A stretch of 64,000 nucleotides of DNA, taken from positions 1 to 64,000 of IMG/VR virus record IMGVR_UViG_3300030419_004471; one strand, written 5' to 3'. A model generated the notes under the pieces. The model was not told where the DNA came from and made no database searches. It saw nothing but the letters and a program-made list of their open reading frames with translations. The position numbers and the translations under genes were made by a program. Positions within the stretch are counted from its first letter, which is position 1, and each line of letters opens with the position of its first letter. Below are positions 1 through 64,000 of the stretch, in pieces.

Positions 1-140
1 AGAATTTCTTTTGGATATACTCTTTCGTTTTGGTTAGGTGCTCCGGCTCTTTGAAGAATTCCTTTTACAATAGTTCTACCAGATGAATCTTCGTTCACCC
101 TACCTTCGAATAATCTTGTTTCTATTAGTAAATTTTTCAT
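1..140 (-). CDS. Prohead core protease (T4 gp21-like), 5' part only; truncated by window edge
   Basis: Manual translation from ATG at 140: MKNLLIETRLFEGRVNEDSSGRTIVKGILQRAGAPNQNERVYPKEI; the G-I-L-Q-x-A...N-x-N-x-R-V-Y-P pattern is typical of T4-like prohead proteases; lies downstream of portal. Confidence 0.88.
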   Translation of the reverse strand, partial: MKNLLIETRLFEGRVNEDSSGRTIVKGILQRAGAPNQNERVYPKEI

Positions 141-313
141 TATGCTCCCCAACTTTTTCGTTTTTTAAACAGTTCAAAAAATATAGCAGAAACTTCTTGA
201 CGAATAATCTTTCTGATTCTATCTTCATCTGATTCAGAAAGTTCCTCATTAATACCCCATTTAGTATTGATGATTTCTTCTTCTATAATTTGTTTTAACT
301 CTTTTAATTTCAT
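140..313 (-). CDS. Small hypothetical protein (57 aa), putative head-associated
   Basis: Not in ORF track; MKLKELKQIIEEEIINTKWGINEELSESDEDRIRKIIRQEVSAIFFELFKKRKSWGA; TAATG overlap with protease start. Confidence 0.8.
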   Translation of the reverse strand: MKLKELKQIIEEEIINTKWGINEELSESDEDRIRKIIRQEVSAIFFELFKKRKSWGA

Positions 314-319
314 ATCCCA

Positions 320-568
320 TTAAAGTTTTTTAAGTACATCGACATCTGCAGCAACCCAATCCTTACCAGAACCACCCTTCGCATAAAATGCTTTTCTGAT
401 TGCCTCTACCGTGTTCCTAGCTTTTACTCTAACAGGTTTATTATCTAATTCAAGTTTATTAATTCTTTTTCTAGCAAATTTAACTTCCCAAGTTGCAAAT
501 CCTTCACTTAATGTAGTGGGAGTTTCATTTACTGGTTTTAAATCGATAAGTCCACCTAATTTAATCAT
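320..568 (-). CDS. Hypothetical protein (about 82 aa), putative head-internal
   Basis: ORF track 320..637; likely true start is the ATG at 568 (MIKLGGLIDLKPVNE...), overlapping the upstream stop. Confidence 0.7.
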   Translation of the reverse strand: MIKLGGLIDLKPVNETPTTLSEGFATWEVKFARKRINKLELDNKPVRVKARNTVEAIRKAFYAKGGSGKDWVAADVDVLKKL

Positions 569-761
569 CTTTTCTTTTTTCTCCCTTAGCTTTCCAAGCT
601 GCATCGATTTTGTTAAAAAACTTCTTTTTCTCGTCATCAGACATAGATGTAATACTTTTACCAGCTTTTTCTAAAGCTGTTTTGAAGAACTTCTGATATT
701 CAGACTCTTCCATTAATACATCCTTTATTATTTCTTTTAGTCTACTTTTTGTTATTTTCAT
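561..761 (-). CDS. Small hypothetical protein, putative head-internal
   Basis: 66 aa, N-terminal MKITKSRLKEIIKDVLMEE motif; ATGA-coupled to upstream gene. Confidence 0.75.
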   Translation of the reverse strand: MKITKSRLKEIIKDVLMEESEYQKFFKTALEKAGKSITSMSDDEKKKFFNKIDAAWKAKGEKRKDD

Positions 762-1216
762 TGGTCTAACTCCTTTATACTTTGTGCGATGTTAATTAAT
801 CTTTCTTTTACATTATATATATGACGATGGGTTCTTTTCCAATACTTATCTTTTGATAATTCATTCATATTTCTAATCTTATTGTACCATCTAAAAAACA
901 TCTCAACTTCTGCTAATTGATATTTAAGTTCTTTTAAACCAATAGCTAATTTTTGATTTGGTGTTCTAGTCTCATCATTTTTAAGCTCTAACCATCTATT
1001 TACAGGTCTTTTTGGTTTTCTACCTTCACCAACTATCTTCATTCCAAATTGAGTAGCAATTTTTTTCCTCTTTTCTTTGTTTTTTTTCTTACCACCAGTA
1101 AAAGCATGAGGTGTGTCGTAACCATCAATGTTTCCAGTTACGTTTACTTCATCCAATTCTTCTTCAACTTCTTGGACAAGTTTACGAATATATTGTTTAA
1201 GCTTTGTTTCTAACAT
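758..1216 (-). CDS. Hypothetical protein, putative prohead core/internal protein
   Basis: 152 aa, LKQYIRKLVQEVEEELDE N-terminus; located between portal and protease. Confidence 0.75.
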   Translation of the reverse strand: MLETKLKQYIRKLVQEVEEELDEVNVTGNIDGYDTPHAFTGGKKKNKEKRKKIATQFGMKIVGEGRKPKRPVNRWLELKNDETRTPNQKLAIGLKELKYQLAEVEMFFRWYNKIRNMNELSKDKYWKRTHRHIYNVKERLINIAQSIKELDQ

Positions 1217-2072
1217 TTTTTATTTCGTTAATCAATTCGTATGCTATCATCATAGCAGATACTTGATTATCTGAAACCACCCTACCAATCTTTGCGTTTT
1301 TCAATACATTGATAGTTTCTTTTAACTTAATTTTTGTAACCTTGTCTTTAACGACTTTATGTTGACCTACTAAATTGGTAATAACTTCTTTTAATTGTTG
1401 AGTATAGTATTCTTTAAATTTGGAAGTATTACTAACATTATTAATATATTCTCTTAATAATGCTTTCTGAGATTTGTTTAGTGTTTTGTGTTTTTTATTG
1501 AAAGTTTCTAATAAAACTTTTGTAGTTAAGAATCTTTCCTCTTTAGATTGTTGTTTAAATTGCTGAATTGCTTTTTGTTCAACTATTTTATTCTTATTCT
1601 TAACTTCAGTTCCTATCAAACTTTCTACTATTGTGTATTTTGAGTTAAATACATCTTTTATATCATAATTCTTAGCCGATTGAGATTCAAATATCTTATA
1701 AATTGAAGCCATCACCTTATAATTTGATATTGGTGATGATAAAAATTGTTGGATATCGAAAGATTCTTGTATTTTTTTAACTAAATTGTATTTTTCTTTA
1801 ATTAATCTTTTTGAATCTATTCTTTTTCTAGCTTCTAAAATAGTATCGATGAATTTTTCAGCACGATTCTCTGATTTATACTTTTCTTCTGATAATAACT
1901 GGTATAATCTAAGCTCTTTACCGATTTCGGTTTTTTGACTAAAGAATTCCTTTAATATTTTCTGTGCATTTTCTTTCGAATTACCGCTCAGAACCTCTAA
2001 AGTTATTTGTCTAACGAGTAATTCAAACAGAACGCCTGTGTTTTTGAATTTACTGTGTCTTATTTTTTTCAT
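1197..2072 (-). CDS. Hypothetical helical protein downstream of portal (prohead assembly candidate)
   Basis: 291-aa ORF with its own upstream ATATTTATA motif; head-module position. Confidence 0.75.
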   Translation of the reverse strand: MKKIRHSKFKNTGVLFELLVRQITLEVLSGNSKENAQKILKEFFSQKTEIGKELRLYQLLSEEKYKSENRAEKFIDTILEARKRIDSKRLIKEKYNLVKKIQESFDIQQFLSSPISNYKVMASIYKIFESQSAKNYDIKDVFNSKYTIVESLIGTEVKNKNKIVEQKAIQQFKQQSKEERFLTTKVLLETFNKKHKTLNKSQKALLREYINNVSNTSKFKEYYTQQLKEVITNLVGQHKVVKDKVTKIKLKETINVLKNAKIGRVVSDNQVSAMMIAYELINEIKNVRNKA

Positions 2073-2110
2073 TTTTCTCTTCCAATTTTGATAGAATACT
2101 AAATCTCTAA

Positions 2111-2119
2111 TATAAATAT
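2111..2119 (-). promoter_or_regulatory. Putative late promoter motif ATATTTATA
   Basis: Intergenic TATAAATAT on + strand, upstream of the 2072 start; one of 12 copies. Confidence 0.7.
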
Positions 2120-2141
2120 AAAAATATTTATTAAAAGGAAT

Positions 2142-3869
2142 TTAATCGTCTATAATGTTACTTTCATCCAACATATCTGTTTCTTGTAGAAACTTTCTTT
2201 TTGGTGCAACACCATTGACTATATTCTTGATTTTTTCGGCGGAAAACTTATTTTCTTTCTTTACGGCTTTCTTCCTTTCTTCATCTCCGAGAGGGTCTCT
2301 ACCATAAGGATGTTTATCTTTCTTATAAGTATTACCTTCTCTTGGTCTACCACCTTTATCCTTTATCTCTTTTTTTATATTCTCTAAAGATTCTTCAATA
2401 TCTTCTCCTTCGTCCTCCATCGCAGGGTCATTACCCTCATCTTCAATAGAACGATGTCTAAATCTATCTTTTAAATCCTCAATCATTGTTTCTCTTTCTT
2501 TATTGGATTCACCTTTACTTAATTTAAAGATATTATCATAAACCCAATCTTTAGATAACATATTTAATCCTTGAATATCTTGAGCTAATCTAATCTTTTC
2601 ACTCCAAAGATTTACTTTTTCTTGCTCATATATAAACGATGGATTAACTAATGATAATTCAAAATCGGTTAATCTAGCATCAGATATTCCCTGTGAATAT
2701 AAATGAACTATTGCAATCTTACTTAATTCAGATACAACAATTCTTTGTATTCTCTCAATAGTTCTTGCAAATCTAACATCTTCTGCTGCTAATGTTGCTT
2801 TACCATTGATTTGCTCTTCATATCCTAAATATGCCTTTGGAATTTTTAATGCTGCAAATAATTTAGCTTTTAGATAATCAATATCATCTGTATTGTTAAA
2901 TTCTAACCCAGATAAGTTTTCAATATTAGTTCCACTATCACCACCTCTAACAGGAAGATAGAAATCTTCACTAAGGTTCTGCATATTATACTTTAAATTA
3001 TAATCACCTGTATTTTTATCTACAAAAGGTGTTTTTTTCATTTTGTTGATAATCCTTTGCATATAGTTATCAACTTCGTTTGGTGGTATATTACCAATAT
3101 CAATCTTAAAAATTCTTTTTTCAGGAGCTCTCATAATCCTATGAATTAACATAGCATCTTCCATAAGAGATAATTGCTTCCACAATCTTCTACCATTTTC
3201 AATCATAGCTTTACCATATGGTAACCAGTTTGTATCTGCTAATAATCTAAAATGAGCTACCTCATAGTTTTCATAATCCACCTTACCCATATTATCATCT
3301 TCAACGTGGAATTTTACATAATTAGGATTATCTGGTTCTGCTCCTTCTAACCTTTGTGTATTGTAAACTGAAAAAGGACTTACATTTACAATACCTTTAC
3401 CTTCAGCCATTTCTAAACTTAGGAAGAAGTCTCCATACTTACACATATTTCTTACCCAAGGCCAAAGGTTGAATTCGATGTTTAGTACATCATAGAATAA
3501 GTTGTTTAGAATAGCTTGTATCTCTGAATCTTTTGAACGAATTGTTAGTACATCACCATATTCGTTCTTTAATGTAGATTCATCTGCGTATATATCGAGT
3601 GCTGATGCGATAATTGGGTCATTATCCATAGCATCGTAATCTCTGAATATCTCTCTACGAACTTGTTGGTAAGCCATTGATTGTGCTCCCCCAGCTTGTT
3701 CATAGTATGATTTCTGAAGTTTTGTATATCTATCTCTTAGGTGAGATAAATTAGTAATCTGTCTTTCATCGGTATCTGAAACTCTTCTTCTTCCTTTACT
3801 ATCTACTGTTACAATAGCTTGGGCTGAAAAAAGTTTTCTTAATCTACCGAAAAATGAAGTATCTGCCAT
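2142..3869 (-). CDS. Portal protein (T4 gp20-like)
   Basis: Motifs LMEDAMLIHRIMRAPEKRIFKIDIGNIP, EDFYLPVRGG, ALKIPK typical of T4-like portals; adjacent to terminase. Confidence 0.96.
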   Translation of the reverse strand: MADTSFFGRLRKLFSAQAIVTVDSKGRRRVSDTDERQITNLSHLRDRYTKLQKSYYEQAGGAQSMAYQQVRREIFRDYDAMDNDPIIASALDIYADESTLKNEYGDVLTIRSKDSEIQAILNNLFYDVLNIEFNLWPWVRNMCKYGDFFLSLEMAEGKGIVNVSPFSVYNTQRLEGAEPDNPNYVKFHVEDDNMGKVDYENYEVAHFRLLADTNWLPYGKAMIENGRRLWKQLSLMEDAMLIHRIMRAPEKRIFKIDIGNIPPNEVDNYMQRIINKMKKTPFVDKNTGDYNLKYNMQNLSEDFYLPVRGGDSGTNIENLSGLEFNNTDDIDYLKAKLFAALKIPKAYLGYEEQINGKATLAAEDVRFARTIERIQRIVVSELSKIAIVHLYSQGISDARLTDFELSLVNPSFIYEQEKVNLWSEKIRLAQDIQGLNMLSKDWVYDNIFKLSKGESNKERETMIEDLKDRFRHRSIEDEGNDPAMEDEGEDIEESLENIKKEIKDKGGRPREGNTYKKDKHPYGRDPLGDEERKKAVKKENKFSAEKIKNIVNGVAPKRKFLQETDMLDESNIIDD

Positions 3870-3927
3870 TTGTTTTTGTTTTTGTTTTAAATATTTATTA
3901 TCTTTACTAAATAAAACTCCTATATCC

Positions 3928-3936
3928 TATAAATAT
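3928..3936 (-). promoter_or_regulatory. Putative late promoter motif ATATTTATA
   Basis: Intergenic, upstream of portal start. Confidence 0.7.
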
Positions 3937-3950
3937 AATAATTTTATATA

Positions 3951-5531
3951 TTAGTTAATTAACCAAGTTAAATCTTCATCTACATCACCAACTCTTTGTG
4001 TCCAAGGATTATTTTCTAATCCAGATGGAGTTCCTCCATACACTCCACTATGTTGTTGTGATGCTATTCCACCTAACGCTCTTTTGGTTAAATCAATTCC
4101 TTCTTGTCTTAATCTTAAAGCTGTATCTCTAACCCATAATCCGATTGAGAAACTCATAACCAAGTCATCATTATAACTTTTCATTGCTTCTGCTCTATTT
4201 CCCTTCCATATAAATGTAAATAATTCATCTATCAATCTATGAGAACGTACTGTAACTGATTTTTCTCTGAAATAGTCATCTAACTTTGATATTATTAATG
4301 GTCTTGTTTTTTGTGTAGTACTGAATCCAGCAACCATCCCTCTTTCTTCAGCTCTGTATCTGTTAGTCATTTGATGTTCTACATCTACATATTTTAAATC
4401 CTTACTCATATAAAAAAGATTCTTATAAGACCTATCTATTATTTGTTGGATTACCGCCCAACCTATATTTGCGTTCTCCACCACCAATAATGCTTCATTA
4501 TACTCTGTTGCTAATGCAACTAAGAAGTTTCCAAAATCTTTTGTATCTAACTTTCCTTTATATTCTGCAACTTGAGTTGCTTGTTCTATATCTATTACGT
4601 GACAAGCGGAATAATCCGAAGAATCTCCTCGTGCAACGTCAGCCACAACCATATATCCTTTATTATAGTCTGGATATTCCCATTTCCATAAGTTTCCATC
4701 GAATCCTGTCTTTTCTAAAGGGTCTTGACAATATGATTCTTTATAGAATTGTAATAGTTGTGGGTCAATCACTGTATCACCAGAAGAAACGAAATCACAA
4801 TCACATTCTTGAGCTGCTCCTTTTGGTCCTAATAGTTTTTCTTGTTCATCTCTCCAACTTTGGTCTCTTTCAGGATGTACACTCCAATGTAATCTTATAG
4901 TATTAAATGAGTTGTTGTTTTCTTCTGCATCAACCCAAGTCTTATGGAAAAAATTACCAACACCATTTGGAGTCGATAAAATGATTGCATCTCCACCTGT
5001 TGATAGTGTTGATTGTGCTGATACCCATATATCTTCAATGTTATCAATAAATGCTGCCTCATCAAATACCAATAAGGATAGTGCTTCTGAACGTCCTGCA
5101 TCTCCACTGGATGAAGTTGCTTTGATTTGAGACCCATTAGAATATCTTAATGAAAGTTTATTATCTTCTATTGTTGTTTGTTTTAACCAGCTTGGTAAAT
5201 TATCATTCATATACCTAACTTTAGTTACTAAGTTCTTAGCTACCTCTTGTTTGGTTGCAATTACCAATGCATTAAAATCATTATTAAATAACATCTTCCA
5301 TAAAGCATATCCAGCACATAACGTTGATATACCTGTTTGTCTTGATTTAAGAACTATGTTATATCGTTCTTTGTCAAATTCACTAAGTGTTCTTTCTTGG
5401 AATTGATATAAATGAAAAGGTATTCTACCCCGAACAGGGTGTTGTATCATACAATACTTTTTCATAAAATGTATCGGGTCTACCGCACACTTCTGATATT
5501 CTAATTTTATTATATCCTTTAAGGATGCCAT
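3951..5531 (-). CDS. Terminase large subunit (T4 gp17-like)
   Basis: Walker A KSRQTGIST, Walker B LLVFDEAAF, coupling motif STPNG, nuclease motifs ADVARG...D and NDDLVM. Confidence 0.96.
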   Translation of the reverse strand: MASLKDIIKLEYQKCAVDPIHFMKKYCMIQHPVRGRIPFHLYQFQERTLSEFDKERYNIVLKSRQTGISTLCAGYALWKMLFNNDFNALVIATKQEVAKNLVTKVRYMNDNLPSWLKQTTIEDNKLSLRYSNGSQIKATSSSGDAGRSEALSLLVFDEAAFIDNIEDIWVSAQSTLSTGGDAIILSTPNGVGNFFHKTWVDAEENNNSFNTIRLHWSVHPERDQSWRDEQEKLLGPKGAAQECDCDFVSSGDTVIDPQLLQFYKESYCQDPLEKTGFDGNLWKWEYPDYNKGYMVVADVARGDSSDYSACHVIDIEQATQVAEYKGKLDTKDFGNFLVALATEYNEALLVVENANIGWAVIQQIIDRSYKNLFYMSKDLKYVDVEHQMTNRYRAEERGMVAGFSTTQKTRPLIISKLDDYFREKSVTVRSHRLIDELFTFIWKGNRAEAMKSYNDDLVMSFSIGLWVRDTALRLRQEGIDLTKRALGGIASQQHSGVYGGTPSGLENNPWTQRVGDVDEDLTWLIN

Positions 5532-6239
5532 TTATTTTTTCTTCTTAAATGAAAGTTTCCAATACATAGAACCGCCGATATATGGAGTTACATCATTGTT
5601 AGCATTTATTACACCTAAGTCAAGTCCAAATACTTTATCTTTTTTATCTTTGTATAATAAACCAAATTTAGCACTACCAATAAAATCAGTTTTATTGAAA
5701 CCAGCACCTATTCCATAATATAATTGTCTTGTAGGTAATTCTTTAACAATTTTTGTATTGTATATAGTAGGAATCTGAAAGTTCCATTCTATTTTTCTAC
5801 TTATGATTCTATTTTGAGATATCGTATCTGTAAGGAATCCGAATCCAAGAGATGGATTTGGTTTTGTTCCTAATGAATCAATTGTTATTTCAGGACCAAA
5901 ATCATATGTTAGATTTAATGTATCCTTTACTATGTATTTTGCGTAGTAATCTTCAACTACTTTAAGTGAGTCAACATCAGCTGGTACTTCAACTTCAACA
6001 GTCTCTATTTTTGTAATATATTTTGGAACATACTTTGGTACTTCTATTACTTTCTCAACAAAGACTGTATCTATCTTTTGTTCTAATAATTCGTAATCTT
6101 TACCATCTACAGTTACTATATCTTTAGGGTCTGTGGATGAATCTCCACTACAAGCTCTCATCAATAGTATTACAACTATCAATCCTACAATTAGTATCTC
6201 CTTGAAATACTTTCGTAATATACTAAAGAATATGTTCAT
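5532..6239 (-). CDS. Membrane-anchored hypothetical protein with C-terminal amphipathic beta-strands
   Basis: N-terminal hydrophobic helix ILIVGLIVVILLMRAC, V/E/K/P-rich stalk, C-terminal Gly/aromatic strands. Confidence 0.7.
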   Translation of the reverse strand: MNIFFSILRKYFKEILIVGLIVVILLMRACSGDSSTDPKDIVTVDGKDYELLEQKIDTVFVEKVIEVPKYVPKYITKIETVEVEVPADVDSLKVVEDYYAKYIVKDTLNLTYDFGPEITIDSLGTKPNPSLGFGFLTDTISQNRIISRKIEWNFQIPTIYNTKIVKELPTRQLYYGIGAGFNKTDFIGSAKFGLLYKDKKDKVFGLDLGVINANNDVTPYIGGSMYWKLSFKKKK

Positions 6240-6891
6240 AATTTTTTTCTTTTATTCTATCGAAACACTCTTGTCTCATTTCTTTTAATTTTTCTATTTC
6301 TTTCATACTTTTATCTACGAACTCTCTCATCTCTGCTTTCATCTCTTCAACAGGTCTTGGTAATGTGTATGATTCAACTATCTTACCATCTTCACCTATG
6401 TGGTCGTATGTTTGTTTCAAATCACTTATATCTTGCTTAACTGCATCAACTTTTAATAATCCATCCGCAATCATATTACCAAATACTTTATATTTTTCGT
6501 AATCTTCATAAATTCCATTGATTCGAAGTTCTCTTTCCATTTTTTTATTACAATTAATACAAAATCCGGTCTTTCTAATTAATTTTTTATTTGTAGGTCC
6601 GAACTTTCCTACATGGTCACAATCTGGATTCTTACAACGATTTAAATCTTCAAGATACTTTCTTATCTGTTGCATGCTTTCGTGATTCTTACCAGTTTTC
6701 ATAGTATATCCTTCATGCTTTTCGTATCTATTATGCTCATCTTCCCAAACGTCTCCAACCTCTCTCTCTTGCTTTTTGGATTCCCAACCTATTGTTGTAT
6801 TCTTCTCATACTCACCCCCGGTTCTAACCATATCGTGTAGTTTCCTACGGGTGGGATGCATAAATTTTCGTTTGAATTCTTTCTTTGCCAT
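6223..6891 (-). CDS. Hypothetical protein with putative Zn-binding Cys motifs
   Basis: 222 aa; CKNPDC...CINC. Confidence 0.7.
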   Translation of the reverse strand: MAKKEFKRKFMHPTRRKLHDMVRTGGEYEKNTTIGWESKKQEREVGDVWEDEHNRYEKHEGYTMKTGKNHESMQQIRKYLEDLNRCKNPDCDHVGKFGPTNKKLIRKTGFCINCNKKMERELRINGIYEDYEKYKVFGNMIADGLLKVDAVKQDISDLKQTYDHIGEDGKIVESYTLPRPVEEMKAEMREFVDKSMKEIEKLKEMRQECFDRIKEKNYEHIL

Positions 6892-6923
6892 AATAATTAA
6901 TTATTACACATTATATATGTATA

Positions 6924-6932
6924 TATAAATAT
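6924..6932 (-). promoter_or_regulatory. Putative late promoter motif ATATTTATA
   Basis: Intergenic, upstream of the 6891 start. Confidence 0.7.
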
Positions 6933-6959
6933 CACTAAATTGTAAAAACATAATATATT

Positions 6960-9900
6960 TTAAAAGAATATTCCTAATATTTGATTTACAGATGCAAATG
7001 TACCAGTAAGTTTAAAAGTTTTACCTTTATATTGGAATACAATTCCTTCATTTGGTACAATTTTTTTAGCACCTCCGATAGAATTTAATCTCTGAAGTTC
7101 CAGTCTAAGTTTTTCTATCTTTTTAGGGTCACCTGATTTTTTAACATCTTTAGTTGTTTTATCTAATCGCTTCTTTATATCACGAATAGCTTTATCAGGA
7201 TTTACAGTTAGTGCAGATGAAGTAAATTCGAGTACTTCGGCTCCTAATCCTAAGAAAATGTTTTCAAATTTCATTAAGTTATCTTTAGCTATTTTCTTGT
7301 GATTATCTTTTTCATGCTTTTTAGCCCATTCAAGAGTTTTTGCATCTTTAATATTTTTATTATCTAATCTAAACTTCTTATCCATAAATGCCCATCTCTT
7401 AACCAATCCCATTTTGGTTTTATTATCCAATGTAGTTGGAGAATTTTTATCAACCCAATTCTCCCACCAAGATTGATGATATACGGCTACACCATCTGTA
7501 TCTTTTAATTTAAATTCTTTTTGTAGTTTAGAAATTTTAGAATTATACTTTCCTTTTTTAGAAGATAATTTTTGTGATTTAGGTAACTTTACAACTGGTG
7601 GTCCTTGAATTGTATAATTATCTTGAACATCTTTATTCACTTGCTTAATCATACCAGCTAACATTCTAGCTGCTTCTTTATTTTCACCTATTGCATTACC
7701 ATCATCATCATACTCCATAGTTCCGTGGAATATTAATAAAGCTTGTCCATAAGGAATCACATTTACCGAAGTTGGATATATAACTTCAAGGTTCATAAAA
7801 CATGCTCCATCTTTGAACACTTTTTCTCTTTGTTTATCAGTAAGAGATGAGATGGCTTTAGATAAGTCTTTCATTGCGAAGTTATATGCATCACTCAATC
7901 CACCCCTGCCTTGAAACTTATCCGATACTCCCTTTATATCTAAAGCGTTCTCACCTTTGTTTTTAAGGTGTCCCTTATTACGAGCCGCAACCAATCTTCC
8001 ATCCTTCCAACTAATTGCTAATGCTTGCCCGTCTGTTTTTTCTGTTGTTAAATCTAATTCACCATCAAGTGCTCTGTTTACAATATCTTTCAATTGACCG
8101 AAGGTTAAATTTATATCAGTATCAAATGGGTGTGCCATATGTCCATAAGCACCACCTTCGGTAATTATCTCTTCACCCAATCCACTTCTATCGTGTTTAG
8201 AGAATTTACCTAACTTATCAAATGCTCTAAATGCCTTTAACTTCATTACCTTTTGGATTCTCATATTATCTAATTGTTTGAATCTCATATGATTCTTTAC
8301 AATGTAATAAACATTAGCAGTATTACCACCAACTGATTCAATCCAATTTTTATATTTCTTAACTAAATTAGCTGATACCTTTTCGTGTCCAAAGTGTGTG
8401 ATGTGTCCTTTCTTTGGATGGATACCAGCAGTTTCATCTTTTCCAATATCATGCAACATTGCTGCAATTGCAATATCAATATCATCTTCTTTGATTGAAC
8501 GATTTACAACTGTGATTGTGTGTTTAAGTACATTCCCTTCAGGATGTTTATCAACTCTTTGTCCAAAGTTTTTTAAGTTATACACTCTCTTTTGTAAATC
8601 AGAAGGCATTTTCTTAAATAAAGATTTGAAATCTGTGATTCCCATTTCTTTCAATCCTTCTTTTACATATTTATCCTTTTTCAGCATTTTATGTAATTCA
8701 CTACCATCTACTTTACTCCACGATTTATTTGCTCCAAATTGTTTTTTCCAAAGTAATTCAAAAAATGTTTTCTTTTCTTTAGGTGATAATCCTTTTATCT
8801 TTCTATTGATTTCTCCTCTTCGCTTCCAAACATATTTTTTGAAATCCATATAAAAGAATTCATTAACTCTCTCATCTATTTTTTTGTATTGATAATCTTT
8901 ATCTGAATCTGTATTACTTCGTTGGTTATCCACTCTCTTTTTAATTTGAGCCATTTCCTTTTTACCAGGATATCCTAATGATTCTTTACCATCGAACTTA
9001 TCTGCTTCTTTTGCTCTTAATGCTGGTAAGAATCTAAATTTTGCTCTCTTTAAAACTCTTTTCTTTTTTCTTAATACATTTTTATGAACAATCTTTGCTT
9101 GTTGAATCGATAATTCTTTTTTCTTCATACCAGGATATAAGTCTTTCATAAACTCATCATATACTTGTAGGTATGCTTTTTTGTATGCAATCTTTTTAAG
9201 TTTAGCAAGAGGTTTTCTTCTCTTCATCGTTCTTGCTCTTCTTCTTGCTATAGCAGCTCTTTTACCAGCCATCGCTGCTTTCCTTCTAAGTAAATCAGCA
9301 GGTCTTAGTTTACCTTTACTTCTCTCATCTAATTCAACTTCGAATCCTTCTTTCATTAGTCGGAAAGTCACTACCTTCCTTCCATTGATAGTTGGCATTC
9401 CGTGGTCATCTACTCCTATATCTTTAACAACCAATTTCTTATTCTTAAATCTTCCTACCAATATAGTATCACCAATTTCTACTGGTAATGTTATTGCCTC
9501 ATCTAATGATGCTTCAAATTCTTTTTCCAATTCTTTACTATCTTTTGCATCATCACCACTTAATTCTTTTTCTTGTTTTATATCACTCTTATCTACTACT
9601 ACTTCATATCCCACCAATGCAGCTTTACGAGTTACATGCTTATACCAATCTGAATATGCTTGTGATGAATAAATATCTACTTGATTGTTTGGTGTTTTAG
9701 TTCCAATTACACCAGCTGGGAAATATGATACTGAGTTTTGTGGTCCATTAGGATATTCTGGATGTTCGTAATAATCTTCGAACTTTTCATCACCAATCAT
9801 ATTGATAACAGTCCATCCCAATTTTGCTGCTCTCTTCGCAGATACTTTCTTAAATGTTTTATAGTTTGGTATAAAGAAGTTAGGTCCATCATCTACATCT

Positions 9901-10568
9901 GCTCCAGTTAAAGAACCCATAGTTATTTCGTTAATAACATATTCTTCAATTCTTTCTTTAGATACGAATAATCCTTCGTTTAATTTATCTGTAATTATCT
10001 TAAAGATAGTTTTATTAAATTTACCATAAGCAGTATCTTTAAAGAATTTTTCTTTTTGGTCATCTGAACCTAAAGATAATCCTTGTCTAACTGCCGTACC
10101 ACTTATTCCTCCACCTTGTCTTGGTGCTACATAAAGGTATCCTCTATCCTCATATCCTTGTGTTGGATTACCATCCCACTTTTGAAAGTATTTGTGAGAT
10201 AATCTACTTGCATCCTTTTCACCAACAACAGTTACAAATGCTGTTGTATTCTTATTAAACTTTTTAAGTACTTCGGTAGGAGCGTAAGGATTCTTAACTT
10301 GAACTACTTTGTTTTTTGGAATTGGAAACATAGTAGTCATTATTTGTTTCTTTTCTTTGAAGTTGAATGGTGAACGTCCTTTTTCTGTTTTATTGGATGT
10401 TCCTATGAATACATTCTTTTTACCGAATTTTTGTGTAAGATGTTTATAGACAAGATAATGTCCTTTGTGCATAGGTTGAAATCTCCCAACATATACTACA
10501 ACAGTATCTTTTATTACTGATTCCTCTAATAGAATCTGGTCAACTAAATAATTACTAAGTTTGCTCAT
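6960..10568 (-). CDS. 1202-aa multidomain protein: HxGH nucleotidyltransferase (NMNAT/cytidyltransferase-like) + basic region + CCA-enzyme-type HD domain + RNA-ligase-like (KxDG) domain
   Basis: GRFQPMHKGH and ISGTAVR; HPEGNVLKHT...MLHDIGK...GHE; GHMAHPFD...TEKTDG...NEGIVF...FKLTG. Confidence 0.8.
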   Translation of the reverse strand: MSKLSNYLVDQILLEESVIKDTVVVYVGRFQPMHKGHYLVYKHLTQKFGKKNVFIGTSNKTEKGRSPFNFKEKKQIMTTMFPIPKNKVVQVKNPYAPTEVLKKFNKNTTAFVTVVGEKDASRLSHKYFQKWDGNPTQGYEDRGYLYVAPRQGGGISGTAVRQGLSLGSDDQKEKFFKDTAYGKFNKTIFKIITDKLNEGLFVSKERIEEYVINEITMGSLTGADVDDGPNFFIPNYKTFKKVSAKRAAKLGWTVINMIGDEKFEDYYEHPEYPNGPQNSVSYFPAGVIGTKTPNNQVDIYSSQAYSDWYKHVTRKAALVGYEVVVDKSDIKQEKELSGDDAKDSKELEKEFEASLDEAITLPVEIGDTILVGRFKNKKLVVKDIGVDDHGMPTINGRKVVTFRLMKEGFEVELDERSKGKLRPADLLRRKAAMAGKRAAIARRRARTMKRRKPLAKLKKIAYKKAYLQVYDEFMKDLYPGMKKKELSIQQAKIVHKNVLRKKKRVLKRAKFRFLPALRAKEADKFDGKESLGYPGKKEMAQIKKRVDNQRSNTDSDKDYQYKKIDERVNEFFYMDFKKYVWKRRGEINRKIKGLSPKEKKTFFELLWKKQFGANKSWSKVDGSELHKMLKKDKYVKEGLKEMGITDFKSLFKKMPSDLQKRVYNLKNFGQRVDKHPEGNVLKHTITVVNRSIKEDDIDIAIAAMLHDIGKDETAGIHPKKGHITHFGHEKVSANLVKKYKNWIESVGGNTANVYYIVKNHMRFKQLDNMRIQKVMKLKAFRAFDKLGKFSKHDRSGLGEEIITEGGAYGHMAHPFDTDINLTFGQLKDIVNRALDGELDLTTEKTDGQALAISWKDGRLVAARNKGHLKNKGENALDIKGVSDKFQGRGGLSDAYNFAMKDLSKAISSLTDKQREKVFKDGACFMNLEVIYPTSVNVIPYGQALLIFHGTMEYDDDGNAIGENKEAARMLAGMIKQVNKDVQDNYTIQGPPVVKLPKSQKLSSKKGKYNSKISKLQKEFKLKDTDGVAVYHQSWWENWVDKNSPTTLDNKTKMGLVKRWAFMDKKFRLDNKNIKDAKTLEWAKKHEKDNHKKIAKDNLMKFENIFLGLGAEVLEFTSSALTVNPDKAIRDIKKRLDKTTKDVKKSGDPKKIEKLRLELQRLNSIGGAKKIVPNEGIVFQYKGKTFKLTGTFASVNQILGIFF

Positions 10569-10586
10569 AGATATACCTTATCAGTA

Positions 10587-10595
10587 TATAAATAT
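10587..10595 (-). promoter_or_regulatory. Putative late promoter motif ATATTTATA
   Basis: Intergenic, 18 nt upstream of the 10568 start. Confidence 0.7.
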
Positions 10596-10614
10596 AATGA
10601 AAAAATAAAGGGGG

Positions 10615-10722
10615 TTATTTTTTGTAGACAAACGGGTCTCTCTTTTTTAACTCTTTAATTTTCTTTTTATATAGACGTTCCATTTTCCAATCCATATATT
10701 TTCTTTTTATCCAAGCTATCAT
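10615..10722 (-). CDS. Small basic protein (35 aa)
   Basis: Not in ORF track; MIAWIKRKYMDWKMERLYKKKIKELKKRDPFVYKK; ATG 1 nt after upstream stop, fills the gap. Confidence 0.6.
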   Translation of the reverse strand: MIAWIKRKYMDWKMERLYKKKIKELKKRDPFVYKK

Positions 10723-10723
10723 A

Positions 10724-12184
10724 TTAATAAGTAGGTTTAATTATTTTTAAAAGATTCTTTTTAAATTTAGTTGAAATTATTTTATCATAATTTTTTACAA
10801 TATCAAATAAAAATTTTCTATTATACTCAATAATTGGTTTAATATTTTCCATCCATTCTAATTTTTCAGAATCACTTAAATTTGTCAATCTAACTATCTC
10901 TCCCATAATCAGTTCACATCTATCTTCAGCCTTTCTAACTGTATCATATGTTTCATCAATAAAAGGTGAGAATGTTTTAAATCCAATATCTCTTAATTCT
11001 TTTAAAGTTCCTTGACTACCAAAAACTATAAATGGATGACTTTGACCAATCGGTTTAAATACTTTTTCAGAAATATAGTATTCACCAGGATGTGCAGATG
11101 TTTCTGTTACTACTGAAAACATTGAATCATTATAAACCGATGCATCTTCCCAAAACAAACCATCTAATTTTTGTAAATCCTTATGGTCATAATGAAAGCT
11201 TGGTCTATTATCTCTTATATCAAATAAATACTTATCTATAAATTTAAAATCCATCCACTCACGCTTAGCTATAATTTCTAAGTCTTTTGTTTCGTTAATA
11301 TTATCATCTATTGTAAAATCATATGTTACTAAATTTTTTTCTAATAAACCATATTGTTTTAACTTAGCTAATAAATAAAGTCTATGTGTTCTCAATCTTC
11401 TATTAAGACAATTAAAATCATATTTCTTTTTTTCTATAACATATTTCTTTGATATTCTATCAAATTCCTCATTTCTATATTCCTTTAAAAATTCTTCACC
11501 CTTTGCTCTATATACCCAATGGCTATAAAGTACATTCATTGGATTTTCTATTTTATAATGCCCAATAATATATTTCATCCATCTTTCTTGATTGAACCCA
11601 GCAAATGTAAAAATTACTTTATTTGCTGGTATCTTAAATTTTTCTAATAGTTTGTGAAATGAATCGATAGTAGTATGATGCATAATCCCCTCCCAATGAT
11701 AATTTACAAACAAATAAAAGTTTTGTTCATTTTGTAAATAATTTAAAGCTTTCTTAGAAATTTTACCAACTCCTTCATTTCTATAAGATTGTTTACTTGC
11801 TGGATTATCTTCTACTTCTTCTTCTATAGGGTTTAAGAAGTGTTGACCGCTACCATGCAAATCTACAATGTAAAGATATACATTACCATCATTGACTTTT
11901 ATATTAGATATATTTTTATATTCAATTGGTAAATTTTCTAATTCCTTTATAAACGGTATTTTCCTTACAGTATGAGGAATTCCACCATATTTTATATTTA
12001 CATTTTTATCAATTAATTGACTCACTTTCCAATATGCAGGTTCACCATCTGGCCACTGGGCATCAACTTTAGATTTTTTGGAATCCAAGTGTTGTCTCAT
12101 TTCATCTGTATAATTTATAATATCAAATGCATTTGGAAAAGTTTCCCAATCAAATTCATAATCATGCACATAGTAAAACTTCAT
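10724..12184 (-). CDS. Putative glycosyltransferase, GT10 (fucosyltransferase)-like C-terminal domain
   Basis: FSVVTET...YYISEKVFKPI...HPFIVFG...GFKTF; paralogue of 12186..13649. Confidence 0.55.
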   Translation of the reverse strand: MKFYYVHDYEFDWETFPNAFDIINYTDEMRQHLDSKKSKVDAQWPDGEPAYWKVSQLIDKNVNIKYGGIPHTVRKIPFIKELENLPIEYKNISNIKVNDGNVYLYIVDLHGSGQHFLNPIEEEVEDNPASKQSYRNEGVGKISKKALNYLQNEQNFYLFVNYHWEGIMHHTTIDSFHKLLEKFKIPANKVIFTFAGFNQERWMKYIIGHYKIENPMNVLYSHWVYRAKGEEFLKEYRNEEFDRISKKYVIEKKKYDFNCLNRRLRTHRLYLLAKLKQYGLLEKNLVTYDFTIDDNINETKDLEIIAKREWMDFKFIDKYLFDIRDNRPSFHYDHKDLQKLDGLFWEDASVYNDSMFSVVTETSAHPGEYYISEKVFKPIGQSHPFIVFGSQGTLKELRDIGFKTFSPFIDETYDTVRKAEDRCELIMGEIVRLTNLSDSEKLEWMENIKPIIEYNRKFLFDIVKNYDKIISTKFKKNLLKIIKPTY

Positions 12185-12185
12185 A

Positions 12186-13649
12186 TTAAATTGCTTTCTT
12201 TTTCATTTCAGTTATCTCATCAAGTATTTCAGTATCTTCTAATGTATAATCATATGCCATAAAATGATTAAAATTATGTTCGACTATTGGTTTAACATTT
12301 TTCATCCATTCTAATTTCTCTTCGTCAGTTTGATTACATAGTCTTTGTATCTCTGCACCAATAACAGAAAATCTTGCAACATCTTCTTTTATTTCATCAT
12401 ATGTTTCATCTATATATGGGTGAAATGTTTTAAAACCTTTTTCTTTTAAAAATTTTAAGATGCCTGGTTTTGCAAATAAAATAAATGGATGATTGTGCAT
12501 CATTGGTTTTAAAACTTTTTCTGATATATAGTGTACTTTACTTCCTTCAAAGAAATAAGATTCAGAAACTATAGTAAACATAGAATCTTTATATGGTATA
12601 TCATTTTCCATACGCAATCCGTGTATCTCTTCTGTATTTTCTATATCAACTACCTTTTTTGGTTGCTCTATCCATAATTGTGAATATTCTCTCAAATAAT
12701 CCCTCCAGTTGAATGGGTCTTTATCAGAAACAAGTGGATAATCTCTATTTGTATAGTCATTACCTTCTATTAACCAATGCCATCCGTGCTGAAACGTAAA
12801 TCCTAAAGAATGCAAATCATATGATACTAAATTTTTATCTAATAATTTAACCAATCGTAAAAAACATAATAATAAAATTCTATGTGGTCTTATTTGCCTT
12901 AATAAACAATTAAAATCGTATTTCTTTTTTTCTACTTTATATTCTAAATTAAATGATTGATTACTTTCAGAAGTTCTAAATTTTTTATATTCATCAATTA
13001 TAGGTCTATAATAACCTGGCATATATTGTAATGGCCATACATAAGAGATAAAGTTTAATTTTTTGTTTATTATATCTGATTTAGATATCTCATTCCACCA
13101 ATCATCTATATCGTGATTTCCATATACGAAATAAATTTTATCTTCTGGTATTTCATATTTTTTCATCCACTTATAGAGATTTTCCATTTCGCTAGTATAA
13201 ACAATTCCTTCATAAAAATAATTAATCATTAAATAAAAATTGGGAGATGTTTTAACTTCTTCTACTACATCTTTGGTTATTTTATCAAATACCATATTTT
13301 CATAATCCCCAATAGAATTGATTGCTTCAGAATAAAGTGCTATTGGATAGAAAAATAATGTTTTTCTAAACTTAGGTTTTAATTTTTTTTTGTAATGATA
13401 AAAACTTACAGAAGGATGTACTCCTATAAAATTAGGGACTTGATTATATGCTTGTGGTGCGGTTTTATATTTTTTTGAATACCAATCTACATATTGCCCA
13501 GAATCCATTTTTTTTGTATCATCATAATATTCAGCAAAAGCTTCTAAGTTAATACAATTGTGAGTACTTTGATATGCTTCAAACCATTTTGATTCTGGCT
13601 CTACTGATGGGAAGTTGTAGTCATAAACAAGTTGAACATCATAGTGCAT
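12186..13649 (-). CDS. Putative glycosyltransferase, GT10-like; tandem paralogue
   Basis: FTIVSES...YISEKVLKPM..HPFILF...GFKTF; shares EKKKYDFNCL and IDETYD with neighbour. Confidence 0.55.
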   Translation of the reverse strand: MHYDVQLVYDYNFPSVEPESKWFEAYQSTHNCINLEAFAEYYDDTKKMDSGQYVDWYSKKYKTAPQAYNQVPNFIGVHPSVSFYHYKKKLKPKFRKTLFFYPIALYSEAINSIGDYENMVFDKITKDVVEEVKTSPNFYLMINYFYEGIVYTSEMENLYKWMKKYEIPEDKIYFVYGNHDIDDWWNEISKSDIINKKLNFISYVWPLQYMPGYYRPIIDEYKKFRTSESNQSFNLEYKVEKKKYDFNCLLRQIRPHRILLLCFLRLVKLLDKNLVSYDLHSLGFTFQHGWHWLIEGNDYTNRDYPLVSDKDPFNWRDYLREYSQLWIEQPKKVVDIENTEEIHGLRMENDIPYKDSMFTIVSESYFFEGSKVHYISEKVLKPMMHNHPFILFAKPGILKFLKEKGFKTFHPYIDETYDEIKEDVARFSVIGAEIQRLCNQTDEEKLEWMKNVKPIVEHNFNHFMAYDYTLEDTEILDEITEMKKKAI

Positions 13650-13658
13650 ATTGAAGTT

Positions 13659-14207
13659 TTATTGATTATAATATAGTTCTGGATATTCTACTATAATATG
13701 TATCCCACCATCAGATAATGCTTTCTTATATGCTGGGAGTATTTTTTCTACTTTATCTAATTTGTGAATAGTAGAGTTTGTAACTATTTGTTCAAAAGCA
13801 TCTGTATAATCTGCTTTGTGTTGATGACCAGGGTCTAATGGTTTATCACTTCCCTTACCAACTCTTACAATTACATTTGGTTTCCACTCACCATCAGACA
13901 TTGCTTCCAATTTATCTAAATGATTTACTAACTGATTACAAGCGAGAATTAAAAAATCCCAACGTGGATAAAAAGTAACTACTTGATGACCAGCCATAGC
14001 CAATCCCATAGTCATTCCCATTTGGGTTTCTTCCATTACTGGTGTTTCTATCATTCTCTCTTTTGGTAATCCCTCAATGGTTTTACTCATTGGGTTACCA
14101 TAATAAACTATTTGTTGTCCGATGAATATTGTTTTATCATCTTCCATCGTAAGTTTCATTGCTTCAGTTAAAGCATCTAAATAAGGTGTGTATTCTGGGT
14201 TTGCCAT
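13659..14207 (-). CDS. TPP-dependent enzyme beta subunit (E1-beta/transketolase pyrimidine-binding domain only)
   Basis: ETPVMEETQMGMTMGLAMAG, NQLVNH, GHQH motifs; 182 aa. Confidence 0.85.
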   Translation of the reverse strand: MANPEYTPYLDALTEAMKLTMEDDKTIFIGQQIVYYGNPMSKTIEGLPKERMIETPVMEETQMGMTMGLAMAGHQVVTFYPRWDFLILACNQLVNHLDKLEAMSDGEWKPNVIVRVGKGSDKPLDPGHQHKADYTDAFEQIVTNSTIHKLDKVEKILPAYKKALSDGGIHIIVEYPELYYNQ

Positions 14208-15193
14208 TATGGTTTTGAATTTGGGTTATATTCGTGTTTATGTTCTTTGTACCAATCGAGTGCATCTTTCAATCCACTCCTTAAATCGTATTTTGGTTTC
14301 CATCCTAACTTTCTCAATTTCTCATTTGATAATAATCTCTTTGGAATCATAGGGGCTTTGTTGTTTACGAATTCGATAGGATTGTCGTTATCCTCCAATT
14401 CTTTGATAAGTTCTAATACTTCCATTACAGTATGCCCTTTACCGTAACATACATTATAGATATCATATTCATCTACATTCTCTGCTACACATATGAATCC
14501 ACTTACCATATCATCAACGTGAATAACATCTCTAACTTCAGTTCCATCTCCCCAAAGTGGAATAGGATTTAAATTATCTGCTACCTTTCTAATATTAGCA
14601 GGTGTTACGTGGCATTTTTCGAAATCATACTTATCATTTGGTCCGAATGCATTTGATGGTCTTATAATTACGCATTGCATCGGGTTATGTATTTGGTTTG
14701 AGAAGAATTCACAAAGTGTTTCTCCATATCTTTTCATCCAACCTACTGCTTTATATACAGGATATATGTTTGGAGTTTGTACATTCATATCTTCAGTACA
14801 ATATTCATCCCCTACATCAGGATATGTTGTATTTGATGATATAAACATAAATTTACGAACTTTGTTTCTCCAACTTTGTTCCATTAAGTTTACATTCATC
14901 TCTACATTAGGTGTAACGTGTAATAGTGGGTTTACTTTAGTGTCTAATGCATTCGATGTGTTAGCTGCTGCATGAAATACTACATCTACATCTTTAGATA
15001 CCTTCTCACAGAAGTCTGCATCTTGTAGATTACCTATTATATGTTCCGTTTTCCATTTATAGTCATCTCTTAAGTCTCTACTATATGATGTAGTTCTGAT
15101 ATTGGTGTATCCATTATCGTATAACATCTTTACCAACCTCGAACCAATGAATCCACTAGCTCCCGTTACTAATATTTTGTCTTTTTTCTTCAT
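14207..15193 (-). CDS. NAD-dependent epimerase/reductase (GDP-L-fucose synthase-like SDR)
   Basis: VTGASGFIG, RPSNAFGPND, WGDGTEVRD; likely start MKKKDK at 15193. Confidence 0.85.
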   Translation of the reverse strand: MKKKDKILVTGASGFIGSRLVKMLYDNGYTNIRTTSYSRDLRDDYKWKTEHIIGNLQDADFCEKVSKDVDVVFHAAANTSNALDTKVNPLLHVTPNVEMNVNLMEQSWRNKVRKFMFISSNTTYPDVGDEYCTEDMNVQTPNIYPVYKAVGWMKRYGETLCEFFSNQIHNPMQCVIIRPSNAFGPNDKYDFEKCHVTPANIRKVADNLNPIPLWGDGTEVRDVIHVDDMVSGFICVAENVDEYDIYNVCYGKGHTVMEVLELIKELEDNDNPIEFVNNKAPMIPKRLLSNEKLRKLGWKPKYDLRSGLKDALDWYKEHKHEYNPNSKP

Positions 15194-16118
15194 AATGTTT
15201 ATATGTGTTTTTAATTCCTTGTTCAAATCCTAATTTTGGTAATAATCCATATTCCTCTTGTATTTTAGTACTCATTTTTCTCCTCATATCACCGTTGGGC
15301 TTAGAAGTGTCCCAATTTATGTTAATTTCTTTACCACTAACCTTTGAAACGGTCTCAATCATCCTTTTTATTGATATTTCTTCACCACTTCCTAAATTAG
15401 TTGTTATATGTAGTTTATCTTCGAAGCATTTTATACATCCATTAGCTACATCACCAGCATAAATGAAATCTCTTGTTGGTGTACCATCTCCCCATGCTTC
15501 TATTTCACCATCAGAGTCATAAATCTTTCTACAAGTAGCTCCAATAACAGTAGCACCCTCTCCAAAGTTATCATATTCTCCAAATATGTTAGCAGGTCTA
15601 ACAATTGTCCATTTATCATACCCATGCTGAACCTTATATGCTTCTAAATAAAGTTCTGGTATTCTTTTACTCCAAGATGGAAACCAATCATTGGGAGATG
15701 GTAGTGTATTCCAAACCGAATCTTCTACAAATTCTTCTGCGGGTTCATAAACTCCAACTGATGACATAAAAACTAACCAACAATTGTGTTTATGAGAATT
15801 ATCTATAATGTTTGTATTAACTTTTATCGATGGTTCTAAGAAATCTAATGGTTTTTCTTTAGCTCTTATAGGTGAACCCTTTATTCCAAATGCATTAATA
15901 ACTCCATTAAAGTTATAATGGTCAAATAATACATTAACCTCATCAGAATCTCTTAAATCCATATCTTGAAATATAAATCTATCACTATCAGGTAATTCTT
16001 TGGAATATTTTAAATCGACTCCTACAACAGAGTAATCATAATCCAATAATTTATGAACTAAATGAGTTCCAACTAACCCACTACATCCCGTAACTAATAT
16101 TCTTCCTTTTGTTCCCAT
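15156..16118 (-). CDS. NAD-dependent epimerase/reductase (GDP-L-fucose synthase-like SDR)
   Basis: VTGCSGLVG, RPANIFG, WGDGTPTRDFIY, WDTSKPNG; likely start MGTKG at 16118 (TAATG overlap). Confidence 0.85.
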   Translation of the reverse strand: MGTKGRILVTGCSGLVGTHLVHKLLDYDYSVVGVDLKYSKELPDSDRFIFQDMDLRDSDEVNVLFDHYNFNGVINAFGIKGSPIRAKEKPLDFLEPSIKVNTNIIDNSHKHNCWLVFMSSVGVYEPAEEFVEDSVWNTLPSPNDWFPSWSKRIPELYLEAYKVQHGYDKWTIVRPANIFGEYDNFGEGATVIGATCRKIYDSDGEIEAWGDGTPTRDFIYAGDVANGCIKCFEDKLHITTNLGSGEEISIKRMIETVSKVSGKEININWDTSKPNGDMRRKMSTKIQEEYGLLPKLGFEQGIKNTYKHYEEKRQNISNGS

Positions 16119-16759
16119 TAAAATACCACCCATTTACCAGTACCATAATGCGGGTACTTCGATTCATACTTATAATAGATTACATCTTCTGGTATTTCTC
16201 TTTGAATACCACCCCAAGTATCTAATGTTGGTGTATTTGTTGATACACCATTATCTTCTACCACAAAATAAAGTGGTAAATCGTAATTTCTAGCATATTT
16301 GTGTACTTCATAGAAGATTCCACTCTCAAAAGCCATATCTCCTACAAAAACCCATACCTTTTCATCACTTTTTTTAAGTTTAAGTGCCTTTGCAACACCT
16401 AAAGCTATTGGTAATGTACCTGTTACGATTGCAGATGCATAAAATTTACAATCCTTTTCTACAATTGTTATAGATTTACCATCTAATATTTTCTTTTTTA
16501 ACTTTTTTGGTTCTATTCCGTGCAATAATCCGTGGTAATGAGACCTCCAAGTAGAAAAAACCCAATCCGTTGGATGTATTTTTGAAAATATTTTGATTAA
16601 TTGCTCTTCGTTACCATTTGATAAATGAACTGGACCTGTTATTTCTCCGTTTGACCAATGCGTTATGATATCATCTTCGAAATCTATCAAATCTTGCTTT
16701 GACCAATTACCTTCTGTCCATCTATCTTTGTGATAATCTAAATTATTTATCTTTCCCAT
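16118..16759 (-). CDS. TPP-dependent enzyme alpha subunit (E1-alpha-like)
   Basis: HLSNGNEE, STWRSHYH, TPP-binding GDMAFESG...VEDN. Confidence 0.87.
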   Translation of the reverse strand: MGKINNLDYHKDRWTEGNWSKQDLIDFEDDIITHWSNGEITGPVHLSNGNEEQLIKIFSKIHPTDWVFSTWRSHYHGLLHGIEPKKLKKKILDGKSITIVEKDCKFYASAIVTGTLPIALGVAKALKLKKSDEKVWVFVGDMAFESGIFYEVHKYARNYDLPLYFVVEDNGVSTNTPTLDTWGGIQREIPEDVIYYKYESKYPHYGTGKWVVF

Positions 16760-17318
16760 TTTTATCTCTTTTAGAAATTATTGGATTAGCGCAAGGCCAT
16801 TCTATATTGAACTCTTTGCTATTCCATTTTATTGTTTGTTGTTTATCTACATCATTAAATTCACCTTCATATGCCATCTTATAATAAAATATTGAATCCT
16901 TTTCCATTACATAATGTCCATTGGCAAATCCTGGTGGAATTAATACCTGTATTCGTGTTGATGGTGATAAAATAAAGTTCTCCCACTTTCCTGTCTTTAT
17001 ATCTAATACAACTAAATATATCTTTCCACTTAGACACGATACCATCTTCCAAGTCTTATCATCATAATGCAATCCTCTAAGAACATTAAATTCAGATTTA
17101 GAGTATCTATCATGCTTAAATTGTACTCCTCTATCTCGTTCTTCTAATGGAATTAATGAATCGTAATAATCAGAATGATATGTTGTTGAAATTTCTCCTC
17201 GTGATTCGTAATATACCGATGGATTTATTACTGTAACTCCAGGTAATACTTTGGAAGTATAAAATGGAAAATCATTCCACTTTCTTTCTTTATAATATGT
17301 ACTATGTTTGATTTCCAT
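16743..17318 (-). CDS. rmlC: dTDP-4-dehydrorhamnose 3,5-epimerase-like (cupin)
   Basis: SRG, VLRGLHY, IPPGFANGH, YYK motifs. Confidence 0.88.
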   Translation of the reverse strand: MEIKHSTYYKERKWNDFPFYTSKVLPGVTVINPSVYYESRGEISTTYHSDYYDSLIPLEERDRGVQFKHDRYSKSEFNVLRGLHYDDKTWKMVSCLSGKIYLVVLDIKTGKWENFILSPSTRIQVLIPPGFANGHYVMEKDSIFYYKMAYEGEFNDVDKQQTIKWNSKEFNIEWPCANPIISKRDKNGKDK

Positions 17319-18270
17319 AACCTAAAGGGAATCCGTTCCTATATTTTGAACTTAAATCCGATATTAAAATGTTATATGTTTTAATTAATTCTACTATTCC
17401 TCTATCTAAATTAAATTGTGGAGTCCACATTGTTTTTTCCAACTTTTCATTAGATACTATATAATCTCTTTTGTCAGGATCTTGATAATAATCAGAATAA
17501 GTTACTGCAAAATCTGGTATGTATTCTTGTATTTTCTCTACTAACTCTTGCTTTGATAAATTTGCGTTAGATAAACCTACATTAAATACTTCTCCACTAT
17601 ATTTTTCATATCTGTCCATCATAAATACAAATGTATATGCAACATCTCTAATATGAATATAGTTTCTTTTAAAATTCTTTTCAAAAATAGTAATGTACTT
17701 ATCAGTTAATGCTTTATATACAAATTCATTAACCAACAAATCCATTCTCATTCTTTGGGATGAACCAAAGACGGTGGCAAGTCTTAATGAAATGCCACCA
17801 ACTTTCAATACCTCTCGTTCTGCATCAATCTTCGTTATTCCATAATGAGATATTGGGTTTAGAGGACTATCTTCGGTACATATACCATCCTCTCCTATTC
17901 CGTATCCGCTATTTGTATTCGGATATAATATTTTTTGAGTTTTTGTTAGGTTATTACAAATAAATTTTATATGTTTGTAATTAACATCAGTTGCGAGTTT
18001 CTTATCTCTATCACAAGCTGGAAATCCAACTATAGCTGCTAATGGAACAATCACATCAGCTTCTTTTACATAAGGTAGTAGTTTTTTATGGTTTCTAACA
18101 TCACCATTTATAAATTCAAAGTTTGTTCTCCAAGAATGTCCTATTAATGATGTTTGATTGTACATCAAATTATCATATACTGTTAGTTTTGTTATTCCAC
18201 CATTTCTTAATAGAGTTTCAACTAATATTGAACCTAAATAACCTGCTCCTCCTGTAATTAATATCTTCAT
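17302..18270 (-). CDS. NAD-dependent epimerase/dehydratase (extended SDR)
   Basis: ITGGAGYLGS, LAAIVG, YGITK (YxxxK), RLATVFG. Confidence 0.9.
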   Translation of the reverse strand: MKILITGGAGYLGSILVETLLRNGGITKLTVYDNLMYNQTSLIGHSWRTNFEFINGDVRNHKKLLPYVKEADVIVPLAAIVGFPACDRDKKLATDVNYKHIKFICNNLTKTQKILYPNTNSGYGIGEDGICTEDSPLNPISHYGITKIDAEREVLKVGGISLRLATVFGSSQRMRMDLLVNEFVYKALTDKYITIFEKNFKRNYIHIRDVAYTFVFMMDRYEKYSGEVFNVGLSNANLSKQELVEKIQEYIPDFAVTYSDYYQDPDKRDYIVSNEKLEKTMWTPQFNLDRGIVELIKTYNILISDLSSKYRNGFPLGYGNQT

Positions 18271-18668
18271 TCTATAGTAACTTTTTCTTTTTCTTGAACT
18301 TTATCGTAAAAATCTTTTTCGAATTCGTTAAAATCTTTTATATCTTTACCATTTATTTTTATTTTAATATTTCTTTCTGAATTTAATATCCAATTTATTG
18401 TAGTTGGTGATAAATTTTCAATATTACATTCTTTATCATAATCAATTGGGAATATAAATGATTCATTTTCATCATATCCTACTTTATGTGCTTCTAAAAT
18501 ACTCCAACATTTTATATTATTGTTATCATCTTTATATAAATGATTTTTTGTTGGTTCTTCTTTAGATGCTATTGTATTTTTTTTAAACTCATTTAATAAT
18601 TTGTTTTTATCATATCCATTAAGACAATAACCATTTGGTTCTACTATTTCAAATAAAAAATCTATCAT
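18267..18668 (-). CDS. Hypothetical protein
   Basis: 133-aa ORF, ATGA-coupled on both sides. Confidence 0.65.
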   Translation of the reverse strand: MIDFLFEIVEPNGYCLNGYDKNKLLNEFKKNTIASKEEPTKNHLYKDDNNNIKCWSILEAHKVGYDENESFIFPIDYDKECNIENLSPTTINWILNSERNIKIKINGKDIKDFNEFEKDFYDKVQEKEKVTIE

Positions 18669-19402
18669 AACAATTTAACTCTTTCATTTACAACCAAATT
18701 ATATTCTAAGTGCATTGAGTTTCCTGATAAATCCCACACTTTATATTTTGTATGTTCTCTTGGGTTCATAACAAACACTGGATTTTCTAACATTTTCATA
18801 GGAACTCTTGTAGCATTTTTATTTTTCTCTAACATATCTAACACTTCCTGTTCACTGTGTATTGTTGAAAACAATCCACACTCTTTTAAATCAAAACTAC
18901 AAAATCCTATATGTTCTGGGTCAGGAATAATTCCTTCATAATAATTACAAAATCCAAAATGAAATGGCGCTGATGTATAATCGTGCAATTCTCCTTTATA
19001 TATTTGTTTTCTTCTTATAGTATCTCCAGTATATTCATTTCTAACATAAAGTTCAAACTTTTTTTGTTCTGCGTGATGATGTACTATAAAAGTAGCCTCA
19101 TCCCATATAGCTTGTCCAAGATGTTCAGTTGTCATTGTCCAAAAAGTTGGATGGTCTATACCTTCTTCTTGACTCCACCAGTCCCAACTAAAACATCCCC
19201 CATTAAGTTTAGCAAATAAACCATAATGCATTCCTGGTCTAACGAATATACCTTTATTGTATGTGTCCGATGGGTCTCTTAATAATTTAAATCTTATATA
19301 AAATGTAAAATCACCCTGCATAGATGGTCCGCTCATTACATCTGATAGTTCGTATAAACGATTTTGTTCTATGTTCCAAGGCTTTCTATAATTTATAATC
19401 AT
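18665..19402 (-). CDS. LamG/concanavalin A-like beta-sandwich protein (putative)
   Basis: Beta-rich; ends VWDLSGNSMH, similar to DISGNDND and DLSGNKVD at the ends of the LamG-like inserts in the GT7 proteins. Confidence 0.5.
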   Translation of the reverse strand: MIINYRKPWNIEQNRLYELSDVMSGPSMQGDFTFYIRFKLLRDPSDTYNKGIFVRPGMHYGLFAKLNGGCFSWDWWSQEEGIDHPTFWTMTTEHLGQAIWDEATFIVHHHAEQKKFELYVRNEYTGDTIRRKQIYKGELHDYTSAPFHFGFCNYYEGIIPDPEHIGFCSFDLKECGLFSTIHSEQEVLDMLEKNKNATRVPMKMLENPVFVMNPREHTKYKVWDLSGNSMHLEYNLVVNERVKLL

Positions 19403-19406
19403 ATAA

Positions 19407-20969
19407 TTATTTTTGTATATATAATTGTTTATCGTGGTTAAACTCTATGTTACCCCACTTATGATAAAGCTCATCAAATTCAGGAAATACTTTTAAAAAG
19501 TCTGTTCCTCTTCTTTTATCGTGTGCTTTCATAAAGTTATGAAAGTTTAATCTGGTTTTATTTACCCAAGATTCATCTGCTATTTCACCATATGGTTTTT
19601 TGAAATCTCCCTCCATCCAATCGTGAAGTCTTTTAATTTTTTGTATTTCAATATCAGAATATCCAACATAATCATATCCGAAAGATGGAATTCCATAATA
19701 AAACATAAGTTTAGCTTGGTCAAATACTTTTTTGTTCCAAGATTTTGGTAATATTTGTACGGCTTGATGGGGTGGATGTCTTAAATAAGATGTATCTAAG
19801 AAAACAGCTGATTCCCAAAATCTATCACTACTACCATATTCGTGCTTTAGCTGATATACTCCATCAAGTAATTTATGATAACTTGGAACTGATAATGCGT
19901 TGTAAGTACTCATAATAGTAATATTAACTCTTGGACATTTAGTTAATATTGTATTCATATTATTCCAAAATCTATTAAATACTAATCCGTGTCTTGCATA
20001 TTCAGCTTGTTGACCCCATCCATCAACTGAAGTAAATATAATAAATTCTTTTACTCTTCTTTCATCACATATTCTATTTATCTTATCACAAAATTTATCA
20101 ATTAACTCATCGGGTACTCCCAAATTTGAATTTATTGCTAATTGTAATTTTCTATTTGGTTTTGGTTGCTCAATTATATAATCTAAAACTTTCCAAGTAT
20201 CTTTAGATAATAAAGGTTCTCCTCCAGTAATTCTAAAAGTATGTAAATCCCAATATAGGTCAGGCCACCATTTCCAAAATGCTTCTACATAAGGATTATG
20301 TTCTGTTTGTTTTTGAGGCCACTTATCTTCAATCTGATGTTGTTTTATACCATTAAAATCATCAGTAGTTGGATACCCTCCATACTTTTCTATCTCTTGT
20401 TGCCAAGTTGTTGAATATGCAGGTCCACAATATGAACATTTGAAGTTACAAGTATGTGAGAATGATACCTCAACATAACGTGGATTAAAATCTCCTCTCC
20501 AATCAGATTTTCGTATCTCATCATAATGGGGTTTAGACCAACTTTCGTTTGATTTAAATGTCCTATCTGAAAAGTGGTTTGAATTATCCTCTACATTCCA
20601 ACAATAACCACATTCTTTTGGTCTTTTGTTTTCCAACATCTCTTTTCTTCTAAGCTTCTTAAATCTTGTATTGTGAAGTGCAGATGGATTTCTTTTTATT
20701 TCAGCTTCAGATACTTTATGTGTTCCAGGGTGGTGACAGGAATGATTATGTCCTGTCTGCATTTGTATTGTAACTTGTGTCCATTTCGCTAAACAAAATC
20801 CACAACCAACATCATCCAGCTTAGTTTTCATTTCACGGAAGTCTTGATTTTCATATATAAAATCATTTCCTTTAGGAGCAATATCTTTATGTTTCTCTTG
20901 CTCCTTCTTTACCGCATCCCTTTGTTCTTGTGCCGCCTTATCTAAATTCTCTTTTAATGCTTCTGACAT
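19407..20969 (-). CDS. Radical SAM protein with N-terminal twitch/SPASM-like Cys cluster
   Basis: CNFKCSYC (CxxxCxxC), TGGEP; N-terminal CLAKW...SCHH...CGYCW. Confidence 0.9.
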   Translation of the reverse strand: MSEALKENLDKAAQEQRDAVKKEQEKHKDIAPKGNDFIYENQDFREMKTKLDDVGCGFCLAKWTQVTIQMQTGHNHSCHHPGTHKVSEAEIKRNPSALHNTRFKKLRRKEMLENKRPKECGYCWNVEDNSNHFSDRTFKSNESWSKPHYDEIRKSDWRGDFNPRYVEVSFSHTCNFKCSYCGPAYSTTWQQEIEKYGGYPTTDDFNGIKQHQIEDKWPQKQTEHNPYVEAFWKWWPDLYWDLHTFRITGGEPLLSKDTWKVLDYIIEQPKPNRKLQLAINSNLGVPDELIDKFCDKINRICDERRVKEFIIFTSVDGWGQQAEYARHGLVFNRFWNNMNTILTKCPRVNITIMSTYNALSVPSYHKLLDGVYQLKHEYGSSDRFWESAVFLDTSYLRHPPHQAVQILPKSWNKKVFDQAKLMFYYGIPSFGYDYVGYSDIEIQKIKRLHDWMEGDFKKPYGEIADESWVNKTRLNFHNFMKAHDKRRGTDFLKVFPEFDELYHKWGNIEFNHDKQLYIQK

Positions 20970-20993
20970 TTGTTGTTCTTATATTAATATATA

Positions 20994-22436
20994 TTATAAC
21001 TTAACATTTATTAATTTTGCTTTTGGATTTATTTCTTCAACTCCAACTAACTCATATTTTAGTTGTTTAATACCATCCGATTTATAATCCCAATTACCTT
21101 GCTGCATTTCTAAAACGTATCTTCTTTCATTTGCAGCTGTAGTTTCTCCTTTAGCCCATCTATCTTGTCCTTTATCATCGGTAATTAATCCTTCATCTTT
21201 ATGAGGTAAACAAGTCATTCTACCTTCTCTTCTATGTGGTATTGGTGCTTGTGCTATCGTTATCTCATCTTCTCCTGTTATTATAGTATCTACGTTACCA
21301 TCGTTATCATTACCACTAATATCTTTAGCCTCACCCTCATTAAATTCATAATGTAATTTTAATCCGTCTGATGGGATTTCATTCATTAAATTTTTGATTT
21401 CTTCTGTTTCTAATTTTCTGTTCCATAACATAACCTTTGCTATATCACCTTTAAAGAATTTATTTACATCTCTCTCACCAACTGAAGTTGTGTATCCTAT
21501 AGTATATGGTACTGAACCATATCTTTTTAAACTACCTTCATATTTTTGTGGTGAATGAGTTCCATGCCCATGCCTTGCATCTGATTCTCTTCCATTTAAA
21601 TAAAAATGAATAAAATTATTTTCAGTATCAACTGTTAATGTAACCCAACTCCAATAATTTTCGTATCTCTTCATCCATTGATATAAAGCTTCTTTTTTAT
21701 TATTCCATAAAAGTGCAGTATATGCTCTACTATTGTTATAAGATAATCCCCAATCATATCCTGCTCTTCTTATAATTGGATATTCAGTAAATCTTCTATC
21801 ATAATCACCAACTAACCAAATTGGTACTTTGTGTTCTTGTTGATTTGCTCTAACTAAAACTGAAACAGTATGTGATTTAGTAGTAAGGTGAGCTGTATCT
21901 CTATTTGTTGGTATTGTTACTCCAGAATTTATTCCATTAAAAGAAAAGAACTCTTGATGACCTAATTTTGTTTCTTTTACATCCGCCATTCCTTCTAAAT
22001 AACATCTCCAGAATAAATCATCATCTTCCATTCCCCAATCCCAATAATCATTAGAATATCCATTTGTTTTTTCTACTTGTTCTTTAGAAAATATTACTGC
22101 TCCTCCAAAATATTCTTGATATTTTAATTGATAATCCATTTGAGATATGTTCGTTGCAATATGAATTGGATATTTTTCAGGAAAAGAATAATCACATCCT
22201 TCTTCTGGTATCATATCTATATCATGCCAAACAACATAATCACATCCTTCTTTAAATGCCCATTCAGCAGCTACATTCTTCATAGCTCCCCTATTAAAAA
22301 GTTTATCATCTACTTGATGACCAAAATACATACAATAATCTATTCCTTTAGATTCTAAATATGCTCCAACTTTTGGTACAAACTCTTTTAAGTGAGCTTC
22401 TCTATTTCTATATGGTACACAAACTCCTAATTTCAT
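20994..22436 (-). CDS. GT7 (beta-1,4-galactosyltransferase-like) glycosyltransferase with inserted LamG-like domain
   Basis: VPYRNR, FNRG, HDIDM (DxD), YFGG, NGYSNDYWDWGMEDDD; central ConA-like insert. Confidence 0.88.
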   Translation of the reverse strand: MKLGVCVPYRNREAHLKEFVPKVGAYLESKGIDYCMYFGHQVDDKLFNRGAMKNVAAEWAFKEGCDYVVWHDIDMIPEEGCDYSFPEKYPIHIATNISQMDYQLKYQEYFGGAVIFSKEQVEKTNGYSNDYWDWGMEDDDLFWRCYLEGMADVKETKLGHQEFFSFNGINSGVTIPTNRDTAHLTTKSHTVSVLVRANQQEHKVPIWLVGDYDRRFTEYPIIRRAGYDWGLSYNNSRAYTALLWNNKKEALYQWMKRYENYWSWVTLTVDTENNFIHFYLNGRESDARHGHGTHSPQKYEGSLKRYGSVPYTIGYTTSVGERDVNKFFKGDIAKVMLWNRKLETEEIKNLMNEIPSDGLKLHYEFNEGEAKDISGNDNDGNVDTIITGEDEITIAQAPIPHRREGRMTCLPHKDEGLITDDKGQDRWAKGETTAANERRYVLEMQQGNWDYKSDGIKQLKYELVGVEEINPKAKLINVKL

Positions 22437-22439
22437 AAT

Positions 22440-22910
22440 TTAATCTAATTCCATTTTTCGTTCAAAGTATTTTGCATCTTCAATACACTTTGGATTTTGT
22501 TTTATAGTTTGCATTGCTATCATATCTTTCATCTTGGTTGTTGACCAACCATGTGCTCTAGTAGTATATACAATCTTTGGAGGTAAGTCATCACCTGTAA
22601 AGGGTTTACCTATATAATCTTCACCCAAAATTCTTATATCCGGCTTAAAGAACTCAATTAATTTATAAAGTTCTTTTTCGGTTTGATATACATATACTTC
22701 ATCTATATATTTTATAGCCATCAACGTTCTATATCTTTCGTGTAATGGTATAACTGGTTTGTATTTTGATTTCCTATGTTCATTCGGGTCTCTCTGTAAG
22801 AATACTATAAACTTATCACAATGTTCTTTTGCTGCTTCAAAGGTATAAATGTAACCTGGATGAATCAAATCAAAATTACCCGCCGTAAATCCTACTATTT
22901 CTTTTTTCAT
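22440..22910 (-). CDS. Cytidylyltransferase (TagD/glycerol-3-phosphate cytidylyltransferase-like)
   Basis: GNFDLIHPGY, GEDY, RAHGWSTT motifs. Confidence 0.85.
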   Translation of the reverse strand: MKKEIVGFTAGNFDLIHPGYIYTFEAAKEHCDKFIVFLQRDPNEHRKSKYKPVIPLHERYRTLMAIKYIDEVYVYQTEKELYKLIEFFKPDIRILGEDYIGKPFTGDDLPPKIVYTTRAHGWSTTKMKDMIAMQTIKQNPKCIEDAKYFERKMELD

Positions 22911-23065
22911 TTTATTCCACCATTTTCAATTGTGTCTATCATAGTTATTATCTGGTCGTGCCATTTACTATAAGTGTCTCTATCGCCTTCCCAAGTTGCC
23001 TGTTCGCATCTTGTTTTATAAAAATCTCTAATTATTACTAATAATTTAACTATTACGCTCTTCAT
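22907..23065 (-). CDS. Small hypothetical protein (52 aa)
   Basis: Not in ORF track; MKSVIVKLLVIIRDFYKTRCEQATWEGDRDTYSKWHDQIITMIDTIENGGIK; ATGA overlaps at both ends. Confidence 0.7.
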   Translation of the reverse strand: MKSVIVKLLVIIRDFYKTRCEQATWEGDRDTYSKWHDQIITMIDTIENGGIK

Positions 23066-24507
23066 AATTCTGCTACAATATAGTTAACATCTACTGAACC
23101 ATTTTCTACTCCAAATTTTAATTTATTATCACTAACAGTTTTATATTTTAATGTTTCTATACCATCTCTTCTCCAATTAGTTTCACCTTTTAAAACTTCA
23201 TTGTAAAATCTTAATTGGTTTTTTCTTGTTTCGGTATAAATCCATTTGTTTTCATAAAATCCATTATCTTCGTGAAATAATAGTTTAAATTTAGATTCTC
23301 TTCTCCAAGGAACTACTTCTTCTTGATAAGCTTCTGTATGTGGGCTTTGTACTCTATTACAATAATGTACTTTTCCGTCAACTTTGTTACCGCTCAAATC
23401 ATATAATTGATGGTTGGTTGATGCTTTTGCATCGTAAGCTACTTCCAAACAATGTGGAGTTGTATAACCATCATATCCTTCACTAACACCAAGATATAAG
23501 TTATTATAAACTGCTTCAACTTGTCCTGGTTCTAATGAATGATTCCAAACTGCGAATTGATGAATCAATCCCTTAAATCCTCTACGATTATTTGCAGATT
23601 TTGGAAGTGTCTTACCTAAATACATAAATTTCTCATTGTGGTAAGGTAGTAATCTTCCTTTGAATGTTGCTTCATCGATTAATTTACCATCCTGATATAA
23701 TTTTATGAATTTATTATATTGGTCTACAACAACCATTAAAGTTGTTCTGCGTTCAGTTTGTATTGTTGATTTTAAACTTATACATTGTTTACTTGTTGTA
23801 AAAGTTTCGAATTTGTATCTTCTAAAAGAATTAAATGTAAATCCAGTATCGTAACCTGGTACTGCTACAATAGAATATTCATCTATTTCTAAATCTTCTC
23901 TACAATCTATTTTATAAGGTTCGCATTCTAATAGCATAGTGTAATTATCTAAACCAAATTTCATTGGTATTTTAACTTCACTATCCCAACCATTGAATTC
24001 TAAACCTACGGTATTCCAAGTTTTAATTGGTGTTTGTTTTTTATTTAAATCAAAGAAGTTTTCTTTACATCTAAATAATAAGTCATCATCCTCATATCCC
24101 CAGCCCCAATATTCGTTAGAGTAACCATTTATTTTATAATAGTCCATTATAGGAAATAAGGTTACTCCACCAAAATATGAATCGAATATGACTCTCCTCT
24201 CACCAACATCTGATTCGAAGTTTGTAGCAAGGTGTGTAGGTCTATTGACATATGAATAATCTACATCAATAGGTAGCATATCTACATCATGCAGGGCTAT
24301 GTAGGTACATCCTAACTTCTTTGCCTTCTCAACACCAATGTTGAGTAGTTTACCTCTATTAAATGGTTTATCATCAGCTTGTTCAGCAACAATCAATTCA
24401 TATTTGATTTTTTGCTTCTTTAAATGAGATGATATAGATGTTATAAATTGGTTAAGATGTGCCCTACGATTTCTGTAGGGAACAATTATACCAATCTTAT
24501 TTATCAT
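23062..24507 (-). CDS. GT7 glycosyltransferase with inserted LamG-like domain (paralogue of 20994..22436)
   Basis: IVPYRNR, FNRGKLLN, HDVDM, YFGGV, NGYSNEYWGWGYEDDD. Confidence 0.88.
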   Translation of the reverse strand: MINKIGIIVPYRNRRAHLNQFITSISSHLKKQKIKYELIVAEQADDKPFNRGKLLNIGVEKAKKLGCTYIALHDVDMLPIDVDYSYVNRPTHLATNFESDVGERRVIFDSYFGGVTLFPIMDYYKINGYSNEYWGWGYEDDDLLFRCKENFFDLNKKQTPIKTWNTVGLEFNGWDSEVKIPMKFGLDNYTMLLECEPYKIDCREDLEIDEYSIVAVPGYDTGFTFNSFRRYKFETFTTSKQCISLKSTIQTERRTTLMVVVDQYNKFIKLYQDGKLIDEATFKGRLLPYHNEKFMYLGKTLPKSANNRRGFKGLIHQFAVWNHSLEPGQVEAVYNNLYLGVSEGYDGYTTPHCLEVAYDAKASTNHQLYDLSGNKVDGKVHYCNRVQSPHTEAYQEEVVPWRRESKFKLLFHEDNGFYENKWIYTETRKNQLRFYNEVLKGETNWRRDGIETLKYKTVSDNKLKFGVENGSVDVNYIVAEL

Positions 24508-24721
24508 CTATAAACTTCTCTTTCCACATTGATAAATACCACTCAATTCTTGGTCCCCACTCTTCTTTATCGATTTCTTCAAACCATAAAGTAAGCGCGT
24601 CAATTGAATTAGCCATTTTTTCTAAAGCTTTAACTTTTCTCTCTTCTAAAAGAGGGTCAAATCCAGCTCCAGAATCAGCTCCTGAAATTTTAACGTGTCC
24701 TTTTGTCGTTTTTGTTGCCAT
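24497..24721 (-). CDS. Small hypothetical protein
   Basis: 74-aa ORF fitting between neighbours. Confidence 0.65.
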   Translation of the reverse strand: MATKTTKGHVKISGADSGAGFDPLLEERKVKALEKMANSIDALTLWFEEIDKEEWGPRIEWYLSMWKEKFIDDK

Positions 24722-24725
24722 AATT

Positions 24726-25589
24726 TTAAATTTTAATTATTCCTTTTGTTAATCTATTCCAATATTGATAATCCCAATGTTCGTTCTGAAACGGTACTTG
24801 TTGTTCCATTCCGAATGTAGGATTACTAATATCAATTCTACAATCAGATTCTCTGATTGCATTATACATCTTTTTGTATTCTTGCCAAAAAGTGTAATCT
24901 TCTTCTGTTTCTGAAACTTCTTTTAATCTTTCTAAAACAGTAGAATCCCATTTAAAGTGATGGACTTGTATAAACCCTTCACCTCTATTTGGAGGATATC
25001 TAAGAGGATGGGATGCTCCCTCTTCTCCCCAAACATCTTTGTCATCAATGATTGCATAATGTTGTCCAGATGATATTTTTATCTTTCCTTTCATTACACA
25101 AACTTTGTTTGGACAAGCACCACTAAGTGGATATCTAAAGAACCCAGCATATGGAAATAATTCCCATATATTAGAATCTTTTTTAATTACAGGAAATGTT
25201 CCATCATCTCCTATTCTATCTAAAAATCCACCTGTGATAAATTCCCAACCATTTTGTTCACACTCTTCAATCATTGTCTCAATTGGTTTTGGATAAACCT
25301 GAATCTCATCATCATCTGATACTATCCACCAATCGTTTGGTTTAGTCATCTTCACTTCATTATAAAGTTCAGTAACCTTCTCCCAATGAAACTTTGGTTC
25401 AGTAACAACTTTGTAAGGTGTTATACCTAATTCTTCTATTTGTTCCAATATACCATCATCTTCAGATTGTCTATAAACTACGATAAAAATATTATCTTTG
25501 TTTCTAACAATATTCTGATAGTATTCCAGCATATGTGGTAACATAGTGATATTGTGCCCTACTACTGTAACTAAGTTTAAGTTCTGCAT
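24726..25589 (-). CDS. GT-A fold (GT2-like) glycosyltransferase
   Basis: WWIVSDDDE (DxD), SGQH, VHHFKW; likely start MQNLNL at 25589. Confidence 0.7.
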   Translation of the reverse strand: MQNLNLVTVVGHNITMLPHMLEYYQNIVRNKDNIFIVVYRQSEDDGILEQIEELGITPYKVVTEPKFHWEKVTELYNEVKMTKPNDWWIVSDDDEIQVYPKPIETMIEECEQNGWEFITGGFLDRIGDDGTFPVIKKDSNIWELFPYAGFFRYPLSGACPNKVCVMKGKIKISSGQHYAIIDDKDVWGEEGASHPLRYPPNRGEGFIQVHHFKWDSTVLERLKEVSETEEDYTFWQEYKKMYNAIRESDCRIDISNPTFGMEQQVPFQNEHWDYQYWNRLTKGIIKI

Positions 25590-26356
25590 TTTTGTATCAA
25601 TGTTAGTCCAGTCGATGATGGTTTCTCTCTCATCGCTCCGTTGTTCCAAAAATTGAAAAGTTCCCATTCTTTGCTTTCGTTTAATTCTTTTATGAGTTTA
25701 TTAGGTCCATCAAATGGAGCATGATGTTTTTTATCTTTTACATCTTCAGTTACGATGAGTTCTTTCTCAAAAGATTCATCAGTATCGTGAATCGATATTA
25801 CACCATAATCCGATAGGATACTTGAATAAAGAGTAAAATCATTTTTAACATCATCATATGAGTGTCCTGCATCTATATGAAGATAATCTATCTTTATATC
25901 TTCCTTTACAAAGTAATTGTAAAATGCATTTTCTGTAGTATCTAGTATAACTCTACAGTCAAAGTTCTTTCGGAAAAATGAACGTTTGTCTGTCCAATCT
26001 GTATAACCTCCAACTCCGTTATCTGCATCTACTAAGATTGTTGTACCACAACCACCCCACTCCATTTGTTTTGAACCACTAAATATTTTTTGGTCATGCA
26101 AGTCTATTCTAGCTTGCGTCATTATACGAGGAATAAATCCTCCCCCACTACCCAAACATACACATACTTTTGCTCTCATATGTTGGATAATAGAATATAC
26201 TAACAAACCATCACCCAAATGTAAATCAGTTGCTCCGTGAGTCCATCTATATTTGACAGGAACAAATTCATTAAAGAGTTTACCATTTGAATCTCTTTTT
26301 TTGGTTTGATTATTTGTTAAATACTTTTGTGTTAATCCTAAATTCAATAAAGACAT
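25577..26356 (-). CDS. Class I SAM-dependent methyltransferase (Methyltransf_24-like)
   Basis: CLGSGGG, IDYLHIDAGHSY, GVISIHD. Confidence 0.85.
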   Translation of the reverse strand: MSLLNLGLTQKYLTNNQTKKRDSNGKLFNEFVPVKYRWTHGATDLHLGDGLLVYSIIQHMRAKVCVCLGSGGGFIPRIMTQARIDLHDQKIFSGSKQMEWGGCGTTILVDADNGVGGYTDWTDKRSFFRKNFDCRVILDTTENAFYNYFVKEDIKIDYLHIDAGHSYDDVKNDFTLYSSILSDYGVISIHDTDESFEKELIVTEDVKDKKHHAPFDGPNKLIKELNESKEWELFNFWNNGAMREKPSSTGLTLIQKCRT

Positions 26357-26379
26357 TAATCTTAGATTATGGTGTTGTA

Positions 26380-26388
26380 TATAAATAT
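26380..26388 (-). promoter_or_regulatory. Putative late promoter motif ATATTTATA heading the glycan gene run 26356->10615
   Basis: Intergenic, upstream of methyltransferase. Confidence 0.7.
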
Positions 26389-26416
26389 ATGAATATTTAC
26401 AAAACGATAAAAAAAG

Positions 26417-27403
26417 TTAAAAAATATTGATGATTTTTTTCGCCCATCTTTTTTTGTTATTATATTTTTTCATCCAATGTTGTAAGTTTCCGAAATTATC
26501 TAAAATTTCATCAAAAGAATCTGAGGATATTGCTTTTACCATTTCATCGAATTCTTTTTTATTGGATGCTCTATATTTGTAATTTACATCTCCCCAATCA
26601 GAATGTATAATAGGTACTTTTCCATAATCAACGGCTTGGAATATTGAGTACCCAAATGGTTCATTGGTATGACAAGAATGTGATATAGTCCAATTCTTTT
26701 TCATAAACGAATCTAATATTTTTATATCCCATTGATAAAATCTAATCTTATCAAAATTATAATTACTATTTTCTACTATATTTCTCCAATCATATTGCGA
26801 ACTAAGTACACATCCTTGATGATTATCCAAATAGTGTACATTTTTACGAGATTCTATTCGAGAAGTAAATCCAATTTTATTATTTTGTAAATTTTTTAGA
26901 AATATATTGTGTTTAAATTCATAAAAGTTAGGAATTGTTATGGTATTGGAAGGATAATCTTTAAATAATTGTGAATCTGTTAATCCAACCCATACTCTTT
27001 TCTTACAATATCTCATTAAATCATTTACTGCTCCAGTTTCTACCTTTGTTTGAAATTGTCTTTTGGAATCTCCATACTTTAACATATCAGGAAGATATGC
27101 ATGAACGAAAATAGTATCCCATTTATTTCTATGTTTCCATAAATGGTCTCTATAATGATAATTGGAATGTAAGAAGTGTATTTTATCGCACCTATTAAGT
27201 AAACTTTCTGTAGTTGATGGACTTTCATCGTGAAAGTGAAAATTTGTTAATTCACTTTTAAATCCAACTGGTCGTTTTCCATCAACTAAAATATAATAAG
27301 AATCTTTTAATTTCGGTAGAACTAAATCAATAAAATGATTTACCCATATATCCGCACCACCTTGTATAATGTTTCCGAAACCGGTTGTTACTAATAAATT
27401 CAT
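26417..27403 (-). CDS. GT-B fold (GT4-like) glycosyltransferase
   Basis: N-terminal GGA, IPN, SRIESRKN, EPFGYSIFQA (variant of ExFG...E). Confidence 0.75.
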   Translation of the reverse strand: MNLLVTTGFGNIIQGGADIWVNHFIDLVLPKLKDSYYILVDGKRPVGFKSELTNFHFHDESPSTTESLLNRCDKIHFLHSNYHYRDHLWKHRNKWDTIFVHAYLPDMLKYGDSKRQFQTKVETGAVNDLMRYCKKRVWVGLTDSQLFKDYPSNTITIPNFYEFKHNIFLKNLQNNKIGFTSRIESRKNVHYLDNHQGCVLSSQYDWRNIVENSNYNFDKIRFYQWDIKILDSFMKKNWTISHSCHTNEPFGYSIFQAVDYGKVPIIHSDWGDVNYKYRASNKKEFDEMVKAISSDSFDEILDNFGNLQHWMKKYNNKKRWAKKIINIF

Positions 27404-30400
27404 TCAGAACCGCTTATTTGATTTTCTAATTCTGTTACCTTTGTAGATAACTCTTGTATTGCTTTAATCATTGGTGCAATCATTTCATTATATCTTAATC
27501 CTAAGTGAGTATCTACCACTGTAAAGTTATTTATATTCCAACCCTGTGCCTCTATTTCTCTCTTATCACCAATAGCACTACCACTTTGATATATTACATT
27601 TTTAATGTATCCAGCAAAGTTATCTGTATGTACAGAGGATGATGCCAAAGATTCGGATACTTGTTGAGCGGTTAAACCATAATGAGTTCTACTACCCGTT
27701 ATAAAATTATATTTTATTGGGTTAAGGTTATTAATAAATTCTAAACCTAAATCAGAACCACTAATATTTTCTTTTTGATTTTTATCAGATGTTTGAATTG
27801 TTCCATTTGTTGCATAAACATCATCCCATCTTCTACCACTAGTACCTAAATCATCAGAATCATCAGTTGCTGGGAAAAAATAACTGGAGTTTGTTCCATA
27901 TCCTTGATTTGTAATAAAGGGACTTCCTACCTCTCTTATATTATCAAAAGAAGCTGATTGGAAATCTCCAAAGTTTGCCGTTAAATCAGCAGTATTACCG
28001 TCCACACCATCAATTTCAACTTTACCTCCTTTAACTTTTAAAAGGGTTGGTTGAGTTCCAAATCCTGTATCCAATCTTGAAACTTGAACATATGTATTTG
28101 AATCAGTTAAAAGTTGTAATCCCTTTGAAGTTAATTCAACAACATTTGATGGAATTACAATAGTTGCATCTGCCATTACAGAAGTACCACTATAAGCCGA
28201 ATATGCAAATTGGTCTGCTGTATAATTAAACGTTTGGTTTCCAGATGAATCTGTTGTTCTATTATAACCAGAATACACTCCTACTCTAGTTTCATATCTA
28301 AACTTATAAGTTCCTGCTTTAAGATATATTGATTTAGATAATTCAGCTGCATTACCACTATAGTTTGTAGTAGAAGCATTGGTAGTAGTTCCTGAATTGT
28401 AATCCCATGCTAAAGTACCACCTCCTATATCCACAGCCACATAATATGGTGAACTTGTGTAATCTCCTTTATGGTATACTGTTTTAAGAAGTACTCTAGT
28501 TTGAGTTCCTGCATTATCTCCTGTTATACCATCTGCAACAAAATATGTGTATAAATAAAACATAATTGGTTGTGAGTTATTTGACCAAGGATGTTGTTGT
28601 CCTACAAATGATGGATTATAGTTTGGATATGCAGTAGTACCAGCACTTATAGCAGCTGGTTCAGATAATGTTACTGTATGCGCTTGGCGTGCTTGTAATT
28701 CATAAGTACCATCTTGGTCTATTGTGTATGTAGATGTTGTATTTGTTTCGTTAATATATGGACCAAATTGACCACTAGCATTACTTCCAGAAGATGTTGG
28801 TAATGAACCCGATGCTGATAAACTAGCCATTGTATAATCTATACCTGAAATTGATAGATTTCCTCCAGTTGTACTTGACCACTCGGAGGCTGGTTTTAAT
28901 CTTAATTTTGTATCAAGAGTAGTAGAACCAGATTTAAATAACATTTCAGGAGTTGCAGGGTCTAATATTAAACTTGATGAAGCTGCTAATTGTGCACTTT
29001 GTAATGCACCACCCGAACCAGATTCTATTACATGCCACAATCCTACAATACCATCATCAACTGATATTGAACCAGAGATGGTTGCATCTTGAGCTGTCAT
29101 ATTACCATTCTCATCTACACTAAATTTTGGATTGTTTGCATCTGGAATATTAAGTGTACTACCAGCTATAGTTCCACCTTCTATAGATGAACCACTTACC
29201 CTACCGTGTACTAATAAAGAAGATGAACCTGCATTCCATCTTAAAAATCCATCAGTACCATTTAATTCAAAATCACCACTAGATGACATATATGTTTGCC
29301 ACGCCGATGCACTAAAGAATCCTAAATTACTTGCTCCTAAAAATAACCCATCACCATCTGAAGATGATGGTGTTATTGGTTTGTTAAGTTTACCCGAAGA
29401 ACCACTAATTGTAGGTACAGATGATGCTGTAAAATTATTAAGTGGTGTTAAATCAACATCTTCAGAACCATTGGTTAAAACAATAGCTCCTCCAATTTGT
29501 AATGTTTGTCCATCCCATCTAAGATAGTTAGAAGAATTACTACCAGTTAAGAAAAATTGGCCTGCGTTATCCATATAACTATTCCATTTAGATGCACTAT
29601 AAAATCCTAAATTAGTAGAACCTAAATATAATCCATTACTTGAGGGTGCTGGTGCTTTTGTAATAAGACCTGTTGATGGGTCTACTGAACCACTAGCCGA
29701 TGCCGATAAAGCCGCATTAGCTGCAAATGCCGAACCACTCAATACTGAATTATTTCCAGCGAGTGTAGCAGCTGCTGAACCACTTAATACCGCATTATCA
29801 TTTCCAGTTAAAGCTACTGAAGCTGATACTGAACCTGTAAGAGCTGCATTCAATACCCCTGTTTGTAATGAAGCTGTCTCAGCTTGTAATGATGCGGTCT
29901 CAGCCATTAATGATGAGGTAGCTAATTGTAATGATGCGGTCTCAGCTTGTAATGAAGCTGTCTCAGCCATTAATGATGAGGTAGCTAATCGTAAAGATGC
30001 AGTTTCTGCATTTAGTCGGGCTGTTGTACCTTCAAGCGATGCGGTAGATACCGATAATTGTGTTGTTTGGGTTTCCAACGATGCCGTAGCTGCTTCTAAT
30101 GATGCCGTAGCTACTGATAATTGTGTTGTTTGAGTGTCAACCGATGAACTAAATGTAGCTGGATTACCAAGACCTGTAATAGTTGAAATTGTCGATGTAC
30201 CAATTGAAGTCGTTGTAATATTTACAACTCCACCTGCATCTACACTTAATACATCACCAGCATCAGCTACACCCGATGCTGATACCAATACTGCTGTTTC
30301 TAAAATTCTTGATTGATTACCTTTTGTAAATGGTACACTTTGTTCTACTTTGATTGGAATGAAGTTATTATTAATATCATAAAACTCTACTCTAAAATCA

Positions 30401-31986
30401 AATTGTTCTGTTGGGTTTTTTCTTGGTATATCTACAATAGCTGTATATTCATCAGGTGAATACGAAGATTCTTCTGCATTCTTTAATGATAATCTATTAA
30501 AGTAAAATTGTCCTCCACCATTTGTTGTATTTGCTTCCGCTCTAATTTGTGTTTTACCAGTAATATCTGAAAAGAAGTTCTTTGTAGTTTTCTGAATATT
30601 ACCCAATCCATTAGAATTTCTATCATATGAACCACTAACTAAATCTAATGATTGTGTTGTAACAGTACAATTAGTGGTATTGTTGGATGAAGTTACAATT
30701 AAGAATCTTAAACTATCTCCAGCTACAGAAGCTCCTGAACCAGAGTATCTAGCGGAATATGAAAATTGATATTCTGAACCACTTACTACTTCAAACTCTC
30801 CAATAGTACCAGCTGATTCAACACTATGTGAACCACTAACCAATAAAGAGTTTATTAAATGTTCATTATGTATTTGTACACCTGATGATGTTGTATAATA
30901 AACATCTCCTACATCTGATACTATATTTTCTTTTCTTAGTTTACCATAATTAATTACTGTTCTATTGTCTACGGTAAAATCTCTTAGTAATTCTGTTGAA
31001 TCTAATTTGTTTTCTTGTACAACTTGGAAATCTCCTAAATCGTTTCTTGATTTTCTAAATATTTTTATTCTAGCTACATCACCAGTAAATGTGGCTAAGT
31101 TCTCTAATCGTATTTCTGCATATGATGCGACAACATTTGAACCAGTATTTACAGTTGCATCTTCAACCGATTCAAATTCCATTGAATAAGATGTTGCATT
31201 AAATTCATTTACTATATTGTTTACTAAATAAGGCCTTTTAACTAACATTTCATCTTCATTTAGTACTTCTAATACGGAAGATGAATATCCTATACTATCA
31301 ACAATCAACGTTGTGTTTTCATCCATTGATTGTGTAAACTTATTTCCTTCTTGTAGTTTAATTAAATATGAAGATGGTGCAGTCCAATTACTAAAATCAG
31401 AACCAGTATCAGGAGTATTTGCAATACCAATAACTGAACCTGATTTATTTAAAGTCATATTAGATTTAATCAATAAAGATTTTTCTATTTCTGTAACAGA
31501 AAATGTTGGTCTTTTAAAAAATCTAACTTGTGTGGAATTTGGTATCTTTGGATTTACTTTGAAGTTTTGTGTCCAACGAATGTTAGGCCTACCTCTGTAT
31601 TCATTAGGTACTTTCTTAACCTGTCCTTTATCATCTAAACAAGTTTCTAATTCACCTACAATTGAAATACTACCAACACCAATTGGAGTATCATCATATA
31701 TATGTACAGATAGTACTGTGGAATTACCATCTCTAAAAGTTTTTCCATATTTTTTTCCTGGCTCTACATAAATTGTATTTCCTTGAACATCTAATATTTC
31801 AAATAATACCTTAGAACCTTTTTTTAAAAAAGTACTTCCTTCAAATAAAAAGGCATTTTTTCCTCCAGTAAAAGTTTTTGGAAATTCTGTTATATTGAAA
31901 TAAGGTGAGTCTGGATTTTTATCTTCTATAAAAACATCCAGATTTTTCAGACCTAATTTGGGTGAATATTTTTTTACTATTGCCAT
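27400..31986 (-). CDS. Tail fibre protein with coiled-coil repeats and C-terminal S74 intramolecular chaperone
   Basis: LGTSGRRWDDVYA...IQTSDKNQKENI...YGLTAQQV...LRYNEMIAPMIKAIQEL; Ser/Thr/Gly-rich. Confidence 0.9.
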   Translation of the reverse strand: MAIVKKYSPKLGLKNLDVFIEDKNPDSPYFNITEFPKTFTGGKNAFLFEGSTFLKKGSKVLFEILDVQGNTIYVEPGKKYGKTFRDGNSTVLSVHIYDDTPIGVGSISIVGELETCLDDKGQVKKVPNEYRGRPNIRWTQNFKVNPKIPNSTQVRFFKRPTFSVTEIEKSLLIKSNMTLNKSGSVIGIANTPDTGSDFSNWTAPSSYLIKLQEGNKFTQSMDENTTLIVDSIGYSSSVLEVLNEDEMLVKRPYLVNNIVNEFNATSYSMEFESVEDATVNTGSNVVASYAEIRLENLATFTGDVARIKIFRKSRNDLGDFQVVQENKLDSTELLRDFTVDNRTVINYGKLRKENIVSDVGDVYYTTSSGVQIHNEHLINSLLVSGSHSVESAGTIGEFEVVSGSEYQFSYSARYSGSGASVAGDSLRFLIVTSSNNTTNCTVTTQSLDLVSGSYDRNSNGLGNIQKTTKNFFSDITGKTQIRAEANTTNGGGQFYFNRLSLKNAEESSYSPDEYTAIVDIPRKNPTEQFDFRVEFYDINNNFIPIKVEQSVPFTKGNQSRILETAVLVSASGVADAGDVLSVDAGGVVNITTTSIGTSTISTITGLGNPATFSSSVDTQTTQLSVATASLEAATASLETQTTQLSVSTASLEGTTARLNAETASLRLATSSLMAETASLQAETASLQLATSSLMAETASLQAETASLQTGVLNAALTGSVSASVALTGNDNAVLSGSAAATLAGNNSVLSGSAFAANAALSASASGSVDPSTGLITKAPAPSSNGLYLGSTNLGFYSASKWNSYMDNAGQFFLTGSNSSNYLRWDGQTLQIGGAIVLTNGSEDVDLTPLNNFTASSVPTISGSSGKLNKPITPSSSDGDGLFLGASNLGFFSASAWQTYMSSSGDFELNGTDGFLRWNAGSSSLLVHGRVSGSSIEGGTIAGSTLNIPDANNPKFSVDENGNMTAQDATISGSISVDDGIVGLWHVIESGSGGALQSAQLAASSSLILDPATPEMLFKSGSTTLDTKLRLKPASEWSSTTGGNLSISGIDYTMASLSASGSLPTSSGSNASGQFGPYINETNTTSTYTIDQDGTYELQARQAHTVTLSEPAAISAGTTAYPNYNPSFVGQQHPWSNNSQPIMFYLYTYFVADGITGDNAGTQTRVLLKTVYHKGDYTSSPYYVAVDIGGGTLAWDYNSGTTTNASTTNYSGNAAELSKSIYLKAGTYKFRYETRVGVYSGYNRTTDSSGNQTFNYTADQFAYSAYSGTSVMADATIVIPSNVVELTSKGLQLLTDSNTYVQVSRLDTGFGTQPTLLKVKGGKVEIDGVDGNTADLTANFGDFQSASFDNIREVGSPFITNQGYGTNSSYFFPATDDSDDLGTSGRRWDDVYATNGTIQTSDKNQKENISGSDLGLEFINNLNPIKYNFITGSRTHYGLTAQQVSESLASSSVHTDNFAGYIKNVIYQSGSAIGDKREIEAQGWNINNFTVVDTHLGLRYNEMIAPMIKAIQELSTKVTELENQISGSE
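29863..30133. repeat. Intragenic 21-nt (heptad) tandem repeats including a near-perfect 63-nt duplication
   Basis: Units such as ttgtaatga(a/t)gc(t/g)gtctcagc encode (AETASLQ/LATSSLM)n. Confidence 0.85.
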
Positions 31987-31989
31987 ACA

Positions 31990-31998
31990 TATAAATAT
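31990..31998 (-). promoter_or_regulatory. Putative late promoter motif ATATTTATA
   Basis: Only 3 nt upstream of the tail fibre ATG. Confidence 0.7.
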
Positions 31999-32013
31999 GT
32001 AAAAGTAGAATTG

Positions 32014-32835
32014 TTATGAAATAACTGCCCTACCTTTCATATCTAACCAATCTTTGTTACTCCTAACCTCTTCATTTGTTTTTCTTGCAGCCCATAAAAC
32101 ATTGTTTACGGCTCTAAGGTTAATAGCAACATCTATTATAGCTGATAAATCTTTTGGGAAACAATGTCCACCGAATCCAAAATCACCATCTGGTCCCGGT
32201 ACATTCCAATGTGATTTTCCTAATCGTTCATCATCTAATGCGTATTCAATAACTTTATCATAATCTGCCCCAGATTCCTTACATATCTGATACATTTCGT
32301 TAGCAAACGATACTTTTACAGATAAAAATGCATTTGTTAAGTATTTTACTAACTCTGCGGTGGTTGAATCTGTTTTAATTATTTTTGCAGTTGGAAATAC
32401 TTTTGAAAATATTGTTTTTAATTCTGTTGTTGCTGGTATTGGTCCTCCCAATATAATTCTTTTTTGATTTGAGTAATCACTTACTGCGTTTCTTTCTGTT
32501 AGAAACTCTGGATTAAAAACAATTTGTATATTTTCAAATTGAGTTTGCCATCTTGCTACTGTATTTGGTGGTACAGTCGATTTAATAACTACAATTCTAT
32601 TTGTTCCGATTGTATTTAATAATTCTAATTCTTTTTCTACAATATTCGTATGACAACTCCCATCAGCATTCATCGGAGTTGGTAAACATAAAAATACAAC
32701 TTCTTGTCGTTGTACTATTCTCTTTTTAGAGTTACTTAAATTTTTATCTTTATCGTATGTTAGTACTCTAAAAAAATCTCTAAATTTTTCGTGGACTGCG
32801 TTACCAACAAATCCTTGTCCTATAATTCCTATCAT
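32014..32835 (-). CDS. UDP-glucose/GDP-mannose dehydrogenase family protein (short form)
   Basis: GQGFVG, CLPTP, IKSTVPP, NPEFL, AELVKY, GFGGHCFPKD. Confidence 0.9.
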   Translation of the reverse strand: MIGIIGQGFVGNAVHEKFRDFFRVLTYDKDKNLSNSKKRIVQRQEVVFLCLPTPMNADGSCHTNIVEKELELLNTIGTNRIVVIKSTVPPNTVARWQTQFENIQIVFNPEFLTERNAVSDYSNQKRIILGGPIPATTELKTIFSKVFPTAKIIKTDSTTAELVKYLTNAFLSVKVSFANEMYQICKESGADYDKVIEYALDDERLGKSHWNVPGPDGDFGFGGHCFPKDLSAIIDVAINLRAVNNVLWAARKTNEEVRSNKDWLDMKGRAVIS

Positions 32836-33209
32836 TTTATAATTCTATTTATCCAGTTATATCTTTTTCTCATTTTTAAATACATTAAATCTTTATCATT
32901 ATCATAAGCTTCTCTTTCAAATGAAATATTGTAATATGCTTTTGCTCCATAAAAAGGTAATTTTAATATCCACTCCAAAACATATAAAATATAAAATGGA
33001 ATTACTCCTAATTCTAATGCTTGTTGAAAATGAATTGTTTCGTGATTTATAGTTTCAATACCTCTTTGTTTCCAAAAATCATTACCATCTCTATATTTTT
33101 CTCTTAAAATAATAAATGGAAAAAGAGATATTCCGCCTATCCTCATAAACAAGCCTATAGTATCTAAAAACTTATCGTTGTATTTTATAAATGGTTTCCA
33201 ATTTTTCAT
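32832..33209 (-). CDS. Small HExxH metallopeptidase-like membrane-associated protein
   Basis: INHETIH, hydrophobic segment, ISFEREAY. Confidence 0.6.
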   Translation of the reverse strand: MKNWKPFIKYNDKFLDTIGLFMRIGGISLFPFIILREKYRDGNDFWKQRGIETINHETIHFQQALELGVIPFYILYVLEWILKLPFYGAKAYYNISFEREAYDNDKDLMYLKMRKRYNWINRIIK

Positions 33210-34096
33210 AATTGTTCTTTTAAATAATCAAATAGTGTTTTTGTTATTTTTGTTTTGGGGTGGAATTTGCTATTGAGATGATATCTTCTATCATGCCCTA
33301 ATCTATCTTCAACAAATTCATACTTAGGTTCTTTACCTAATATATATCCTATCTCATTTATGATATCAATATTTTGAAGAGTATCCCCACTACTAATGTT
33401 ATAAATTCCAGTATCATCACTTAACATTAATTTTAATATTTGTTTAACATTATCCTCTACCCAAATCCATTCTCTTATTTGTTTTCCATCTCCATATATT
33501 GGAATGTTATTATCTTCTTTTATACTATTAATTATAGTTGGTATAAACTTTTCTTTATTCTGTCTGATTCCAAAGTTGTTACAAGTACGAGTAATTAAAT
33601 AAGGTAACCCGAATGTATGATTACAACTATAAACCAACATATCTGCTGCTGCTTTAGTTGCTGAATAATAAGAAGATGGATATAAAGTATCGTTTTCAAA
33701 AGATGGGCCGTATCCATTATGTCCTTCATCTAAATCTCCATAAACTTCATCTGTAGATATTTGTACAAACTTTTTTAATTTTTTATTTTTTCTAGCTAAC
33801 TCTAATAAATTATATGTTCCTTCTATATTTGATTTAACAAATGGCTTACCATCTTTAATAGAATTATCTACGTGTGATTCTGCAGCAAAATTTACTAAAT
33901 AATCATATTCACCCAAATCCTCTTCAGTTAAATCACAAATATCGGATACTAATAATTCGGTATCCATTGGTAACCAATCTTCATTTGCGGCGTAAGTTAT
34001 TTTATCTACAACCAATACTTCGTGTTGTAGGTTCTTACATAAATCTACGAAAGATGAACCGATAAATCCTAATCCTCCCGTTACTACTATTCTCAT
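33206..34096 (-). CDS. rmlB: dTDP-glucose 4,6-dehydratase
   Basis: TGGLGFIGS, FAAESHVDNSI, ISTDEVYG, YSATKA, DRLGHDRRY. Confidence 0.92.
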   Translation of the reverse strand: MRIVVTGGLGFIGSSFVDLCKNLQHEVLVVDKITYAANEDWLPMDTELLVSDICDLTEEDLGEYDYLVNFAAESHVDNSIKDGKPFVKSNIEGTYNLLELARKNKKLKKFVQISTDEVYGDLDEGHNGYGPSFENDTLYPSSYYSATKAAADMLVYSCNHTFGLPYLITRTCNNFGIRQNKEKFIPTIINSIKEDNNIPIYGDGKQIREWIWVEDNVKQILKLMLSDDTGIYNISSGDTLQNIDIINEIGYILGKEPKYEFVEDRLGHDRRYHLNSKFHPKTKITKTLFDYLKEQL

Positions 34097-34097
34097 A

Positions 34098-37000
34098 TTA
34101 ATATTTTATATTACTAAATCCGTTTACTTTTTTAATTTCAACCAAACTATCTACAACATCTCTCATTGAATCTATGTGTGATATAATCATAACAAAATCA
34201 AATTGAGTTTTTAAATATGCGAACAACATATAAAGAGATGTTAGGTTTTCATTATCCAATGTACCAAATCCTTCATCAATTACTAAGAAGTTAGGTCTTG
34301 GAAGATTACATACGTTGATTAGAGCAATTCTAATTGCTAATCCTGATATGAATCGTTCCATACCACTACACATCTCTAATCCCCACCTCTGGTCATCATA
34401 AACGATAAATGCGTTAACATTCTTACCATCCATCTCTAACTGCATTCCAAAGTCAACAATCTGTCCTAATATATTATTTACTTCACCTTCAATCATTGGT
34501 AGTGCTTTTTGTATCAATTCATATGATACACCATCTCTACCTAATGAATTAAGATAGTATTCAAAGAGATTATGTGTTTCTTCTAAATCTTTAACTTCTT
34601 GTATCCTATCTTCAATTGTTTCTTTTTGATTTTGAAGAGCTGATATCTTTCCATTCATTTTTAAAACATCAGAGTTTATCTTTTTTAACTTTTGTTTAAC
34701 ATTATTCAATGTTTCTCTAACCGAACTTATATTTGCTCTTATTTCTTTATTCTTTTTAATTTGTTTTTCATTTGAATAATATTCTTCAATAAGAGTTTCT
34801 TGTGTAGTTAATTGAGTAGAAATCTTTAATTCTTCAGTTTCGGTTGTTGATAACCTGTTCATAAGTTGAGATATCTCTCTATCTATCTTATCTTCCTTTT
34901 GTTTAGCTTCTTCATAGTTCTTCCACTCTTTTTCATATCCCTTTAAAGATTTTATCTTAACATCGGTATCTGCGTAATCTTTGTTAAGCTTTGATAAGAT
35001 TTCTTCACCGCCTTTAATATTCTCCCCAACCGTACCTTTTTGTTCTAATATAGTTTGGGAGTTTTCCATACAAACATCACACTCTTCATTGTATTTATGA
35101 GAATCTAAATGTTCTTTTCTTTCATACAGAGAATCTAATTTAATTTTAATTTTATCTCTTTCAGATTCTATACCAGACAATTTGATTTTTTGCTCATTTA
35201 ACTCAGCTATACTATTTTCTAATACTTCTTCATCAAATTTATCTAATATTTCATCTAAGGTTATCTGTAGTTCTTCTCGGTGGGTAATTCTATCTTGAAT
35301 TGAATCTTTTTGTTTCTTTAACTCATCATTCTTCTTTTGTAATATATTTCTTCTCTTTTCCAACTCCTCAACCGATACACCACTATCCGCATTTAACTTT
35401 ACAATTTTTTCATTAAGGGATATAATCTTTTTATTTAATTTTTCCTCTTCATCCTTTGTATTCGTTTGTGAACTCTCCAATAATTTGTATTCATCCTTAT
35501 TCAATTTTAATTCGTTTTCGATTTGAGCCAATCGAGTCGTAAAATCGTCAGACTTGAATTTTCTGATTAGTGATGCGTTGTCTCTGTTTTCATCCCATGC
35601 AAATCCATATAGTTTATCAAAGATATCTACTCCCATAAATTGAGCTAATATCTCTTTTCTCTCACTTTGTGATTTATCAATGAATAAAGCATTATCTCCT
35701 TGAAGTGAAAGAGCAGTTAATACAAAATCTTCATACTTACCCAAATATTGAATAATGTTCTTATTCGTATCCTTTCTTTGCTCACCATTAAGTGATTCTC
35801 TTTCTCCTCCATTATCTCTCCAAAAATCAACATCTACTTTTAGATTCTTTCCGTGATTGATTAATCGTGCTCTTCTTTCAATGTAGTAATTTACATCTTC
35901 TATTTGGAAATGTAATTTACACATAAAGTTTTTTCTTCTATTGTTAAGAATGTTCTTAGCAATATATGTTCTACTTGTTTTATCATAGATACAAAATGAT
36001 AGAGCATCGAATAAAGCAGATTTACCACTAGCGTTTGGAGCGAAGATACCAACGATACCATTTGTTTTGGTAAAGTCAATACTATTATCTTCACCATATG
36101 AAAACATATTAGTAAATTCAAATGATTGTGGTATCCATTGTATATTAGGAGTTACATCATCATCTGTAAGTTTAGTATTTATATCTCTATTGATTTGTTG
36201 TATCTTATCTATTGTAGCATCATCTGCTAAGTATTGTCTCTCTAAGTAATCTTTTATGAGTTCATTCTGAAACTCTACATCTCTTACATTACCGATTGCC
36301 AAATTGGTATCGAAATCACCAATTTTCTTTTTAGTTAATGTATCCATTCGAGTTACAGTAAACTCTTGTACTTTATATTTCTTTTTGATTTGAGTTATTG
36401 CCCTTTTGATTTGAGATGGGTCAGTATTTGATATCCTTACTCTTAATCGAGGTTTCTTTGGCATATCAGTTACATTAGGTACTACTCCATTATCTACATC
36501 TAACGTATAGAATCCATAATCATTAGATATATTAAATTCTTCAAATGTACGAGTAGGTACATCCCATAGTAGATATCCGTGCTTCTCTAATGATTCTCCG
36601 TGATTCTGTTGAATCATTGAACCAGCATATGCTATATGATTTCCTCCAATAGTTTGTCTTTTATGAATATCCCCTAATAGAGCCATATCAAACCCATCAA
36701 ACATATCAGAAGTAAATGAGTTAGATGATACAGTATATCCTACATCAGTTTCAGAATCATTTACCGGTCCGTGAAATAAACAGATTGTATTTTCCCCCTC
36801 AACCGTTTTACCATCAGGCCAATTTCGCTTATTATCCATAATAGAATAGACAACGAAAGTAAGGTTGTGAATAGGATAAATGCCAGTATCACGAAGGTAA
36901 TGGATACGAGGATTATTAAGATTTTCGATAATTGGTGTGAGTACATCTAGTCTGTAGTTATTGTTTAAGTTACAATCGTGGTTACCAGTAATAAGTACTA

Positions 37001-37241
37001 CTTCTCTAAGTTTAGAACATTCTGTTAAGAACCAACTTATTTCTTGTACTAATTCAGGTGACATTTCTGTTTTAGCGTGTGCTATATCACCAGCAATATA
37101 AATGATAGAATCTTCTATCTTATCTTTCTTTACTTGTTTTAAAAATTTGTTGAATACTTCTCTGTATTCTTTGTGTCTCTTCAGATTTCTAATATGTAAA
37201 TCTGCTAAGTGATAAATTTTGTTAATTGTTTTATCCGCCAT
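34098..37241 (-). CDS. Fused Mre11/SbcD (gp47) nuclease and Rad50/SbcC (gp46) ATPase
   Basis: LADLH, AGD, GNHD, LGDIH phosphoesterase motifs; APNASGKS Walker A, coiled coil with CDVC hook, CSGME signature, IDEGFGTLD Walker B, ISH. Confidence 0.93.
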   Translation of the reverse strand: MADKTINKIYHLADLHIRNLKRHKEYREVFNKFLKQVKKDKIEDSIIYIAGDIAHAKTEMSPELVQEISWFLTECSKLREVVLITGNHDCNLNNNYRLDVLTPIIENLNNPRIHYLRDTGIYPIHNLTFVVYSIMDNKRNWPDGKTVEGENTICLFHGPVNDSETDVGYTVSSNSFTSDMFDGFDMALLGDIHKRQTIGGNHIAYAGSMIQQNHGESLEKHGYLLWDVPTRTFEEFNISNDYGFYTLDVDNGVVPNVTDMPKKPRLRVRISNTDPSQIKRAITQIKKKYKVQEFTVTRMDTLTKKKIGDFDTNLAIGNVRDVEFQNELIKDYLERQYLADDATIDKIQQINRDINTKLTDDDVTPNIQWIPQSFEFTNMFSYGEDNSIDFTKTNGIVGIFAPNASGKSALFDALSFCIYDKTSRTYIAKNILNNRRKNFMCKLHFQIEDVNYYIERRARLINHGKNLKVDVDFWRDNGGERESLNGEQRKDTNKNIIQYLGKYEDFVLTALSLQGDNALFIDKSQSERKEILAQFMGVDIFDKLYGFAWDENRDNASLIRKFKSDDFTTRLAQIENELKLNKDEYKLLESSQTNTKDEEEKLNKKIISLNEKIVKLNADSGVSVEELEKRRNILQKKNDELKKQKDSIQDRITHREELQITLDEILDKFDEEVLENSIAELNEQKIKLSGIESERDKIKIKLDSLYERKEHLDSHKYNEECDVCMENSQTILEQKGTVGENIKGGEEILSKLNKDYADTDVKIKSLKGYEKEWKNYEEAKQKEDKIDREISQLMNRLSTTETEELKISTQLTTQETLIEEYYSNEKQIKKNKEIRANISSVRETLNNVKQKLKKINSDVLKMNGKISALQNQKETIEDRIQEVKDLEETHNLFEYYLNSLGRDGVSYELIQKALPMIEGEVNNILGQIVDFGMQLEMDGKNVNAFIVYDDQRWGLEMCSGMERFISGLAIRIALINVCNLPRPNFLVIDEGFGTLDNENLTSLYMLFAYLKTQFDFVMIISHIDSMRDVVDSLVEIKKVNGFSNIKY

Positions 37242-38229
37242 ATAATTCTTTTAATATGTTTTTAAGTTTCTTTTTTTGATTTTTTAAAAAAAGTTTTAAC
37301 ATCTTATAATTGTGATTAGAAATATCCGAATATTGATATGCCCAATGTTGAGCCTCATCTCGTGATAATTCACAAATCTTTTTACAAATTTCCATTTGTT
37401 GTGTTCTATGATTTAATCCAAAATAATTTGGAAATATAAATCCATGCTTTTCAAGATAATCGAATGCTTCATTTTGCATTACATTTACCGATGGTCTTTT
37501 GTACATAAATGATTTTAATGTTTTTTCTGTACAACTAATTAGTTTTGGTGTTCCTCCAAAAGTTGAACACCTTGTCTCAACATCTAATGATGCTATACTC
37601 ATAAAATCTTCCTTTGGAAGTCTATATGATTTGAAATCTCCTTTAGCTCCTATTTCAGATTTAAAAGAAACAGAAGGTATATCACTAACACCATATCCTA
37701 TATTATTTATACTAAATACAAATCTATCATAATTTTTTAAAGCTTCATAATATGGTATCTTATCTCCATTAGGTCTACCAAATTTTGAGATTAGATTATA
37801 GTGTGGAGTTTCCTTTTTAAAATCATAATAATCTAAGTATAATTCTGTTATATCACTAAATGCCCCAACAGTTGTAAATGATTTGGATTTTAAGTTAAAT
37901 GGAGATTCATCAGAAAAGAAGTTAAATATAATATGAACATTATCATCTAATAAATCATTTATAGGTTCATCAGTATTACATTCATCCCAATAAATTTCAG
38001 ACATATATAGAATTACTTTTTCATATCTTTTTGATAATCTCTGTTCTTTTATTAATCTTAATGCGTTTAAAACTTTTTCATTTGATTCAATAAATAAAAC
38101 ATATGGATTATCAAAACTTTTTAATTCTTTAATTAATGTTCTGTATCGTTTGTCTCTCTCAAAAAATATTGTATCAATATTTGTTGGCTGTATTAACTTT
38201 ATTTCGCCTGCTCTATGTCTTGCTATCAT
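37231..38229 (-). CDS. Hypothetical protein, divergent GT10-like
   Basis: VET...TEKTLKS...RP...GF pattern resembling the SEK..KP paralogues. Confidence 0.45.
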   Translation of the reverse strand: MIARHRAGEIKLIQPTNIDTIFFERDKRYRTLIKELKSFDNPYVLFIESNEKVLNALRLIKEQRLSKRYEKVILYMSEIYWDECNTDEPINDLLDDNVHIIFNFFSDESPFNLKSKSFTTVGAFSDITELYLDYYDFKKETPHYNLISKFGRPNGDKIPYYEALKNYDRFVFSINNIGYGVSDIPSVSFKSEIGAKGDFKSYRLPKEDFMSIASLDVETRCSTFGGTPKLISCTEKTLKSFMYKRPSVNVMQNEAFDYLEKHGFIFPNYFGLNHRTQQMEICKKICELSRDEAQHWAYQYSDISNHNYKMLKLFLKNQKKKLKNILKELYGG

Positions 38230-39388
38230 TCAGTTTGTTTTTTAAAACTTCAACATAACCATCTGCTAATCTTTCTAAATTTTGAAAATTATTTTCTATT
38301 CTAGGGAGATTAGAACGATATATGTTGTGAACTTCTTGTCTACTCATTTTAGCTATCTTTTTTACATTTTCATATTGTAGCTCAAATCGTTTGATATCAT
38401 TCAACTCATCATCAAAACTCAAATCAAATATATCTTCAAACACATCGAATCCTAATTTCTTTAATACTTTGTATAATCCTGCTACGCCAAAGAATATTGG
38501 TATTTGCCAAGACAAATATGGTTTAAATATTTTTTCTGATGTGTATATTGGATATTGATTTCCCTCACATGCATAGTTAGTACATCCAACAAGATGAAAA
38601 TAACTATTACTCGAATATGGTATTGTGGTTGAATCTTGTCCTACATTACCTTTCCACTCAGTATCTAAAACAATTGGTAAATCTTTTATAATATCTTCAT
38701 ATTCATTATTACTCAATCTATTTGGAGTTAAGGATTGAAAATGGTCTTTATATTTTGGTGTAGATTGTCCTTCCATATCATATCCAAGATAAGAAGTAAA
38801 ACAAGTATTTAATAGTCCATCCTTTTTTAAATATCCATACAATAACGTTCTATGTTCTTTAAACACTCCATTTGTAAATTGAAAATGTTTGTATCTAAGC
38901 ATATCCTGAAACCTAAGACTTAATAATGCATTTAACCACCTATTTCTATTTTTTCCTGTATTGTTTAAATACATATTGTATTGTGATTTGCATTTATTAC
39001 TACTCCATTTAGTATCGTATTGTGGAAATATAAACTCTATATCATCACCACCAGTATCACCAAATCCATTATCAGGATGAAATATTAATATTTTCTTATA
39101 CTTTAATTTTTCTCTTAAAAGTTTATACACATCCCCAATTTCCATTGATACCAGATTGGGTTGTTCAAAAACAAAAGCACTATCCATTAGTAGATAATCA
39201 TCTTCGGTTAAAATACTTTGTAAATAATCAATATTAGATTCTATATATCTTTTATTGTTTATCACATGCTGACCTGTTAGCATATCGTTGACCAAGGTTT
39301 TATATTTTATCCCTGTTCTTTTTAATGTATCTAACCAATCGGTTTCATACATTCCTTGACTATAATCATATTCTAGTGTATAAACCAT
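38213..39388 (-). CDS. Putative GT10-like glycosyltransferase
   Basis: YTSEKIFKPY...PIFFG...LGFDVFEDIFDLSFD. Confidence 0.5.
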   Translation of the reverse strand: MVYTLEYDYSQGMYETDWLDTLKRTGIKYKTLVNDMLTGQHVINNKRYIESNIDYLQSILTEDDYLLMDSAFVFEQPNLVSMEIGDVYKLLREKLKYKKILIFHPDNGFGDTGGDDIEFIFPQYDTKWSSNKCKSQYNMYLNNTGKNRNRWLNALLSLRFQDMLRYKHFQFTNGVFKEHRTLLYGYLKKDGLLNTCFTSYLGYDMEGQSTPKYKDHFQSLTPNRLSNNEYEDIIKDLPIVLDTEWKGNVGQDSTTIPYSSNSYFHLVGCTNYACEGNQYPIYTSEKIFKPYLSWQIPIFFGVAGLYKVLKKLGFDVFEDIFDLSFDDELNDIKRFELQYENVKKIAKMSRQEVHNIYRSNLPRIENNFQNLERLADGYVEVLKNKLNDSKT

Positions 39389-40184
39389 TTATATAGTTGT
39401 AAAGTTTATCTGCTATAATTTTATATCCCTTTATATTTGGGTGTAATGCATTTACATATTTTTTTTGTTTTCCTTGAGTTTTCATCGTTTCTGTAAATTC
39501 ACCTTGCCATATATCATCACCCTCATCTTTAATCTCATCAAAAAGTGTTGAATCTGGTTTGAAGAATGTTTTAGAAAATAATTTTGATGATTGTGATTCA
39601 AATGCATTACATTGTAAAAGTGGTATTTTATAATATGCACAATACTCTTGAATCATCAATTTATAATTTAGTGTTTTGTGTTCAAAGTATGAAGTATCTA
39701 AAAGATTAGATATATAATATTTTTTCCAATAAGCTTCAAATGGTGAACTTGTATTTTGATAAAACCTCTCTTTGTTTTCTATCAAATCATTACTCCAAAA
39801 AATAATTGAAGAATCTCTATCAAACGTATTTGGAAAAAAATCTGCTTGTTCTCTTAATGCCGATGACCATCCTATTATTACTAATGTGTTTTTATCAATC
39901 TTTCCCTCTTGCCTCAATTCCATAAAGAATTGTTGAAATTGATGATTAGCTCCACCAGATACTGCGAATACTTCATATGGTACATTAAACTTATCTGCTA
40001 ACCATCTAGTGTAACTATGTGTGGTTCTGAGTTCGTACAATGCTTTTGGTTGTCCTGCGAATCCGCTACCATCCTTTTCCCAATCGGGGATTTTTGATAA
40101 TTTAACAGCTTCATCTTCGTGGCTTATCCATCCTTCACCAATAGTCCAACTATCACCAATACCTATTATTTTATTAAACTTCAT
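39366..40184 (-). CDS. SGNH/GDSL hydrolase-fold protein (putative O-acyl transferase/esterase)
   Basis: GDSWT block I, VSGGAN, C-terminal HPN. Confidence 0.75.
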   Translation of the reverse strand: MKFNKIIGIGDSWTIGEGWISHEDEAVKLSKIPDWEKDGSGFAGQPKALYELRTTHSYTRWLADKFNVPYEVFAVSGGANHQFQQFFMELRQEGKIDKNTLVIIGWSSALREQADFFPNTFDRDSSIIFWSNDLIENKERFYQNTSSPFEAYWKKYYISNLLDTSYFEHKTLNYKLMIQEYCAYYKIPLLQCNAFESQSSKLFSKTFFKPDSTLFDEIKDEGDDIWQGEFTETMKTQGKQKKYVNALHPNIKGYKIIADKLYNYINGLYTRI

Positions 40185-41122
40185 ATACCCATTAGTTTTT
40201 GAGATATGATATCTTCAAAATCAGTTTTATTTTTTTCTTTTAATATTGAATTAACTTGTGAGAATCCCATCTCACCTGCATCTTTTTCGGTAGGTAAAAT
40301 ATTTGTAACCACTATGCCATTATTCATAAAGTAATTTACATAATATAGTGCTTGTTCCTGTGCATCATTATCCAACAATATTTTAATCTCCTTAACACCT
40401 TTTTTATAAATAGTATCCATTAGGGTTTTTGGGATAAATTTACCCAATAATGGAATTGCATTTCTTTTAATTGCTAAAGCATCAAATACACCCTCACATA
40501 ATGTAATTGGTTGATTCCAGTTTATTTGGTTTTCAAACATTGTAACATTTTTTGAAACTGGTGGATTTTTATACTTAAACTTCTCCTCAACAAATACAGA
40601 CCTTGCGATGAAGTAATTAAGTCTATTATCAGAATCATAAGAAGGAATAATAATCCTATTATTGTAAATACCACCATCACAATAACCGATATTATATCTG
40701 ATAATATCCTCTTTAGTGATTTCCCTATCTTTTGCATATTGTACCACCTTCTTATATAATGGATTCAATCCCTTTGGTTTTACCAATAGTGATTTAAATT
40801 CTGATGGTAACCTTAGTTCTACCCTTTCATCATCAGTAGAAACTGTAGAAACGATATAATCATCTCCATAGATTTCATATACCTTTTTTATTCTTTTATT
40901 ATCAACGTGTAATCTTCGTAAAAGGGTTTGTATTTTTCTTCCCTTTGAATCACAAACCCAGCAATGCCATTGTTGTGTATTTAAGTTTACTTGTAATTTC
41001 TTTTTATGATGATGACAAAATGGACAATGATGTGCTTGTTCATTACCTTTTAGGGATGTTCCTATTCCTAAAACATCATCTAAAATACCGATAATAATCG
41101 ATTTATCTCGTTGAGAAAGCAT
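40181..41122 (-). CDS. DNA primase (Zn finger + TOPRIM)
   Basis: CPFC...HCWVC, RIIIP, KYKNP, EGVFDA, LDND, KDAGE. Confidence 0.92.
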   Translation of the reverse strand: MLSQRDKSIIIGILDDVLGIGTSLKGNEQAHHCPFCHHHKKKLQVNLNTQQWHCWVCDSKGRKIQTLLRRLHVDNKRIKKVYEIYGDDYIVSTVSTDDERVELRLPSEFKSLLVKPKGLNPLYKKVVQYAKDREITKEDIIRYNIGYCDGGIYNNRIIIPSYDSDNRLNYFIARSVFVEEKFKYKNPPVSKNVTMFENQINWNQPITLCEGVFDALAIKRNAIPLLGKFIPKTLMDTIYKKGVKEIKILLDNDAQEQALYYVNYFMNNGIVVTNILPTEKDAGEMGFSQVNSILKEKNKTDFEDIISQKLMGI

Positions 41123-41141
41123 ATTTATTCAATTAACAATG

Positions 41142-41173
41142 TAAATATACGAAAAATATTCGAGAAATCCAAA
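41142..41173 (-). promoter_or_regulatory. Putative Bacteroidota-type (-33/-7) host promoter upstream of primase
   Basis: Minus strand TTTG-N20-TATATTTA; one mismatch to TTTG-N19-21-TAnnTTTG. Confidence 0.55.
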
Positions 41174-41656
41174 TTAAATTATACTTTTTTTTGTATTTAG
41201 TATTGCAAAATGAATAGCATACCTATTTCCTTTGGTTATTTGTGTAACTTCGTGTATATCAGTTCTACTAAATGTAAATAATTCACCAATTTCAATATTA
41301 TTTAGTGTATTTCCTTTTATAATGTAATCCCCACCATCAAAATCTTGATTTAACAAATACCCTGCACTCAAATAAGCATCATATGATGATTGGTCTGTAT
41401 GTGGTTTAAAATAATCTCCTTTTTTATAAACCATAAATGAAACCCAATCAGAAATTTCATAATTTGGATTTAATTTTTTAACATCTTTTTTTAATAATTC
41501 TATAAACCATTTATAATGTTGAGTGGGGCCATAATCAGAATTATGGTGTATCTCTGCTTTAATATGTTTTTTATGAGGTTCATCATATTCTTTCCAGTGT
41601 AATGCTGAATCGTTTATTACTTGAGTTATTAATTGTTTACAATATTTCTTTTCCAT
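41174..41656 (-). CDS. 2OG-Fe(II) oxygenase (prolyl hydroxylase-like)
   Basis: HTD, FDGG, HEV...KGNR motif set. Confidence 0.85.
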   Translation of the reverse strand: MEKKYCKQLITQVINDSALHWKEYDEPHKKHIKAEIHHNSDYGPTQHYKWFIELLKKDVKKLNPNYEISDWVSFMVYKKGDYFKPHTDQSSYDAYLSAGYLLNQDFDGGDYIIKGNTLNNIEIGELFTFSRTDIHEVTQITKGNRYAIHFAILNTKKSII

Positions 41657-42056
41657 CTTCTAAATCTTTTGTAAAGAACTTTCCTAATATATTATCATTC
41701 TTACAAGCAGTATTACCAAGAGCATTGTGTTTTATTTGTTCTTCTAATTCGTAATAAGTCATTGCTTTTTTTGTTTTACAGAATCTTAATATAGTTTTAG
41801 ATATAGTATCTTGTTCCCATTTTTTTACTTCTGAGTTTGATGATTGGTAGTCTTTCCAATCTGTTTCTTTAACTACCTTACGTTTTCTCTTAAATCCTTT
41901 AAGGGGTGGTAGTTTTCTATGTGAATATAGTGATTTTCTTCCGATATAGAATTCGCCTGTAAATTTGTGTTGAATTTTGTAAATGAATCCAATTACATCT
42001 TCAGGCATGTCGGATAGTTCGGTAATCAATTTACCTCCGAATGTCCAAGTTGGCAT
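41637..42056 (-). CDS. GIY-YIG-like nuclease domain protein
   Basis: GFIYKI...FYIGRK...WKDYQSS; likely start ATG at 42056. Confidence 0.65.
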   Translation of the reverse strand: MPTWTFGGKLITELSDMPEDVIGFIYKIQHKFTGEFYIGRKSLYSHRKLPPLKGFKRKRKVVKETDWKDYQSSNSEVKKWEQDTISKTILRFCKTKKAMTYYELEEQIKHNALGNTACKNDNILGKFFTKDLEDGKEIL

Positions 42057-42067
42057 AGTCAAAAATT

Positions 42068-42247
42068 TTATCGTTGAACTGAATCTGAATAAGGTTTTAG
42101 ATTAAGTTTAGCGCCTCTAGCTTTTTCTAAGTTTTTTTCATTTGCTAAATCAACTCCACCATCTACTGAGATAGGTGTTTTATCTGCATCCGATTTTCCT
42201 ATTTTAGAAAATTCTGATTTTTTAAATAAATCTATTATTGAAGCCAT
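42068..42247 (-). CDS. Small hypothetical protein (59 aa)
   Basis: Not in ORF track; MASIIDLFKKSEFSKIGKSDADKTPISVDGG...KPYSDSVQR; preceded by GAGG and the promoter motif. Confidence 0.75.
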   Translation of the reverse strand: MASIIDLFKKSEFSKIGKSDADKTPISVDGGVDLANEKNLEKARGAKLNLKPYSDSVQR

Positions 42248-42263
42248 AATTTTTCCTCTTTTA

Positions 42264-42272
42264 TATAAATAT
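42264..42272 (-). promoter_or_regulatory. Putative late promoter motif ATATTTATA
   Basis: Intergenic, upstream of the 42247 start. Confidence 0.7.
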
Positions 42273-42283
42273 AAGTTTTTTAG

Positions 42284-43567
42284 TTAAACATCAATTCTTA
42301 CAATAAAGTTCACAGGATAATCTGGTAAGTTCTTTATTGGTTTTGGTAATTTAGCTATTCCTAACATTTCATTATCACTATTATATAATCCAATAGTTGT
42401 AATAAATGGTGCTAAATATGAACCAGTTAAATCTGTTGAACCAGAATCCCAATAATCATCCCAACTTCCACTAACCCAATCATTAGTAGCTGAACTTGTA
42501 ACTGAACCAGAGTAATATGGTACTCGTTCTAGTCCAAAATTTTCAGTTATTTTTACTGAACCAGTGTTACCTCCTCTAACTAATGGGGTTGTATGAAAAT
42601 TATATGAACCGCTTGTAAAACTTTTAATTGCCGTTGGGTTTTGTGAGTAATTAAATTCACAATCTCCAACCTCTAAAAAGAATTCATGCTCATATATTGT
42701 ATGTGTAGCTCTATATCTTAATGTATAACCTTTTTCTAATGAAGTACAATTACTATCAGTCATTACAAGTAACCCATCATCATAGAATACATTACCCACA
42801 ATCCATTGTGACCAATTTGTTACATCTTCGAATGGATTATCTTCATCTCCAAATAAGATAATACCACATTGGAAATCCATTGTTAAAATGGATATATCAT
42901 TCATAGCGGTTGCTCTAGTATCTGCTGAACCTTGTGGTACTAATGTTAATACATTTAAAGAACCACTTTCTAAATCAGCGTTATCAGTTGTACCCTTATA
43001 TTGGTTACCGTCAAAATCTTCAAAATTGATTAATCCATTTTCAGCATCAAATAAAGTTATTTTAGCAGCTCTTGATGATGGTAGTAAATTACCATATCCA
43101 TCATCAACAACTTTTAGTTCGTTTGAATCTACTTTTGTTGAGGTTATAGTTAATTCTACTGAACCAGGTTGTATCTCTTCACCAAACTTAGATTGTGAAA
43201 CCGCTAATATTTCTATTTGTTTAGATAATAATCTTTGATTACCATATGCAAATTGTGGATGCTGTCTACCTGCTCCAGTTAATACAGATGATTTATTTGA
43301 TGGATGATAATATTTTGCGTTAATAGAATGATATAATGCTCTTTGAAAAAAGATATCTGTTTTCGATTCATTAATCGGGTCAAATAAAGTATTATTATCA
43401 AAAGCTGGAGTTCTTTGTAGGAATTCGGATTGTGCAGCTAAATCCCAATCTCCTATAGATGCTGATACTGCTGAATATAATGTATAATCACTTTGATTGG
43501 TAACATACGTTTTGTGAGTTACAAACGGTCTTATATTAACATTCTCAAATGGTATTTCTTTTAACAT
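42284..43567 (-). CDS. Putative tail/baseplate structural protein
   Basis: C-terminal FITTIGLYNSDNEMLGIAKLPKPI shared with the neighbouring gene; S/T/G-rich; structural module. Confidence 0.65.
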   Translation of the reverse strand: MLKEIPFENVNIRPFVTHKTYVTNQSDYTLYSAVSASIGDWDLAAQSEFLQRTPAFDNNTLFDPINESKTDIFFQRALYHSINAKYYHPSNKSSVLTGAGRQHPQFAYGNQRLLSKQIEILAVSQSKFGEEIQPGSVELTITSTKVDSNELKVVDDGYGNLLPSSRAAKITLFDAENGLINFEDFDGNQYKGTTDNADLESGSLNVLTLVPQGSADTRATAMNDISILTMDFQCGIILFGDEDNPFEDVTNWSQWIVGNVFYDDGLLVMTDSNCTSLEKGYTLRYRATHTIYEHEFFLEVGDCEFNYSQNPTAIKSFTSGSYNFHTTPLVRGGNTGSVKITENFGLERVPYYSGSVTSSATNDWVSGSWDDYWDSGSTDLTGSYLAPFITTIGLYNSDNEMLGIAKLPKPIKNLPDYPVNFIVRIDV

Positions 43568-43588
43568 ATAGATATTCCTTTTACTTTA

Positions 43589-43597
43589 TATAAATAT
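43589..43597 (-). promoter_or_regulatory. Putative late promoter motif ATATTTATA
   Basis: Intergenic, just downstream of a terminator. Confidence 0.7.
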
Positions 43598-43600
43598 TAC

Positions 43601-43634
43601 AAAAAGAAAAACCCCATTTATAATGAGGTTTTCT
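43601..43634 (-). terminator. Rho-independent terminator
   Basis: Minus strand AGAAAACCTCATT-ATA-AATGGGGTTTTTCTTTTT after the 43659 stop. Confidence 0.7.
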
Positions 43635-43658
43635 ACGTTTGAAATGTGTGCCTACGGT

Positions 43659-44912
43659 TTAAAAGTCTAATTTAACTTTAACTAATACTTCTTTATCGAA
43701 TGATTTTGCGATTGGTTGTGAAGTCTTTGCTACTGCTAGCATTTCGTTTGCGTTATTATACAATCCAATGGTTGTAATATATGTTCTTGGGTCTCTCTTA
43801 AATGATGAAACTGCGAATGTGTTATCTGAACCACTTACGAATGTTGGGTTGTTAGAGAAGTTAAAATCTCTATTCTGTGCCCTTACAAAGTAATGTGATG
43901 TAGATACATTTTCAGTTCTTCTTGCTTCGAAATCTCCTCCACCCTTAATTGCGTTATACAACCAAGTGTGTGCTTTCATATCATCATATACACCAGTAAA
44001 GTTTGAACCAGTTGTTGAGTATCCCTTTTTAGAACCACTATCTATAGAAACACCTACTTCAGCTTCTATAGCGCCAGGATTTAATATTATAATTCCTTGG
44101 TCTGGATAGAATAAACCATATCCTTGTCCTTTTGCGAAGTTAGTTCCTGAACCAGATGTGTATGTTTGTTCAACAGTTGCTTCAGCTGAAGTACCTAAGT
44201 TTAGTGAACCACTAACTACATTAAATACTCTACCTGATTTACCAACAGTGTCTGAAAATTTCTTTCCACTATCATCGATGAATGTTCCGATACCATGCGA
44301 ACCACTTATACTTAGTGACCAGTTACCAGGATCCATCATCTCTTTATATCTAGCTCTTGCTACATTAATAACAAATATATCTTCAGTATTATGACCATCA
44401 TCACCCGATTCTGTTACGAAACTAAAGTGAGAATCTGCTTGTCCTAATAAATAAGAACGATACTGCATGTATGTTGCTTTTGTTGGATTCTTAGCATCAT
44501 CATCAGTTGATAGTGCGACAGAACCACTACCACTAATATGTCCGTATGCTACTGCAAATTGTACTACTTGGTCTCCTAAAGATGCTGTTTGATAAACATT
44601 ATAATAATAATCACCCGAAGATGAAGCTGCTTGAGATGAAGAATGAAATTGTCCTAATGAACCTGTATTCCCCGTCCATAATCCTGTTGTTACTACTTCA
44701 ACCTTCCCAGTTACTTTGTCAAATTCATTGAATTTTTTATATATTCCAGATGCTGCTGATGTTCCTTCATTACTTAGTTGGTCTCCTCCACTTAAATATT
44801 CGTTTATGATTCCTGCTAAATCTTGAGAGTTAATTTCACCATCAGCGTTCTGTAGATACTGCGCCAACTCATTGGTTAACGATGCTCCTTGTTGTCCTGA
44901 TATTTCTGCCAT
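43659..44912 (-). CDS. Putative tail/baseplate structural protein (paralogue of 42284..43567)
   Basis: FNFSNNPT, YITTIGLYNNANEMLAVAKTSQPI. Confidence 0.65.
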   Translation of the reverse strand: MAEISGQQGASLTNELAQYLQNADGEINSQDLAGIINEYLSGGDQLSNEGTSAASGIYKKFNEFDKVTGKVEVVTTGLWTGNTGSLGQFHSSSQAASSSGDYYYNVYQTASLGDQVVQFAVAYGHISGSGSVALSTDDDAKNPTKATYMQYRSYLLGQADSHFSFVTESGDDGHNTEDIFVINVARARYKEMMDPGNWSLSISGSHGIGTFIDDSGKKFSDTVGKSGRVFNVVSGSLNLGTSAEATVEQTYTSGSGTNFAKGQGYGLFYPDQGIIILNPGAIEAEVGVSIDSGSKKGYSTTGSNFTGVYDDMKAHTWLYNAIKGGGDFEARRTENVSTSHYFVRAQNRDFNFSNNPTFVSGSDNTFAVSSFKRDPRTYITTIGLYNNANEMLAVAKTSQPIAKSFDKEVLVKVKLDF

Positions 44913-44926
44913 TTTTATTTACCCTT

Positions 44927-45553
44927 TTATTTTGCTACATATGTTATTGTTACTGGAATAGTTTGTGAACCACCAGTTTCATTACCATATACTGTTATTG
45001 TTGTCTTTATAGTTTCAGTTATATTAGGGTTCGGAATAAACGTAAATTTTAACCCTCCTTCAACTGCTGCTGTTGTAGTAACTTCATCACCTAAGAAAAT
45101 TGGAACTGAACCTGCTGATACTGCCAATCCACTACCAACAATTGAACCAGCGTTTTTATTTGCTAATACAACTGTATATCCAGCGGTAGAATTACCTGAT
45201 GGAGATGTAGTTGGTGCTAACGATACCTCACCACTATTCTGATTAACAGATATAGAAGGAACTCCAAATTCCACTTTAGGAATCTTTGTAGTACCTTTTG
45301 GTAATGTTACTAATTTATATCTTAATACTTGTGTTTCGTCTGGGGATGCTTCTAATATTGGAATTGCTTTGATAGCTGCATCATAATATGCAGACCCTTT
45401 TGGATGAGCTGGTTCGTATAAACCATAATCAATCTCATCATCACCCAAAGCAAATCTAGTAATATTCAATCCCTCGCCTGTTGCGAGCTTCTCTCTACCT
45501 TTTTTGGTAAGAATCGCATCGACTGTTATTTCTGTGTTGTCTAAATATGCCAT
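44927..45553 (-). CDS. Putative baseplate/tail-fibre attachment protein
   Basis: ILTKKGREKLA...ITRFALGD resembles N-termini of fibre/baseplate attachment domains. Confidence 0.6.
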   Translation of the reverse strand: MAYLDNTEITVDAILTKKGREKLATGEGLNITRFALGDDEIDYGLYEPAHPKGSAYYDAAIKAIPILEASPDETQVLRYKLVTLPKGTTKIPKVEFGVPSISVNQNSGEVSLAPTTSPSGNSTAGYTVVLANKNAGSIVGSGLAVSAGSVPIFLGDEVTTTAAVEGGLKFTFIPNPNITETIKTTITVYGNETGGSQTIPVTITYVAK

Positions 45554-45580
45554 AATGTTTATTCCCTATGTTTTACAATA

Positions 45581-45589
45581 TATAAATAT
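45581..45589 (-). promoter_or_regulatory. Putative late promoter motif ATATTTATA
   Basis: Intergenic, upstream of the 45553 start. Confidence 0.7.
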
Positions 45590-45612
45590 AACTATTTTAA
45601 AAAATAATAAAA

Positions 45613-48600
45613 CTATTCTACTTCTAATATCGGTTCTCCACTTCCTCTACCACTATCTGATACTTTTAGAGTGTTAGGATTAGTAGTAAATACCTCTACT
45701 GGAGGTGTTCCATCTAATGTAGTAGCTTGTGTTTGTTTACATCCTTTAAAATATAAATTTTCTAATGCAGTTGGTTTTTCCGATACCAGTTCATAATGAC
45801 CTGGTAATATTCCCTCAGCTGCTGTTACTTGTACAATTGTTCCATCCTCATCTTCTGTTCCTACCATTCCTGATAATGAACTAGTCCAATATTCATTTGA
45901 AGCTGATGGAACAAATGATACTATTGTTTTAAATCTTGATACTGATTCAGAAACTTGTGTACCTATAGATTTATCTTTTGAATCAATATTTATCTTTTGT
46001 TTAAATTTTTTCTCTTTTTTAATAATCCAAACTCTTACATCTTCTTTTTTGTAATTATTAAATTTATCCCTATAGATTCTTTGCCCATATCCATTTTTTA
46101 CAGGCCCCAATCCATATCCTATATTACTAAAGCTATAATCATCTAAACCAATAAATGTTCCAGTAAGTGATTCTAATTCAGATGAAGAAGATTCTGGTGC
46201 ATCTACTACTGTATCTATTGGAACTACAAAACTTCCATCTGTAGAACCAGAGTTTCTTAATATTGATGATTCTAAATTAGTAGTTGCAATATTATCTATT
46301 TCAGTATTATAGTTAAGGAAAGCTGTATCTAAATCTACAGTTGAACTTTCACTAATATATGTTTCATATTGAAGATTATAAGCTTCAAACTCAACTGATG
46401 ATGTTAAGTTTAAGGTACTATCTTTTTGTAGTAATGATAAATCTACGTTAACTACAGAACCCTTAGATACATCAAAATCACCTTGCGATGAAGTCATTAT
46501 TGTTCCTGTAGGTTTTTTTCTTTCTTCTTTACTTCTTTCTAAAAAGTGTGGTTCAATTAATAATCCATCAACTAATTTTGCTCTAGCTGGTATCATTTGT
46601 TTGACTGTTTCAAACAAAGATTTATCTATATATTTAATTAAATTAATATATTCGTAAATATTTAAATTGTATCTTGCAAATACATAATCTCTTAATTCAT
46701 CTAAATCAGGATAAGTATCTTTATACTGATGACCTGGCTCACCGATGTAATCATCTATACTTAAATCAGGTAATGATTTGATGATATCCATATTTAATTC
46801 TTTTGTTGGTGAAACAAATAATCCTAATCTATTAGAATCTTGTGGTGCTAAATCAAATGCCTTTTTAGTTACTCTTTGTTTATATGATAAATTTCCAGTC
46901 AATGATGATGATTCAAATCTAAATTTATCAGCAGGTCCGAATCCCATCGATGGTACTTTAGCAGTAACTTCTCTATCATATACCTCAAAGTGATATGGAT
47001 AAGATGTGTTAGTACTAAATCCACTAGCAGTTGCGTAAGATACATTGTATGAACCACCACCAACTGCAACATTTGATATAGATGTTGAAACATTTAAGTT
47101 TTCAGGATTTTCGAAATCCAATCTAAATTCTAAATCTTCAGTAGATGATGATACGTGATTACCAGATGTTTTATCAGGCATAAAGGAATGGTCTCTTATA
47201 ACAGATGCAGATAATGCTGAACTCCATATTCTAAATTCATCCAATGAACCTGTAAACCCATTACCAACTGATAATTGTGAACCACTAAAATATGAGTTTA
47301 TTGTATTTACTGGTTTAAAGTCAGTAGATGAACTCATTTCCATTCTAATTCTTCCTTGGAAATCCTGCATCGCAACCAATTCAATAGAAGCAGATGCATC
47401 TCCCGTAGATGCTGAATCAAAGTTTGTGTTTATAACTAAGTTTGTAAATTCATCATTAAATAATGAACCCGATTCTGTAATTACACTACCAAATGAAGAT
47501 GAGAAGTTTAATCTACCTACGTTTCCACGCTGATGTTCTAATGTTAGATTCCAATAAGGTTCGTTTGTTATTACTGATTGTGTATGTTGATTAGATGTTT
47601 TAAATCTTAATTCTACTGCGCTTGAAGATGATGCATCATTTTCTAAATTCCAATCTACTAATATCTTTGTATTTTGTTCATCGTTTGGCATCACAACTGC
47701 TGATGTTCTATCATCAAACGTGTATGTAGATGTTTGTGAGGTTTGTTGTCTTGGTCCTCCAAACTCCATAATGGTAAGAAGTGAAGATGGAACTCCATAT
47801 GTGGATAAAACTGCGCTTAATCCTCTTTTAGTTCCTTTATGTTTTAAAAGATATGGTAAGTTATTTAAAATTCTTCTCCAAATTGTATTTTCATAATCTT
47901 TACCAGTTATATTAAGTTGAGATGTTTGAGCGCTATCTCTATATCCTAAAACATATTCCCATAATTTTTTTGTTGATTGTGATGAGTGAGGTATCCAACT
48001 ATAATTTTTTAGAACATGCTTCAGCATATCATCACTAATTCCAACTCTTTTCTTTTCTTCTATTTTAATGTTTTTTGATAATGCTTTCGTATATGCCCAC
48101 AATATATCGAAGTGATGACCAATCATATCTAAGAACAATACAAAATCTTCTTGTTCACCATCGTTTCTAATATATTCAGGTATGTTATTTACTAAGTAAT
48201 TTTCATTTAATGTATCATATGCTGATGATGAAACTAATAATGTATCATACCAAGCTACTGTATCTGTACTTCCTGTTGATTGTAATGTTACACCATCTGA
48301 TTCTTTTGGGTATGCCAATGATGATGTTGAATTATATAAGAATTTTTCGAATCCATCAAAGTTTACTTTAATATCATTTTGTTTCTTAACAATACTTTCT
48401 CTTTCTCTTACTACTGATAATGAACCAGTTGAACTACCACTACCACTATCTATTCTATCTAAACTAGCAGAATATATTTCTAATAAAGATACTTTATAGT
48501 GAAAGTTTCTAGCTCTTTCTTCTGAAGAACCAAAATGTGCAAAGTTTTCAAACTTATAGGTTTCGCCTATTGAGCCATCAACACTATATCCATACTCTGT

Positions 48601-51540
48601 TTCGGCATAATCGTAAGATGAAGATACATATTCTATATCTAATTTCTCAGTATCAATTCCACTTTGTGATACAAATGTATTTATTAATTTAGCTGATGAT
48701 GTTGAACCACTTGATACCAATTCATCTATAAGTTCATATCCCGTATCTGCTGGTGAACCACAAGCATTAACTCCAAAGTTAGGTCCTTGAAGATGAATAC
48801 AAGCTTGTTTAGAATCATCTACAATAGATACCTCATCTATAATTGGTGCAGTTATTATTTTAGAAATCCAAAGTTCTTGATTAGGTTCAACTTCTTTTGG
48901 TAATGGTTCGTACATTTTAAGAACCAATGCATCGTTCTTTCCATTATCAAGTCTTATATTTGGGTCTGGTTGTCCTGTTAGTTTGTCTATTTTATATTCT
49001 GCAAATGTTACATCATCTCTTTCCCAGTTTGCTATTAATTTATTATCTCCTTTACCAAAATGAGCTAAATGTGTTAAATATTTAGAAGTATCATCATCGA
49101 ATAAATTAAAATCAAATTCAAAAGCACTACATAAATCATCTATTACATTTTGTCTTGGAAGGTCTAAATCACTTTTATCAAAAGTTATTTCTAATACTTC
49201 TGTTTTACCAATTACTTCTTTGCTTGTAGAAGTGTTGTGTGGTATTAATAATACATTAAATTTTAAATCACCATTAGTTTCTTTTATTTGATTACCTATT
49301 TTTTTCAATACAGTTAACATATTGAAATCTACACTTTGATTTGGTGAGAATTTTCCATATAGGTTATCTTTACTACCTAAATAAATGTTAACAAAATTTG
49401 TATTTATTGATTGATACTGAATTGTAAAGTTTACATCGTATCCTCTAAAATCTGCTCCTTTAATTAATGAAGGATAACTAATATTTACAATATCTGGTTC
49501 TTCTACTTCAACTTCATTAACAACATTTATATTAAATCTTTGTGGCTCTCCATCTCCATATCCTACATTTGATGGAATCACATAACCAGTATATTGACCT
49601 GCTCCATTTTTGAACATTGTTTTTGATATTTCAAATATACCTGATTCTTCTGTTCTTTCTATTGTTGTTGCTCCTAGTTGAAATCTAACACTATCTGTAT
49701 TTGTTCCATCATATCCCAAAGGTATCTTTTGTGGATTACCTAAATTATATCTAAACGATGTACCGCTTAATCTTACCGATGGGGTTAGAACTTGTGAAAC
49801 TTTTTCAAAGTTTACTAAAAGTGTCATTGGTCCACCAACATCTAATGTTAATTGGTTAGCTGGTATAGTTTCAAACCCAACCGAATCCTCATCTCCTAAT
49901 CTTCCTTTTAATAATTGGAAATCTTTTATTCTATATTGTGAAGAATCTGCTGCTTGTATTGTTATATTAAAAGCTTCTGTTGCTTTGAATGTATTACTAT
50001 CAATTCTTTGTACATCACCACTGGAATTAACTGTAGCTGAATATAATTGAGTAAGTTCAGAACCATCTTCATTATCACCTGCTGGTGTTAGTACTAATAA
50101 TTCTGGTACTGCAACTACTGGGTCTGGGTCACCCAGATCTGGGTCTTGTCTAGCTCCAACCAAATCAAAATACATATCAAATACACCTGATTCAGAAAAC
50201 TCACCTGGATTAGTAATAGTACCATTAACTCTTTTTGTAACTTTAACTTTGAATTTATTTACTGACTGAGTAATGGTTCGTAATTCGTTTCTTATTGTTG
50301 ATGTACCTCTTCCCGAAGAACCTCCCATTCCTGGTCTATCAGGATTATAACCAAATGCTCCTCCGGCTGTACCTCCACCCATTCTTGCTAACATATTAGC
50401 TTCAGGAGAACCCTGTCCACTAAATCTGCCCTGCATCAATGGATTTAATCCTGCTTGCTCAAATGATGATGCCGTTCCTCCACCAAATCTTCTATAGTTC
50501 TCTAACGTATAATCAACTTGTGTTTGTATTCCTATATCATCAAAAACAGGTATCGATACTTGTTTTTCAAATGTTTCTTCAACCATTTTACCTTGTATAG
50601 TATAGGTTGTTGTATTTGTATGTCCAGTTTTTTGAACTGTTATAGTTTTTGCGTTATCTAATATTTCTTTTTTACTAAAGTTTAATACGCCAGGTGTATT
50701 ACCTGCACCAACTGAACGACCATTTACTAAAATTTCTGCATCTGATGGGTCTGATTTAACTCTAACATTTACCAATCCACTTCCTATTGTATCTGAACCT
50801 TTTGGTACTGTTAGTACTTGGTCTTTTGGGGTTGGCATAGGTGGTATAGCTTCTCCAGCTAATATTAATGCTCTATCTCCCGGTGAATCTCCACTAACTA
50901 TTGGAAGTCCTAATTCAGCTCTGTTTACCTCATCATCAAATGCTCTATCACCAGGAACTCCTCTTACTCTCCTATCCGTTTCATCAAATGCTCTTAATCC
51001 TTCTTTCGTTGAAATTCTACTTTTGTTAAGTCCTCTATTTCTAATAGCATCCATAGCACTTATATCTCCAGGTCGTGCTGGTCTTTCGAAATCCTTTCCT
51101 AAAATGATATCTCTAGTACGTTGTGGTACTCCTGATGATACTACATCTGAAAATCCTCTATCTTGTTTAACTCCTCTACCAGGAATTATTGGTTGTACTT
51201 TAGGTTTTGGTGGAGCTGGTTTTGTTTTTGGATATATCTTAATTGGTGCTGTTGGTCTAAATACAGGCGGGTTTACCATCTGTGGTGGGGCTGGTGATGG
51301 TAATGGTGGTTTTGGTGGAGCTGGGAAAACTCTTGGAGTAGATAATATCTTTTGTATGTTTGATAGAATTGGAATAGGTACTGTTGGTGGTTTTACCACT
51401 TTAGGTAATGACACAGGAGTTTTTATCGAACTTAATCGATTCTTAACGCTAGTTGGTATATTCTTCCTTTTTCCCTTAAAAGGATTACTAGCTTTTCTTC
51501 TTTTGGTCATTCGCCTTTTCTTACTTCTTCTAAACGCCAT
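45613..51540 (-). CDS. Large baseplate wedge-like protein (gp7/P2 gpI-like region, LamG-like domain, PEGA-like domain, disordered N-terminus)
   Basis: NNIPEYIR...FLDMIG...LLKHKGTKRGL wedge-type pattern; FTGSLDEFRIW LamG motif; VKSDPSDAEILVNG PEGA-like. Confidence 0.65.
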   Translation of the reverse strand: MAFRRSKKRRMTKRRKASNPFKGKRKNIPTSVKNRLSSIKTPVSLPKVVKPPTVPIPILSNIQKILSTPRVFPAPPKPPLPSPAPPQMVNPPVFRPTAPIKIYPKTKPAPPKPKVQPIIPGRGVKQDRGFSDVVSSGVPQRTRDIILGKDFERPARPGDISAMDAIRNRGLNKSRISTKEGLRAFDETDRRVRGVPGDRAFDDEVNRAELGLPIVSGDSPGDRALILAGEAIPPMPTPKDQVLTVPKGSDTIGSGLVNVRVKSDPSDAEILVNGRSVGAGNTPGVLNFSKKEILDNAKTITVQKTGHTNTTTYTIQGKMVEETFEKQVSIPVFDDIGIQTQVDYTLENYRRFGGGTASSFEQAGLNPLMQGRFSGQGSPEANMLARMGGGTAGGAFGYNPDRPGMGGSSGRGTSTIRNELRTITQSVNKFKVKVTKRVNGTITNPGEFSESGVFDMYFDLVGARQDPDLGDPDPVVAVPELLVLTPAGDNEDGSELTQLYSATVNSSGDVQRIDSNTFKATEAFNITIQAADSSQYRIKDFQLLKGRLGDEDSVGFETIPANQLTLDVGGPMTLLVNFEKVSQVLTPSVRLSGTSFRYNLGNPQKIPLGYDGTNTDSVRFQLGATTIERTEESGIFEISKTMFKNGAGQYTGYVIPSNVGYGDGEPQRFNINVVNEVEVEEPDIVNISYPSLIKGADFRGYDVNFTIQYQSINTNFVNIYLGSKDNLYGKFSPNQSVDFNMLTVLKKIGNQIKETNGDLKFNVLLIPHNTSTSKEVIGKTEVLEITFDKSDLDLPRQNVIDDLCSAFEFDFNLFDDDTSKYLTHLAHFGKGDNKLIANWERDDVTFAEYKIDKLTGQPDPNIRLDNGKNDALVLKMYEPLPKEVEPNQELWISKIITAPIIDEVSIVDDSKQACIHLQGPNFGVNACGSPADTGYELIDELVSSGSTSSAKLINTFVSQSGIDTEKLDIEYVSSSYDYAETEYGYSVDGSIGETYKFENFAHFGSSEERARNFHYKVSLLEIYSASLDRIDSGSGSSTGSLSVVRERESIVKKQNDIKVNFDGFEKFLYNSTSSLAYPKESDGVTLQSTGSTDTVAWYDTLLVSSSAYDTLNENYLVNNIPEYIRNDGEQEDFVLFLDMIGHHFDILWAYTKALSKNIKIEEKKRVGISDDMLKHVLKNYSWIPHSSQSTKKLWEYVLGYRDSAQTSQLNITGKDYENTIWRRILNNLPYLLKHKGTKRGLSAVLSTYGVPSSLLTIMEFGGPRQQTSQTSTYTFDDRTSAVVMPNDEQNTKILVDWNLENDASSSSAVELRFKTSNQHTQSVITNEPYWNLTLEHQRGNVGRLNFSSSFGSVITESGSLFNDEFTNLVINTNFDSASTGDASASIELVAMQDFQGRIRMEMSSSTDFKPVNTINSYFSGSQLSVGNGFTGSLDEFRIWSSALSASVIRDHSFMPDKTSGNHVSSSTEDLEFRLDFENPENLNVSTSISNVAVGGGSYNVSYATASGFSTNTSYPYHFEVYDREVTAKVPSMGFGPADKFRFESSSLTGNLSYKQRVTKKAFDLAPQDSNRLGLFVSPTKELNMDIIKSLPDLSIDDYIGEPGHQYKDTYPDLDELRDYVFARYNLNIYEYINLIKYIDKSLFETVKQMIPARAKLVDGLLIEPHFLERSKEERKKPTGTIMTSSQGDFDVSKGSVVNVDLSLLQKDSTLNLTSSVEFEAYNLQYETYISESSTVDLDTAFLNYNTEIDNIATTNLESSILRNSGSTDGSFVVPIDTVVDAPESSSSELESLTGTFIGLDDYSFSNIGYGLGPVKNGYGQRIYRDKFNNYKKEDVRVWIIKKEKKFKQKINIDSKDKSIGTQVSESVSRFKTIVSFVPSASNEYWTSSLSGMVGTEDEDGTIVQVTAAEGILPGHYELVSEKPTALENLYFKGCKQTQATTLDGTPPVEVFTTNPNTLKVSDSGRGSGEPILEVE

Positions 51541-51543
51541 CTA

Positions 51544-53391
51544 TTATCCTCCTTTCCTATATCCACTAAATGTATTTCCTGGTGTAAACCTATTTTGCAT
51601 TCTACCACCACCCATTATGCCTGAATTTGCAAATGGATTTCCATAATCAGGTCCTGCTGAAACTCCTCCTCCACTTCTTGGTAATCTTGGAGCTGGTGGT
51701 AATTTTATTGTTCCTAAGTTTTTTAATGCACTAAGATTAATTGGTGGAACTTGAAATTTTGTTCTAATTGGTGGAGGTGGTACAACTGGTAATGATTGTT
51801 TAAAATTTTGTACTGCTCCTGCATCCCCAGTAGCACCAGGTGCATATATTGGTCCAATATTAATTTTTGGAAATGCTGGAGTAAATATTGGTGGTAATTT
51901 TATTTCTGGTAAGTCAAATTTTATTTTAGTAAAATCCATCTTCTCCAAATTTCTTTTAACTTCTTCTTGAATCTTGTCTAAATCAATCAATGGTGGAAGT
52001 TCTGGCACTGTTGTTTTTGGTATTATAAACTTAGGTACTGGAGTATTCTCCATACAAAGTTCTTTTTTTACAATAGTAACTCCTGATATTGATGCTTTAA
52101 CAGTTCCTTCTTCTGCACATATTTTTGCGTTTTTACCTTTTGGTATATTAAATGATATTGCTTCTCCTCCCATATTTTTATATTTAACAACAGCCGTATC
52201 TGGAGCGCTAACATTAGTTACTGCATAGTAGTAGTAACAAATAGGTGGAGTAGTTACCTTTACTGGTGGAGATGGTATTGGTTTTTCCTTTTTTGGTTTA
52301 GGTAATGGTGCTGGTGGATTATATACAGCTGCAGCTGAAACAAGAGATTGTGGTTTTACAATTCTTCTTCTTTGAGTTACCTTTGTATCTATACTTTTGC
52401 TTGAATTAAATTTTTGTAATATCTTTTTTACTTTATCTCTTGATTCCAATAATTCCATTGTTGGTAAAGATTTTACTTGTAAATTTCTTAATGGTAAATA
52501 ATAATCTATTACATCACAAACTATTTTATTCGATTTTCTTATTAATCTTCTAACATCTAATCTTTGTGCCGATGGTTTTCTTTTTCTACCTCTACGATTT
52601 TGTTTTCTCTTACCTTTAAATTCAAATACATTGTTAGATAAAGGTTTACCATAATTGTTACTTCTAATATTAAATTCTCTATTAGTAACAAAATAGTTTA
52701 TAGCTTCTCTTGCTTTATCAACCACATCGTTTATAAACAAATCGAAATTATCTATTTTAAATTCTCTTTTAATTTGATTTATATAATCTTCACCAAACAA
52801 AGCTCTTAATTTTTCCTTTACAGTAATTGCGTTTAAAGAATTAGTAAACCCATCTAATCTATTTATAATATCATCTCTAAAATCTCCATTTTCTAATAAG
52901 ATATTATATCTTTCATTTAAATCATTAGCTAATCTTTCATCTGTAGCTTTAATTGGTAATACTCTAATCTCTGTTCTTGATGGTGATATTTCGTGAATCC
53001 AAACTTTATTTTGATTATGTTCACTACCAACTCTTTTATTTAATAATGTTACTTGAGTTCTAAATAATCCGTTACTATATCCAGCCTCATTTATTAATCT
53101 TTCAATATCTACAAAATATTCAGCTGGTTTATTTGATGCTTGTTCTCTTGCTATAAGAATATATTTTCTAATGTTTTCTACATCTGAAATATTTACATAC
53201 CTAACCATCTTTCCTTCTTCACCCTGTGGTAATTGGTTATCTCCTTGGTCATAAAGAATAAATTCGATTGTATCAGTTACTCCTCTACCGAAATAAGAAG
53301 GTAAGACTCCTCTTTCAAAGATTTTTCTATCTTTGATATCAACTCTCTGAGCTACTTTGTTTAATACTTCTTTGTAATTCTTTATAGCCAT
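51544..53391 (-). CDS. Putative baseplate-associated structural protein with Pro-rich C-terminus
   Basis: EISPSRTEIR motif; position within the baseplate gene run. Confidence 0.55.
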   Translation of the reverse strand: MAIKNYKEVLNKVAQRVDIKDRKIFERGVLPSYFGRGVTDTIEFILYDQGDNQLPQGEEGKMVRYVNISDVENIRKYILIAREQASNKPAEYFVDIERLINEAGYSNGLFRTQVTLLNKRVGSEHNQNKVWIHEISPSRTEIRVLPIKATDERLANDLNERYNILLENGDFRDDIINRLDGFTNSLNAITVKEKLRALFGEDYINQIKREFKIDNFDLFINDVVDKAREAINYFVTNREFNIRSNNYGKPLSNNVFEFKGKRKQNRRGRKRKPSAQRLDVRRLIRKSNKIVCDVIDYYLPLRNLQVKSLPTMELLESRDKVKKILQKFNSSKSIDTKVTQRRRIVKPQSLVSAAAVYNPPAPLPKPKKEKPIPSPPVKVTTPPICYYYYAVTNVSAPDTAVVKYKNMGGEAISFNIPKGKNAKICAEEGTVKASISGVTIVKKELCMENTPVPKFIIPKTTVPELPPLIDLDKIQEEVKRNLEKMDFTKIKFDLPEIKLPPIFTPAFPKINIGPIYAPGATGDAGAVQNFKQSLPVVPPPPIRTKFQVPPINLSALKNLGTIKLPPAPRLPRSGGGVSAGPDYGNPFANSGIMGGGRMQNRFTPGNTFSGYRKGG

Positions 53392-53393
53392 TA

Positions 53394-54407
53394 TTATCCT
53401 CTATGATGTGTGTTCTTATAATATAAACTAACTTCAGCGCCAGCTGCTTTTACTCTCAATGTTCCTTTGTAATCATTTTTCTTTCTACCTCTTCCGTTTA
53501 GAGCTTTTTTACCTGCAGGTCCGCACTTTACAATTTTGTTTTCACCTGGTTGTAATGTTACGTCAGGTGGTGGTACTAGCCACTTATCTCCATCTCTTGT
53601 AAAGGTAACAGTTATTGGTTCTGTAAATGTGTTTAGTAATTCAATATTTGGTCCATTTTTCCAACCAGTGTTTCTTGTTCCTCTTCTTGTACTATAGTAA
53701 TATAATTCTGCAGAAGTTGAATCAGATGATTTTGGAGTACAATTAACAGTAAACTTATCTCCACCCGCTTCTGCCCCTGCAGCTAATTGAGCTGTCTTAC
53801 CAGCAACTTGCTCTTCCAATGTACTAACTTGCTTAACTAATGCTTCTTTTTGTGCAGTTAAACCTTCTACTTGTGCTTCCAATGAAACTCTTTCAATTGC
53901 TTCTGCTACTGATTTTGCAATAGCTTGTTGTAAATCTGTTACGGTGTTTGAGTATTTATCTGCTAATGCTTCGGCACTATTTTCTGCAACAGCTACTCTT
54001 AATTCAGCTGAATCTAATTCGGCTTTTAATCCTTCTATTTGTGATTCTAAATCAGATACCTTAGCTCTAAGGTTATCTATTATTGATTGTAATTCTTTTT
54101 CTCTCTCCAAACAAGCATTTAATTGAGCTAAAAGAGAATCATAGTCTTCTTGTAAAACTACTGCAGCTAAATCTTTTGGCTTATCTCCTATAAGTTCATC
54201 TACTACAGTATCAACAGCTAATAGAAGTTGTTCTTCATCGTATTTTTTTCTATGAAGTCTACCGCTCATCTCACCATCCATTGAACCATTCTTTTTCTTC
54301 ATTTGCTCTGCAAAGAAGTTATGCCTTCCATATGGGTCTATGGATTTGATGGCTTGTGAACCGCTTGTGGTAAGTTCGTCTATTCTTGTTTGTTTGTCTA
54401 ATGCCAT
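53394..54407 (-). CDS. Coiled-coil structural protein with C-terminal Ig-like domain (putative)
   Basis: Long heptad region, then a beta-sandwich-like segment LQPGENKIV. Confidence 0.55.
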   Translation of the reverse strand: MALDKQTRIDELTTSGSQAIKSIDPYGRHNFFAEQMKKKNGSMDGEMSGRLHRKKYDEEQLLLAVDTVVDELIGDKPKDLAAVVLQEDYDSLLAQLNACLEREKELQSIIDNLRAKVSDLESQIEGLKAELDSAELRVAVAENSAEALADKYSNTVTDLQQAIAKSVAEAIERVSLEAQVEGLTAQKEALVKQVSTLEEQVAGKTAQLAAGAEAGGDKFTVNCTPKSSDSTSAELYYYSTRRGTRNTGWKNGPNIELLNTFTEPITVTFTRDGDKWLVPPPDVTLQPGENKIVKCGPAGKKALNGRGRKKNDYKGTLRVKAAGAEVSLYYKNTHHRG

Positions 54408-55465
54408 TATTCAGTTACTTCAAATATATAATCATCATCGTGATATTCTATAGAACCACTTCGTTCTATTTTTAATTCTACCTTATAACTTCTGTTTACC
54501 TCAAAGTTTGTTAAATCTAACTTAATCCTACTTTTATTATCATAGGTACTAATCTTAGAGTAATCACCATAAGGAATAATGATATCATTACTTTCATTAT
54601 CTCTAATTTGGTAGAATGATGATGTTGGAAGTAAACTGCCTGTGGAGTATCCGAATGTATTGCTAAATGTTTTTTGTGGATACAATTCTCTTGCGAATAC
54701 CTCTATATCACCTCTCCAACCAAGTTTATAAGATTTTTTTAATCGTTTTAATGATACTTTGTATTCTTCTGCTAGTGCGGTTAATGAACCTGTTTCATAT
54801 TGACTATCATCCCAACCAATTCTAATTTTTGGTTGATATATTGTATGAGTTTCTTTACTGAAGAATTTTAGTTGTCCATAATCAACATCATCATTTTCCT
54901 TAGTTGAACTATGTTTTATGATAAATCCTTCATTTGAATATCCCCCATCTATCCAGAATGATAAAGATGAAGAAACATCTACTATTAAATCCGATGATTC
55001 ATAATCATATGATTGAGTTACTTGAGAACCAGTGTACCACATTCCTCCTTTTCCATCATCAGAACCTGTAGCGCTTCCACTGTTAGGTACACCTGATGGT
55101 AACCAATCTGAACCACTATCTCTATAGTTCCAAGTTACTCCATCAATTGATATGTCATCAAAACGAGTTCCAACTCCCATTTCCCAGCTTTGTGATACTG
55201 GATTTATTTCTAATGAATAATTTAATGCAATTTCTGATGGTTCTGTTTCTCTCATTACCAATTCAGCAACACTCATTGTTACATCCCCATCAACTAAACT
55301 TTGTGATAACGTATTTGTATCGAATTTAACAAGAGAACGGGCAACATCTTTTAACGAGCCATAATAAATTTTAGACACTTCTAATATCTCATCCAACCCA
55401 GTGTTCTGAGTTGGTTGTTGTTGAAATATAGTTGCATCTTTAGATGCTGTTAAAAAATAATACAT
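54407..55465 (-). CDS. Putative structural protein (DNRLRE-like beta domain)
   Basis: KDATI...RSLVKFD...VTW...NEGFIIK...FFSKE...PKI pattern. Confidence 0.5.
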   Translation of the reverse strand: MYYFLTASKDATIFQQQPTQNTGLDEILEVSKIYYGSLKDVARSLVKFDTNTLSQSLVDGDVTMSVAELVMRETEPSEIALNYSLEINPVSQSWEMGVGTRFDDISIDGVTWNYRDSGSDWLPSGVPNSGSATGSDDGKGGMWYTGSQVTQSYDYESSDLIVDVSSSLSFWIDGGYSNEGFIIKHSSTKENDDVDYGQLKFFSKETHTIYQPKIRIGWDDSQYETGSLTALAEEYKVSLKRLKKSYKLGWRGDIEVFARELYPQKTFSNTFGYSTGSLLPTSSFYQIRDNESNDIIIPYGDYSKISTYDNKSRIKLDLTNFEVNRSYKVELKIERSGSIEYHDDDYIFEVTE

Positions 55466-57516
55466 TATACAACCCTCCCCCTTATATCTTTATCTGGATA
55501 TTTAACTTCGAATACACACGGGTCTAACGAAGGATATATTTGTTTATTCTTCGTTGCTGCCAATACATCATATTCATTTACGGAATAACCCGATGCCGTA
55601 CCACATAGATTTTTAAATTCAGTCTTAACAACCGATTGTACTCCTTCTATGTTTCCTATTAACATTTCTACATCTCCAATGTTAATTGGCATATTAAATG
55701 TCCATTTATCTATTTCAAAATATTCTTTAAGAGCAGTAATACAATTAGTTAATACTTCTCTTTTATTATAATCTCCATATACTCTAACATCGAAATCCAA
55801 ACCTATGTTTACTACAAATCCATCAAGGAGATTTACACCATCGGTTAACATTCTATGTTCGCTTAAATATGTTTTTAAATTTTCTTTTACTGCTCTATTA
55901 AGAGAAGCTAATCTTTTGTTTGAATCATATCCTAACACATATAGATTTACTGCAAAAGGATTATTTTTTTCTTTTATGTTTTGTTTTTTGTTTGATAAGA
56001 ATTTAGTTATTGATTCTTTTATCTCACCATCTTCAACCTTTCCATCAGAAACTATATCTTGTACTATTCTGGAAAATTCATCTAATGCGGTTGGTGATGC
56101 TAAAACTGATGATGGTGAATTATCATCCAATCTACCATCAGCTTGTACGAATGCTTTTGTAATATTACCAAACTTAGGTGGCATGGATAATGCTCTTACT
56201 TGATAATCTTTTGCAGTTACTGCTCTATTCTGAGCTCCAAAATTTGCTATTGCATTTTCTCTAATCTCTTCTAATGTTTCTGCTCCTCTACCACCAGTTG
56301 CTGGTTGGTCGTTATCTACTGCTAAAGAGTTCTTTACTGTTGTGTATAAGTTTACTGCTGTTTGGTCGAATGAAGAGGTATCCTCATCATATTCTACTTT
56401 TGTTATTCTTTTTATTGTATTTGCTGCTACATTTGATTTAACTCCACCACCAACTAAATACTTAACAGTCATTGTTGTATTCTTAGGTGATTGTCCATAA
56501 GATTTAGTTAATAAGAAATTTGATGGGTCGAAAGATGCTCCTAACTTATCTATTGAATTTGGTAATCCTAATCCAACATTTTTAAATGTAGGTATCATTA
56601 ACTCATCATTTTTTCCTGCATCCCCACTACCAAATTGAATTGATGTACTTCCATTTGGGTTTGTTACTGCTTTAAATCTTCTAGGAGTTTTTATTACTTT
56701 TAATATTTGTGGTACACTATCTCTAAATTGAAATAAATCTTTATCTTGTCCTTCAGTATTAGAATATTCTACATATACCATTTCTTGTCCCAAATAAGGA
56801 ACTTTGTAATATTTGTTATTGTTAGCATCTCTTACATCAAATATATCAATAACATTATTATCAGGAATATCTATTTTCGCATTTTCAGATTGAGTTGCAC
56901 TAAATGTAATTTCAATCTTTTTCTCTTCGGCTGAAATAACATCAACATATTTTTTTACTAAATAAAATTTAGGATTATTTGTATCTCCATCTCTTTCATA
57001 TATTGTTGTTTCTCTATCTGTTGAATCTGCAAAATCTAACAAATCTGTTGTTCTAAATTGAACACCATCTGCATCCAACTCCATACCTTCTTTAATTCTA
57101 AGGTAATAATCTTCATCTGGCTCAAATGCTAAATCTCCCGATGAGACTGGGTTTGTTAATCTTCTTGATGGTACTAATTGGAACACACTTAGTTTTGTTG
57201 TAGCTGGTGATGTGACTTTTGGTCTGTATCCCATCATCTTTGATAGTTCAAAAATATTTTCTCTATCTTGTGCTGTTGTTAATAATGATTCTCTAAGTGT
57301 ATCATCTATATAATATCCTAATACATCTCCAATATAAGATGCCATCTCTATAAACATCATACCTGGTGATGATTCATTAAAATCATTATATGTAGTAGGG
57401 AAATATGTTTTAGCAAACTCAATTAGATTTTCTCTAAAATCTACAAAGTCTTTATTAAGGTATTTTATATCTCTACCTTTATTCTTAAAATCTTTTATTT
57501 GATTATTTAATGCCAT
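55465..57516 (-). CDS. Baseplate wedge subunit (T4 gp6-like)
   Basis: DFNESSPG, FGSG, YLVGGG, ATGG...ET...QNRAVTAKDY. Confidence 0.92.
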   Translation of the reverse strand: MALNNQIKDFKNKGRDIKYLNKDFVDFRENLIEFAKTYFPTTYNDFNESSPGMMFIEMASYIGDVLGYYIDDTLRESLLTTAQDRENIFELSKMMGYRPKVTSPATTKLSVFQLVPSRRLTNPVSSGDLAFEPDEDYYLRIKEGMELDADGVQFRTTDLLDFADSTDRETTIYERDGDTNNPKFYLVKKYVDVISAEEKKIEITFSATQSENAKIDIPDNNVIDIFDVRDANNNKYYKVPYLGQEMVYVEYSNTEGQDKDLFQFRDSVPQILKVIKTPRRFKAVTNPNGSTSIQFGSGDAGKNDELMIPTFKNVGLGLPNSIDKLGASFDPSNFLLTKSYGQSPKNTTMTVKYLVGGGVKSNVAANTIKRITKVEYDEDTSSFDQTAVNLYTTVKNSLAVDNDQPATGGRGAETLEEIRENAIANFGAQNRAVTAKDYQVRALSMPPKFGNITKAFVQADGRLDDNSPSSVLASPTALDEFSRIVQDIVSDGKVEDGEIKESITKFLSNKKQNIKEKNNPFAVNLYVLGYDSNKRLASLNRAVKENLKTYLSEHRMLTDGVNLLDGFVVNIGLDFDVRVYGDYNKREVLTNCITALKEYFEIDKWTFNMPINIGDVEMLIGNIEGVQSVVKTEFKNLCGTASGYSVNEYDVLAATKNKQIYPSLDPCVFEVKYPDKDIRGRVV

Positions 57517-57517
57517 C

Positions 57518-57949
57518 TTACTCCTCTACTAAAAATGTTACATTTCCTAATTGTTGTTGTCCTTGTTGTTTAAATTTAATACTTACTTTAGCTTGATTAT
57601 TATCTGTATATTCTTTACTAACATCCACATCAATATCTTCTACGATTACATAAGGTAACCACTTTTCTAATGCTTCATTAATTGTATTCTCAACATCTTC
57701 TTCGAATCTCTCCGTAGCTGGGTTGAATAATAAATCGTGTATTCCACTTCCAAACTCAGGTTGAAATATTCTTTCACCTTTTTTAGTAAGTAATAAATTT
57801 TTAATATTAGATTTAACCTGGTCAAAAGTTTGGAAGGATTGTCTAAAGTATCCTGTCTCTCCTTTTTGAATAGGTAGAGTTATCCCTACTGCAAAGTTAT
57901 TGAACTCTTCAGTATCTATTACAATCTTTTTTGATAACTCATATGCCAT
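57518..57949 (-). CDS. Baseplate wedge subunit (gp25/GPW-like)
   Basis: IKNLLLTKKGERIFQPEFGS...WLP. Confidence 0.92.
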   Translation of the reverse strand: MAYELSKKIVIDTEEFNNFAVGITLPIQKGETGYFRQSFQTFDQVKSNIKNLLLTKKGERIFQPEFGSGIHDLLFNPATERFEEDVENTINEALEKWLPYVIVEDIDVDVSKEYTDNNQAKVSIKFKQQGQQQLGNVTFLVEE

Positions 57950-57951
57950 AA

Positions 57952-58515
57952 TTAAGCTCCCGGTCTAAATCTTTCTTTGTTACTCATAGCTTTTACAAGC
58001 TCTGTATTGTCTCTATTTAAAATCTTATCTAATCCTGCTAATCCAGTTTGTACTCCCAATCCTTTAGGACTTGCTCCTCTTCCTTGAGCTTGTAAATCTC
58101 CATAACCCATTTTTTGAGCCATAGAATCTTTTAATCCTAAACTAACACCAACTGGTGCTTCACTTCCCATTGGAACATTGTGTGTACCAAATGATACAGT
58201 TTTATCTATATCTGGTTCTGCAACTGCTGTTTGGTTTAGTACTTCATTCAATATTGCATTCTTAGTATATTTTATTTCTTCAGAAGATTCTGTATTAGAA
58301 TTTTCTGCTCTATCTTTTTCTAAAACTGCTTCAGCTAAAGAAAATGGGTCAACATCTTTAGTTTCTTTTTTAGAAACTTTAGTTTGTTTCATACGTTTCT
58401 TCACTTCTTCCTCTAATATTTTTGGAAAAGTGGTTTTAAGAAATTGTTCTTGCTTCTTAGCAACTTCAACTTCTACAAGTGATTTTATAACTTTTACTAA
58501 TTTTTTAGAATCCAT
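57952..58515 (-). CDS. Hypothetical protein
   Basis: 187 aa; N-terminal LVKVIKSLVEVEV, ILNEVLNQT; own promoter motif. Confidence 0.7.
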   Translation of the reverse strand: MDSKKLVKVIKSLVEVEVAKKQEQFLKTTFPKILEEEVKKRMKQTKVSKKETKDVDPFSLAEAVLEKDRAENSNTESSEEIKYTKNAILNEVLNQTAVAEPDIDKTVSFGTHNVPMGSEAPVGVSLGLKDSMAQKMGYGDLQAQGRGASPKGLGVQTGLAGLDKILNRDNTELVKAMSNKERFRPGA

Positions 58516-58536
58516 AATTTTTCCTTTGTTTACTAC

Positions 58537-58545
58537 TATAAATAT
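58537..58545 (-). promoter_or_regulatory. Putative late promoter motif ATATTTATA
   Basis: Intergenic, upstream of the 58515 start. Confidence 0.7.
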
Positions 58546-58564
58546 ACGTTAATTATATTTTACT

Positions 58565-59353
58565 TTAGATTGGGACACTCCAACATCTTTCTCCGTTCTT
58601 TTCAGGATTTTGGCCTACATAATAGTTTCCTTCAAATTCAATAACATCTCCACTGTTAAATAATCCTCCCTCTTCATATTTTTTTACCGATGTTGAACCT
58701 GGTGGTGGAGTATCTCCTAAACTTTGCCAATCAGAAACAACTGCATCTTCATCATCCTTATCTTTATCTAATCTTGGAGGAAGAGGAATGCCAGGTACAA
58801 CATAAGAATTCCATTTTATAATACCAGGACCCGGAGCCAATGAAGGGCCTGCTGGGTATAGTGATGTAGTATATATCATTCCTTCAACCGAAAGTAAATG
58901 AATTTTACATCCTAGTATAAATAAGTCTATTAAAAATGAAGATTTTAATACTGGTGGTGTTTGGAACTCCATTCCCCATTGGCCTGGATTTACACAAATG
59001 TTTTGTGTTACTGCTATGTTTTGAGCAGCGCCTGGTGCTGGTATTAGAGGAATTGGGAATGGAGTCATTATAGCTCCTCCCCAATAAGCTTTTACTGCTG
59101 CTCCCAATTCTTTTAATAATGGAAAATTTCCACTTTGTTGTGCAAATGCTCTTGCTAGTGTTAATACTACCAAAGATTCCATCAACTCGGTATTTCCCTT
59201 TTGTACCTTACATAGATTTATTGATTGAAACCCTCTCTTTATACACAAATCATATTCCATTACCAATCGTTTGGCATACGCTTGGGGTGAAACAACTCCA
59301 CGAGGATTTGCCATATATCCTAACATATTTGTTCTAAATGTTCCCCAGCTCAT
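58565..59353 (-). CDS. Hypothetical baseplate-hub-associated protein
   Basis: Pro/Gly-rich; translationally coupled (TAATG) to spike gene. Confidence 0.55.
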   Translation of the reverse strand: MSWGTFRTNMLGYMANPRGVVSPQAYAKRLVMEYDLCIKRGFQSINLCKVQKGNTELMESLVVLTLARAFAQQSGNFPLLKELGAAVKAYWGGAIMTPFPIPLIPAPGAAQNIAVTQNICVNPGQWGMEFQTPPVLKSSFLIDLFILGCKIHLLSVEGMIYTTSLYPAGPSLAPGPGIIKWNSYVVPGIPLPPRLDKDKDDEDAVVSDWQSLGDTPPPGSTSVKKYEEGGLFNSGDVIEFEGNYYVGQNPEKNGERCWSVPI

Positions 59354-60615
59354 TATATTGTAAAGTTCTGCGAACTTAAAATTGTTTTTAATCTTGATTT
59401 GATGCTCGTAAAGGTAGCTGCATTTACGGGTGGGCCTGAAGGGCCTGCTGGTGTTGGGTGTGTCATCTGATTGATAGCATCTATAAGTTCTCCTAATATA
59501 TCTACTAAAGTTTCTCCTTTAGCCATCTTCTCTTCATTACTTGAATTACCCAAATGTATTTCACCAGTACCAGATGTTATATTGAAGTCATTGTTATTTG
59601 TGGTTATGAATGTATCATCACCAAATGACATAAATGCTCCTTCTTTATTATCTATTGATATTGCACCATCTGATATAAATCCATAATTACCTTTTGAGTA
59701 AAAAATCATTTCTGATTCTTTTGATGAAATTATAACCCTACCACTATTAATTAAAATTTGGTCTCCTTTTAATTCAGATGGATAATCTCCAAATGATTTT
59801 GGTTTTTGTTTAAAGTTAGTTGAACCACCATCATCTACAACTCCCGGTTGGAATTCTAACTTACGTTCACCTCCTGATAATACGATTACACTACCGTCTT
59901 TGTTTATATCTTCTAGTGTAGTACCGCCATCTTCAGTATCATTTTGTGATTTATTATTTTCTCTGTTTCTTATTATTATAGATGGGTTTAGGGAATCTAA
60001 CTCATTATTATATCCACTAAATCTTATTGATTGCCCAAATCTACTTTCTATCAGAGTGTCTCCTTCATATAATTTTAATTTATGTATAGATTGTGATTTA
60101 TCATCTTCAAACACATCCCCATATCCTGTATCTTCTCCACTATTAGCATCACTTTTATTAGCTATTCCAGTGTTAGCTGTAGAACCATAATCATCTCCTG
60201 TATTTGAATCATCTCCAGTATTTGATATTCCTGAAAAAAATCTTTCTATTGCACTTGGGTCGTTATCTACATTTGGTGTTATATTATCATTACCTCTTCT
60301 ATAAAAGTATCCTGTAGTTGATTTAAAAATGTCTACTTTTTCATTTTTAACTGGGAGGGTTGTAAAATTTTTATCTAATGGTGCAGCATAGTAGTCAGAA
60401 TCCTTTCCTTCTAAAAATCCTTGATTCATTGGTATGAATTTTATATTACCAACCTTTCCAACACCAACTTTTCTTTCTGTAACGAGAGGATGTTGTTCAT
60501 CTAATATGACATCAAGAACAATACCTTTGAATATTTCAGCATCATCACCACCCGGCCTTCTGTTGAAAATAGCTCCTAGTGGTCTAGAGTTAGTTCTTCT
60601 ACGATTAATCCCCAT
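59353..60615 (-). CDS. Baseplate central spike (gp5/gpV-like) without lysozyme domain
   Basis: LPVKNEKV OB-fold-like motif, EGDTLIESRFGQSIRF, beta-helix-like region, apex THPTPAGPSGPP. Confidence 0.7.
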   Translation of the reverse strand: MGINRRRTNSRPLGAIFNRRPGGDDAEIFKGIVLDVILDEQHPLVTERKVGVGKVGNIKFIPMNQGFLEGKDSDYYAAPLDKNFTTLPVKNEKVDIFKSTTGYFYRRGNDNITPNVDNDPSAIERFFSGISNTGDDSNTGDDYGSTANTGIANKSDANSGEDTGYGDVFEDDKSQSIHKLKLYEGDTLIESRFGQSIRFSGYNNELDSLNPSIIIRNRENNKSQNDTEDGGTTLEDINKDGSVIVLSGGERKLEFQPGVVDDGGSTNFKQKPKSFGDYPSELKGDQILINSGRVIISSKESEMIFYSKGNYGFISDGAISIDNKEGAFMSFGDDTFITTNNNDFNITSGTGEIHLGNSSNEEKMAKGETLVDILGELIDAINQMTHPTPAGPSGPPVNAATFTSIKSRLKTILSSQNFTI

Positions 60616-61024
60616 TTTTATCTACCTTCTGTTTTAATTCTTCTACTTCGTTAGTAAGTTCATCAACCTTTGTTTCTGTATCATCTTTTACTTCAGATAC
60701 AGTATCTTCTAATTGTTGTAATAATTGTTCTTTTTCTTTATCGGATAAGAATCCTATATCTCCTTCTGCTTTGTTATCAGATGCTATCATACGTTGTGCT
60801 ATAGCTGCCATCTTAATAAGTGATTCATCGTTTCTAACTGAAGTATCAACTAAATCTTTTATGATTGGACCGATAACTGCCATATCACCAGAATGTCTAA
60901 TAATCTTTTTCATTTCAGCTATTAGTTCTGATATTCTTACTTTTTTAGATTTTGTATTTTCGTAGATATCCTTAAATAATCCGCTTAAATCTTTACCAGG
61001 AAATAATTCAAAATTTGTACTCAT
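60605..61024 (-). CDS. Hypothetical helical protein
   Basis: 139 aa, own promoter motif, C-terminal coiled coil. Confidence 0.7.
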   Translation of the reverse strand: MSTNFELFPGKDLSGLFKDIYENTKSKKVRISELIAEMKKIIRHSGDMAVIGPIIKDLVDTSVRNDESLIKMAAIAQRMIASDNKAEGDIGFLSDKEKEQLLQQLEDTVSEVKDDTETKVDELTNEVEELKQKVDKNGD

Positions 61025-61045
61025 AATAATCCTATATTGGTTTTA

Positions 61046-61054
61046 TATAAATAT
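61046..61054 (-). promoter_or_regulatory. Putative late promoter motif ATATTTATA
   Basis: Intergenic, just downstream of a terminator. Confidence 0.7.
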
Positions 61055-61062
61055 CATAAACG

Positions 61063-61090
61063 AAAAAACCTCACTTTTTATAGTGAGGTT
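61063..61090 (-). terminator. Rho-independent terminator
   Basis: Minus strand AACCTCACT-ATAAAA-AGTGAGGTTTTTT. Confidence 0.8.
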
Positions 61091-61128
61091 CTCTACTTAA
61101 TTGCAATTTTATAAAAGTTTTGTAACTC

Positions 61129-61365
61129 TTATCCTTTATTTTTTAATATGTGGTATAAAACAAATGCTCCTACTAATCCGAGCAACCCTTCATTACTCAA
61201 TCCACCCAAAATACCCATAATATTATCTACTACAGATACATTTGGCCAGAAAGGAATTACTGCGCCTTTAAATAGTACTTCAACCACTACTCCAAGAGCG
61301 ATTACACTTATACCAATTTCAGTTAGTTGATTAGCCCAACCGCCAATCTTTTTTAGAAATTCCAT
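61129..61365 (-). CDS. Small two-TM membrane protein
   Basis: 78 aa, two hydrophobic Gly-rich helices; AGAGGAG upstream; own terminator. Confidence 0.8.
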   Translation of the reverse strand: MEFLKKIGGWANQLTEIGISVIALGVVVEVLFKGAVIPFWPNVSVVDNIMGILGGLSNEGLLGLVGAFVLYHILKNKG

Positions 61366-61511
61366 ACAATTCTCCTCTGTTTTTAGTTAAGTAAAATAAC
61401 TTCTTCCTTAATAAAACGTCGGACATGTCATCAATAACTATAGTATATATGGAATAAAAAACACGCTTTTTGATTTTACCACAAATGTGTAAACAATATC
61501 GAGTGTCAAAT

Positions 61512-61538
61512 AAAAAACCCAACCTTACGGGGCTGGGT
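61512..61538 (-). terminator. Rho-independent terminator
   Basis: Minus strand ACCCAGCC-CCGTAA-GGTTGGGT followed by a T-run. Confidence 0.8.
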
Positions 61539-61580
61539 CTTTTCTTGCTAATCACTTTAAATTACGATTAGTTTGTATGT
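61512..61580 (-). ncRNA. Candidate ~70-nt small RNA
   Basis: Bounded by the ATATTTATA motif and a terminator; contains a CTAATCG/TGATTAG hairpin; no complete ORF. Confidence 0.35.
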
Positions 61581-61581
61581 C

Positions 61582-61590
61582 TATAAATAT
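61582..61590 (-). promoter_or_regulatory. Putative late promoter motif ATATTTATA
   Basis: Immediately after the 61591 stop codon. Confidence 0.6.
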
Positions 61591-62016
61591 CTAAAATTTG
61601 TATTTTAATCGAAATCTGAATGTGTTTGAAGTATCCCATCCTACTCTATATGTAAAATCTTTATAGGGATAATCAATCGCAATAGCTGCATTTTTATTTG
61701 AATTAAACCAAAATTCTTTTTGTATCCATAGTTTAAATTTAGGAAACTTATATAATAGTCTTGGTTCTAATGTAGGTTCGTTCTTCTCTATTTTATAATG
61801 TAAAGGTACGCTTAAATAAAGATTAGAAGTTTCTTTCCAAAAATTATGTCTATAAGTAAATCGATTTTCTAAATCATCACTTCTATGCCTAAGTTCAAAT
61901 CCTTTAAAGGTAACCGCTATATACGATTTACCATTGGTTCTCATTTCGTATCCCATTGATTGAGATAGTAGTGATTGGCTAAATAAGATTAACAATACTG
62001 TCAATAAATGTTTCAT
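61591..62016 (-). CDS. Small outer-membrane beta-barrel-like protein
   Basis: Signal peptide MKHLLTVLLILFSQSLLS, alternating aromatic strands, C-terminal FRFRLKYKF beta-signal-like ending. Confidence 0.6.
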   Translation of the reverse strand: MKHLLTVLLILFSQSLLSQSMGYEMRTNGKSYIAVTFKGFELRHRSDDLENRFTYRHNFWKETSNLYLSVPLHYKIEKNEPTLEPRLLYKFPKFKLWIQKEFWFNSNKNAAIAIDYPYKDFTYRVGWDTSNTFRFRLKYKF

Positions 62017-62942
62017 TATGCAAAGTGTTGAATAGCAATTACAATTGCTACCGAGATTGTAATACCTAATATTAATTTAAGAAAATCTTTACCAATCAAT
62101 GGAAACACCTTTTTGAAGTTTCCAGATGATGAGAATGTACTCAATGCTAATTCCCTACCAGCCAACATTCCAATAAATACAAATGTAGTTGACATTGGTA
62201 TATTGTTATATTGTTTAAAGTAAAGTAATAGGAATGCATAAACTAAATCTATGATTGTTGCTGAACGAACAAACTTGGTGTTGGTTTTTGATATTACTAA
62301 TTGTTGAATCTTACCTCCACCGATTTTAAATACATAACCAAGAACTCCTATATAAAATAATATCATTAAAGAAGTTTCAAGCCAAGTATGTTCTCTTGGT
62401 AAGAATACTGCTATATTTGCATGGTCGTGTTGTAACCATTGAGTCCATAAGAAACCAGTAGAAAACCATTGTCCTATTCTCCACCATTTATCATATTTAG
62501 AATCTGGCTTTGTTTTTTCATCTATAATTTTAGAAATTACAAACCATAAGATATATGCAGTTACAGCTGCTACTCCATATCCTAAAAAACTCTTTACTAA
62601 CATCTTTTCCATTATAAACGATGATGCAAAAGCTGATAGGACTAAGAATGATGTTGATACAGGTATTCCTTTTCTTGTAAGTAGTAGAAGTGCTAGTGGG
62701 GCAAGTACATGCCAAATGGTTGGTTCTATATAAGGTATCTTATCTAATCTACCATATGCAACATCACCCTGAAATTGACCATAGATAAATACTCCTGCTA
62801 ATATAACAGAAGCAAATGCCCATAACCAATACCATTTGATATCTTTATTTGAGTTTAACCAAGTTCCTAAAGTTTGTAGTGAATCGTTTGCAATTACTGC
62901 GTATCCTGCGAGTAAAAAACCTAATAGTGCGAGTGTTTCCAT
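62016..62942 (-). CDS. PiT (PHO4)-like inorganic phosphate transporter, divergent
   Basis: Multi-TM; duplicated signatures IANDSLQT and HDHANI, IPVSTS and IPMSTT; likely start METLALL at 62942. Confidence 0.65.
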   Translation of the reverse strand: METLALLGFLLAGYAVIANDSLQTLGTWLNSNKDIKWYWLWAFASVILAGVFIYGQFQGDVAYGRLDKIPYIEPTIWHVLAPLALLLLTRKGIPVSTSFLVLSAFASSFIMEKMLVKSFLGYGVAAVTAYILWFVISKIIDEKTKPDSKYDKWWRIGQWFSTGFLWTQWLQHDHANIAVFLPREHTWLETSLMILFYIGVLGYVFKIGGGKIQQLVISKTNTKFVRSATIIDLVYAFLLLYFKQYNNIPMSTTFVFIGMLAGRELALSTFSSSGNFKKVFPLIGKDFLKLILGITISVAIVIAIQHFA

Positions 62943-63006
62943 ATGATAGTGTTTTATATAACACACATACATACTGAAACTCGTTCAATTTGATGTTAAG
63001 TTAATA

Positions 63007-64000
63007 TTATCTTTTCTTAAACTTTAATCGTTTTTTCTTAGAAATGAAGAAGTTACCTATCACTAAGTAATCCATATCACACTTTAGGAAGGTTTCGATG
63101 GCTTCTTTTGAGTTTCTTACCATCGTTTGGTCTTTAAGATTAAATGAAGTATTTAATATAATCGGATACTCATTTTCAATCTCAACTTGTTTTAATAATT
63201 TATATATTTTTTCGTTAAAGTTTTTCTTTACAGTTTGTACTCTAGCCGTTCCGTCTATATGTGTGATTGCTGGTAACTTATCTTGATACTCATCTCTAAC
63301 TTGAACAATCTGATTCATATAAGGAATCTCATCGGTTAGATGAAAATATTTATTTCTATCTTTATAAGTAACCATAGGTGCAAACGGTCTGAATCCTTCT
63401 CTTTTCTTAACAACCATATTTACCCTCTTCTTCATTTGTGGGTCTTTTGGGTTTGCTAATATAGAACGATTACCTAATGCTCTTGCACCAAATTCTAATT
63501 TACCATCAACCCACCCAATAATGTTTCCTTTAGAGATTAGTTTAGCTACCTTTTTTATTAATGCGGTTTCGGTCATAACATCATAATCAATGTAGTTACG
63601 ATTTTCGTATATAGAATATAATGCTTCTGTATTGGTTTCTTCTGGTCCTAAAAATGGAGTTTTGTTTTCTTTCCTATCGTTAGTTATATGATTCCAATAA
63701 TTAAGTGCGGCTCCTATCGCAGAACCAGCATCAGATGGAGCTGGTGGAATCCATATATTTTTAAATGGTGTATTTTCTTTTATCTTTCCGTTGGCTGTTC
63801 CGTTATATGCACATCCTCCACTTAAACATAAGTTATCTGATTTGGTTTTGGTGTGTAGTTTGTTTAATAATCTAAAGAAGTGTTTTTCATAAACATATTG
63901 TAATGCAGCTGCAATGTTTTTATGTTTATCATTTAGTGGTTCGTTTGGTAATCGATTTGGAATACCAAATAATTTAGATAGTTTAGTATTAAACATTGTA
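63007..64000 (-). CDS. Carbamoyltransferase (NodU/CmcH/TobZ family), C-terminal part; truncated by window edge
   Basis: LCLSGGCAYN, PAPSDAGSAIGAA, EFGARALGNRSILA, KKREGFRPFAP, HIDGTARVQT, LNTSFN. Confidence 0.93.
   Translation of the reverse strand, partial: TMFNTKLSKLFGIPNRLPNEPLNDKHKNIAAALQYVYEKHFFRLLNKLHTKTKSDNLCLSGGCAYNGTANGKIKENTPFKNIWIPPAPSDAGSAIGAALNYWNHITNDRKENKTPFLGPEETNTEALYSIYENRNYIDYDVMTETALIKKVAKLISKGNIIGWVDGKLEFGARALGNRSILANPKDPQMKKRVNMVVKKREGFRPFAPMVTYKDRNKYFHLTDEIPYMNQIVQVRDEYQDKLPAITHIDGTARVQTVKKNFNEKIYKLLKQVEIENEYPIILNTSFNLKDQTMVRNSKEAIETFLKCDMDYLVIGNFFISKKKRLKFKKR

What the first reader, a model, noticed from the sequence alone, without database searches (positions are those of the whole stretch)
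2111..61590. Twelve intergenic ATATTTATA motifs whose core is the T4 late promoter in reverse orientation
TATAAATAT occurs on the + strand at 2111, 3928, 6924, 10587, 26380, 31990, 42264, 43589, 45581, 58537, 61046 and 61582. All are intergenic, and all but the last lie 3-60 nt upstream of a minus-strand start. On the coding strand the motif reads ATATTTATA, containing the reverse complement of the T4 gp55 promoter TATAAATA; it also resembles the Bacteroidota -7 element. Inference: a distinct late promoter read by a phage sigma factor. Antisense T4-type promoters are the alternative.
Basis: partly seen in the sequence, partly recalled or inferred. Interest (0 to 1): 0.6.

Follow-up and report, generated by a model that had tools for sequence, protein, structure and literature searches.

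The report
Phage late promoter with gp55-like sigma
The twelve ATATTTATA motifs are real sense-strand late promoters of a 214-kb marine Bacteroidota phage, and an unannotated T4-gp55-like sigma factor encoded 700 bases beyond the window most likely reads them.

Summary
Observation confirmed. All 12 sites are exact, all on one strand and all intergenic, although only 3.4% of the window is intergenic. Genome-wide (213.6 kb, about 97% of ORFs on the minus strand) ATATTTATA is the commonest intergenic 9-mer: 37 sense versus 4 antisense, 34 of the 37 intergenic. It has no upstream (-33/-35) element. Seven sites directly follow intrinsic terminators. It precedes portal, terminase, sheath, tube, baseplate and fibre genes, and it keeps its positions in relatives down to about 30% protein identity, including the cultured Flavobacterium phage immuto. 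A second class (TTGGAT-N17-TATATTTG) matches the Bacteroidota host promoter and drives early genes. One such operon holds a 243-aa protein (genome 64691-65422) that Pfam and PHROGs miss. Its family profile hits only T4 gp55 in the PDB, 12 of 75 relatives hit Sigma70_r2, and its model (pLDDT 90) matches gp55 best (Z 10.5), with all other top rows sigma factors. Loci carrying this sigma show ATATTTAT/TATTTATA as top intergenic words. Motif-to-ATG distances peak sharply at 3-4 nt, which implies leaderless late mRNAs. Read in the sense direction the motif is already T4-late-like (TATTTATA versus TATAAATA), so the "reverse orientation" is a coincidence. No transcription start or binding was measured.

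The parts
2111..2119 (-). Class A (late) promoter core ATATTTATA. It lies 38 nt upstream of ORF 1197-2072 (291 aa), the homologue of immuto gp073 next to the portal gene.
3928..3936 (-). Class A promoter core, 58 nt upstream of the portal gene 2142-3869 (Portal_T4, E 3e-69).
6924..6932 (-). Class A promoter core, 32 nt upstream of ORF 6223-6891. This ORF heads the run that ends in the large terminase gene 3951-5531.
10587..10595 (-). Class A promoter core, 18 nt upstream of ORF 6960-10568 (1202 aa, cytidylyltransferase-like plus HD domains).
26380..26388 (-). Class A promoter core, 23 nt upstream of ORF 25577-26356 (methyltransferase domain). Glycosyltransferase genes follow.
31990..31998 (-). 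Class A promoter core with the ATG only 3 nt downstream (leaderless-type arrangement). The gene is 27400-31986, a 1528-aa tail-fibre/spike-like protein with a Peptidase_S74 chaperone domain.
42264..42272 (-). Class A promoter core, 16 nt upstream of the small ORF 42068-42247. The site is conserved at the orthologous position in six IMG/VR relatives.
43589..43597 (-). Class A promoter core, 21 nt upstream of ORF 42284-43567 (427 aa). It lies 3-6 nt downstream of an intrinsic terminator and is conserved in relatives.
43601..43631 (-). Intrinsic terminator (hairpin plus T-run) ending the upstream operon, immediately before the 43589 promoter.
45581..45589 (-). Class A promoter core, 27 nt upstream of ORF 44927-45553, the homologue of immuto gp107. 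That gene carries the same motif upstream in immuto.
58537..58545 (-). Class A promoter core, 21 nt upstream of ORF 57952-58515. This ORF heads the baseplate genes, including the gp6-like wedge gene 55465-57516.
61046..61054 (-). Class A promoter core, 21 nt upstream of ORF 60605-61024, the homologue of immuto gp117, which has the motif at the same place. It directly follows a terminator.
61063..61093 (-). Intrinsic terminator immediately upstream of the 61046 promoter.
61582..61590 (-). Class A promoter core abutting the stop codon of ORF 61591-62016. It faces a 530-bp lineage-specific segment that holds only short ORFs (74 aa from GTG, 78 aa from ATG).
41142..41172 (-). Class B promoter of the host (Bacteroidota) type, TTGGAT-N17-TATATTTA, upstream of the DNA primase gene 40181-41122. 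It is the only class B site in the window.
63007..64000 (-). 3' part of a 571-aa gene (genome 63007-64722) that overlaps the end of the candidate late sigma gene. The sigma gene itself lies at genome 64691-65422, outside the window. It is third in an operon driven by the class B promoter near genome position 66299.

Best explanation
ATATTTATA is the late promoter of this phage lineage. On the coding strand the consensus is ATAYTTATA followed by T or G, and the core shared across the wider sigma family is TATTTAT. It acts as a single -10-like element with no -33/-35 partner, lying at about -12 to -4 relative to the start. The proposed sequence of events is as follows. Host RNA polymerase with the host sigma-A first transcribes early genes from class B promoters, which are of the Bacteroidota type (-33 TTGGAT, -7 TATATTTG). 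One early operon encodes a 243-aa sigma factor (genome 64691-65422) whose sigma-2 domain is distantly related to T4 gp55. This sigma then redirects the host core enzyme to the ATATTTATA sites in front of the head, tail, baseplate, fibre, packaging and glycan genes. About one site in seven sits 3-4 nt before an ATG, so those late mRNAs would start at the A of the start codon and be leaderless. Shown by computation: the motif's statistics, strand, placement and conservation; the two promoter classes; the sigma-like fold and remote homology of the protein; and the co-occurrence of sigma family and motif. Inferred only: that this sigma reads this motif, the exact transcription start, and the timing of expression.
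For: Motif statistics: 37 sense against 4 antisense sites, 34 of the 37 intergenic, and the top intergenic 9-mer. All nine positions are nearly invariant and there is no information upstream. Seven sites lie 6-30 nt after a hairpin-plus-T-run terminator. Gene class: in the window the motif precedes portal, terminase-run, baseplate and fibre genes. Elsewhere in the genome it precedes tube, hub and head-completion genes, with the ATACTTATA variant before the sheath and capsid-operon genes. In cultured phage immuto it precedes terminase, sheath, tube, hub, tail fibre and tail spike genes. Conservation: all three orthologous sites are kept in six relatives at 60-69% protein identity while the flanks diverge. 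Five or more sites are positionally conserved with immuto at 30-47% identity. Host-type class B promoters number about 21 sites and match the published -33/-7 consensus (PMC6847099). Sigma candidate: language-model features place it nearest viral sigma-factor clusters, score 0.97. The family profile's only meaningful PDB hit is T4 gp55, E 0.025, over nearly full-length gp55. Twelve of 75 family members hit Pfam Sigma70_r2, best E 7e-6. hhalign against gp55 gives E 1.5e-4 and probability 52%. The AlphaFold model has pLDDT 90. Its best structural match is gp55 7d7c_F (Z 10.5, 119 residues aligned), and all 50 listed rows are sigma factors, including sigma-E region 2 bound to its -10 DNA (Z 9.4, rmsd 2.4). 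The gene is single-copy, lies in an operon behind a class B promoter, and sits directly upstream of the baseplate module, as it does in divergent relatives. Co-occurrence: in 80 IMG/VR loci that carry a homologue, ATATTTAT and TATTTATA are the top intergenic 8-mers on the sigma strand in the closest and the most distant tiers. In the closest tier the counts are 60 and 51 against 0 on the other strand; the middle tier has a variant. Start-site geometry: over 217 non-redundant sites the distance to the ATG peaks at 3 nt (16 sites) and 4 nt (15 sites). There are none at 2 nt, almost none at 7-11 nt, and a broad hump at 12-27 nt.
Against: No transcription start site, timing or binding has been measured. 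The metatranscriptome contigs found are too short to show RNA ends. The sigma assignment rests on remote signals. The query itself has no Pfam or PHROG hit, and the gp55 PHROG profiles find nothing in the genome. Foldseek E-values are only 0.04-1, and the Z scores lie below the level the tool calls safe for helical proteins. The C-terminal domain alone gives no clear sigma-4 match. Some motif sites precede non-structural genes, namely an ssDNA-binding protein and nucleases, so 'late' may really be 'middle plus late'. Co-occurrence of sigma and motif is confounded by shared ancestry. One tier of relatives uses ATATTTATTA, and the most distant relatives show only a sparse TATTTAT core.
Confidence: 0.7

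Rival explanations
1. The host sigma-A holoenzyme reads ATATTTATA directly as a strong '-7 only' promoter, possibly helped by a phage activator or by changes in the DNA template. On this view the sigma-like protein does something else, for example reading a different and unrecognised motif.
For: The motif shares ATATTT with the class B -7 box TATATTTG. One site (genome 150895) has a full class B upstream half fused to the motif. In Flavobacterium johnsoniae the -33 element is reported to be weak, so promoters carrying only a -7 element are plausible (PMC6847099).
Against: Two nearly invariant host positions are not met. G-5 is A at every site, and T-12 is T at only 20 of 41 sites (PMC6847099). 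The positions that are free in the host consensus are invariant here. The motif tracks a phage lineage that carries its own sigma. The genome keeps a separate and clearly different host-type class with an upstream element.
Confidence: 0.17
2. The sites are T4-type TATAAATA promoters firing on the + strand, giving antisense transcription.
For: The + strand literally reads TATAAATA(T), and the phage has a gp55-like protein.
Against: There are essentially no + strand genes: 8 short, probably spurious ORFs against 261. The sites sit at fixed short distances upstream of minus-strand start codons, with a sharp 3-4 nt peak, and directly after minus-strand terminators. An antisense promoter predicts none of this. 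TATAAATA on the coding strand is not intergenic: 13 sites, 1 intergenic.
Confidence: 0.01
3. The motif is not a promoter. It would instead be an RNA processing site, a translation signal, or a binding site for a phage DNA-binding protein, such as the Hc1 histone-like protein the phage encodes.
For: The genome is A/T-rich and encodes an Hc1-like protein. No RNA 5' ends were seen.
Against: The distance to the start codon varies from 1 to about 60 nt and is bimodal, which does not fit a translation signal. Placement immediately after terminators and at the heads of gene runs fits re-initiation of transcription. The 3-4 nt peak, with no sites at 2 nt, fits a transcription start at the ATG.
Confidence: 0.04

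Closest known systems
Bacteriophage T4 late transcription (gp55 sigma, late promoter TATAAATA at -13 to -6)
   Same: The promoter is a single A/T-only -10-like element of 8-9 bp with no -35 partner, placed in front of structural genes. It is read, by inference, by a small phage sigma whose sigma-2 domain is the closest sequence and structure match to gp55. In the sense orientation the word matches 6 of 8 positions (TATTTATA versus TATAAATA). Of the gp55 pocket residues, Y97, T99 and F86 align with identical residues here: Y93, T95 and F83 (PMC7892883). The phage also shares T4-type portal, terminase and baseplate genes.
   Different: The central AA is TT, and an extra 5' A is conserved. The gp55 PHROG profiles do not detect the protein. 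The protein is about 60 aa longer, with an extra C-terminal helical (helix-turn-helix-like) domain. The residues forming the A-9 pocket in gp55 (N13, H95) are replaced. No gp45-type clamp was found, and gp33 was not searched. In the relative immuto the replication genes are PolA/DnaB type, not T4 type. The host is Bacteroidota, not Proteobacteria or Cyanobacteria.
Bacteroidota housekeeping promoter (-33 TTTG / -7 TAnnTTTG, sigma-A of the Bacteroides fragilis type)
   Same: It shares the ATATTT core and probably the same spacing to the transcription start. The host -7 box spans -12 to -5 with 4-5 nt to the start (PMC6847099). The class B promoters of this phage are textbook examples.
   Different: The late motif has no -33 element, A instead of the nearly invariant G-5, and only 49% T at the first position. 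It also has invariant bases where the host consensus is free, plus an invariant TA extension.
Other phage-encoded late sigma systems (for example Bacillus phage SPO1 gp28 and gp33/34)
   Same: The logic is the same: early genes use the host sigma, and an early or middle phage sigma then switches the host core enzyme to a phage-specific promoter class.
   Different: Those sigmas recognise bipartite -35/-10 promoters, whereas this promoter has a single element. This comparison rests on my own knowledge of the literature and was not tested here.

Membership tests
T4-type late promoter / gp55 system | An 8-bp TATAAATA on the non-template strand at -13 to -6. | tested here: not met
   The sense strand reads (A)TATTTATA, which matches 6 of 8 positions in either of two registers. 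Exact TATAAATA on the coding strand occurs 13 times, only once intergenic.
T4-type late promoter / gp55 system | No -35 element; the promoter is a single -10-like box. | tested here: met
   There is no information content upstream of the 9-mer across 41 intergenic sites, only general T-richness.
T4-type late promoter / gp55 system | A gp55 homologue is encoded by the phage. | tested here: inconclusive
   gp55 is the only PDB sequence hit of the family profile (E 0.025) and the best structural match (Z 10.5). hhalign gives E 1.5e-4 and probability 52%. However, phrog_234 and phrog_12791 find nothing in the genome.
T4-type late promoter / gp55 system | A sliding-clamp activator (gp45) and the co-activator gp33. 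| tested here: not met
   Pfam DNA_PPF (PF02916) has no hit in the genome, but its control search rang only weakly in one control genome. gp33 was not searched. The sigma's acidic and aromatic C-terminal tail was noted but not tested as a clamp-binding epitope.
T4-type late promoter / gp55 system | Located upstream of late (virion and packaging) genes. | tested here: met
   The motif precedes portal, terminase-run, baseplate, fibre, tube and hub genes (with ATACTTATA before the sheath gene), both here and in immuto.
Bacteroidota sigma-A promoter | A -7 box TAnnTTTG with nearly invariant T-12, A-11, T-8, T-7, T-6 and G-5. | tested here: not met
   The position aligned to G-5 is A at 41 of 41 sites, and the position aligned to T-12 is T at 20 of 41 (consensus from PMC6847099). 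Class B sites do meet this feature.
Bacteroidota sigma-A promoter | A -33 TTTG element at about 17-21 nt spacing. | tested here: not met
   It is absent from class A sites, apart from one hybrid site at genome 150895.
Sigma-70 family (for the 243-aa protein) | A sigma-2 domain fold with a conserved aromatic DNA-melting segment. | tested here: met
   All top structural matches are sigma-2 domains or full sigma factors. A nearly invariant G-x-A-x-S-Y-F segment aligns with the region 2.3/2.4-like segment of gp55.
Sigma-70 family (for the 243-aa protein) | Passes the Pfam Sigma70_r2 curated threshold. | tested here: not met
   The query has no Pfam hit and the genome has no PF04542 hit. Twelve of 75 relatives match at E <= 0.01, best 7e-6.
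Sigma-70 family (for the 243-aa protein) | A sigma-4 helix-turn-helix domain. | tested here: inconclusive
   The C-terminal domain model (pLDDT 86) gives only weak helix-turn-helix-type matches. Sigma-E region 4 is at rank 33 with E 7, and the profile hits TrpR-like proteins at E 0.3.
Sigma-70 family (for the 243-aa protein) | Binds RNA polymerase core (beta-prime clamp helices). | not testable with these tools

The most novel reading that the evidence does not exclude
A very large, unannotated family of two-domain gp55-like sigma factors is carried by marine and freshwater Bacteroidota myophages of 160-480 kb. The family numbers about 1,400 clusters at 50% identity. It would direct the host core polymerase to a compact TATTTAT-centred element without a sliding clamp, and it would produce a sizeable share of leaderless late mRNAs. 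That would make it a clamp-independent sister of T4 late transcription and extend the gp55 lineage well beyond T4-like phages.
Probability: 0.55. Interest if true: 0.7.

Novelty: new variant of a known kind. Interest (0 to 1): 0.6.

Why it matters
Phage late transcription by a minimal sigma is understood almost only from T4 and its close kin. This finding points to a distant gp55 relative with a changed promoter word. It occurs in an abundant, mostly uncultured group of ocean phages of Bacteroidota, a phylum whose own promoters and translation signals are unusual. If confirmed, it gives a simple rule for annotating late operons and start codons, including leaderless ones, in thousands of metagenomic phage contigs. 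It would also give a name to a protein family now labelled hypothetical. It provides a natural pair (TATAAATA/gp55 against TATTTATA/this sigma) for studying how sigma-2 pockets set base specificity. A cultured member, Flavobacterium phage immuto, makes it directly testable.

Tried and rejected
- Direct profile searches of the phage genome found nothing. They covered Sigma70_r2, Sigma70_r4_2, the ECF sigma TIGR02937, the multisubunit RNAP beta subunit, T7-type RNAP and the two gp55 PHROG families. The T7-type control rang nowhere, so that negative is uninformative.
- I guessed from T4 gene order that a sigma might sit next to the SbcCD-like genes in the window. PHROG and Pfam scans of those neighbours showed primase, sugar enzymes and unknowns, but no sigma.
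- RNA evidence was sought. Marine metatranscriptomes hold short contigs (151-240 nt) identical or near-identical to 43.6-45.5 kb of the window, but they cannot show RNA ends, strand or level.
It gives no evidence either way.
- Searching the literature for the motif strings, and for Flavobacterium or Cellulophaga phage late promoters and sigmas, returned nothing relevant.
- Fold and profile searches of the sigma's C-terminal domain alone were inconclusive.
- A nucleotide search of the phage collection found no close record.
- No tRNA and no Rfam family lies in the window.
- My hairpin finder is crude. It called more terminator-like sites on the T-rich opposite strand, so only the seven hand-checked terminator-promoter pairs are used.

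Full report
**1. What the window is**

- The window is the first 64 kb of a 213,601-bp virus record with 31% G+C, which CheckV rates as complete.
- About 261 of 269 ORFs lie on the minus strand, in the window and across the whole genome.
- No close record exists in the phage collection.
- The nearest cultured relative is Flavobacterium phage vB_FspM_immuto (160 kb), at 25-63% protein identity over 53 shared ORFs.
- The window encodes a T4-type portal, a T4-type large terminase, a gp6-like baseplate wedge protein, a 1528-aa fibre or spike protein, an SbcC-like nuclease, a primase and a block of sugar and glycan enzymes.
- Short contigs identical or nearly identical to part of the window occur in marine metatranscriptomes.

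**2. The observation**

- The count alone is weak evidence: 12 against 6.4 +/- 2.5 expected, and 4 of 100 shuffles reach 12.
- Location is strong evidence. All twelve sites are intergenic, although intergenic DNA is 3.4% of the window and holds only 9.3% of A/T-only 9-mers.
- On the coding strand the word is ATATTTATA. Genome-wide there are 37 such sites against 4 on the other strand.
- Of the 37, 34 are intergenic. It is the commonest intergenic 9-mer, with 32 fully intergenic sites against 3 fully coding, and its complement never occurs in intergenic DNA on the coding strand.
- The word is sharply defined. Among one-mismatch variants only ATACTTATA is enriched, with 7 intergenic sites.
- The base after the word is T or G at 38 of 41 sites, and nothing upstream carries information apart from T-richness.
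- So the motif is a compact single element with no -33/-35 partner.

**3. Evidence that it is a promoter in the sense direction**

- Seven sites lie 6-30 nt downstream of a clean hairpin-plus-T-run terminator on the coding strand. Two of these are in the window, at 43589 and 61046.
- The sites head runs of genes.
  - In the window these are the portal gene, the run ending in terminase, the baseplate run and the fibre gene.
  - Elsewhere in the genome they are the tail tube, baseplate hub and head-completion genes. The ATACTTATA variant stands before the sheath gene and the capsid operon.
- In immuto the same word occurs 16 times sense and once antisense. There it precedes terminase, tail sheath, tail tube, baseplate hub, tail fibre and tail spike genes.
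- In six IMG/VR relatives at 60-69% protein identity, all three orthologous sites (window 45581, 43589, 42264) are retained while the flanking spacers diverge and change length.
- At least five sites are positionally conserved between this phage and immuto.
- The antisense reading has nothing to transcribe. It also does not explain the fixed relation to minus-strand start codons and terminators.

**4. A second, host-type promoter class**

- About 21 intergenic sites between 41 and 178 kb share the consensus TTCC-TTGGAT-N17-(TTTT)CG-TATATTTG (or -TATATTAG, -TATATTTA). One lies in the window, before the primase gene.
- This matches the published Bacteroidota promoter, -33 TTTG and -7 TAnnTTTG. 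In Flavobacterium johnsoniae the -7 box has T-12, A-11, T-8, T-7, T-6 and G-5 nearly invariant, with 4-5 nt to the start (PMC6847099).
- I read these class B sites as early promoters used by the unmodified host holoenzyme, and as evidence that the host is a member of the Bacteroidota.
- The late motif shares ATATTT with this box. It has A where G-5 is nearly invariant in the host, T at only 49% of sites at the first position, and no -33 element. It therefore fails the host consensus at defining positions.

**5. Who reads it**

- Profile searches found no sigma, no gp55 and no phage RNA polymerase in the genome.
- Among ORFs shared with immuto, I noted a 243-aa protein at genome 64691-65422, 691 nt beyond the window. 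It lies just upstream of the baseplate module and is the homologue of immuto gp118.
- Pfam and PHROGs give nothing for it.
- Four independent kinds of remote evidence converge on a sigma factor.
  - By language-model features, the nearest named clusters are viral 'RNA polymerase sigma factor' (score 0.97) and SigI (score 0.94).
  - The family is huge: 2,977 word-search hits and 1,391 clusters at 50% identity. A 75-sequence profile has a single meaningful PDB hit, T4 gp55, aligned over gp55 residues 5-159 at E 0.025. Twelve of the 75 members individually match Pfam Sigma70_r2.
  - hhalign of the profile against T4 gp55 gives E 1.5e-4 and probability 52%.
  - The AlphaFold model (pLDDT 90) matches gp55 in the T4 open complex best (7d7c_F, Z 10.5, 119 of 137 residues). 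Every one of the 50 listed rows is a sigma factor, including sigma-E region 2 bound to its -10 DNA (Z 9.4, rmsd 2.4).
- Each signal is modest, and the aligner warns that helical proteins reach such Z scores easily. The agreement of sequence, profile, embedding and fold is what persuades me.
- The C-terminal 100 residues form a separate helical domain that resembles a helix-turn-helix. A sigma-4 assignment is not established.
- The gene is single-copy.
- It is third in an operon that starts at a class B promoter near position 66299, which fits an early or middle gene that switches on late genes.

**6. Link between the sigma and the motif**

- In three divergent contigs (31-33% identity) the sigma gene again sits upstream of baseplate genes. 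Two of them show the motif or its TATTTATA core in nearby spacers.
- In 80 IMG/VR loci that carry a homologue (45-100% identity), intergenic 8-mers on the sigma-gene strand were counted.
  - Closest tier: ATATTTAT and TATTTATA are the top words, 60 and 51 against 0 on the other strand.
  - Most distant tier: they are again the top words, 71 and 59 against 11 and 18.
  - Middle tier: ATATTTAT scores 23 against 1, but mostly as the variant ATATTTATTA.
- Over 83 loci the 7-mer TATTTAT occurs 208 times in sense intergenic DNA against 68 antisense.
- Immuto, the phage recorded as Microcystis phage Mel-JY01, and a 484-kb uncultured phage each carry one homologue upstream of their tail genes. The last two show only a sparse TATTTAT core.
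- All these phages are related, so this is co-occurrence and not proof.

**7. Geometry of the start site**

- I measured the distance from the 9-mer to the first ATG opening an ORF of at least 50 aa, over 217 non-redundant sites in this genome, immuto and the 80 loci.
- The distribution is bimodal:

| Distance (nt) | Sites |
|---|---|
| 0 | 1 |
| 1 | 1 |
| 2 | 0 |
| 3 | 16 |
| 4 | 15 |
| 7-11 | 6 in total |
| 12-27 | broad hump |

- The simplest reading is that transcription starts on the fourth or fifth base after the 9-mer. That puts the motif at about -12 to -4.
- The sites with a 3-4 nt gap would then give leaderless mRNAs that begin with AUG. In the window this applies to the 1528-aa fibre gene at 31990.
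- The longer gaps carry a leader, sometimes with a Shine-Dalgarno-like AGGAG sequence.
- This geometry agrees with both T4 (element at -13 to -6; PMC2988020, PMC7892883) and the host -7 box.

**8. Relation to the T4 late promoter**

The word is nearly palindromic, so the sense strand is itself T4-like in the same orientation.
- Two registers each match 6 of 8 positions:
  - TATTTATA against TATAAATA;
  - tATATTTA against TATAAATA.
- In the T4 open complex, gp55 flips A-12, A-9 and A-8 into pockets (PMC7892883).
  - A-12 stacks on Y97.
  - A-9 contacts N13 and H95.
  - A-8 contacts T99.
- In the alignments, Y97, T99 and F86 correspond to identical residues here (Y93, which is nearly invariant, T95 and F83). 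N13, H95 and R57 are replaced.
- This would fit the first register: the two adenines four bases apart are kept and the bases between them change from A to T.
- The core common to all lineages, TATTTAT, also keeps those two adenines.
- This mapping is inference from alignments at about 20% identity.

**9. Verdict**

- The motif is best explained as the late promoter of a widespread lineage of Bacteroidota phages, read by a phage-encoded gp55-like sigma bound to the host core enzyme.
- It works like T4 late transcription but is not a straightforward member of that system.
  - The promoter word differs.
  - The sigma has an extra domain and escapes the gp55 family profiles.
  - No gp45-type clamp was found.
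- I found no description of the motif or of this sigma family in the searchable literature. [quoted passage not shown] That study defines subgroup 3.1 by a T7-type DNA polymerase. The relative immuto has family A polymerase genes, which suggests, but does not show, that this lineage belongs there.
- Transcription start sites, timing and binding remain to be measured. Phage immuto and its host make that feasible.

Noticed in passing
window 41142-41172 (-), and about 20 more sites at genome 66-178 kb: A second, strongly conserved promoter class, TTCC-TTGGAT-N17-CG-TATATTTG. It matches the Bacteroidota -33/-7 consensus, probably marks early genes, and points to a Bacteroidota host.
   Followed up: yes
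genome 64691-65422 (-), 691 nt beyond the window end; locus L021:691-1422: A 243-aa protein with no Pfam or PHROG hit that appears to be a gp55-like sigma factor. One source names a relative 'C2H2 Zn-finger protein'. The family has about 1,400 clusters at 50% identity.
   Followed up: yes
window 61055-61581: A 530-bp segment between two late promoters that is absent from the relatives checked. It holds only short ORFs (74 aa from GTG, 78 aa from ATG) and could be a recent insertion or a small RNA locus.
   Followed up: partly
window about 10.7-27 kb and 32-34 kb: A large block of glycan genes inside the phage, partly behind late promoters: glycosyltransferases, a nucleotide-sugar epimerase, UDP-glucose dehydrogenase, a methyltransferase and a cytidylyltransferase-HD protein. 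Immuto has a similar block.
   Followed up: partly
genome 156747-156917 (-): A 56-aa protein matching the Hc1 histone H1-like family (E 5e-10). It is 63% identical to immuto gp196 and is a possible phage nucleoid protein.
   Followed up: no
whole genome: About 97% of ORFs lie on one strand of a 214-kb genome. GC skew and AT skew are negative throughout the window.
   Followed up: partly
whole genome, 30 nt upstream of starts: Shine-Dalgarno-like AGGAG words occur in front of about 18% of genes, peaking at -14 to -10, against 7-11% in control windows. Bacteroidota mRNAs are reported to lack such sequences, so a subset of phage genes may use them.
   Followed up: partly
L018 (PP395634.1, recorded as Microcystis phage Mel-JY01): This 32% G+C phage carries the same sigma family. 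At least one of its spacers looks like a Bacteroidota-type promoter (TTG ... TATATTTG), which is unexpected for a cyanobacterial host.
   Followed up: no
genome about 77 kb and 93 kb (intergenic): Two spacers contain sequences that look like tRNA genes. Only the window was scanned with ARAGORN, and it has none.
   Followed up: no
window 43637-45480: Contigs of 151-240 nt from four marine metatranscriptome studies match this stretch, several without a single difference. The phage or a near-identical strain is therefore present in those samples.
   Followed up: partly

What the first reader, a model, noticed from the sequence alone, without database searches (positions are those of the whole stretch)
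6960..10568. Putative capsid-packaged polyprotein carrying nucleotidyltransferase, HD and RNA-ligase-like enzymes (candidate counter-defence kit)
Seen in sequence: one ORF joins an HxGH nucleotidyltransferase (NMNAT-like, ISGTAVR), a small SH3-like module, an Arg/Lys-rich segment, a CCA-enzyme-type HD domain (about 8170-8650) and a ligase-like domain with KTDG, EGIVF and K motifs (about 6960-8160). Domain junctions carry hydrophobic-x-E sites (ILLEE, KLNEG, VINEI, SLDEA, LMKEG, ELDER, YVKEG, IITEG), and the gene has the late-type motif and sits near the head genes. Established: the T4 gp21 protease cleaves after I/L-x-E in head proteins; the HD domain of the E. coli CCA-adding enzyme has 2',3'-cyclic phosphodiesterase and phosphatase activity; T4 Pnk/Rnl1 repair PrrC-cut tRNA; NMNAT-like phage enzymes help rebuild NAD+ after defence-mediated depletion. 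Inference: the protein is packaged, cut into separate enzymes and injected to heal and seal RNA and/or restore NAD+ before phage gene expression begins.
Basis: partly seen in the sequence, partly recalled or inferred. Interest (0 to 1): 0.85.

Follow-up and report, generated by a model that had tools for sequence, protein, structure and literature searches.

The report
Modular phage RNA-repair polyprotein, probably capsid cargo
One 1202-residue gene of an uncultured T4-like marine phage joins an NAD-synthesis-type enzyme, a tRNA-end-cleaning enzyme and a new kind of RNA-ligase-like enzyme, and comparative evidence suggests, without proving, that the head protease cuts it up and the virion carries it.

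Summary
The ORF (6960-10568, minus strand, 1202 aa) is real. It contains an NMNAT-like HxGH nucleotidyltransferase, an unassigned conserved region, a small beta-rich module, a 31% Lys+Arg segment, a CCA-enzyme-type HD domain and a C-terminal ligase-fold domain.

The ligase-like domain matches no Pfam, NCBIfam or PHROG model. It defines a large family (1784 clusters at 50% identity) found almost only on uncultured viral contigs. Relatives swap the middle modules: CCA-adding enzyme in 49 of the 120 best hits, a Pnk-like kinase, GNAT and others. This points to tRNA end-healing and sealing.

Evidence for cutting and packaging is comparative:
- [LI]-x-E sites at five module borders are kept in 55-94% of 38 non-redundant relatives (background 5.5%).
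- They are depleted inside three of the modules.
- The phage encodes a gp21-family (S77) head protease.
- The gene sits two genes upstream of the large terminase in four divergent phages.
- Where the enzymes are separate genes, four neighbours share one N-terminal leader ending in [IL]-x-E.

The raw site count in this protein is not above chance. The "late motif" reads TATTTATA in the gene's sense, the reverse of T4's. No virion data exist. Enzyme assignments are solid. Packaging and cleavage is about an even bet.

The parts
6960..10568 (-). Whole ORF, 1202 aa plus stop: the modular polyprotein
   Evidence: The identical protein P0001 is on 213.6-kb contigs.
10587..10594 (-). Promoter-like motif. 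It reads TATTTATA in the gene's sense (TATAAATA on the + strand), 18 nt upstream of the ATG.
   Evidence: The same motif, in the same orientation, lies upstream of at least 11 minus-strand genes, including the portal gene (3928) and the scaffold-like ORF (2111).
10521..10568 (-). N-terminal leader, residues 1-16, ending L-L-E15-E16. Candidate targeting and propeptide segment.
   Evidence: The leader type with [LI]xE lies 10-17 residues before GRFQP in 152 of 181 homologues. The site is kept in 94% of aligned non-redundant relatives. AF2 predicts helix 3-15 at pLDDT about 62.
9975..10520 (-). NMNAT-like HIGH-superfamily nucleotidyltransferase, residues 17-198, ending K-L-N-E198
   Evidence: Pfam CTP_transf_like; PDB and NCBIfam NadM/NMNAT; AF2 pLDDT about 85-90 and Foldseek top hits NadM, NMNAT, NadD and PPAT. 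Invariant G28-R-F-Q-P, H37, S156, T158 and R161.
9498..9926 (-). Conserved region X, residues 215-357, function unknown. Flanked by I-N-E214 and L-D-E357.
   Evidence: Recurs in homologues. No Pfam, PHROG or PDB match. AF2 pLDDT below 50. [LI]xE O/E is 0.15 inside it.
9348..9497 (-).
   Evidence: Four short strands at pLDDT about 65. It occurs at different positions in relatives and in an unrelated huge-phage record at 53% identity (H5).
8646..9323 (-). Highly basic segment, residues 416-641 (about 31% Lys+Arg)
   Evidence: No family match. A separate 86-aa K/R-rich ORF sits between the split NT and ligase genes in L007.
8172..8645 (-). HD phosphohydrolase domain of the CCA-enzyme type, residues 642-799, ending G-L-G-E799
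   Evidence: Pfam HD at 690-765; TIGR02692 HD part, E 2.6e-9; tblastn match to a phage tRNA nucleotidyltransferase (H4). It is followed by a PolyA_pol head domain in 49 of the 120 best homologues.
6963..8156 (-). Ligase-fold domain of a new family, residues 805-1202. It starts right after I-T-E804. Candidate catalytic Lys is K844.
   Evidence: 1784 representative clusters. Invariant K844, D846, G847, R863, E928, H948, E1174, G1175 and K1186. AF2 pLDDT 86.9. The top 35 Foldseek PDB matches are all RNA/DNA ligases or capping enzymes. hhalign puts KxDG and motif III in register with T4 Rnl1.
3951..5531 (-). Large terminase (context; two genes downstream)
2142..3869 (-). T4-type portal (context)
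   Evidence: PF07230
1197..2072 (-). Scaffold-like 291-aa ORF with 14 [LI]xE sites against 4.6 expected (context; a likely protease substrate)
   Evidence: Homologues sit at the same position in Mel-JY01 and L005.

Best explanation
The gene encodes a modular 'polyvalent' RNA-repair protein of a T4-like marine phage.

Shown by sequence and fold:
- It joins an NMNAT-type adenylyltransferase, an HD phosphoesterase of the kind found in CCA-adding enzymes, and a C-terminal lysine-nucleotidyltransferase (ligase) domain. That domain belongs to a previously undescribed family, with a roughly 190-residue helical insert between motifs IIIa and IV.
- The first and last modules are kept across thousands of phage relatives, while the middle is exchanged (CCA-adding enzyme, Pnk-like kinase, GNAT, zinc-finger and DUF modules).

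Inferred mechanism:
- The HD domain clears 2',3'-cyclic or 3'-phosphate ends of tRNA cut by host nucleases.
- The ligase domain self-adenylylates on K844 and reseals the break.
- The NMNAT-like domain makes NAD+ or another adenylylated product that works with the ligase.

Further inference, about even odds:
- The protein is made with the head genes and taken into the prohead through its conserved 15-16-residue leader.
- The phage's gp21-family S77 protease cuts it after [LI]-x-E at the module borders (E15/16, E198, E214, E357, E804, perhaps E415, E641 and E799).
- The pieces travel with the DNA into the next cell, so repair activities are there before any phage gene is expressed.
For: Domains.

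RNA-repair context from relatives:
- 49 of the 120 best homologues carry a PolyA_pol head domain.
- P0144 carries, in order, NT, DUF5661, an AAA_33/Pnkp-like kinase, HD, a CCA-adding enzyme and the ligase domain.

NT-ligase linkage:
- The two co-occur in most architectures, sometimes in reversed order.
- They are neighbours when encoded as separate genes.

Protease:
- Peptidase_S77 / phrog_207 (E 1e-50) lies at L002:20429-21010, downstream of a T4-type portal.
- This protease family cleaves after Glu, and in T4 it removes N-terminal targeting propeptides from internal proteins and Alt (PMC5694885; PMC3012670).

Sites:
- [LI]xE sits directly before the ligase domain in 217 of 252 relatives, and in the leader in 152 of 181.
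- Border sites are kept in 94, 79, 65, 55 and 92% of the aligned rows among 38 non-redundant relatives (19-38 rows per site). The background mean is 5.5% and the maximum 64.5%.
- Observed/expected is 2.5 in the 40 residues before the ligase domain. Inside the domains it is 0.50 (ligase), 0.61 (NT) and 0.15 (X). [LI]xD, [LI]xK and [LI]xQ stay at about 0.8-1.4, and other window ORFs give 1.20.
- Independently inserted modules (GNAT, HD, ROS/MucR, CCA) are also bracketed by such sites.

Leaders:
- In L007 four clustered genes, including the separate NT and ligase genes, begin with M-x-x-(I/L)-G-P-Y-(I/L)-x-E.
- All four Gly codons are used, so selection acts on the peptide.

In-phage precedent:
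- Two head-module proteins share a 15-residue leader ending in x-x-E.
- The phrog_1987 domain starts right after an [LI]xE site in both the 153-aa and the 501-aa protein.

Synteny: the gene lies two to seven genes upstream of the large terminase in this phage, Mel-JY01, L005 and L010.
Against: - There is no virion proteome or biochemical result for any member.
- In this protein alone the site count is not above chance.
- LxE and IxE depletion inside the ligase domain ranks only 11th and 39th of 281 residue pairs, so shared ancestry could explain it.
- The conserved [LI]-x-E-G-G could be a structural part of the ligase domain. About 10% of relatives have Met, Cys or Ala in place of Glu.
- In the reversed-order fusions and in L005, the NT and ligase domains are joined with no cleavable site.
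- The leader differs from the MIKLGGLIDL-type leader of two head proteins of the same phage.
- The timing of the promoter-like motif is unknown, and it is not the T4 late consensus in orientation.
- This protein has no 5'-kinase, so end healing would be incomplete unless another gene supplies it.
- The ligase fold match is weak in absolute terms (best E 5e-3, TM about 0.2).
- Sequence profiles find no solved ligase.
Confidence: 0.5

Rival explanations
1. The enzymes are the same, but the protein is never packaged or cut. It works as one large cytoplasmic RNA-repair and nucleotide enzyme during infection. The conserved [LI]-x-E strings are structural linker or domain-cap elements.
For: - The site count in this protein is not above chance.
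- The depletion ranks are not extreme.
- NT and ligase are joined without any site in some relatives, which argues that they act as one unit.
- The E-G-G-A-Y-G-H string continues into a conserved domain motif.
- Known phage tRNA repair enzymes (T4 Pnkp and Rnl1) are ordinary intracellular enzymes (established knowledge; T4 annotation).
Against: - Border sites in otherwise variable linkers are kept in 55-94% of relatives, against a 5.5% background.
- The residues around I-T-E804 have pLDDT below 50, so they are not confidently part of the fold.
- The peptide-level leader shared by four neighbouring genes in L007 has no obvious role in a cytoplasmic enzyme.
- The position next to the packaging and head module is conserved in four divergent phages.
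Confidence: 0.3
2. The ligase-like domain is mainly a morphogenetic factor, as T4 gp63 (Rnl1) is both an RNA ligase and a tail-fibre attachment catalyst. That would explain its place among structural genes.
For: - T4 rnlA is annotated as an RNA ligase and tail fibre attachment catalyst.
- T4 Rnl1 is among the top fold matches.
- The gene sits in a structural and packaging neighbourhood.
Against: - All catalytic ligase motifs are invariant across the family.
- The fusion partners are RNA-end enzymes (CCA-adding, kinase, HD), not virion parts.
- The neighbours are head and packaging genes, not tail-fibre genes.
Confidence: 0.05
3. The C-terminal domain acts on DNA. It would be a nick-sealing or end-processing ligase tied to genome packaging, with the HD and NT domains serving nucleotide metabolism.
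For: - It is adjacent to the terminase in four lineages.
- DNA ligases also appear among the fold matches.
- The basic segment could bind DNA.
Against: - The best fold matches are RNA ligases: Trl1-LIG, Rnl1, Rnl3, Rnl5 and Rnl2.
- There is no OB or DNA-binding domain of DNA ligases; the protein ends 16 residues after motif V.
- The recurrent partners are tRNA enzymes.
Confidence: 0.07
4. The conserved NT-ligase pair is a cofactor-coupled unit. Either the ligase uses NAD+ and the NMNAT-like domain remakes it from NMN and ATP, or the NT domain adenylylates 5'-phosphate RNA ends directly for the ligase. On this reading the other modules are accessories.
For: - NT and ligase co-occur in both domain orders and as neighbouring genes.
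- In the reversed fusions they are joined by a short linker with no cleavage motif.
- A Nudix gene neighbours a stand-alone ligase gene, as in NadM-Nudix enzymes.
Against: - Nothing in the sequence shows NAD+ use by the ligase domain.
- In this protein about 600 residues and several candidate cleavage sites separate the two domains.
- This is purely inferential.
Confidence: 0.08

Closest known systems
T4 Pnkp + Rnl1 tRNA repair (heal and seal after anticodon-nuclease attack), and bacterial Pnkp/Hen1
   Same: It has an end-healing phosphoesterase and a lysine-adenylate ligase. Relatives add a Pnk-like P-loop kinase (P0144). T4 Rnl1 is among the top fold matches, with KxDG and motif III in register.
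   Different: - The healing domain is an HD domain, not a HAD or calcineurin-type phosphatase.
- This protein has no kinase.
- The ligase belongs to a different family with a helical insert.
- All parts are fused in one ORF with an NMNAT-like domain.
- The genome position is in the head and packaging module.
Rnl1-type ligases (T4 Rnl1, fungal Trl1 ligase domain)
   Same: These are the best structural matches (8rbj, 5tt6, 2c5u). Motifs I, III, IIIa, IV and V occur in the canonical order.
   Different: - The helical module lies between motifs IIIa and IV, not after motif V.
- Sequence similarity is not significant (hhalign E 0.08; no PDB hit by profile).
- No Pfam, NCBIfam or PHROG model matches.
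Bacterial class II CCA-adding enzyme with an HD domain (for example E. coli Cca, a multifunctional CCA addition/repair protein)
   Same: The HD domain is closest to the HD part of a CCA tRNA nucleotidyltransferase. Many homologues carry a PolyA_pol head domain and its RNA-binding domain.
   Different: This protein lacks the polymerase head. In relatives the HD domain precedes the head domain rather than following it.
NadM/NadR-type NMNAT, and phage NAD+ reconstitution pathways (NARP2, NARP3)
   Same: It has the GRFQPxHxGH and ISxTxxR motifs and an NMNAT/NadM-like fold. Phages are known to use NMNAT-type enzymes to rebuild NAD+ (bioRxiv 10.1101/2024.02.11.579819 and PMC13464706).
   Different: - Scores are far below the equivalog cut-offs (34 against 397 bits).
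- No Nampt, NR kinase or transporter partner was seen.
- It is fused to a ligase rather than to a Nudix or kinase domain.
Polyvalent proteins of phages and conjugative elements (Iyer et al. 2017, PMC5512222)
   Same: It is a large multi-enzyme phage protein with a variable domain set, encoded next to virion genes. Such proteins are proposed to be delivered with the DNA and processed into units.
   Different: - It has no built-in zincin-like or other peptidase domain.
- Processing would be done by the head maturation protease.
- That survey found no RNA ligase in polyvalent proteins.
T4 internal proteins and Alt: capsid-targeted cargo with short N-terminal propeptides removed by gp21
   Same: It has a short conserved N-terminal leader ending in x-x-E. 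An S77 protease is encoded in the genome. Diverse cargo lies behind a common leader in L007. There is also a basic segment.
   Different: - Here several enzymes are strung in one precursor with internal sites.
- Similarity of the leader to the T4 targeting sequence was not tested.
- Presence in the virion is unproven.

Membership tests
Covalent nucleotidyltransferase superfamily (ATP/NAD+ ligases, capping enzymes) | Motif I KxDG with the nucleophilic lysine | tested here: met
   K844-T-D-G. K, D and G are invariant in 16 diverse relatives and aligned with K99 of T4 Rnl1.
Covalent nucleotidyltransferase superfamily (ATP/NAD+ ligases, capping enzymes) | Motifs III, IIIa, IV and V in canonical order | tested here: met
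   E928 (NLEV), H948 (FHG), E1174-G1175 (EGIVF) and K1186 (FKLTG) are all invariant and lie on predicted strands.
Covalent nucleotidyltransferase superfamily (ATP/NAD+ ligases, capping enzymes) | Nucleotidyltransferase fold | tested here: inconclusive
   The AF2 model has pLDDT 86.9. The top 35 Foldseek PDB hits are all ligases or capping enzymes, but the best E is 4.8e-3 and TM about 0.2, because of the large inserts.
Covalent nucleotidyltransferase superfamily (ATP/NAD+ ligases, capping enzymes) | Self-adenylylation and end joining | not testable with these tools
   This needs a biochemical assay.
Rnl1 family (T4 Rnl1 / Trl1 ligase domain) | An all-helical tRNA-binding domain appended after motif V | tested here: not met
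   The protein ends 16 residues after motif V. The helical module (about residues 965-1169) is inserted between motifs IIIa and IV.
Rnl1 family (T4 Rnl1 / Trl1 ligase domain) | Significant sequence similarity | tested here: not met
   hhalign E 0.08. The profile search of the PDB finds no ligase.
NMNAT (NadM/archaeal type) | HxGH and ISxTxxR motifs on a Rossmann-like HIGH fold | tested here: met
   Motifs at residues 34-37 and 155-161; Pfam score above the cut-off; the top fold hits are NadM and archaeal NMNAT.
NMNAT (NadM/archaeal type) | Equivalog-level score, or NMN-binding residues | tested here: not met
   The best NCBIfam score is 34 bits against a cut-off of 397, and only the first 60-70 residues match. 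NMN-binding residues were not examined.
HD domain of CCA-adding/repair enzymes | HD metal-binding motif | tested here: met
   Pfam HD scores 31.9 bits against a cut-off of 22. H675, H705-D706 and later His residues are present.
HD domain of CCA-adding/repair enzymes | Association with a PolyA_pol head domain in the same protein | tested here: not met
   Absent from this protein. Present in 49 of the 120 best homologues.
Polyvalent proteins (PMC5512222) | Many conflict-related domains in one phage protein, encoded beside virion genes | tested here: met
   Six modules. The gene is two genes upstream of the terminase.
Polyvalent proteins (PMC5512222) | An own processing peptidase (a zincin-like MPTase is the commonest) | tested here: not met
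   No peptidase domain in Pfam, NCBIfam or PHROGs.
T4-type capsid-targeted internal cargo | gp21-family protease encoded by the phage | tested here: met
   PF03420 and phrog_207 (E 1e-50) at L002:20429-21010.
T4-type capsid-targeted internal cargo | A short conserved N-terminal leader ending at a protease-type site | tested here: met
   L-L-E15 is kept in 94% of relatives. Four genes share a leader in L007.
T4-type capsid-targeted internal cargo | Presence of the matured protein in virions | not testable with these tools
   No proteome of a carrier was found.

The most novel reading that the evidence does not exclude
The family is a capsid-cargo carrier. A conserved short leader takes a string of interchangeable enzymes into the prohead: the ligase, an NMNAT-like enzyme, HD, a CCA-adding enzyme, a kinase, GNAT and others. 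The head maturation protease cuts the string at [LI]-x-E borders. The pieces are then ejected with the DNA. Widespread uncultured aquatic phages (marine and some freshwater) would therefore arrive already equipped to mend cut tRNA and rebuild NAD+ before any phage gene is transcribed. The tight pairing of the NMNAT-like and ligase domains may in addition reflect a cofactor-coupled ligase.
Probability: 0.4. Interest if true: 0.85.

Novelty: new variant of a known kind. Interest (0 to 1): 0.72.

Why it matters
RNA repair as a phage counter-defence is known only from enzymes made after infection, such as T4 Pnkp and Rnl1. Virion-delivered effectors are known mostly for anti-restriction and for taking over host transcription. 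A pre-packaged repair kit matured by the head protease would join the two ideas. It would also explain how phages survive defences that cut tRNA or drain NAD+ at the very start of infection.

Independently of that, the C-terminal domain is a large, undescribed branch of the ligase superfamily: 1784 clusters at 50% identity, with no Pfam, NCBIfam or PHROG model. It is nearly absent from cultured phages, with only 3 of 50,697 phage records. Its obligatory pairing with an NMNAT-like enzyme is unexplained. The family's swappable middle modules are also a ready-made catalogue of candidate anti-defence activities in uncultured ocean phages.

Tried and rejected
- Whole-protein enrichment of [LI]xE or hydrophobic-x-E is not significant.
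- A peak of [LI]xE exactly at residue 15 across this phage's proteins (5 against a mean of 1.3) does not survive correction for 43 positions.
- Depletion of LxE and IxE inside the ligase domain ranks 11th and 39th of 281 residue pairs, so it is only suggestive.
- The sequence profile of the ligase domain against the PDB gave only spurious eS6 matches. hhalign against T4 Rnl1 was in register but not significant.
- Region X and the basic segment have no match in the PDB or PHROGs (the PDB search covered X and the beta module only). Whole-protein Pfam and NCBIfam scans also hit neither. X was not foldable with 23 sequences.
- Trying to class the TATTTATA motif as 'late' by annotating the genes behind it failed, because most have no PHROG function.
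- Looking for cellular homologues as a control for the L-x-E-G-G string failed. The single-protein scan found only three short MAG contigs, at least one of them a phage fragment (terminase, portal and protease present in L005).
- There are no tRNA genes in the window.
- No paper on this family, on Mel-JY01, or on virion-packaged RNA repair was found.
- Burroughs and Aravind 2016 could not be read.

Full report
**The object.** The window is AT-rich (about 30% GC), and every long ORF that is not nested inside another lies on the minus strand. ORF 6960-10568 (-) is uninterrupted and encodes 1202 residues. The identical protein occurs on marine metagenome contigs of about 213.6 kb. It is therefore not an assembly artefact.

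**The phage.** The large terminase is 56-57% identical to those of Microcystis phage Mel-JY01 and the Flavobacterium 'immuto' phages, and about 32% identical to cyanophage gp17. The portal is T4-type (PF07230). Just beyond the window's left end lies a gp21-family head maturation protease (PF03420; phrog_207, E 1e-50). Upstream of the ORF is a long sugar and glycan biosynthesis cluster. Downstream come two small ORFs, then the terminase, the portal and a scaffold-like ORF.

**N-terminal enzyme.**
- Residues 17-198 are a HIGH-superfamily nucleotidyltransferase, with GRFQPMHKGH and ISGTAVR.
- Pfam CTP_transf_like scores above its cut-off.
- The best PDB and NCBIfam sequence matches are NadM and archaeal NMNAT.
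- The AF2 model of this part has pLDDT about 85-90. Its best structural matches are NadM, archaeal NMNAT, NadD and PPAT.
- Scores are far below any equivalog cut-off. 'NMNAT-like' is safe; the substrate is inferred.

**Middle of the protein.**
- Residues 215-357 are conserved in relatives but match nothing and fold poorly.
- Residues 358-407 form a small module with four short predicted strands at pLDDT about 65. It recurs at different places in relatives and in an unrelated huge-phage record. 'SH3-like' is possible but unproven.
- Residues 416-641 are about 31% Lys+Arg.
- Residues 642-799 hold an HD domain above the Pfam cut-off. Its nearest model is the HD part of a CCA tRNA nucleotidyltransferase (E 2.6e-9). 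It also matches a phage tRNA nucleotidyltransferase by tblastn.

**C-terminal domain.**
- Residues 805-1202 match no Pfam, NCBIfam or PHROG model.
- An exhaustive HMMER scan found 1784 representative clusters (50% identity level). The domain is nearly always at the C-terminus of proteins of 400-1930 residues, and it also occurs alone.
- Among 16 diverse members the invariant residues are the ligase motifs: K844-x-D-G, R863-N, E928, H948, E1174-G1175 and K1186.
- The AF2 model is confident (pLDDT 86.9, pTM 0.82). Its top 35 PDB matches are all RNA ligases, DNA ligases or capping enzymes, led by the fungal tRNA ligase and T4 Rnl1. The scores are weak (best E 4.8e-3, TM about 0.2).
- hhalign against T4 Rnl1 is not significant (E 0.08), but it puts KxDG on K99 and NLEV on motif III.
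- The secondary-structure map shows a helical module of about 190 residues between motifs IIIa and IV. The protein ends 16 residues after motif V. It is therefore a ligase-superfamily domain but not a member of the Rnl1 family.
- It is almost absent from cultured phages: 3 of 50,697 records. Among 185,579 species genomes it turns up only on three short MAG contigs, and one of these (L005) carries phage head and packaging genes.

**What relatives say about function.**
- More than 2787 proteins match the whole ORF.
- The first and last modules stay while the middle changes.
- 49 of the 120 best hits carry a PolyA_pol head domain. Others carry GNAT, DUF5661 or a ROS/MucR zinc finger.
- P0144 strings together NT, DUF5661, a P-loop kinase (AAA_33, with weak matches to the Pnkp and PSTK kinases), HD, a complete CCA-adding enzyme and the ligase domain.
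- A kinase, a phosphoesterase, a ligase and CCA restoration are the parts list of tRNA repair. Background on these systems in phages is in PMC7824862.
The window protein itself lacks a kinase.
- The NT and ligase domains co-occur in most architectures, in both orders. When they are separate genes they sit in the same small cluster. Their pairing therefore looks functional, though its chemistry is unknown.

**Cleavage sites.**
- In this protein alone the count is not above chance: 13 against 9.0 +/- 2.7.
- Placement is what is unusual. Ten of the 13 sites lie at module borders.
- The pattern holds across the family:
  - [LI]xE directly precedes the G-G-A-Y-G-H start of the ligase domain in 217 of 252 proteins.
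  - It lies 10-17 residues before GRFQP in 152 of 181.
  - The alignment held 38 non-redundant relatives (41-78% identical); 29-38 of them had residues aligned at each of these sites. The sites at E15, E198, E214, E357 and E804 are kept in 94, 79, 65, 55 and 92% of the aligned rows. Random positions give a mean of 5.5%, a 95th percentile of 39.5% and a maximum of 64.5%.
- Observed/expected is 2.5 in the 40 residues before the ligase domain. Inside the domains it is 0.50 (ligase), 0.61 (NT) and 0.15 (X).
- [LI]xD, [LI]xK and [LI]xQ stay between 0.8 and 1.4, and other ORFs of the window give 1.20.
- Independently inserted modules in relatives are also bracketed by such sites.
- Caveat: within one family many residue pairs deviate. 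LxE and IxE rank 11th and 39th of 281. The depletion is therefore supportive, not decisive.
- The I-T-E804 residues fall in a low-confidence stretch just before the folded domain.

**Leaders and in-phage precedent.**
- In locus L007 the NT and ligase are separate genes.
- Four clustered genes there begin with M-x-x-(I/L)-G-P-Y-(I/L)-x(1-2)-E: a 344-aa gene, a 128-aa gene, the NT and the ligase. All four glycine codons are used and the upstream DNA is unrelated, so the peptide itself is under selection.
- A common short leader ending at a Glu site in front of unrelated cargo is how T4 targets its internal proteins to the prohead core, and gp21 then removes it (PMC3012670; PMC5694885). Related giant-phage proteases also cleave after x-x-E, including 13-24-residue propeptides.
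- In the window's own phage:
  - Two head-module proteins share a 15-residue leader ending in x-x-E.
  - The phrog_1987 domain starts right after an [LI]xE site in both a 153-aa and a 501-aa protein.
  - The ORF after the portal has 14 sites against 4.6 expected, like a scaffold destined for degradation.
  - A 66-aa head-module ORF has a leader ending V-L-M-E-E-S, close to the polyprotein's I-L-L-E-E-S.

**Synteny.** The gene lies shortly upstream of the large terminase in four divergent phages. Two genes separate them in this phage, L005 (41% identical ligase domain) and L010 (a stand-alone ligase). Six small genes separate them in Mel-JY01.

**What argues against the packaging model.**
- No virion proteome exists for any carrier, and no paper on the family was found.
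- About 10% of relatives have Met, Cys or Ala in place of the Glu before the ligase domain.
- In the reversed-order fusions and in L005, the NT and ligase domains are joined without a site. Release of every module cannot be a general rule.
- The polyprotein's leader differs from the MIKLGGLIDL-type leader in the same phage.
- The 'late' motif is TATTTATA in the sense orientation, not T4's TATAAATA. It is shared with the portal and scaffold-like genes, but its timing is unknown.
- T4 Rnl1 doubles as a tail-fibre attachment factor. That offers another reason for a ligase to sit among structural genes.

**Comparison with known systems.**
- The enzymology resembles T4 Pnkp/Rnl1 and bacterial repair cassettes. 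It differs in using an HD domain, a new ligase family and an NMNAT-like partner.
- The architecture resembles the polyvalent proteins of Iyer et al. (PMC5512222). It lacks their own peptidase, and that survey found no RNA ligases in such proteins.
- The proposed delivery resembles T4 internal proteins and Alt.
- NAD+ rebuilding by phage NMNAT-type enzymes is established for NARP2 and NARP3. No NMN-supplying partner was seen here.

**Verdict.**
- The enzyme assignments are well supported.
- The RNA-repair role is likely (about 0.7).
- Protease maturation and virion delivery are about an even bet.
- This is a new variant of known kinds (polyvalent or capsid-cargo proteins, and RNA repair systems), built around a new ligase family. 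It is testable in one cultured phage and in vitro.

Noticed in passing
window + strand 2111, 3928, 6924, 10587, 26380, 31990, 42264, 43589, 45581, 58537, 61046, 61582: A recurrent intergenic motif reads (a)TATTTATA(t) in the sense of the minus-strand genes, mostly 18-60 nt before the ATG. It is the reverse complement of the T4 late consensus. TATAAATA in the sense orientation occurs only four times, at positions that fall within listed long ORFs. This is probably the clade's own promoter element.
   Followed up: partly
window 13659-27403: A large glycan and nucleotide-sugar cluster. It holds several NAD-dependent epimerases/dehydratases, a dTDP-sugar isomerase, split transketolase/E1-like ORFs, a second small cytidylyltransferase (22440-22910), two family-7 glycosyltransferases fused to Laminin_G_3 domains, a GT2-like ORF and a radical-SAM-like ORF.
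   Followed up: partly
window 320-565 and L002:20001-20249, 21007-22512, 22521-22982: Two head-module proteins (about 82 aa and 501 aa) start with the same leader, MIKLGGLIDL-x-P-x-x-E15. The phrog_1987 domain begins immediately after an [LI]xE site in both the 153-aa protein (E15) and the 501-aa protein (E382). These look like protease-defined boundaries.
   Followed up: partly
window 1197-2072: The 291-aa ORF after the portal has 14 [LI]xE sites against 4.6 expected. Its homologues sit at the same position in Mel-JY01 and L005. It is likely the scaffold or core protein that the head protease degrades.
   Followed up: partly
L007:4623-9260: In this cluster four genes share the leader M-x-x-(I/L)-G-P-Y-(I/L)-x-E: a 344-aa gene, a 128-aa gene, the NT and the ligase. 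An 86-aa K/R-rich ORF and a Peptidase_C92 gene lie between them. This may be a cassette of leader-tagged cargo genes.
   Followed up: partly
L009:59-4485: Five consecutive genes around a stand-alone ligase gene, including a NUDIX gene, each have an [LI]xE within their first 13 residues (for example MKLLE and MKLNE).
   Followed up: no
proteins P0265, P0267, P0252, P0263, P0264; L005:3743-6427: Some relatives have the reversed order, ligase then NT, joined by a short Lys/Glu/Pro linker with no [LI]xE. L005 has L-L-L-M instead of L-x-E before the ligase domain. In these lineages the two enzymes must stay joined.
   Followed up: partly
L004 (SHWS01000026.1): The closest genome-collection hit (68% identical ligase domain) is a 10-kb contig binned into a Lake Baikal Pelagibacteraceae MAG. 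Together with the 30% GC this hints at a SAR11-type host, but it may only be a binning artefact.
   Followed up: no
window 27400-31986, 45613-51540, 34098-37241, 40181-41122, 41174-41656: Two giant ORFs (1528 and 1975 aa) are without assignable function. Also present are an SbcC-like ATPase fused to a metallophosphoesterase-like N-terminus, a DnaG-type primase and a 2OG-Fe(II) oxygenase.
   Followed up: no

What the first reader, a model, noticed from the sequence alone, without database searches (positions are those of the whole stretch)
13659..18270. Branched-chain sugar pathway: minimal TPP E1 alpha/beta pair interleaved with RmlC and three SDRs
Seen: gene order SDR, RmlC, E1-alpha (213 aa), SDR, SDR, E1-beta (182 aa, lacking the C-terminal domain), with no E2/E3 in the window. 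Established: TPP enzymes (YerE; AviB1/B2) transfer a pyruvate-derived C2 unit onto NDP-4-keto-6-deoxy sugars to give branched sugars such as yersiniose and eurekanate. Inference: this is not a pyruvate dehydrogenase auxiliary gene pair but makes an unusual branched sugar. Both fucose-synthase-like SDRs lack the catalytic Tyr of YxxxK (VGWMK, PSWSK), hinting at altered chemistry or a heterodimer.
Basis: partly seen in the sequence, partly recalled or inferred. Interest (0 to 1): 0.65.

Follow-up and report, generated by a model that had tools for sequence, protein, structure and literature searches.

The report
Heptose-sugar cassette with minimal TPP enzyme
A large marine T4-like phage carries a Campylobacter-type set of enzymes that oxidise, epimerise and reduce nucleotide-heptose sugars, joined to a stripped-down two-subunit thiamine enzyme that is not a pyruvate dehydrogenase. 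This thiamine enzyme is uncharacterised, is widespread in SAR11, CPR bacteria, DPANN archaea and phages, and most likely adds a carbon branch to the 4-keto sugar.

Summary
The six genes are real, co-directional and overlapping, and they lie in a complete 213.6 kb far-T4-like marine phage genome.

- **SDR1** matches PDB 6VO6 at E=3e-99. From memory this is C. jejuni Cj1427, the GDP-heptose C4-dehydrogenase.
- **"RmlC"** matches the C. jejuni 4-keto-heptose C3/C5-epimerases (E~1e-45).
- **The two "fucose-synthase-like" SDRs** match the MlghC/DdahC C4-reductases.
- **The E1 alpha/beta pair** (213/182 aa) belongs to a distinct, truncated TPP family. TPP-binding and catalytic residues are invariant. 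The two chains are predicted to bind (ipSAE 0.88, best control 0.00). They are fused in two cyanophages and adjacent in cells. The family forms its own clade, outside housekeeping E1.

In 41 of 61 cellular loci and 69 of 80 phage loci the pair lies near either a Cj1427-like oxidase or a GDP-heptose 4,6-dehydratase. These two entry enzymes almost never co-occur.

Best reading: a TPP-dependent acyl (C2) transfer onto an NDP-4-keto-heptose. The chemistry is inferred, not shown.

Both reductase-like SDRs do lack the canonical Tyr, and this is a family trait. SDR3 keeps a conserved Tyr one helical turn upstream.

Verdict: new variant of a known kind.

The parts
17302..18270 (-). SDR1, 322 aa. Homologue of a Cj1427-type NDP-heptose C4-dehydrogenase, the likely generator of the 4-keto sugar. 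YGITK and TNSGYG motifs are intact.
   Evidence: PDB 6vo6/6vo8 at E=3e-99 over residues 2-302. Motifs are conserved in 26 family members. Cj1427 chemistry is taken from PMC10680097. The identification of 6VO6 as Cj1427 is from my own memory and was not verified with the tools.
16743..17318 (-). RmlC-fold cupin, 191 aa. Homologue of the NDP-4-keto-heptose C3/C5- or C3-epimerases MlghB/DdahB.
   Evidence: Matches 8db5, 8dco, 7an4, 7m14 and 8dak at E=1e-45 to 1e-39, against 3e-19 for true RmlC. PF00908 scores 115 bits. TIGR01221 rmlC scores 100 bits, below its 155.75 cut-off. It lies immediately upstream of E1-alpha in 59 of 80 viral loci.
16118..16759 (-). Minimal E1-alpha-like TPP (PP-domain) subunit, 213 aa. 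Carries GDM...EDN cofactor motifs and a family-specific C-terminal PHxGxG motif.
   Evidence: PF00676 positions 6-168 of 300. Best PDB match is human PDH E1-alpha at only E=2e-8. Family invariants are H45, E51, R72, H74, Y75, G140-D141, E168-D169-N170 and P203-H204. It belongs to a clade separate from full-length E1-alpha.
15156..16133 (-). SDR2, 325 aa. GFS/MlghC-like, with Rossmann motif TGCSGLVG. The canonical Tyr is Pro (PSWSK), and the GFS epimerase residues Cys109 and His179 are absent.
   Evidence: Alignments. The subfamily motif [FY]-[PA]-G-W-A-K-R is conserved.
14207..15226 (-). SDR3, 339 aa. MlghC/GFS-like. The canonical Tyr is Val (VGWMK), but a conserved Tyr sits at K-7. Cys109 and His179 are absent.
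   Evidence: Alignments (7anh = MlghC, E=2e-26). The subfamily motif Y-x-x-V-G-W-M-K-R is conserved.
13659..14207 (-). Minimal E1-beta-like (PYR-domain) subunit, 182 aa, with no C-terminal transketolase_C / E2-binding domain. Catalytic Glu59 and Gln129-His130 are present.
   Evidence: NF006667 positions 7-140 of 327. PDB 1ik6 at E=1e-10. E59, R82, F85, Q129, H130 and E174 are 100% conserved in 71 sequences. Predicted alpha-beta complex: ipSAE 0.88 in 3 runs, best of 3 controls 0.00, partner pLDDT at least 89, contacts 100% reproducible; the mark was reached by 51 of 78 solved complexes and 2 of 108 mismatched pairs.
33206..34096 (-). RmlB-like NDP-glucose 4,6-dehydratase, 296 aa. Lies outside the finding. 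It is an alternative source of a 4-keto sugar.
   Evidence: TIGR01181 at E=2e-83; PDB 2hun at E=8e-60; STDEVYG and YSATK motifs present.
22440..22910 (-). Small nucleotidyltransferase, 156 aa, RfaE-domain-II / TagD-like. Likely performs heptose-1-phosphate nucleotide activation.
   Evidence: TIGR02199 at E=5e-18; phrog_7878 at E=6e-31. Its partner, an RfaE-domain-I-like PfkB kinase, lies at genome position about 109 kb.
19407..20969 (-). Twitch-domain radical SAM enzyme, 520 aa. Conserved upstream neighbour of the cassette in phages.
   Evidence: NF033640 at E=5e-102. Present in 46 of 80 viral loci.
10724..13649 (-). Two paralogous virus-specific proteins of 487 and 486 aa, directly downstream of E1-beta. 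Possibly GT10-like glycosyltransferases; this is a lead only.
   Evidence: 35% identity, E=2e-64. Atlas: virus-only clusters, nearest named family GT10 at 0.80. At least one of the pair co-occurs in most viral loci: unk486-like in 62 of 80, unk487-like in 26 of 80.
20994..24507 (-). Two GT7 (beta-4-GalT-like) glycosyltransferases, each fused to a ConA/LamG domain, flanking the nucleotidyltransferase.
   Evidence: Conserved in relatives.

Best explanation
The region is a phage-borne nucleotide-heptose tailoring operon of the Campylobacter capsule type, with one extra step carried out by a minimal two-subunit thiamine-diphosphate enzyme.

Proposed order of events:
1. An NDP-D-glycero-manno-heptose is the substrate. 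It is supplied by the phage's RfaE-I-like kinase and RfaE-II-like nucleotidyltransferase together with host enzymes.
2. SDR1, the Cj1427 homologue, oxidises it at C4.
3. The cupin epimerises C3 and/or C5 of the 4-keto intermediate.
4. The alpha/beta TPP enzyme decarboxylates a 2-oxo acid, most simply pyruvate, and adds the resulting acyl carbanion to the C4 carbonyl. This gives a 4-C-acyl tertiary alcohol, the same chemistry as YerE and as proposed for AviB1/B2 and Pau11/12. The active site lies at the subunit interface, with alpha binding the diphosphate and Mg2+ and beta Glu59 activating the cofactor.
5. The two MlghC-like SDRs, whose catalytic Tyr is displaced or lost, reduce the new exocyclic carbonyl or a remaining ring carbonyl.
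6. The neighbouring GT7-LamG and GT10-like proteins transfer the product to an unknown acceptor on the virion or the host surface.

**Shown by tools:** the gene content; the homologies; conservation of the cofactor and catalytic residues; the predicted alpha-beta binding; separation from housekeeping E1; and tight, near-universal linkage to enzymes that make NDP-4-keto-heptoses.

**Inferred:** that the 4-keto sugar is the acceptor; that the donor is pyruvate; that the branch goes on C4; and what the two atypical SDRs do.
For: **Homology to the heptose trio.**
- SDR1 matches 6vo6 at E=3e-99.
- The cupin matches the GDP-4-keto-heptose epimerases at E~1e-45, against 3e-19 for RmlC.
- SDR2 and SDR3 match MlghC, DdahC and GFS (PDB-to-enzyme mapping).
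- The pathway chemistry of Cj1427, Cj1430 and Cj1428 comes from PMC10680097.

**Heptose context.**
- The phage has RfaE-I-like and RfaE-II-like genes.
- Neighbours of the pair in 14 cellular loci are enriched in GHMP kinase (9 ORFs), NTP_transferase (8 ORFs) and SIS_2 (3 ORFs), out of 91 ORFs scanned.
- The cyanophage versions sit beside GmhA, a kinase and a nucleotidyltransferase.

**The E1 pair is an active heteromeric TPP enzyme.**
- Cofactor and catalytic residues are invariant across 71-79 sequences.
- Alpha-beta fusions occur in P-TIM68, S-SM2 and metagenomes.
- Beta lies immediately downstream of alpha in 60 of 62 cellular loci.
- Predicted complex: ipSAE 0.88 against a best control of 0.00, partner pLDDT at least 89, 100% contact agreement. 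The mark was reached by 51 of 78 solved and 2 of 108 mismatched pairs.

**Link to 4-keto sugars.**
- A Cj1427-like or a GDP-heptose 4,6-dehydratase-like gene (7us5, E=1.5e-101) lies within 6 kb in 41 of 61 cellular loci and is directly adjacent in 25.
- One or the other occurs in 69 of 80 viral loci, and both together in only 1. They behave as interchangeable entry enzymes feeding the same downstream step.

**Precedent.** E1-type alpha/beta pairs are genetically required for C2 branches on 4-keto sugars. YerE and ErwE show the chemistry in vitro.
Against: - No enzyme of this minimal family has been assayed. The actinomycete precedent with known lengths, Pau11/12, is a full-length pair, and the relation of the minimal family to these precedents was not tested.
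- The pair could act before nucleotide activation. One homologue is fused to an APH-type kinase, and the cyanophage versions sit next to a kinase and a Zn-ADH.
- 16 of 61 cellular loci, mostly DPANN, show none of the four companion enzymes within 6 kb.
- If C4 becomes quaternary, the need for two C4-reductase-like SDRs is unexplained except by the repurposing hypothesis.
- The nucleotide carrier is unclear. The Campylobacter enzymes use GDP-alpha-heptose, whereas the phage's activation genes resemble the ADP-beta-heptose route. The phage lacks GmhA and a GHMP kinase.
- That 6VO6 is Cj1427 rests on my memory and on the depositor's generic title.
Confidence: 0.5

Rival explanations
1. The acceptor is an NDP-4-keto-6-deoxy-hexose made by an RmlB-type dehydratase, giving a yersiniose- or eurekanate-like branched 6-deoxyhexose rather than a heptose.
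For: - The window encodes an RmlB-like 4,6-dehydratase at 33206-34096.
- The genome encodes a beta-PGM / glucose-1-P nucleotidyltransferase fusion.
- MlghB can use GDP-4-keto-mannose substrates (abstract of PMC7949155).
Against: - The dehydratase lies 15 kb away, beyond the tail-fibre gene.
- Every companion in the operon has its best match in heptose-specific enzymes.
- Related loci carry GmhA, HddA, HddC or RfaE genes.
- RmlB-like genes at E<1e-60 are not among the regular neighbours.
Confidence: 0.17
2. The pair is a DXS- or transketolase-like carboligase acting on a free or phosphorylated sugar, upstream of nucleotide activation. It would build or extend the carbon chain (for example a 1-deoxy-ketose, a heptulose, or an octose/nonose precursor). 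Alternatively, it adds C2 to an aldehyde elsewhere on the NDP-sugar, extending the chain rather than making a C4 branch.
For: - Weak matches to DXP synthase and transketolase PP domains.
- An APH-kinase fusion, P0203.
- In cyanophages and in L016 the fused gene abuts a PfkB kinase, a Zn-ADH and GmhA.
- 16 of 61 cellular loci lack 4-keto-forming companions.
Against: - The strongest and most widespread linkage is to NDP-4-keto-heptose-forming enzymes and to the 4-keto-sugar epimerase, which lies immediately upstream of alpha in 59 of 80 phage loci.
- The two alternative 4-keto generators are mutually exclusive. This is what one expects if the keto sugar is the shared substrate.
Confidence: 0.2
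3. An auxiliary pyruvate/acetoin dehydrogenase E1 that feeds the host's E2/E3 and boosts acetyl-CoA supply during infection.
For: Automatic names given by sources, such as 'pyruvate dehydrogenase E1 component alpha subunit'. The best PDB sequence hits are PDH E1.
Against: - Beta lacks the C-terminal domain, and alpha lacks the C-terminal third.
- Alpha scores 79.7 bits against a cut-off of 393.85.
- It forms a clade separate from the housekeeping E1-alpha of the same genomes.
- There is no E2 or lipoyl domain in the phage.
- It is invariably embedded in glycan clusters.
Confidence: 0.03
4. The pair is a helper for SDR1 cofactor recycling. It would make or remove the 2-oxo acid, or another carbonyl compound, that reoxidises the tightly bound NADH of a Cj1427-type ping-pong dehydrogenase.
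For: Cj1427 needs alpha-ketoglutarate to reoxidise its bound NADH. SDR1-like genes are directly adjacent to the pair in 10 cellular loci.
Against: The pair is linked equally often to the 4,6-dehydratase type, which recycles its own cofactor and needs no external oxidant: 21 cellular and 17 viral loci without SDR1.
Confidence: 0.05

Closest known systems
Campylobacter jejuni capsular heptose modification enzymes: Cj1427 (MlghA) C4-dehydrogenase, DdahA 4,6-dehydratase, MlghB/DdahB epimerases, MlghC/DdahC C4-reductases
   Same: SDR1, the cupin, SDR2 and SDR3 have their best or near-best solved-structure matches in these enzymes. SAR11 and some phage versions use a DdahA homologue in place of SDR1. 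The logic is the same: make a 4-keto NDP-heptose, epimerise it, then reduce it.
   Different: No TPP enzyme is part of the Campylobacter pathways as described in PMC10680097 (the term 'thiamine' does not occur in that paper). The reductase homologues here have lost or displaced the catalytic Tyr. The phage's activation genes resemble the ADP-heptose (RfaE) route rather than the GDP (HddA/HddC) route.
AviB1/AviB2, Pau11/Pau12 (Plm8/Plm9), EvdU5/EvdS3: PDH-E1-like pairs for two-carbon branches of eurekanate and paulomycose
   Same: A heteromeric E1 alpha/beta-type TPP enzyme without E2/E3, encoded in a sugar cluster next to enzymes that make 4-keto sugars. The proposed chemistry is transfer of a pyruvate-derived C2 unit to C4.
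   Different: Pau11/Pau12 are full length at 325/345 aa, against 213/182 aa here. They work in actinomycete antibiotic pathways on deoxyhexoses or a pentose, possibly after glycosyl transfer. Phylogenetic relatedness to the minimal family was not tested. None has been reconstituted in vitro according to the papers read.
YerE/YerF (yersiniose A) and ErwE/MyGE
   Same: ThDP-dependent addition of an acyl unit from a 2-oxo acid to an NDP-4-keto sugar, followed by SDR reduction of the side-chain carbonyl. This is the mechanistic model for the E1 alpha/beta step and for a role of SDR2/SDR3.
   Different: YerE is a single-chain, acetolactate-synthase-type flavoprotein from a different ThDP superfamily branch, and it acts on a CDP-3,6-dideoxy sugar.
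Heterotetrameric 2-oxo acid dehydrogenase E1 (PDH, BCKDH, AcoAB)
   Same: The fold of the PP and PYR domains, the GDx...N cofactor motif, the catalytic Glu59 and the His of the beta subunit, and the alpha-beta interface.
   Different: The alpha C-terminal third and the whole beta C-terminal domain are missing. There is no E2/E3. The clade is separate, the scores are far below family cut-offs, and the genomic context is glycan synthesis.
Cyanophage 'transketolase central region-containing protein' (P-TIM68, S-SM2)
   Same: Same family, at 44% and 41% identity to alpha. These are alpha-linker-beta fusions that end exactly where the window's beta ends. They sit in sugar clusters with GmhA, a kinase, a nucleotidyltransferase and SDRs.
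   Different: They are fused rather than split, carry the canonical GDG motif, and have Zn-ADH and kinase neighbours rather than the Cj1427/MlghB/MlghC-like set. Their function is unannotated.

Membership tests
2-oxo acid dehydrogenase E1 (heterotetrameric PDH/BCKDH/AcoAB type) | TPP/Mg2+ motif in alpha (GDG...NN) and the cofactor-activating Glu in beta | tested here: met
   GDM...EDN in alpha, with D141 and N170 at least 98% conserved. Beta E59 is 100% conserved.
2-oxo acid dehydrogenase E1 (heterotetrameric PDH/BCKDH/AcoAB type) | Full-length alpha (about 320-370 aa), and beta with a C-terminal transketolase_C domain that docks E2 | tested here: not met
   Alpha is 213 aa and covers model positions 6-168 of 300. 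Beta is 182 aa and covers 7-140 of 327. Family medians are 204 and 182 aa.
2-oxo acid dehydrogenase E1 (heterotetrameric PDH/BCKDH/AcoAB type) | Score above the curated family cut-off, and placement within the E1 clade | tested here: not met
   TIGR03182 scores 79.7 bits against a cut-off of 393.85; NF006667 scores 52.6 against 321. The minimal family is one clade (89/75), apart from six full-length E1-alpha from the same genomes (99/94).
2-oxo acid dehydrogenase E1 (heterotetrameric PDH/BCKDH/AcoAB type) | Works with E2 (lipoyl acyltransferase) and E3 | tested here: not met
   No 2-oxoacid_dh domain and no lipoyl domain in the 213.6 kb genome. Use of a host E2 is not testable here.
E1-type sugar C-branching pairs (AviB1/B2, Pau11/12) | Alpha/beta TPP pair encoded in a nucleotide-sugar cluster beside a 4-keto-sugar-forming enzyme | tested here: met
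   A Cj1427-like or DdahA-like gene occurs within 6 kb in 41 of 61 cellular loci and on the locus (up to about 8 kb either side) in 69 of 80 viral loci.
E1-type sugar C-branching pairs (AviB1/B2, Pau11/12) | Sequence or phylogenetic affiliation with AviB1/B2-type proteins, and the same (full-length) architecture | tested here: inconclusive
   Architecture differs: Pau11/12 are 325/345 aa. No AviB or Pau sequence was available to the tools, so no tree was built.
E1-type sugar C-branching pairs (AviB1/B2, Pau11/12) | Transfer of a pyruvate-derived C2 unit to C4 of the sugar | not testable with these tools
   Requires an enzyme assay or a glycan structure.
Cj1427-type NDP-heptose C4-dehydrogenase | Close sequence similarity over the full length, and the SDR Thr/Tyr/Lys triad | tested here: met
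   6vo6 at E=3e-99 over residues 2-302. TNSGYG and YGxxK are conserved. That 6VO6 is Cj1427 is from memory.
Cj1427-type NDP-heptose C4-dehydrogenase | [quoted passage not shown] | not testable with these tools
   These are biochemical properties.
dTDP-4-dehydrorhamnose 3,5-epimerase (RmlC proper) | Score above the equivalog cut-off | tested here: not met
   TIGR01221 scores 100.4 bits against 155.75. The Pfam superfamily model PF00908 is met at 115 bits. The best structures are the heptose epimerases.
GDP-L-fucose synthase / MlghC-type C4-reductase | Ser-Tyr-Lys triad with Tyr at K-4 | tested here: not met
   SDR2 has Pro and SDR3 has Val at the Tyr column. This is conserved in both subfamilies. 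SDR3 has Tyr at K-7.
GDP-L-fucose synthase / MlghC-type C4-reductase | GFS epimerase dyad Cys109/His179 (a GFS feature only) | tested here: not met
   In the alignments to E. coli GFS, SDR3 has Asn at both the Cys109 and the His179 position, and SDR2 has Val and Tyr. The dyad is defined.

The most novel reading that the evidence does not exclude
The minimal E1 alpha/beta pair defines an unrecognised, very widespread thiamine-dependent step in nucleotide-heptose metabolism. It would produce a new class of C-acyl-branched or chain-extended heptoses (eight or more carbons). These sugars would decorate the surfaces of SAR11, SAR116, CPR bacteria and DPANN archaea, and the virions or infected hosts of abundant marine jumbo-sized T4-like phages. 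The Tyr-displaced MlghC-like SDRs would have been repurposed as side-chain ketoreductases.
Probability: 0.35. Interest if true: 0.78.

Novelty: new variant of a known kind. Interest (0 to 1): 0.62.

Why it matters
Heptose tailoring has been worked out only in Campylobacter and a few antibiotic producers. C-acyl branching of sugars has been shown biochemically only for ALS-type enzymes such as YerE and ErwE.

This cassette ties a compact, uncharacterised TPP enzyme to NDP-4-keto-heptose chemistry. The family is large: at least 527 IMG/VR contigs, 149 loci among GTDB species representatives, and thousands of marine metagenome proteins. It occurs in some of the most abundant organisms and phages of the ocean.

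If the inference holds, three things follow:
- It predicts an unknown sugar in the hypervariable surface-glycan islands of SAR11 that govern phage recognition.
- It gives a function to the 'transketolase central region' genes of cyanophages.
- It supplies a small (about 400 aa in total) carboligase scaffold for making tertiary-alcohol sugars.

Tried and rejected
- **DNA similarity to cultured phages.** blastn of 13000-19500 found nothing.
- **PHROGs and Pfam on the unknown neighbours.** The 133, 245, 328, 486 and 487 aa proteins gave nothing.
- **The 245-aa neighbour.** The Atlas suggests a ConA/LamG-like protein. A single-sequence AF2 model was unusable (pLDDT 38), so no fold search was run.
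- **The search for related loci with the 29-sequence alignment.** It failed because no conserved stretch was found. An 8-sequence alignment worked.
- **PDH auxiliary gene.** Considered and rejected (see rivals).
- **Phosphonopyruvate/sulfopyruvate decarboxylase-like split TPP enzyme.** Rejected, because the domains are of the E1/transketolase type, not TPP_enzyme_N/C.
- **Helper for alpha-ketoglutarate recycling of SDR1.** Rejected, because the pair is equally linked to 4,6-dehydratases.
- **UDP-GlcA decarboxylase role for SDR1 (a eurekanate-like pentose route).** Rejected. SDR1 has no Ser-Glu dyad, and its strongest match is 6VO6.
- **Confirming that PDB 6VO6 is Cj1427.** The two primary papers are not held and full-text searches did not find the code. 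The mapping is therefore from memory.
- **Treede 2005 (AviB1/B2).** Not held.
- Sequencing-run and read-laying tools were not used. No alternative genetic code was needed.

Full report
**What and where.** The window is the first 64 kb of a 213,601-bp IMG/VR virus record that CheckV rates as complete. GC content is about 30%, and essentially every gene is on the minus strand. The record encodes a T4-type portal, a large terminase, a baseplate wedge protein, an SbcCD-like nuclease and a tail fibre with an S74 chaperone domain. Its portal is closest to Microcystis phage Mel-JY01 (53%) and Flavobacterium phage immuto (48%). It is therefore a large 'far-T4' myovirus of unknown host.

**Checking the observation.** Pfam and NCBIfam confirm three extended SDRs, one RmlC-fold cupin, an E1_dh fragment of 213 aa and an E1-beta/Transket_pyr fragment of 182 aa. 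Neither an E2 catalytic domain nor a lipoyl domain is found anywhere in the genome.

**The companions are a heptose set.**
- SDR1 matches PDB 6vo6/6vo8 at E=3e-99 across its whole length. To my knowledge this entry is C. jejuni Cj1427. I could not verify that mapping with the tools.
[quoted passage not shown] The C3/C5-epimerase Cj1430 and the NADPH-dependent C4-reductase Cj1428 act next (PMC10680097).
- The window's cupin matches exactly those GDP-4-keto-heptose epimerases at E=1e-45 to 1e-39, far better than true RmlC at 3e-19. Its TIGR01221 score is below the equivalog cut-off.
- SDR2 and SDR3 match GFS and the heptose C4-reductases MlghC (7ANH) and DdahC (7ANC).
- The phage also has a PfkB kinase resembling RfaE domain I (E=9e-37) and a small nucleotidyltransferase resembling RfaE domain II (E=5e-18). 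It has no GmhA and no GHMP kinase.

**The two atypical SDRs.** In the alignments to GFS and MlghC, the Tyr of the Ser-Tyr-Lys triad is Pro in SDR2 and Val in SDR3. In alignments of 26-28 homologues drawn from E1-containing loci, this is a subfamily trait.
- SDR2-type proteins read [FY]-[PA]-G-W-A-K-R.
- SDR3-type proteins read Y-x-x-V-G-W-M-K-R, with a conserved Tyr seven residues before the Lys, roughly one helical turn upstream of the canonical position.
- Both keep the Rossmann Gly motif.
- Both lack the GFS epimerase dyad Cys109/His179.

For SDR3 an alternative Tyr exists. Whether the displacement re-aims the enzyme at a different carbonyl is my inference.

**The E1 pair.** Alpha retains the diphosphate/Mg2+ motif (GDM...EDN) and the HL...RSHYH elements. 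Beta retains the cofactor-activating Glu59 and the Gln129-His130 pair. These residues are 98-100% conserved over 79 and 71 family members, and median lengths are 204 and 182 aa.

Several lines indicate that the two chains work as one enzyme:
- In P-TIM68 and S-SM2 the two halves are fused by a linker of roughly 40-50 residues, and the fusion ends where the window's beta ends. Similar fusions occur in metagenomes.
- In 60 of 62 cellular loci, beta directly follows alpha.
- A complex prediction gave ipSAE 0.88 in three runs against 0.00 for the best of three controls, with partner pLDDT of at least 89 and 100% agreement of contacts. That mark was reached by 51 of 78 solved complexes and 2 of 108 mismatched pairs. 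Because E1 complexes are solved, the pass may partly be memory and shows likeness rather than binding.

**Not a PDH E1.**
- Scores are far below the curated cut-offs (79.7 bits against 393.85; 52.6 against 321).
- Genomes that carry the minimal pair also carry ordinary E1 genes scoring 180-350 bits.
- In a maximum-likelihood tree of 40 sequences, the 31 minimal sequences form one group (89/75; 87% of bootstrap trees). Six full-length E1-alpha from three of the same five genomes form another group (99/94). DXS- and TK-like sequences served as the outgroup.
- The window's alpha is sister to a SAR116 sequence (98/95) and next to a SAR11 sequence, with 57% identity to the SAR11 sequence.
- Caveat: few full-length E1s were included, and no AviB-type sequences.

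**Distribution.**
- The word-index search found 3,747 proteins. The best 120 listed are 83-97% identical, all but the top hit 83-88%, and come largely from marine metagenomes, Tara among them.
- The exhaustive representative search found 2,367 clusters at E<=1e-3 and 108 at E<=1e-30. Most are about 200 aa. Some carry inteins, and one is fused to an APH-type kinase.
- IMG/VR holds at least 527 contigs.
- Species-representative genomes hold 149 loci. These include Pelagibacteraceae (among them HIMB1412 and AAA795-P11), SAR116, Dehalococcoidia, many CPR bacteria, DPANN archaea, Omnitrophota and Planctomycetes.

**Context statistics.**
- *Cellular loci of at least 8 kb that carry E1-alpha (61).* A Cj1427-like gene (E<1e-60) lies within 6 kb in 22. 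A GDP-heptose 4,6-dehydratase homologue lies within 6 kb in 21; the SAR11 example matches 7us5 at E=1.5e-101. One or the other is present in 41, and directly adjacent in 25.
- *Best 80 viral loci.* SDR1-like in 53, dehydratase-like in 17, either in 69, both in only 1. The cupin is present in 76 and lies immediately upstream of alpha in 59. SDR2 is present in 74 and SDR3 in 66.
- *Neighbours in 14 diverse cellular loci (91 ORFs, each scanned on its own).* Radical SAM 10, GHMP kinase 9, NTP_transferase 8, GT2 8, DegT 6, SIS_2 3. This is the signature of GDP-heptose (GmhA/HddA/HddC) glycan clusters.

The near-perfect mutual exclusivity of two different ways of making an NDP-4-keto-heptose, each next to the TPP pair, is the strongest argument that the keto sugar is the pair's substrate. 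It also argues against a role in recycling the SDR1 cofactor.

**Mechanism proposed.** I propose, by analogy, that alpha/beta decarboxylates a 2-oxo acid and adds the acyl unit to C4 of the epimerised NDP-4-keto-heptose, and that one or both atypical SDRs then reduce the side-chain carbonyl. The analogies are:
- YerE/YerF and ErwE, where the chemistry is shown in vitro.
- The E1-like pairs AviB1/B2, Pau11/12 (Plm8/9) and EvdU5/S3, supported by genetics or proposal only.

The donor, the position of attack and the roles of the SDRs are all inferred. Pau11/12 are full length, so the minimal family is a different lineage of the same superfamily, and I do not file it as a member of that group.

**Alternatives.** The alternatives are a 6-deoxyhexose acceptor, carboligation before nucleotide activation or chain extension, a PDH role, and cofactor recycling. 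They are weighed under rival explanations.

**Interleaving.** The alpha-SDR2-SDR3-beta order is a property of this phage lineage. Alpha and beta are separated in 56 viral loci and adjacent in 10. They are adjacent in cells and fused in cyanophages. I read no functional meaning into the interleaving itself.

**Wider cluster.** The glycan region runs from about 6.9 kb to 27.4 kb, between the packaging genes and the tail fibre. It contains:
- a 1202-aa nucleotidyltransferase-HD protein;
- two paralogous virus-specific proteins (a GT10 lead only);
- a twitch radical-SAM enzyme (NF033640, E=5e-102);
- two GT7-LamG proteins;
- a GT2-like protein and a methyltransferase.

Further sugar genes lie at 32-34 kb (a UGDH-like fragment and the RmlB-like dehydratase), at about 102-111 kb and at about 142 kb. 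The acceptor of the glycan is unknown.

**Literature.** Full-text searches found no paper that links a TPP or E1-like enzyme to heptose modification, and none that discusses the cyanophage 'transketolase central region' genes. The pelagimyophage survey notes rfaE and UGDH among LPS-type genes but not this pair. Absence from this library does not prove that no such work exists.

**Verdict.** The pair belongs to a large, distinct, uncharacterised family. This is a new variant of a known kind, of moderate to high interest.

Noticed in passing
window 32014-33209 (-): The UDP-glucose/NDP-sugar dehydrogenase homologue (273 aa) matches only model positions 67-297 of 413. It lacks the C-terminal domain. 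The 125-aa ORF just upstream has no family match. The gene may be split or degenerate.
   Followed up: no
P0158, P0160 (metagenomic homologues of E1-alpha): Some family members carry an intein or a LAGLIDADG insertion inside the E1-alpha-like gene. Another (P0203) is fused to an APH-type kinase.
   Followed up: partly
L025 (VHCC01000006.1, binned as Pelagibacterales) and L024 (binned as Saccharibacteria): L025 has a 68%-identical alpha and the same phage-type gene order as the window (MT24, GT2, GT7, GT7, rSAM, SDR1, cupin, alpha ... SDR2, SDR3, beta). L024 is a 3 kb contig with a 69%-identical alpha. They look like phage contigs mis-binned into MAGs.
   Followed up: partly
window 6960-10568 (-): A 1202-aa protein combining an N-terminal cytidylyl/adenylyltransferase-like domain with an HD domain. 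In relatives on 275-525 kb contigs it is split into two or three ORFs (L004-L007).
   Followed up: no
window 20994-22436 and 23062-24507 (-); 18665-19402 (-): Two eukaryote-type GT7 (beta-1,4-galactosyltransferase-like) glycosyltransferases fused to ConA/LamG domains, plus a probable stand-alone LamG-like protein. This is unusual equipment for a phage.
   Followed up: partly
G000 about 141.5-143.9 kb (L008:1471-2838, -): A 455-aa fusion of a beta-phosphoglucomutase-like HAD domain with a glucose-1-phosphate nucleotidyltransferase domain.
   Followed up: partly
G000 about 102-111 kb (L023): A second sugar cluster: an RfaE-domain-I-like PfkB kinase, a 282-aa SDR (LegB / heptose-epimerase-like), three methyltransferases and several unknown proteins.
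   Followed up: partly
L004-L007 (ENA contigs of 275-525 kb): Relatives with about 85% identical alpha lie on contigs longer than this 213.6 kb record. They carry a second radical-SAM gene and an extra 269-aa ORF between SDR3 and beta.
   Followed up: no
tree: The phage alpha subunit groups with the SAR116 and SAR11 versions (98/95 and 89/91). This may hint at an alphaproteobacterial host or gene donor. The portal, however, is closest to phages of Microcystis and Flavobacterium.
   Followed up: no
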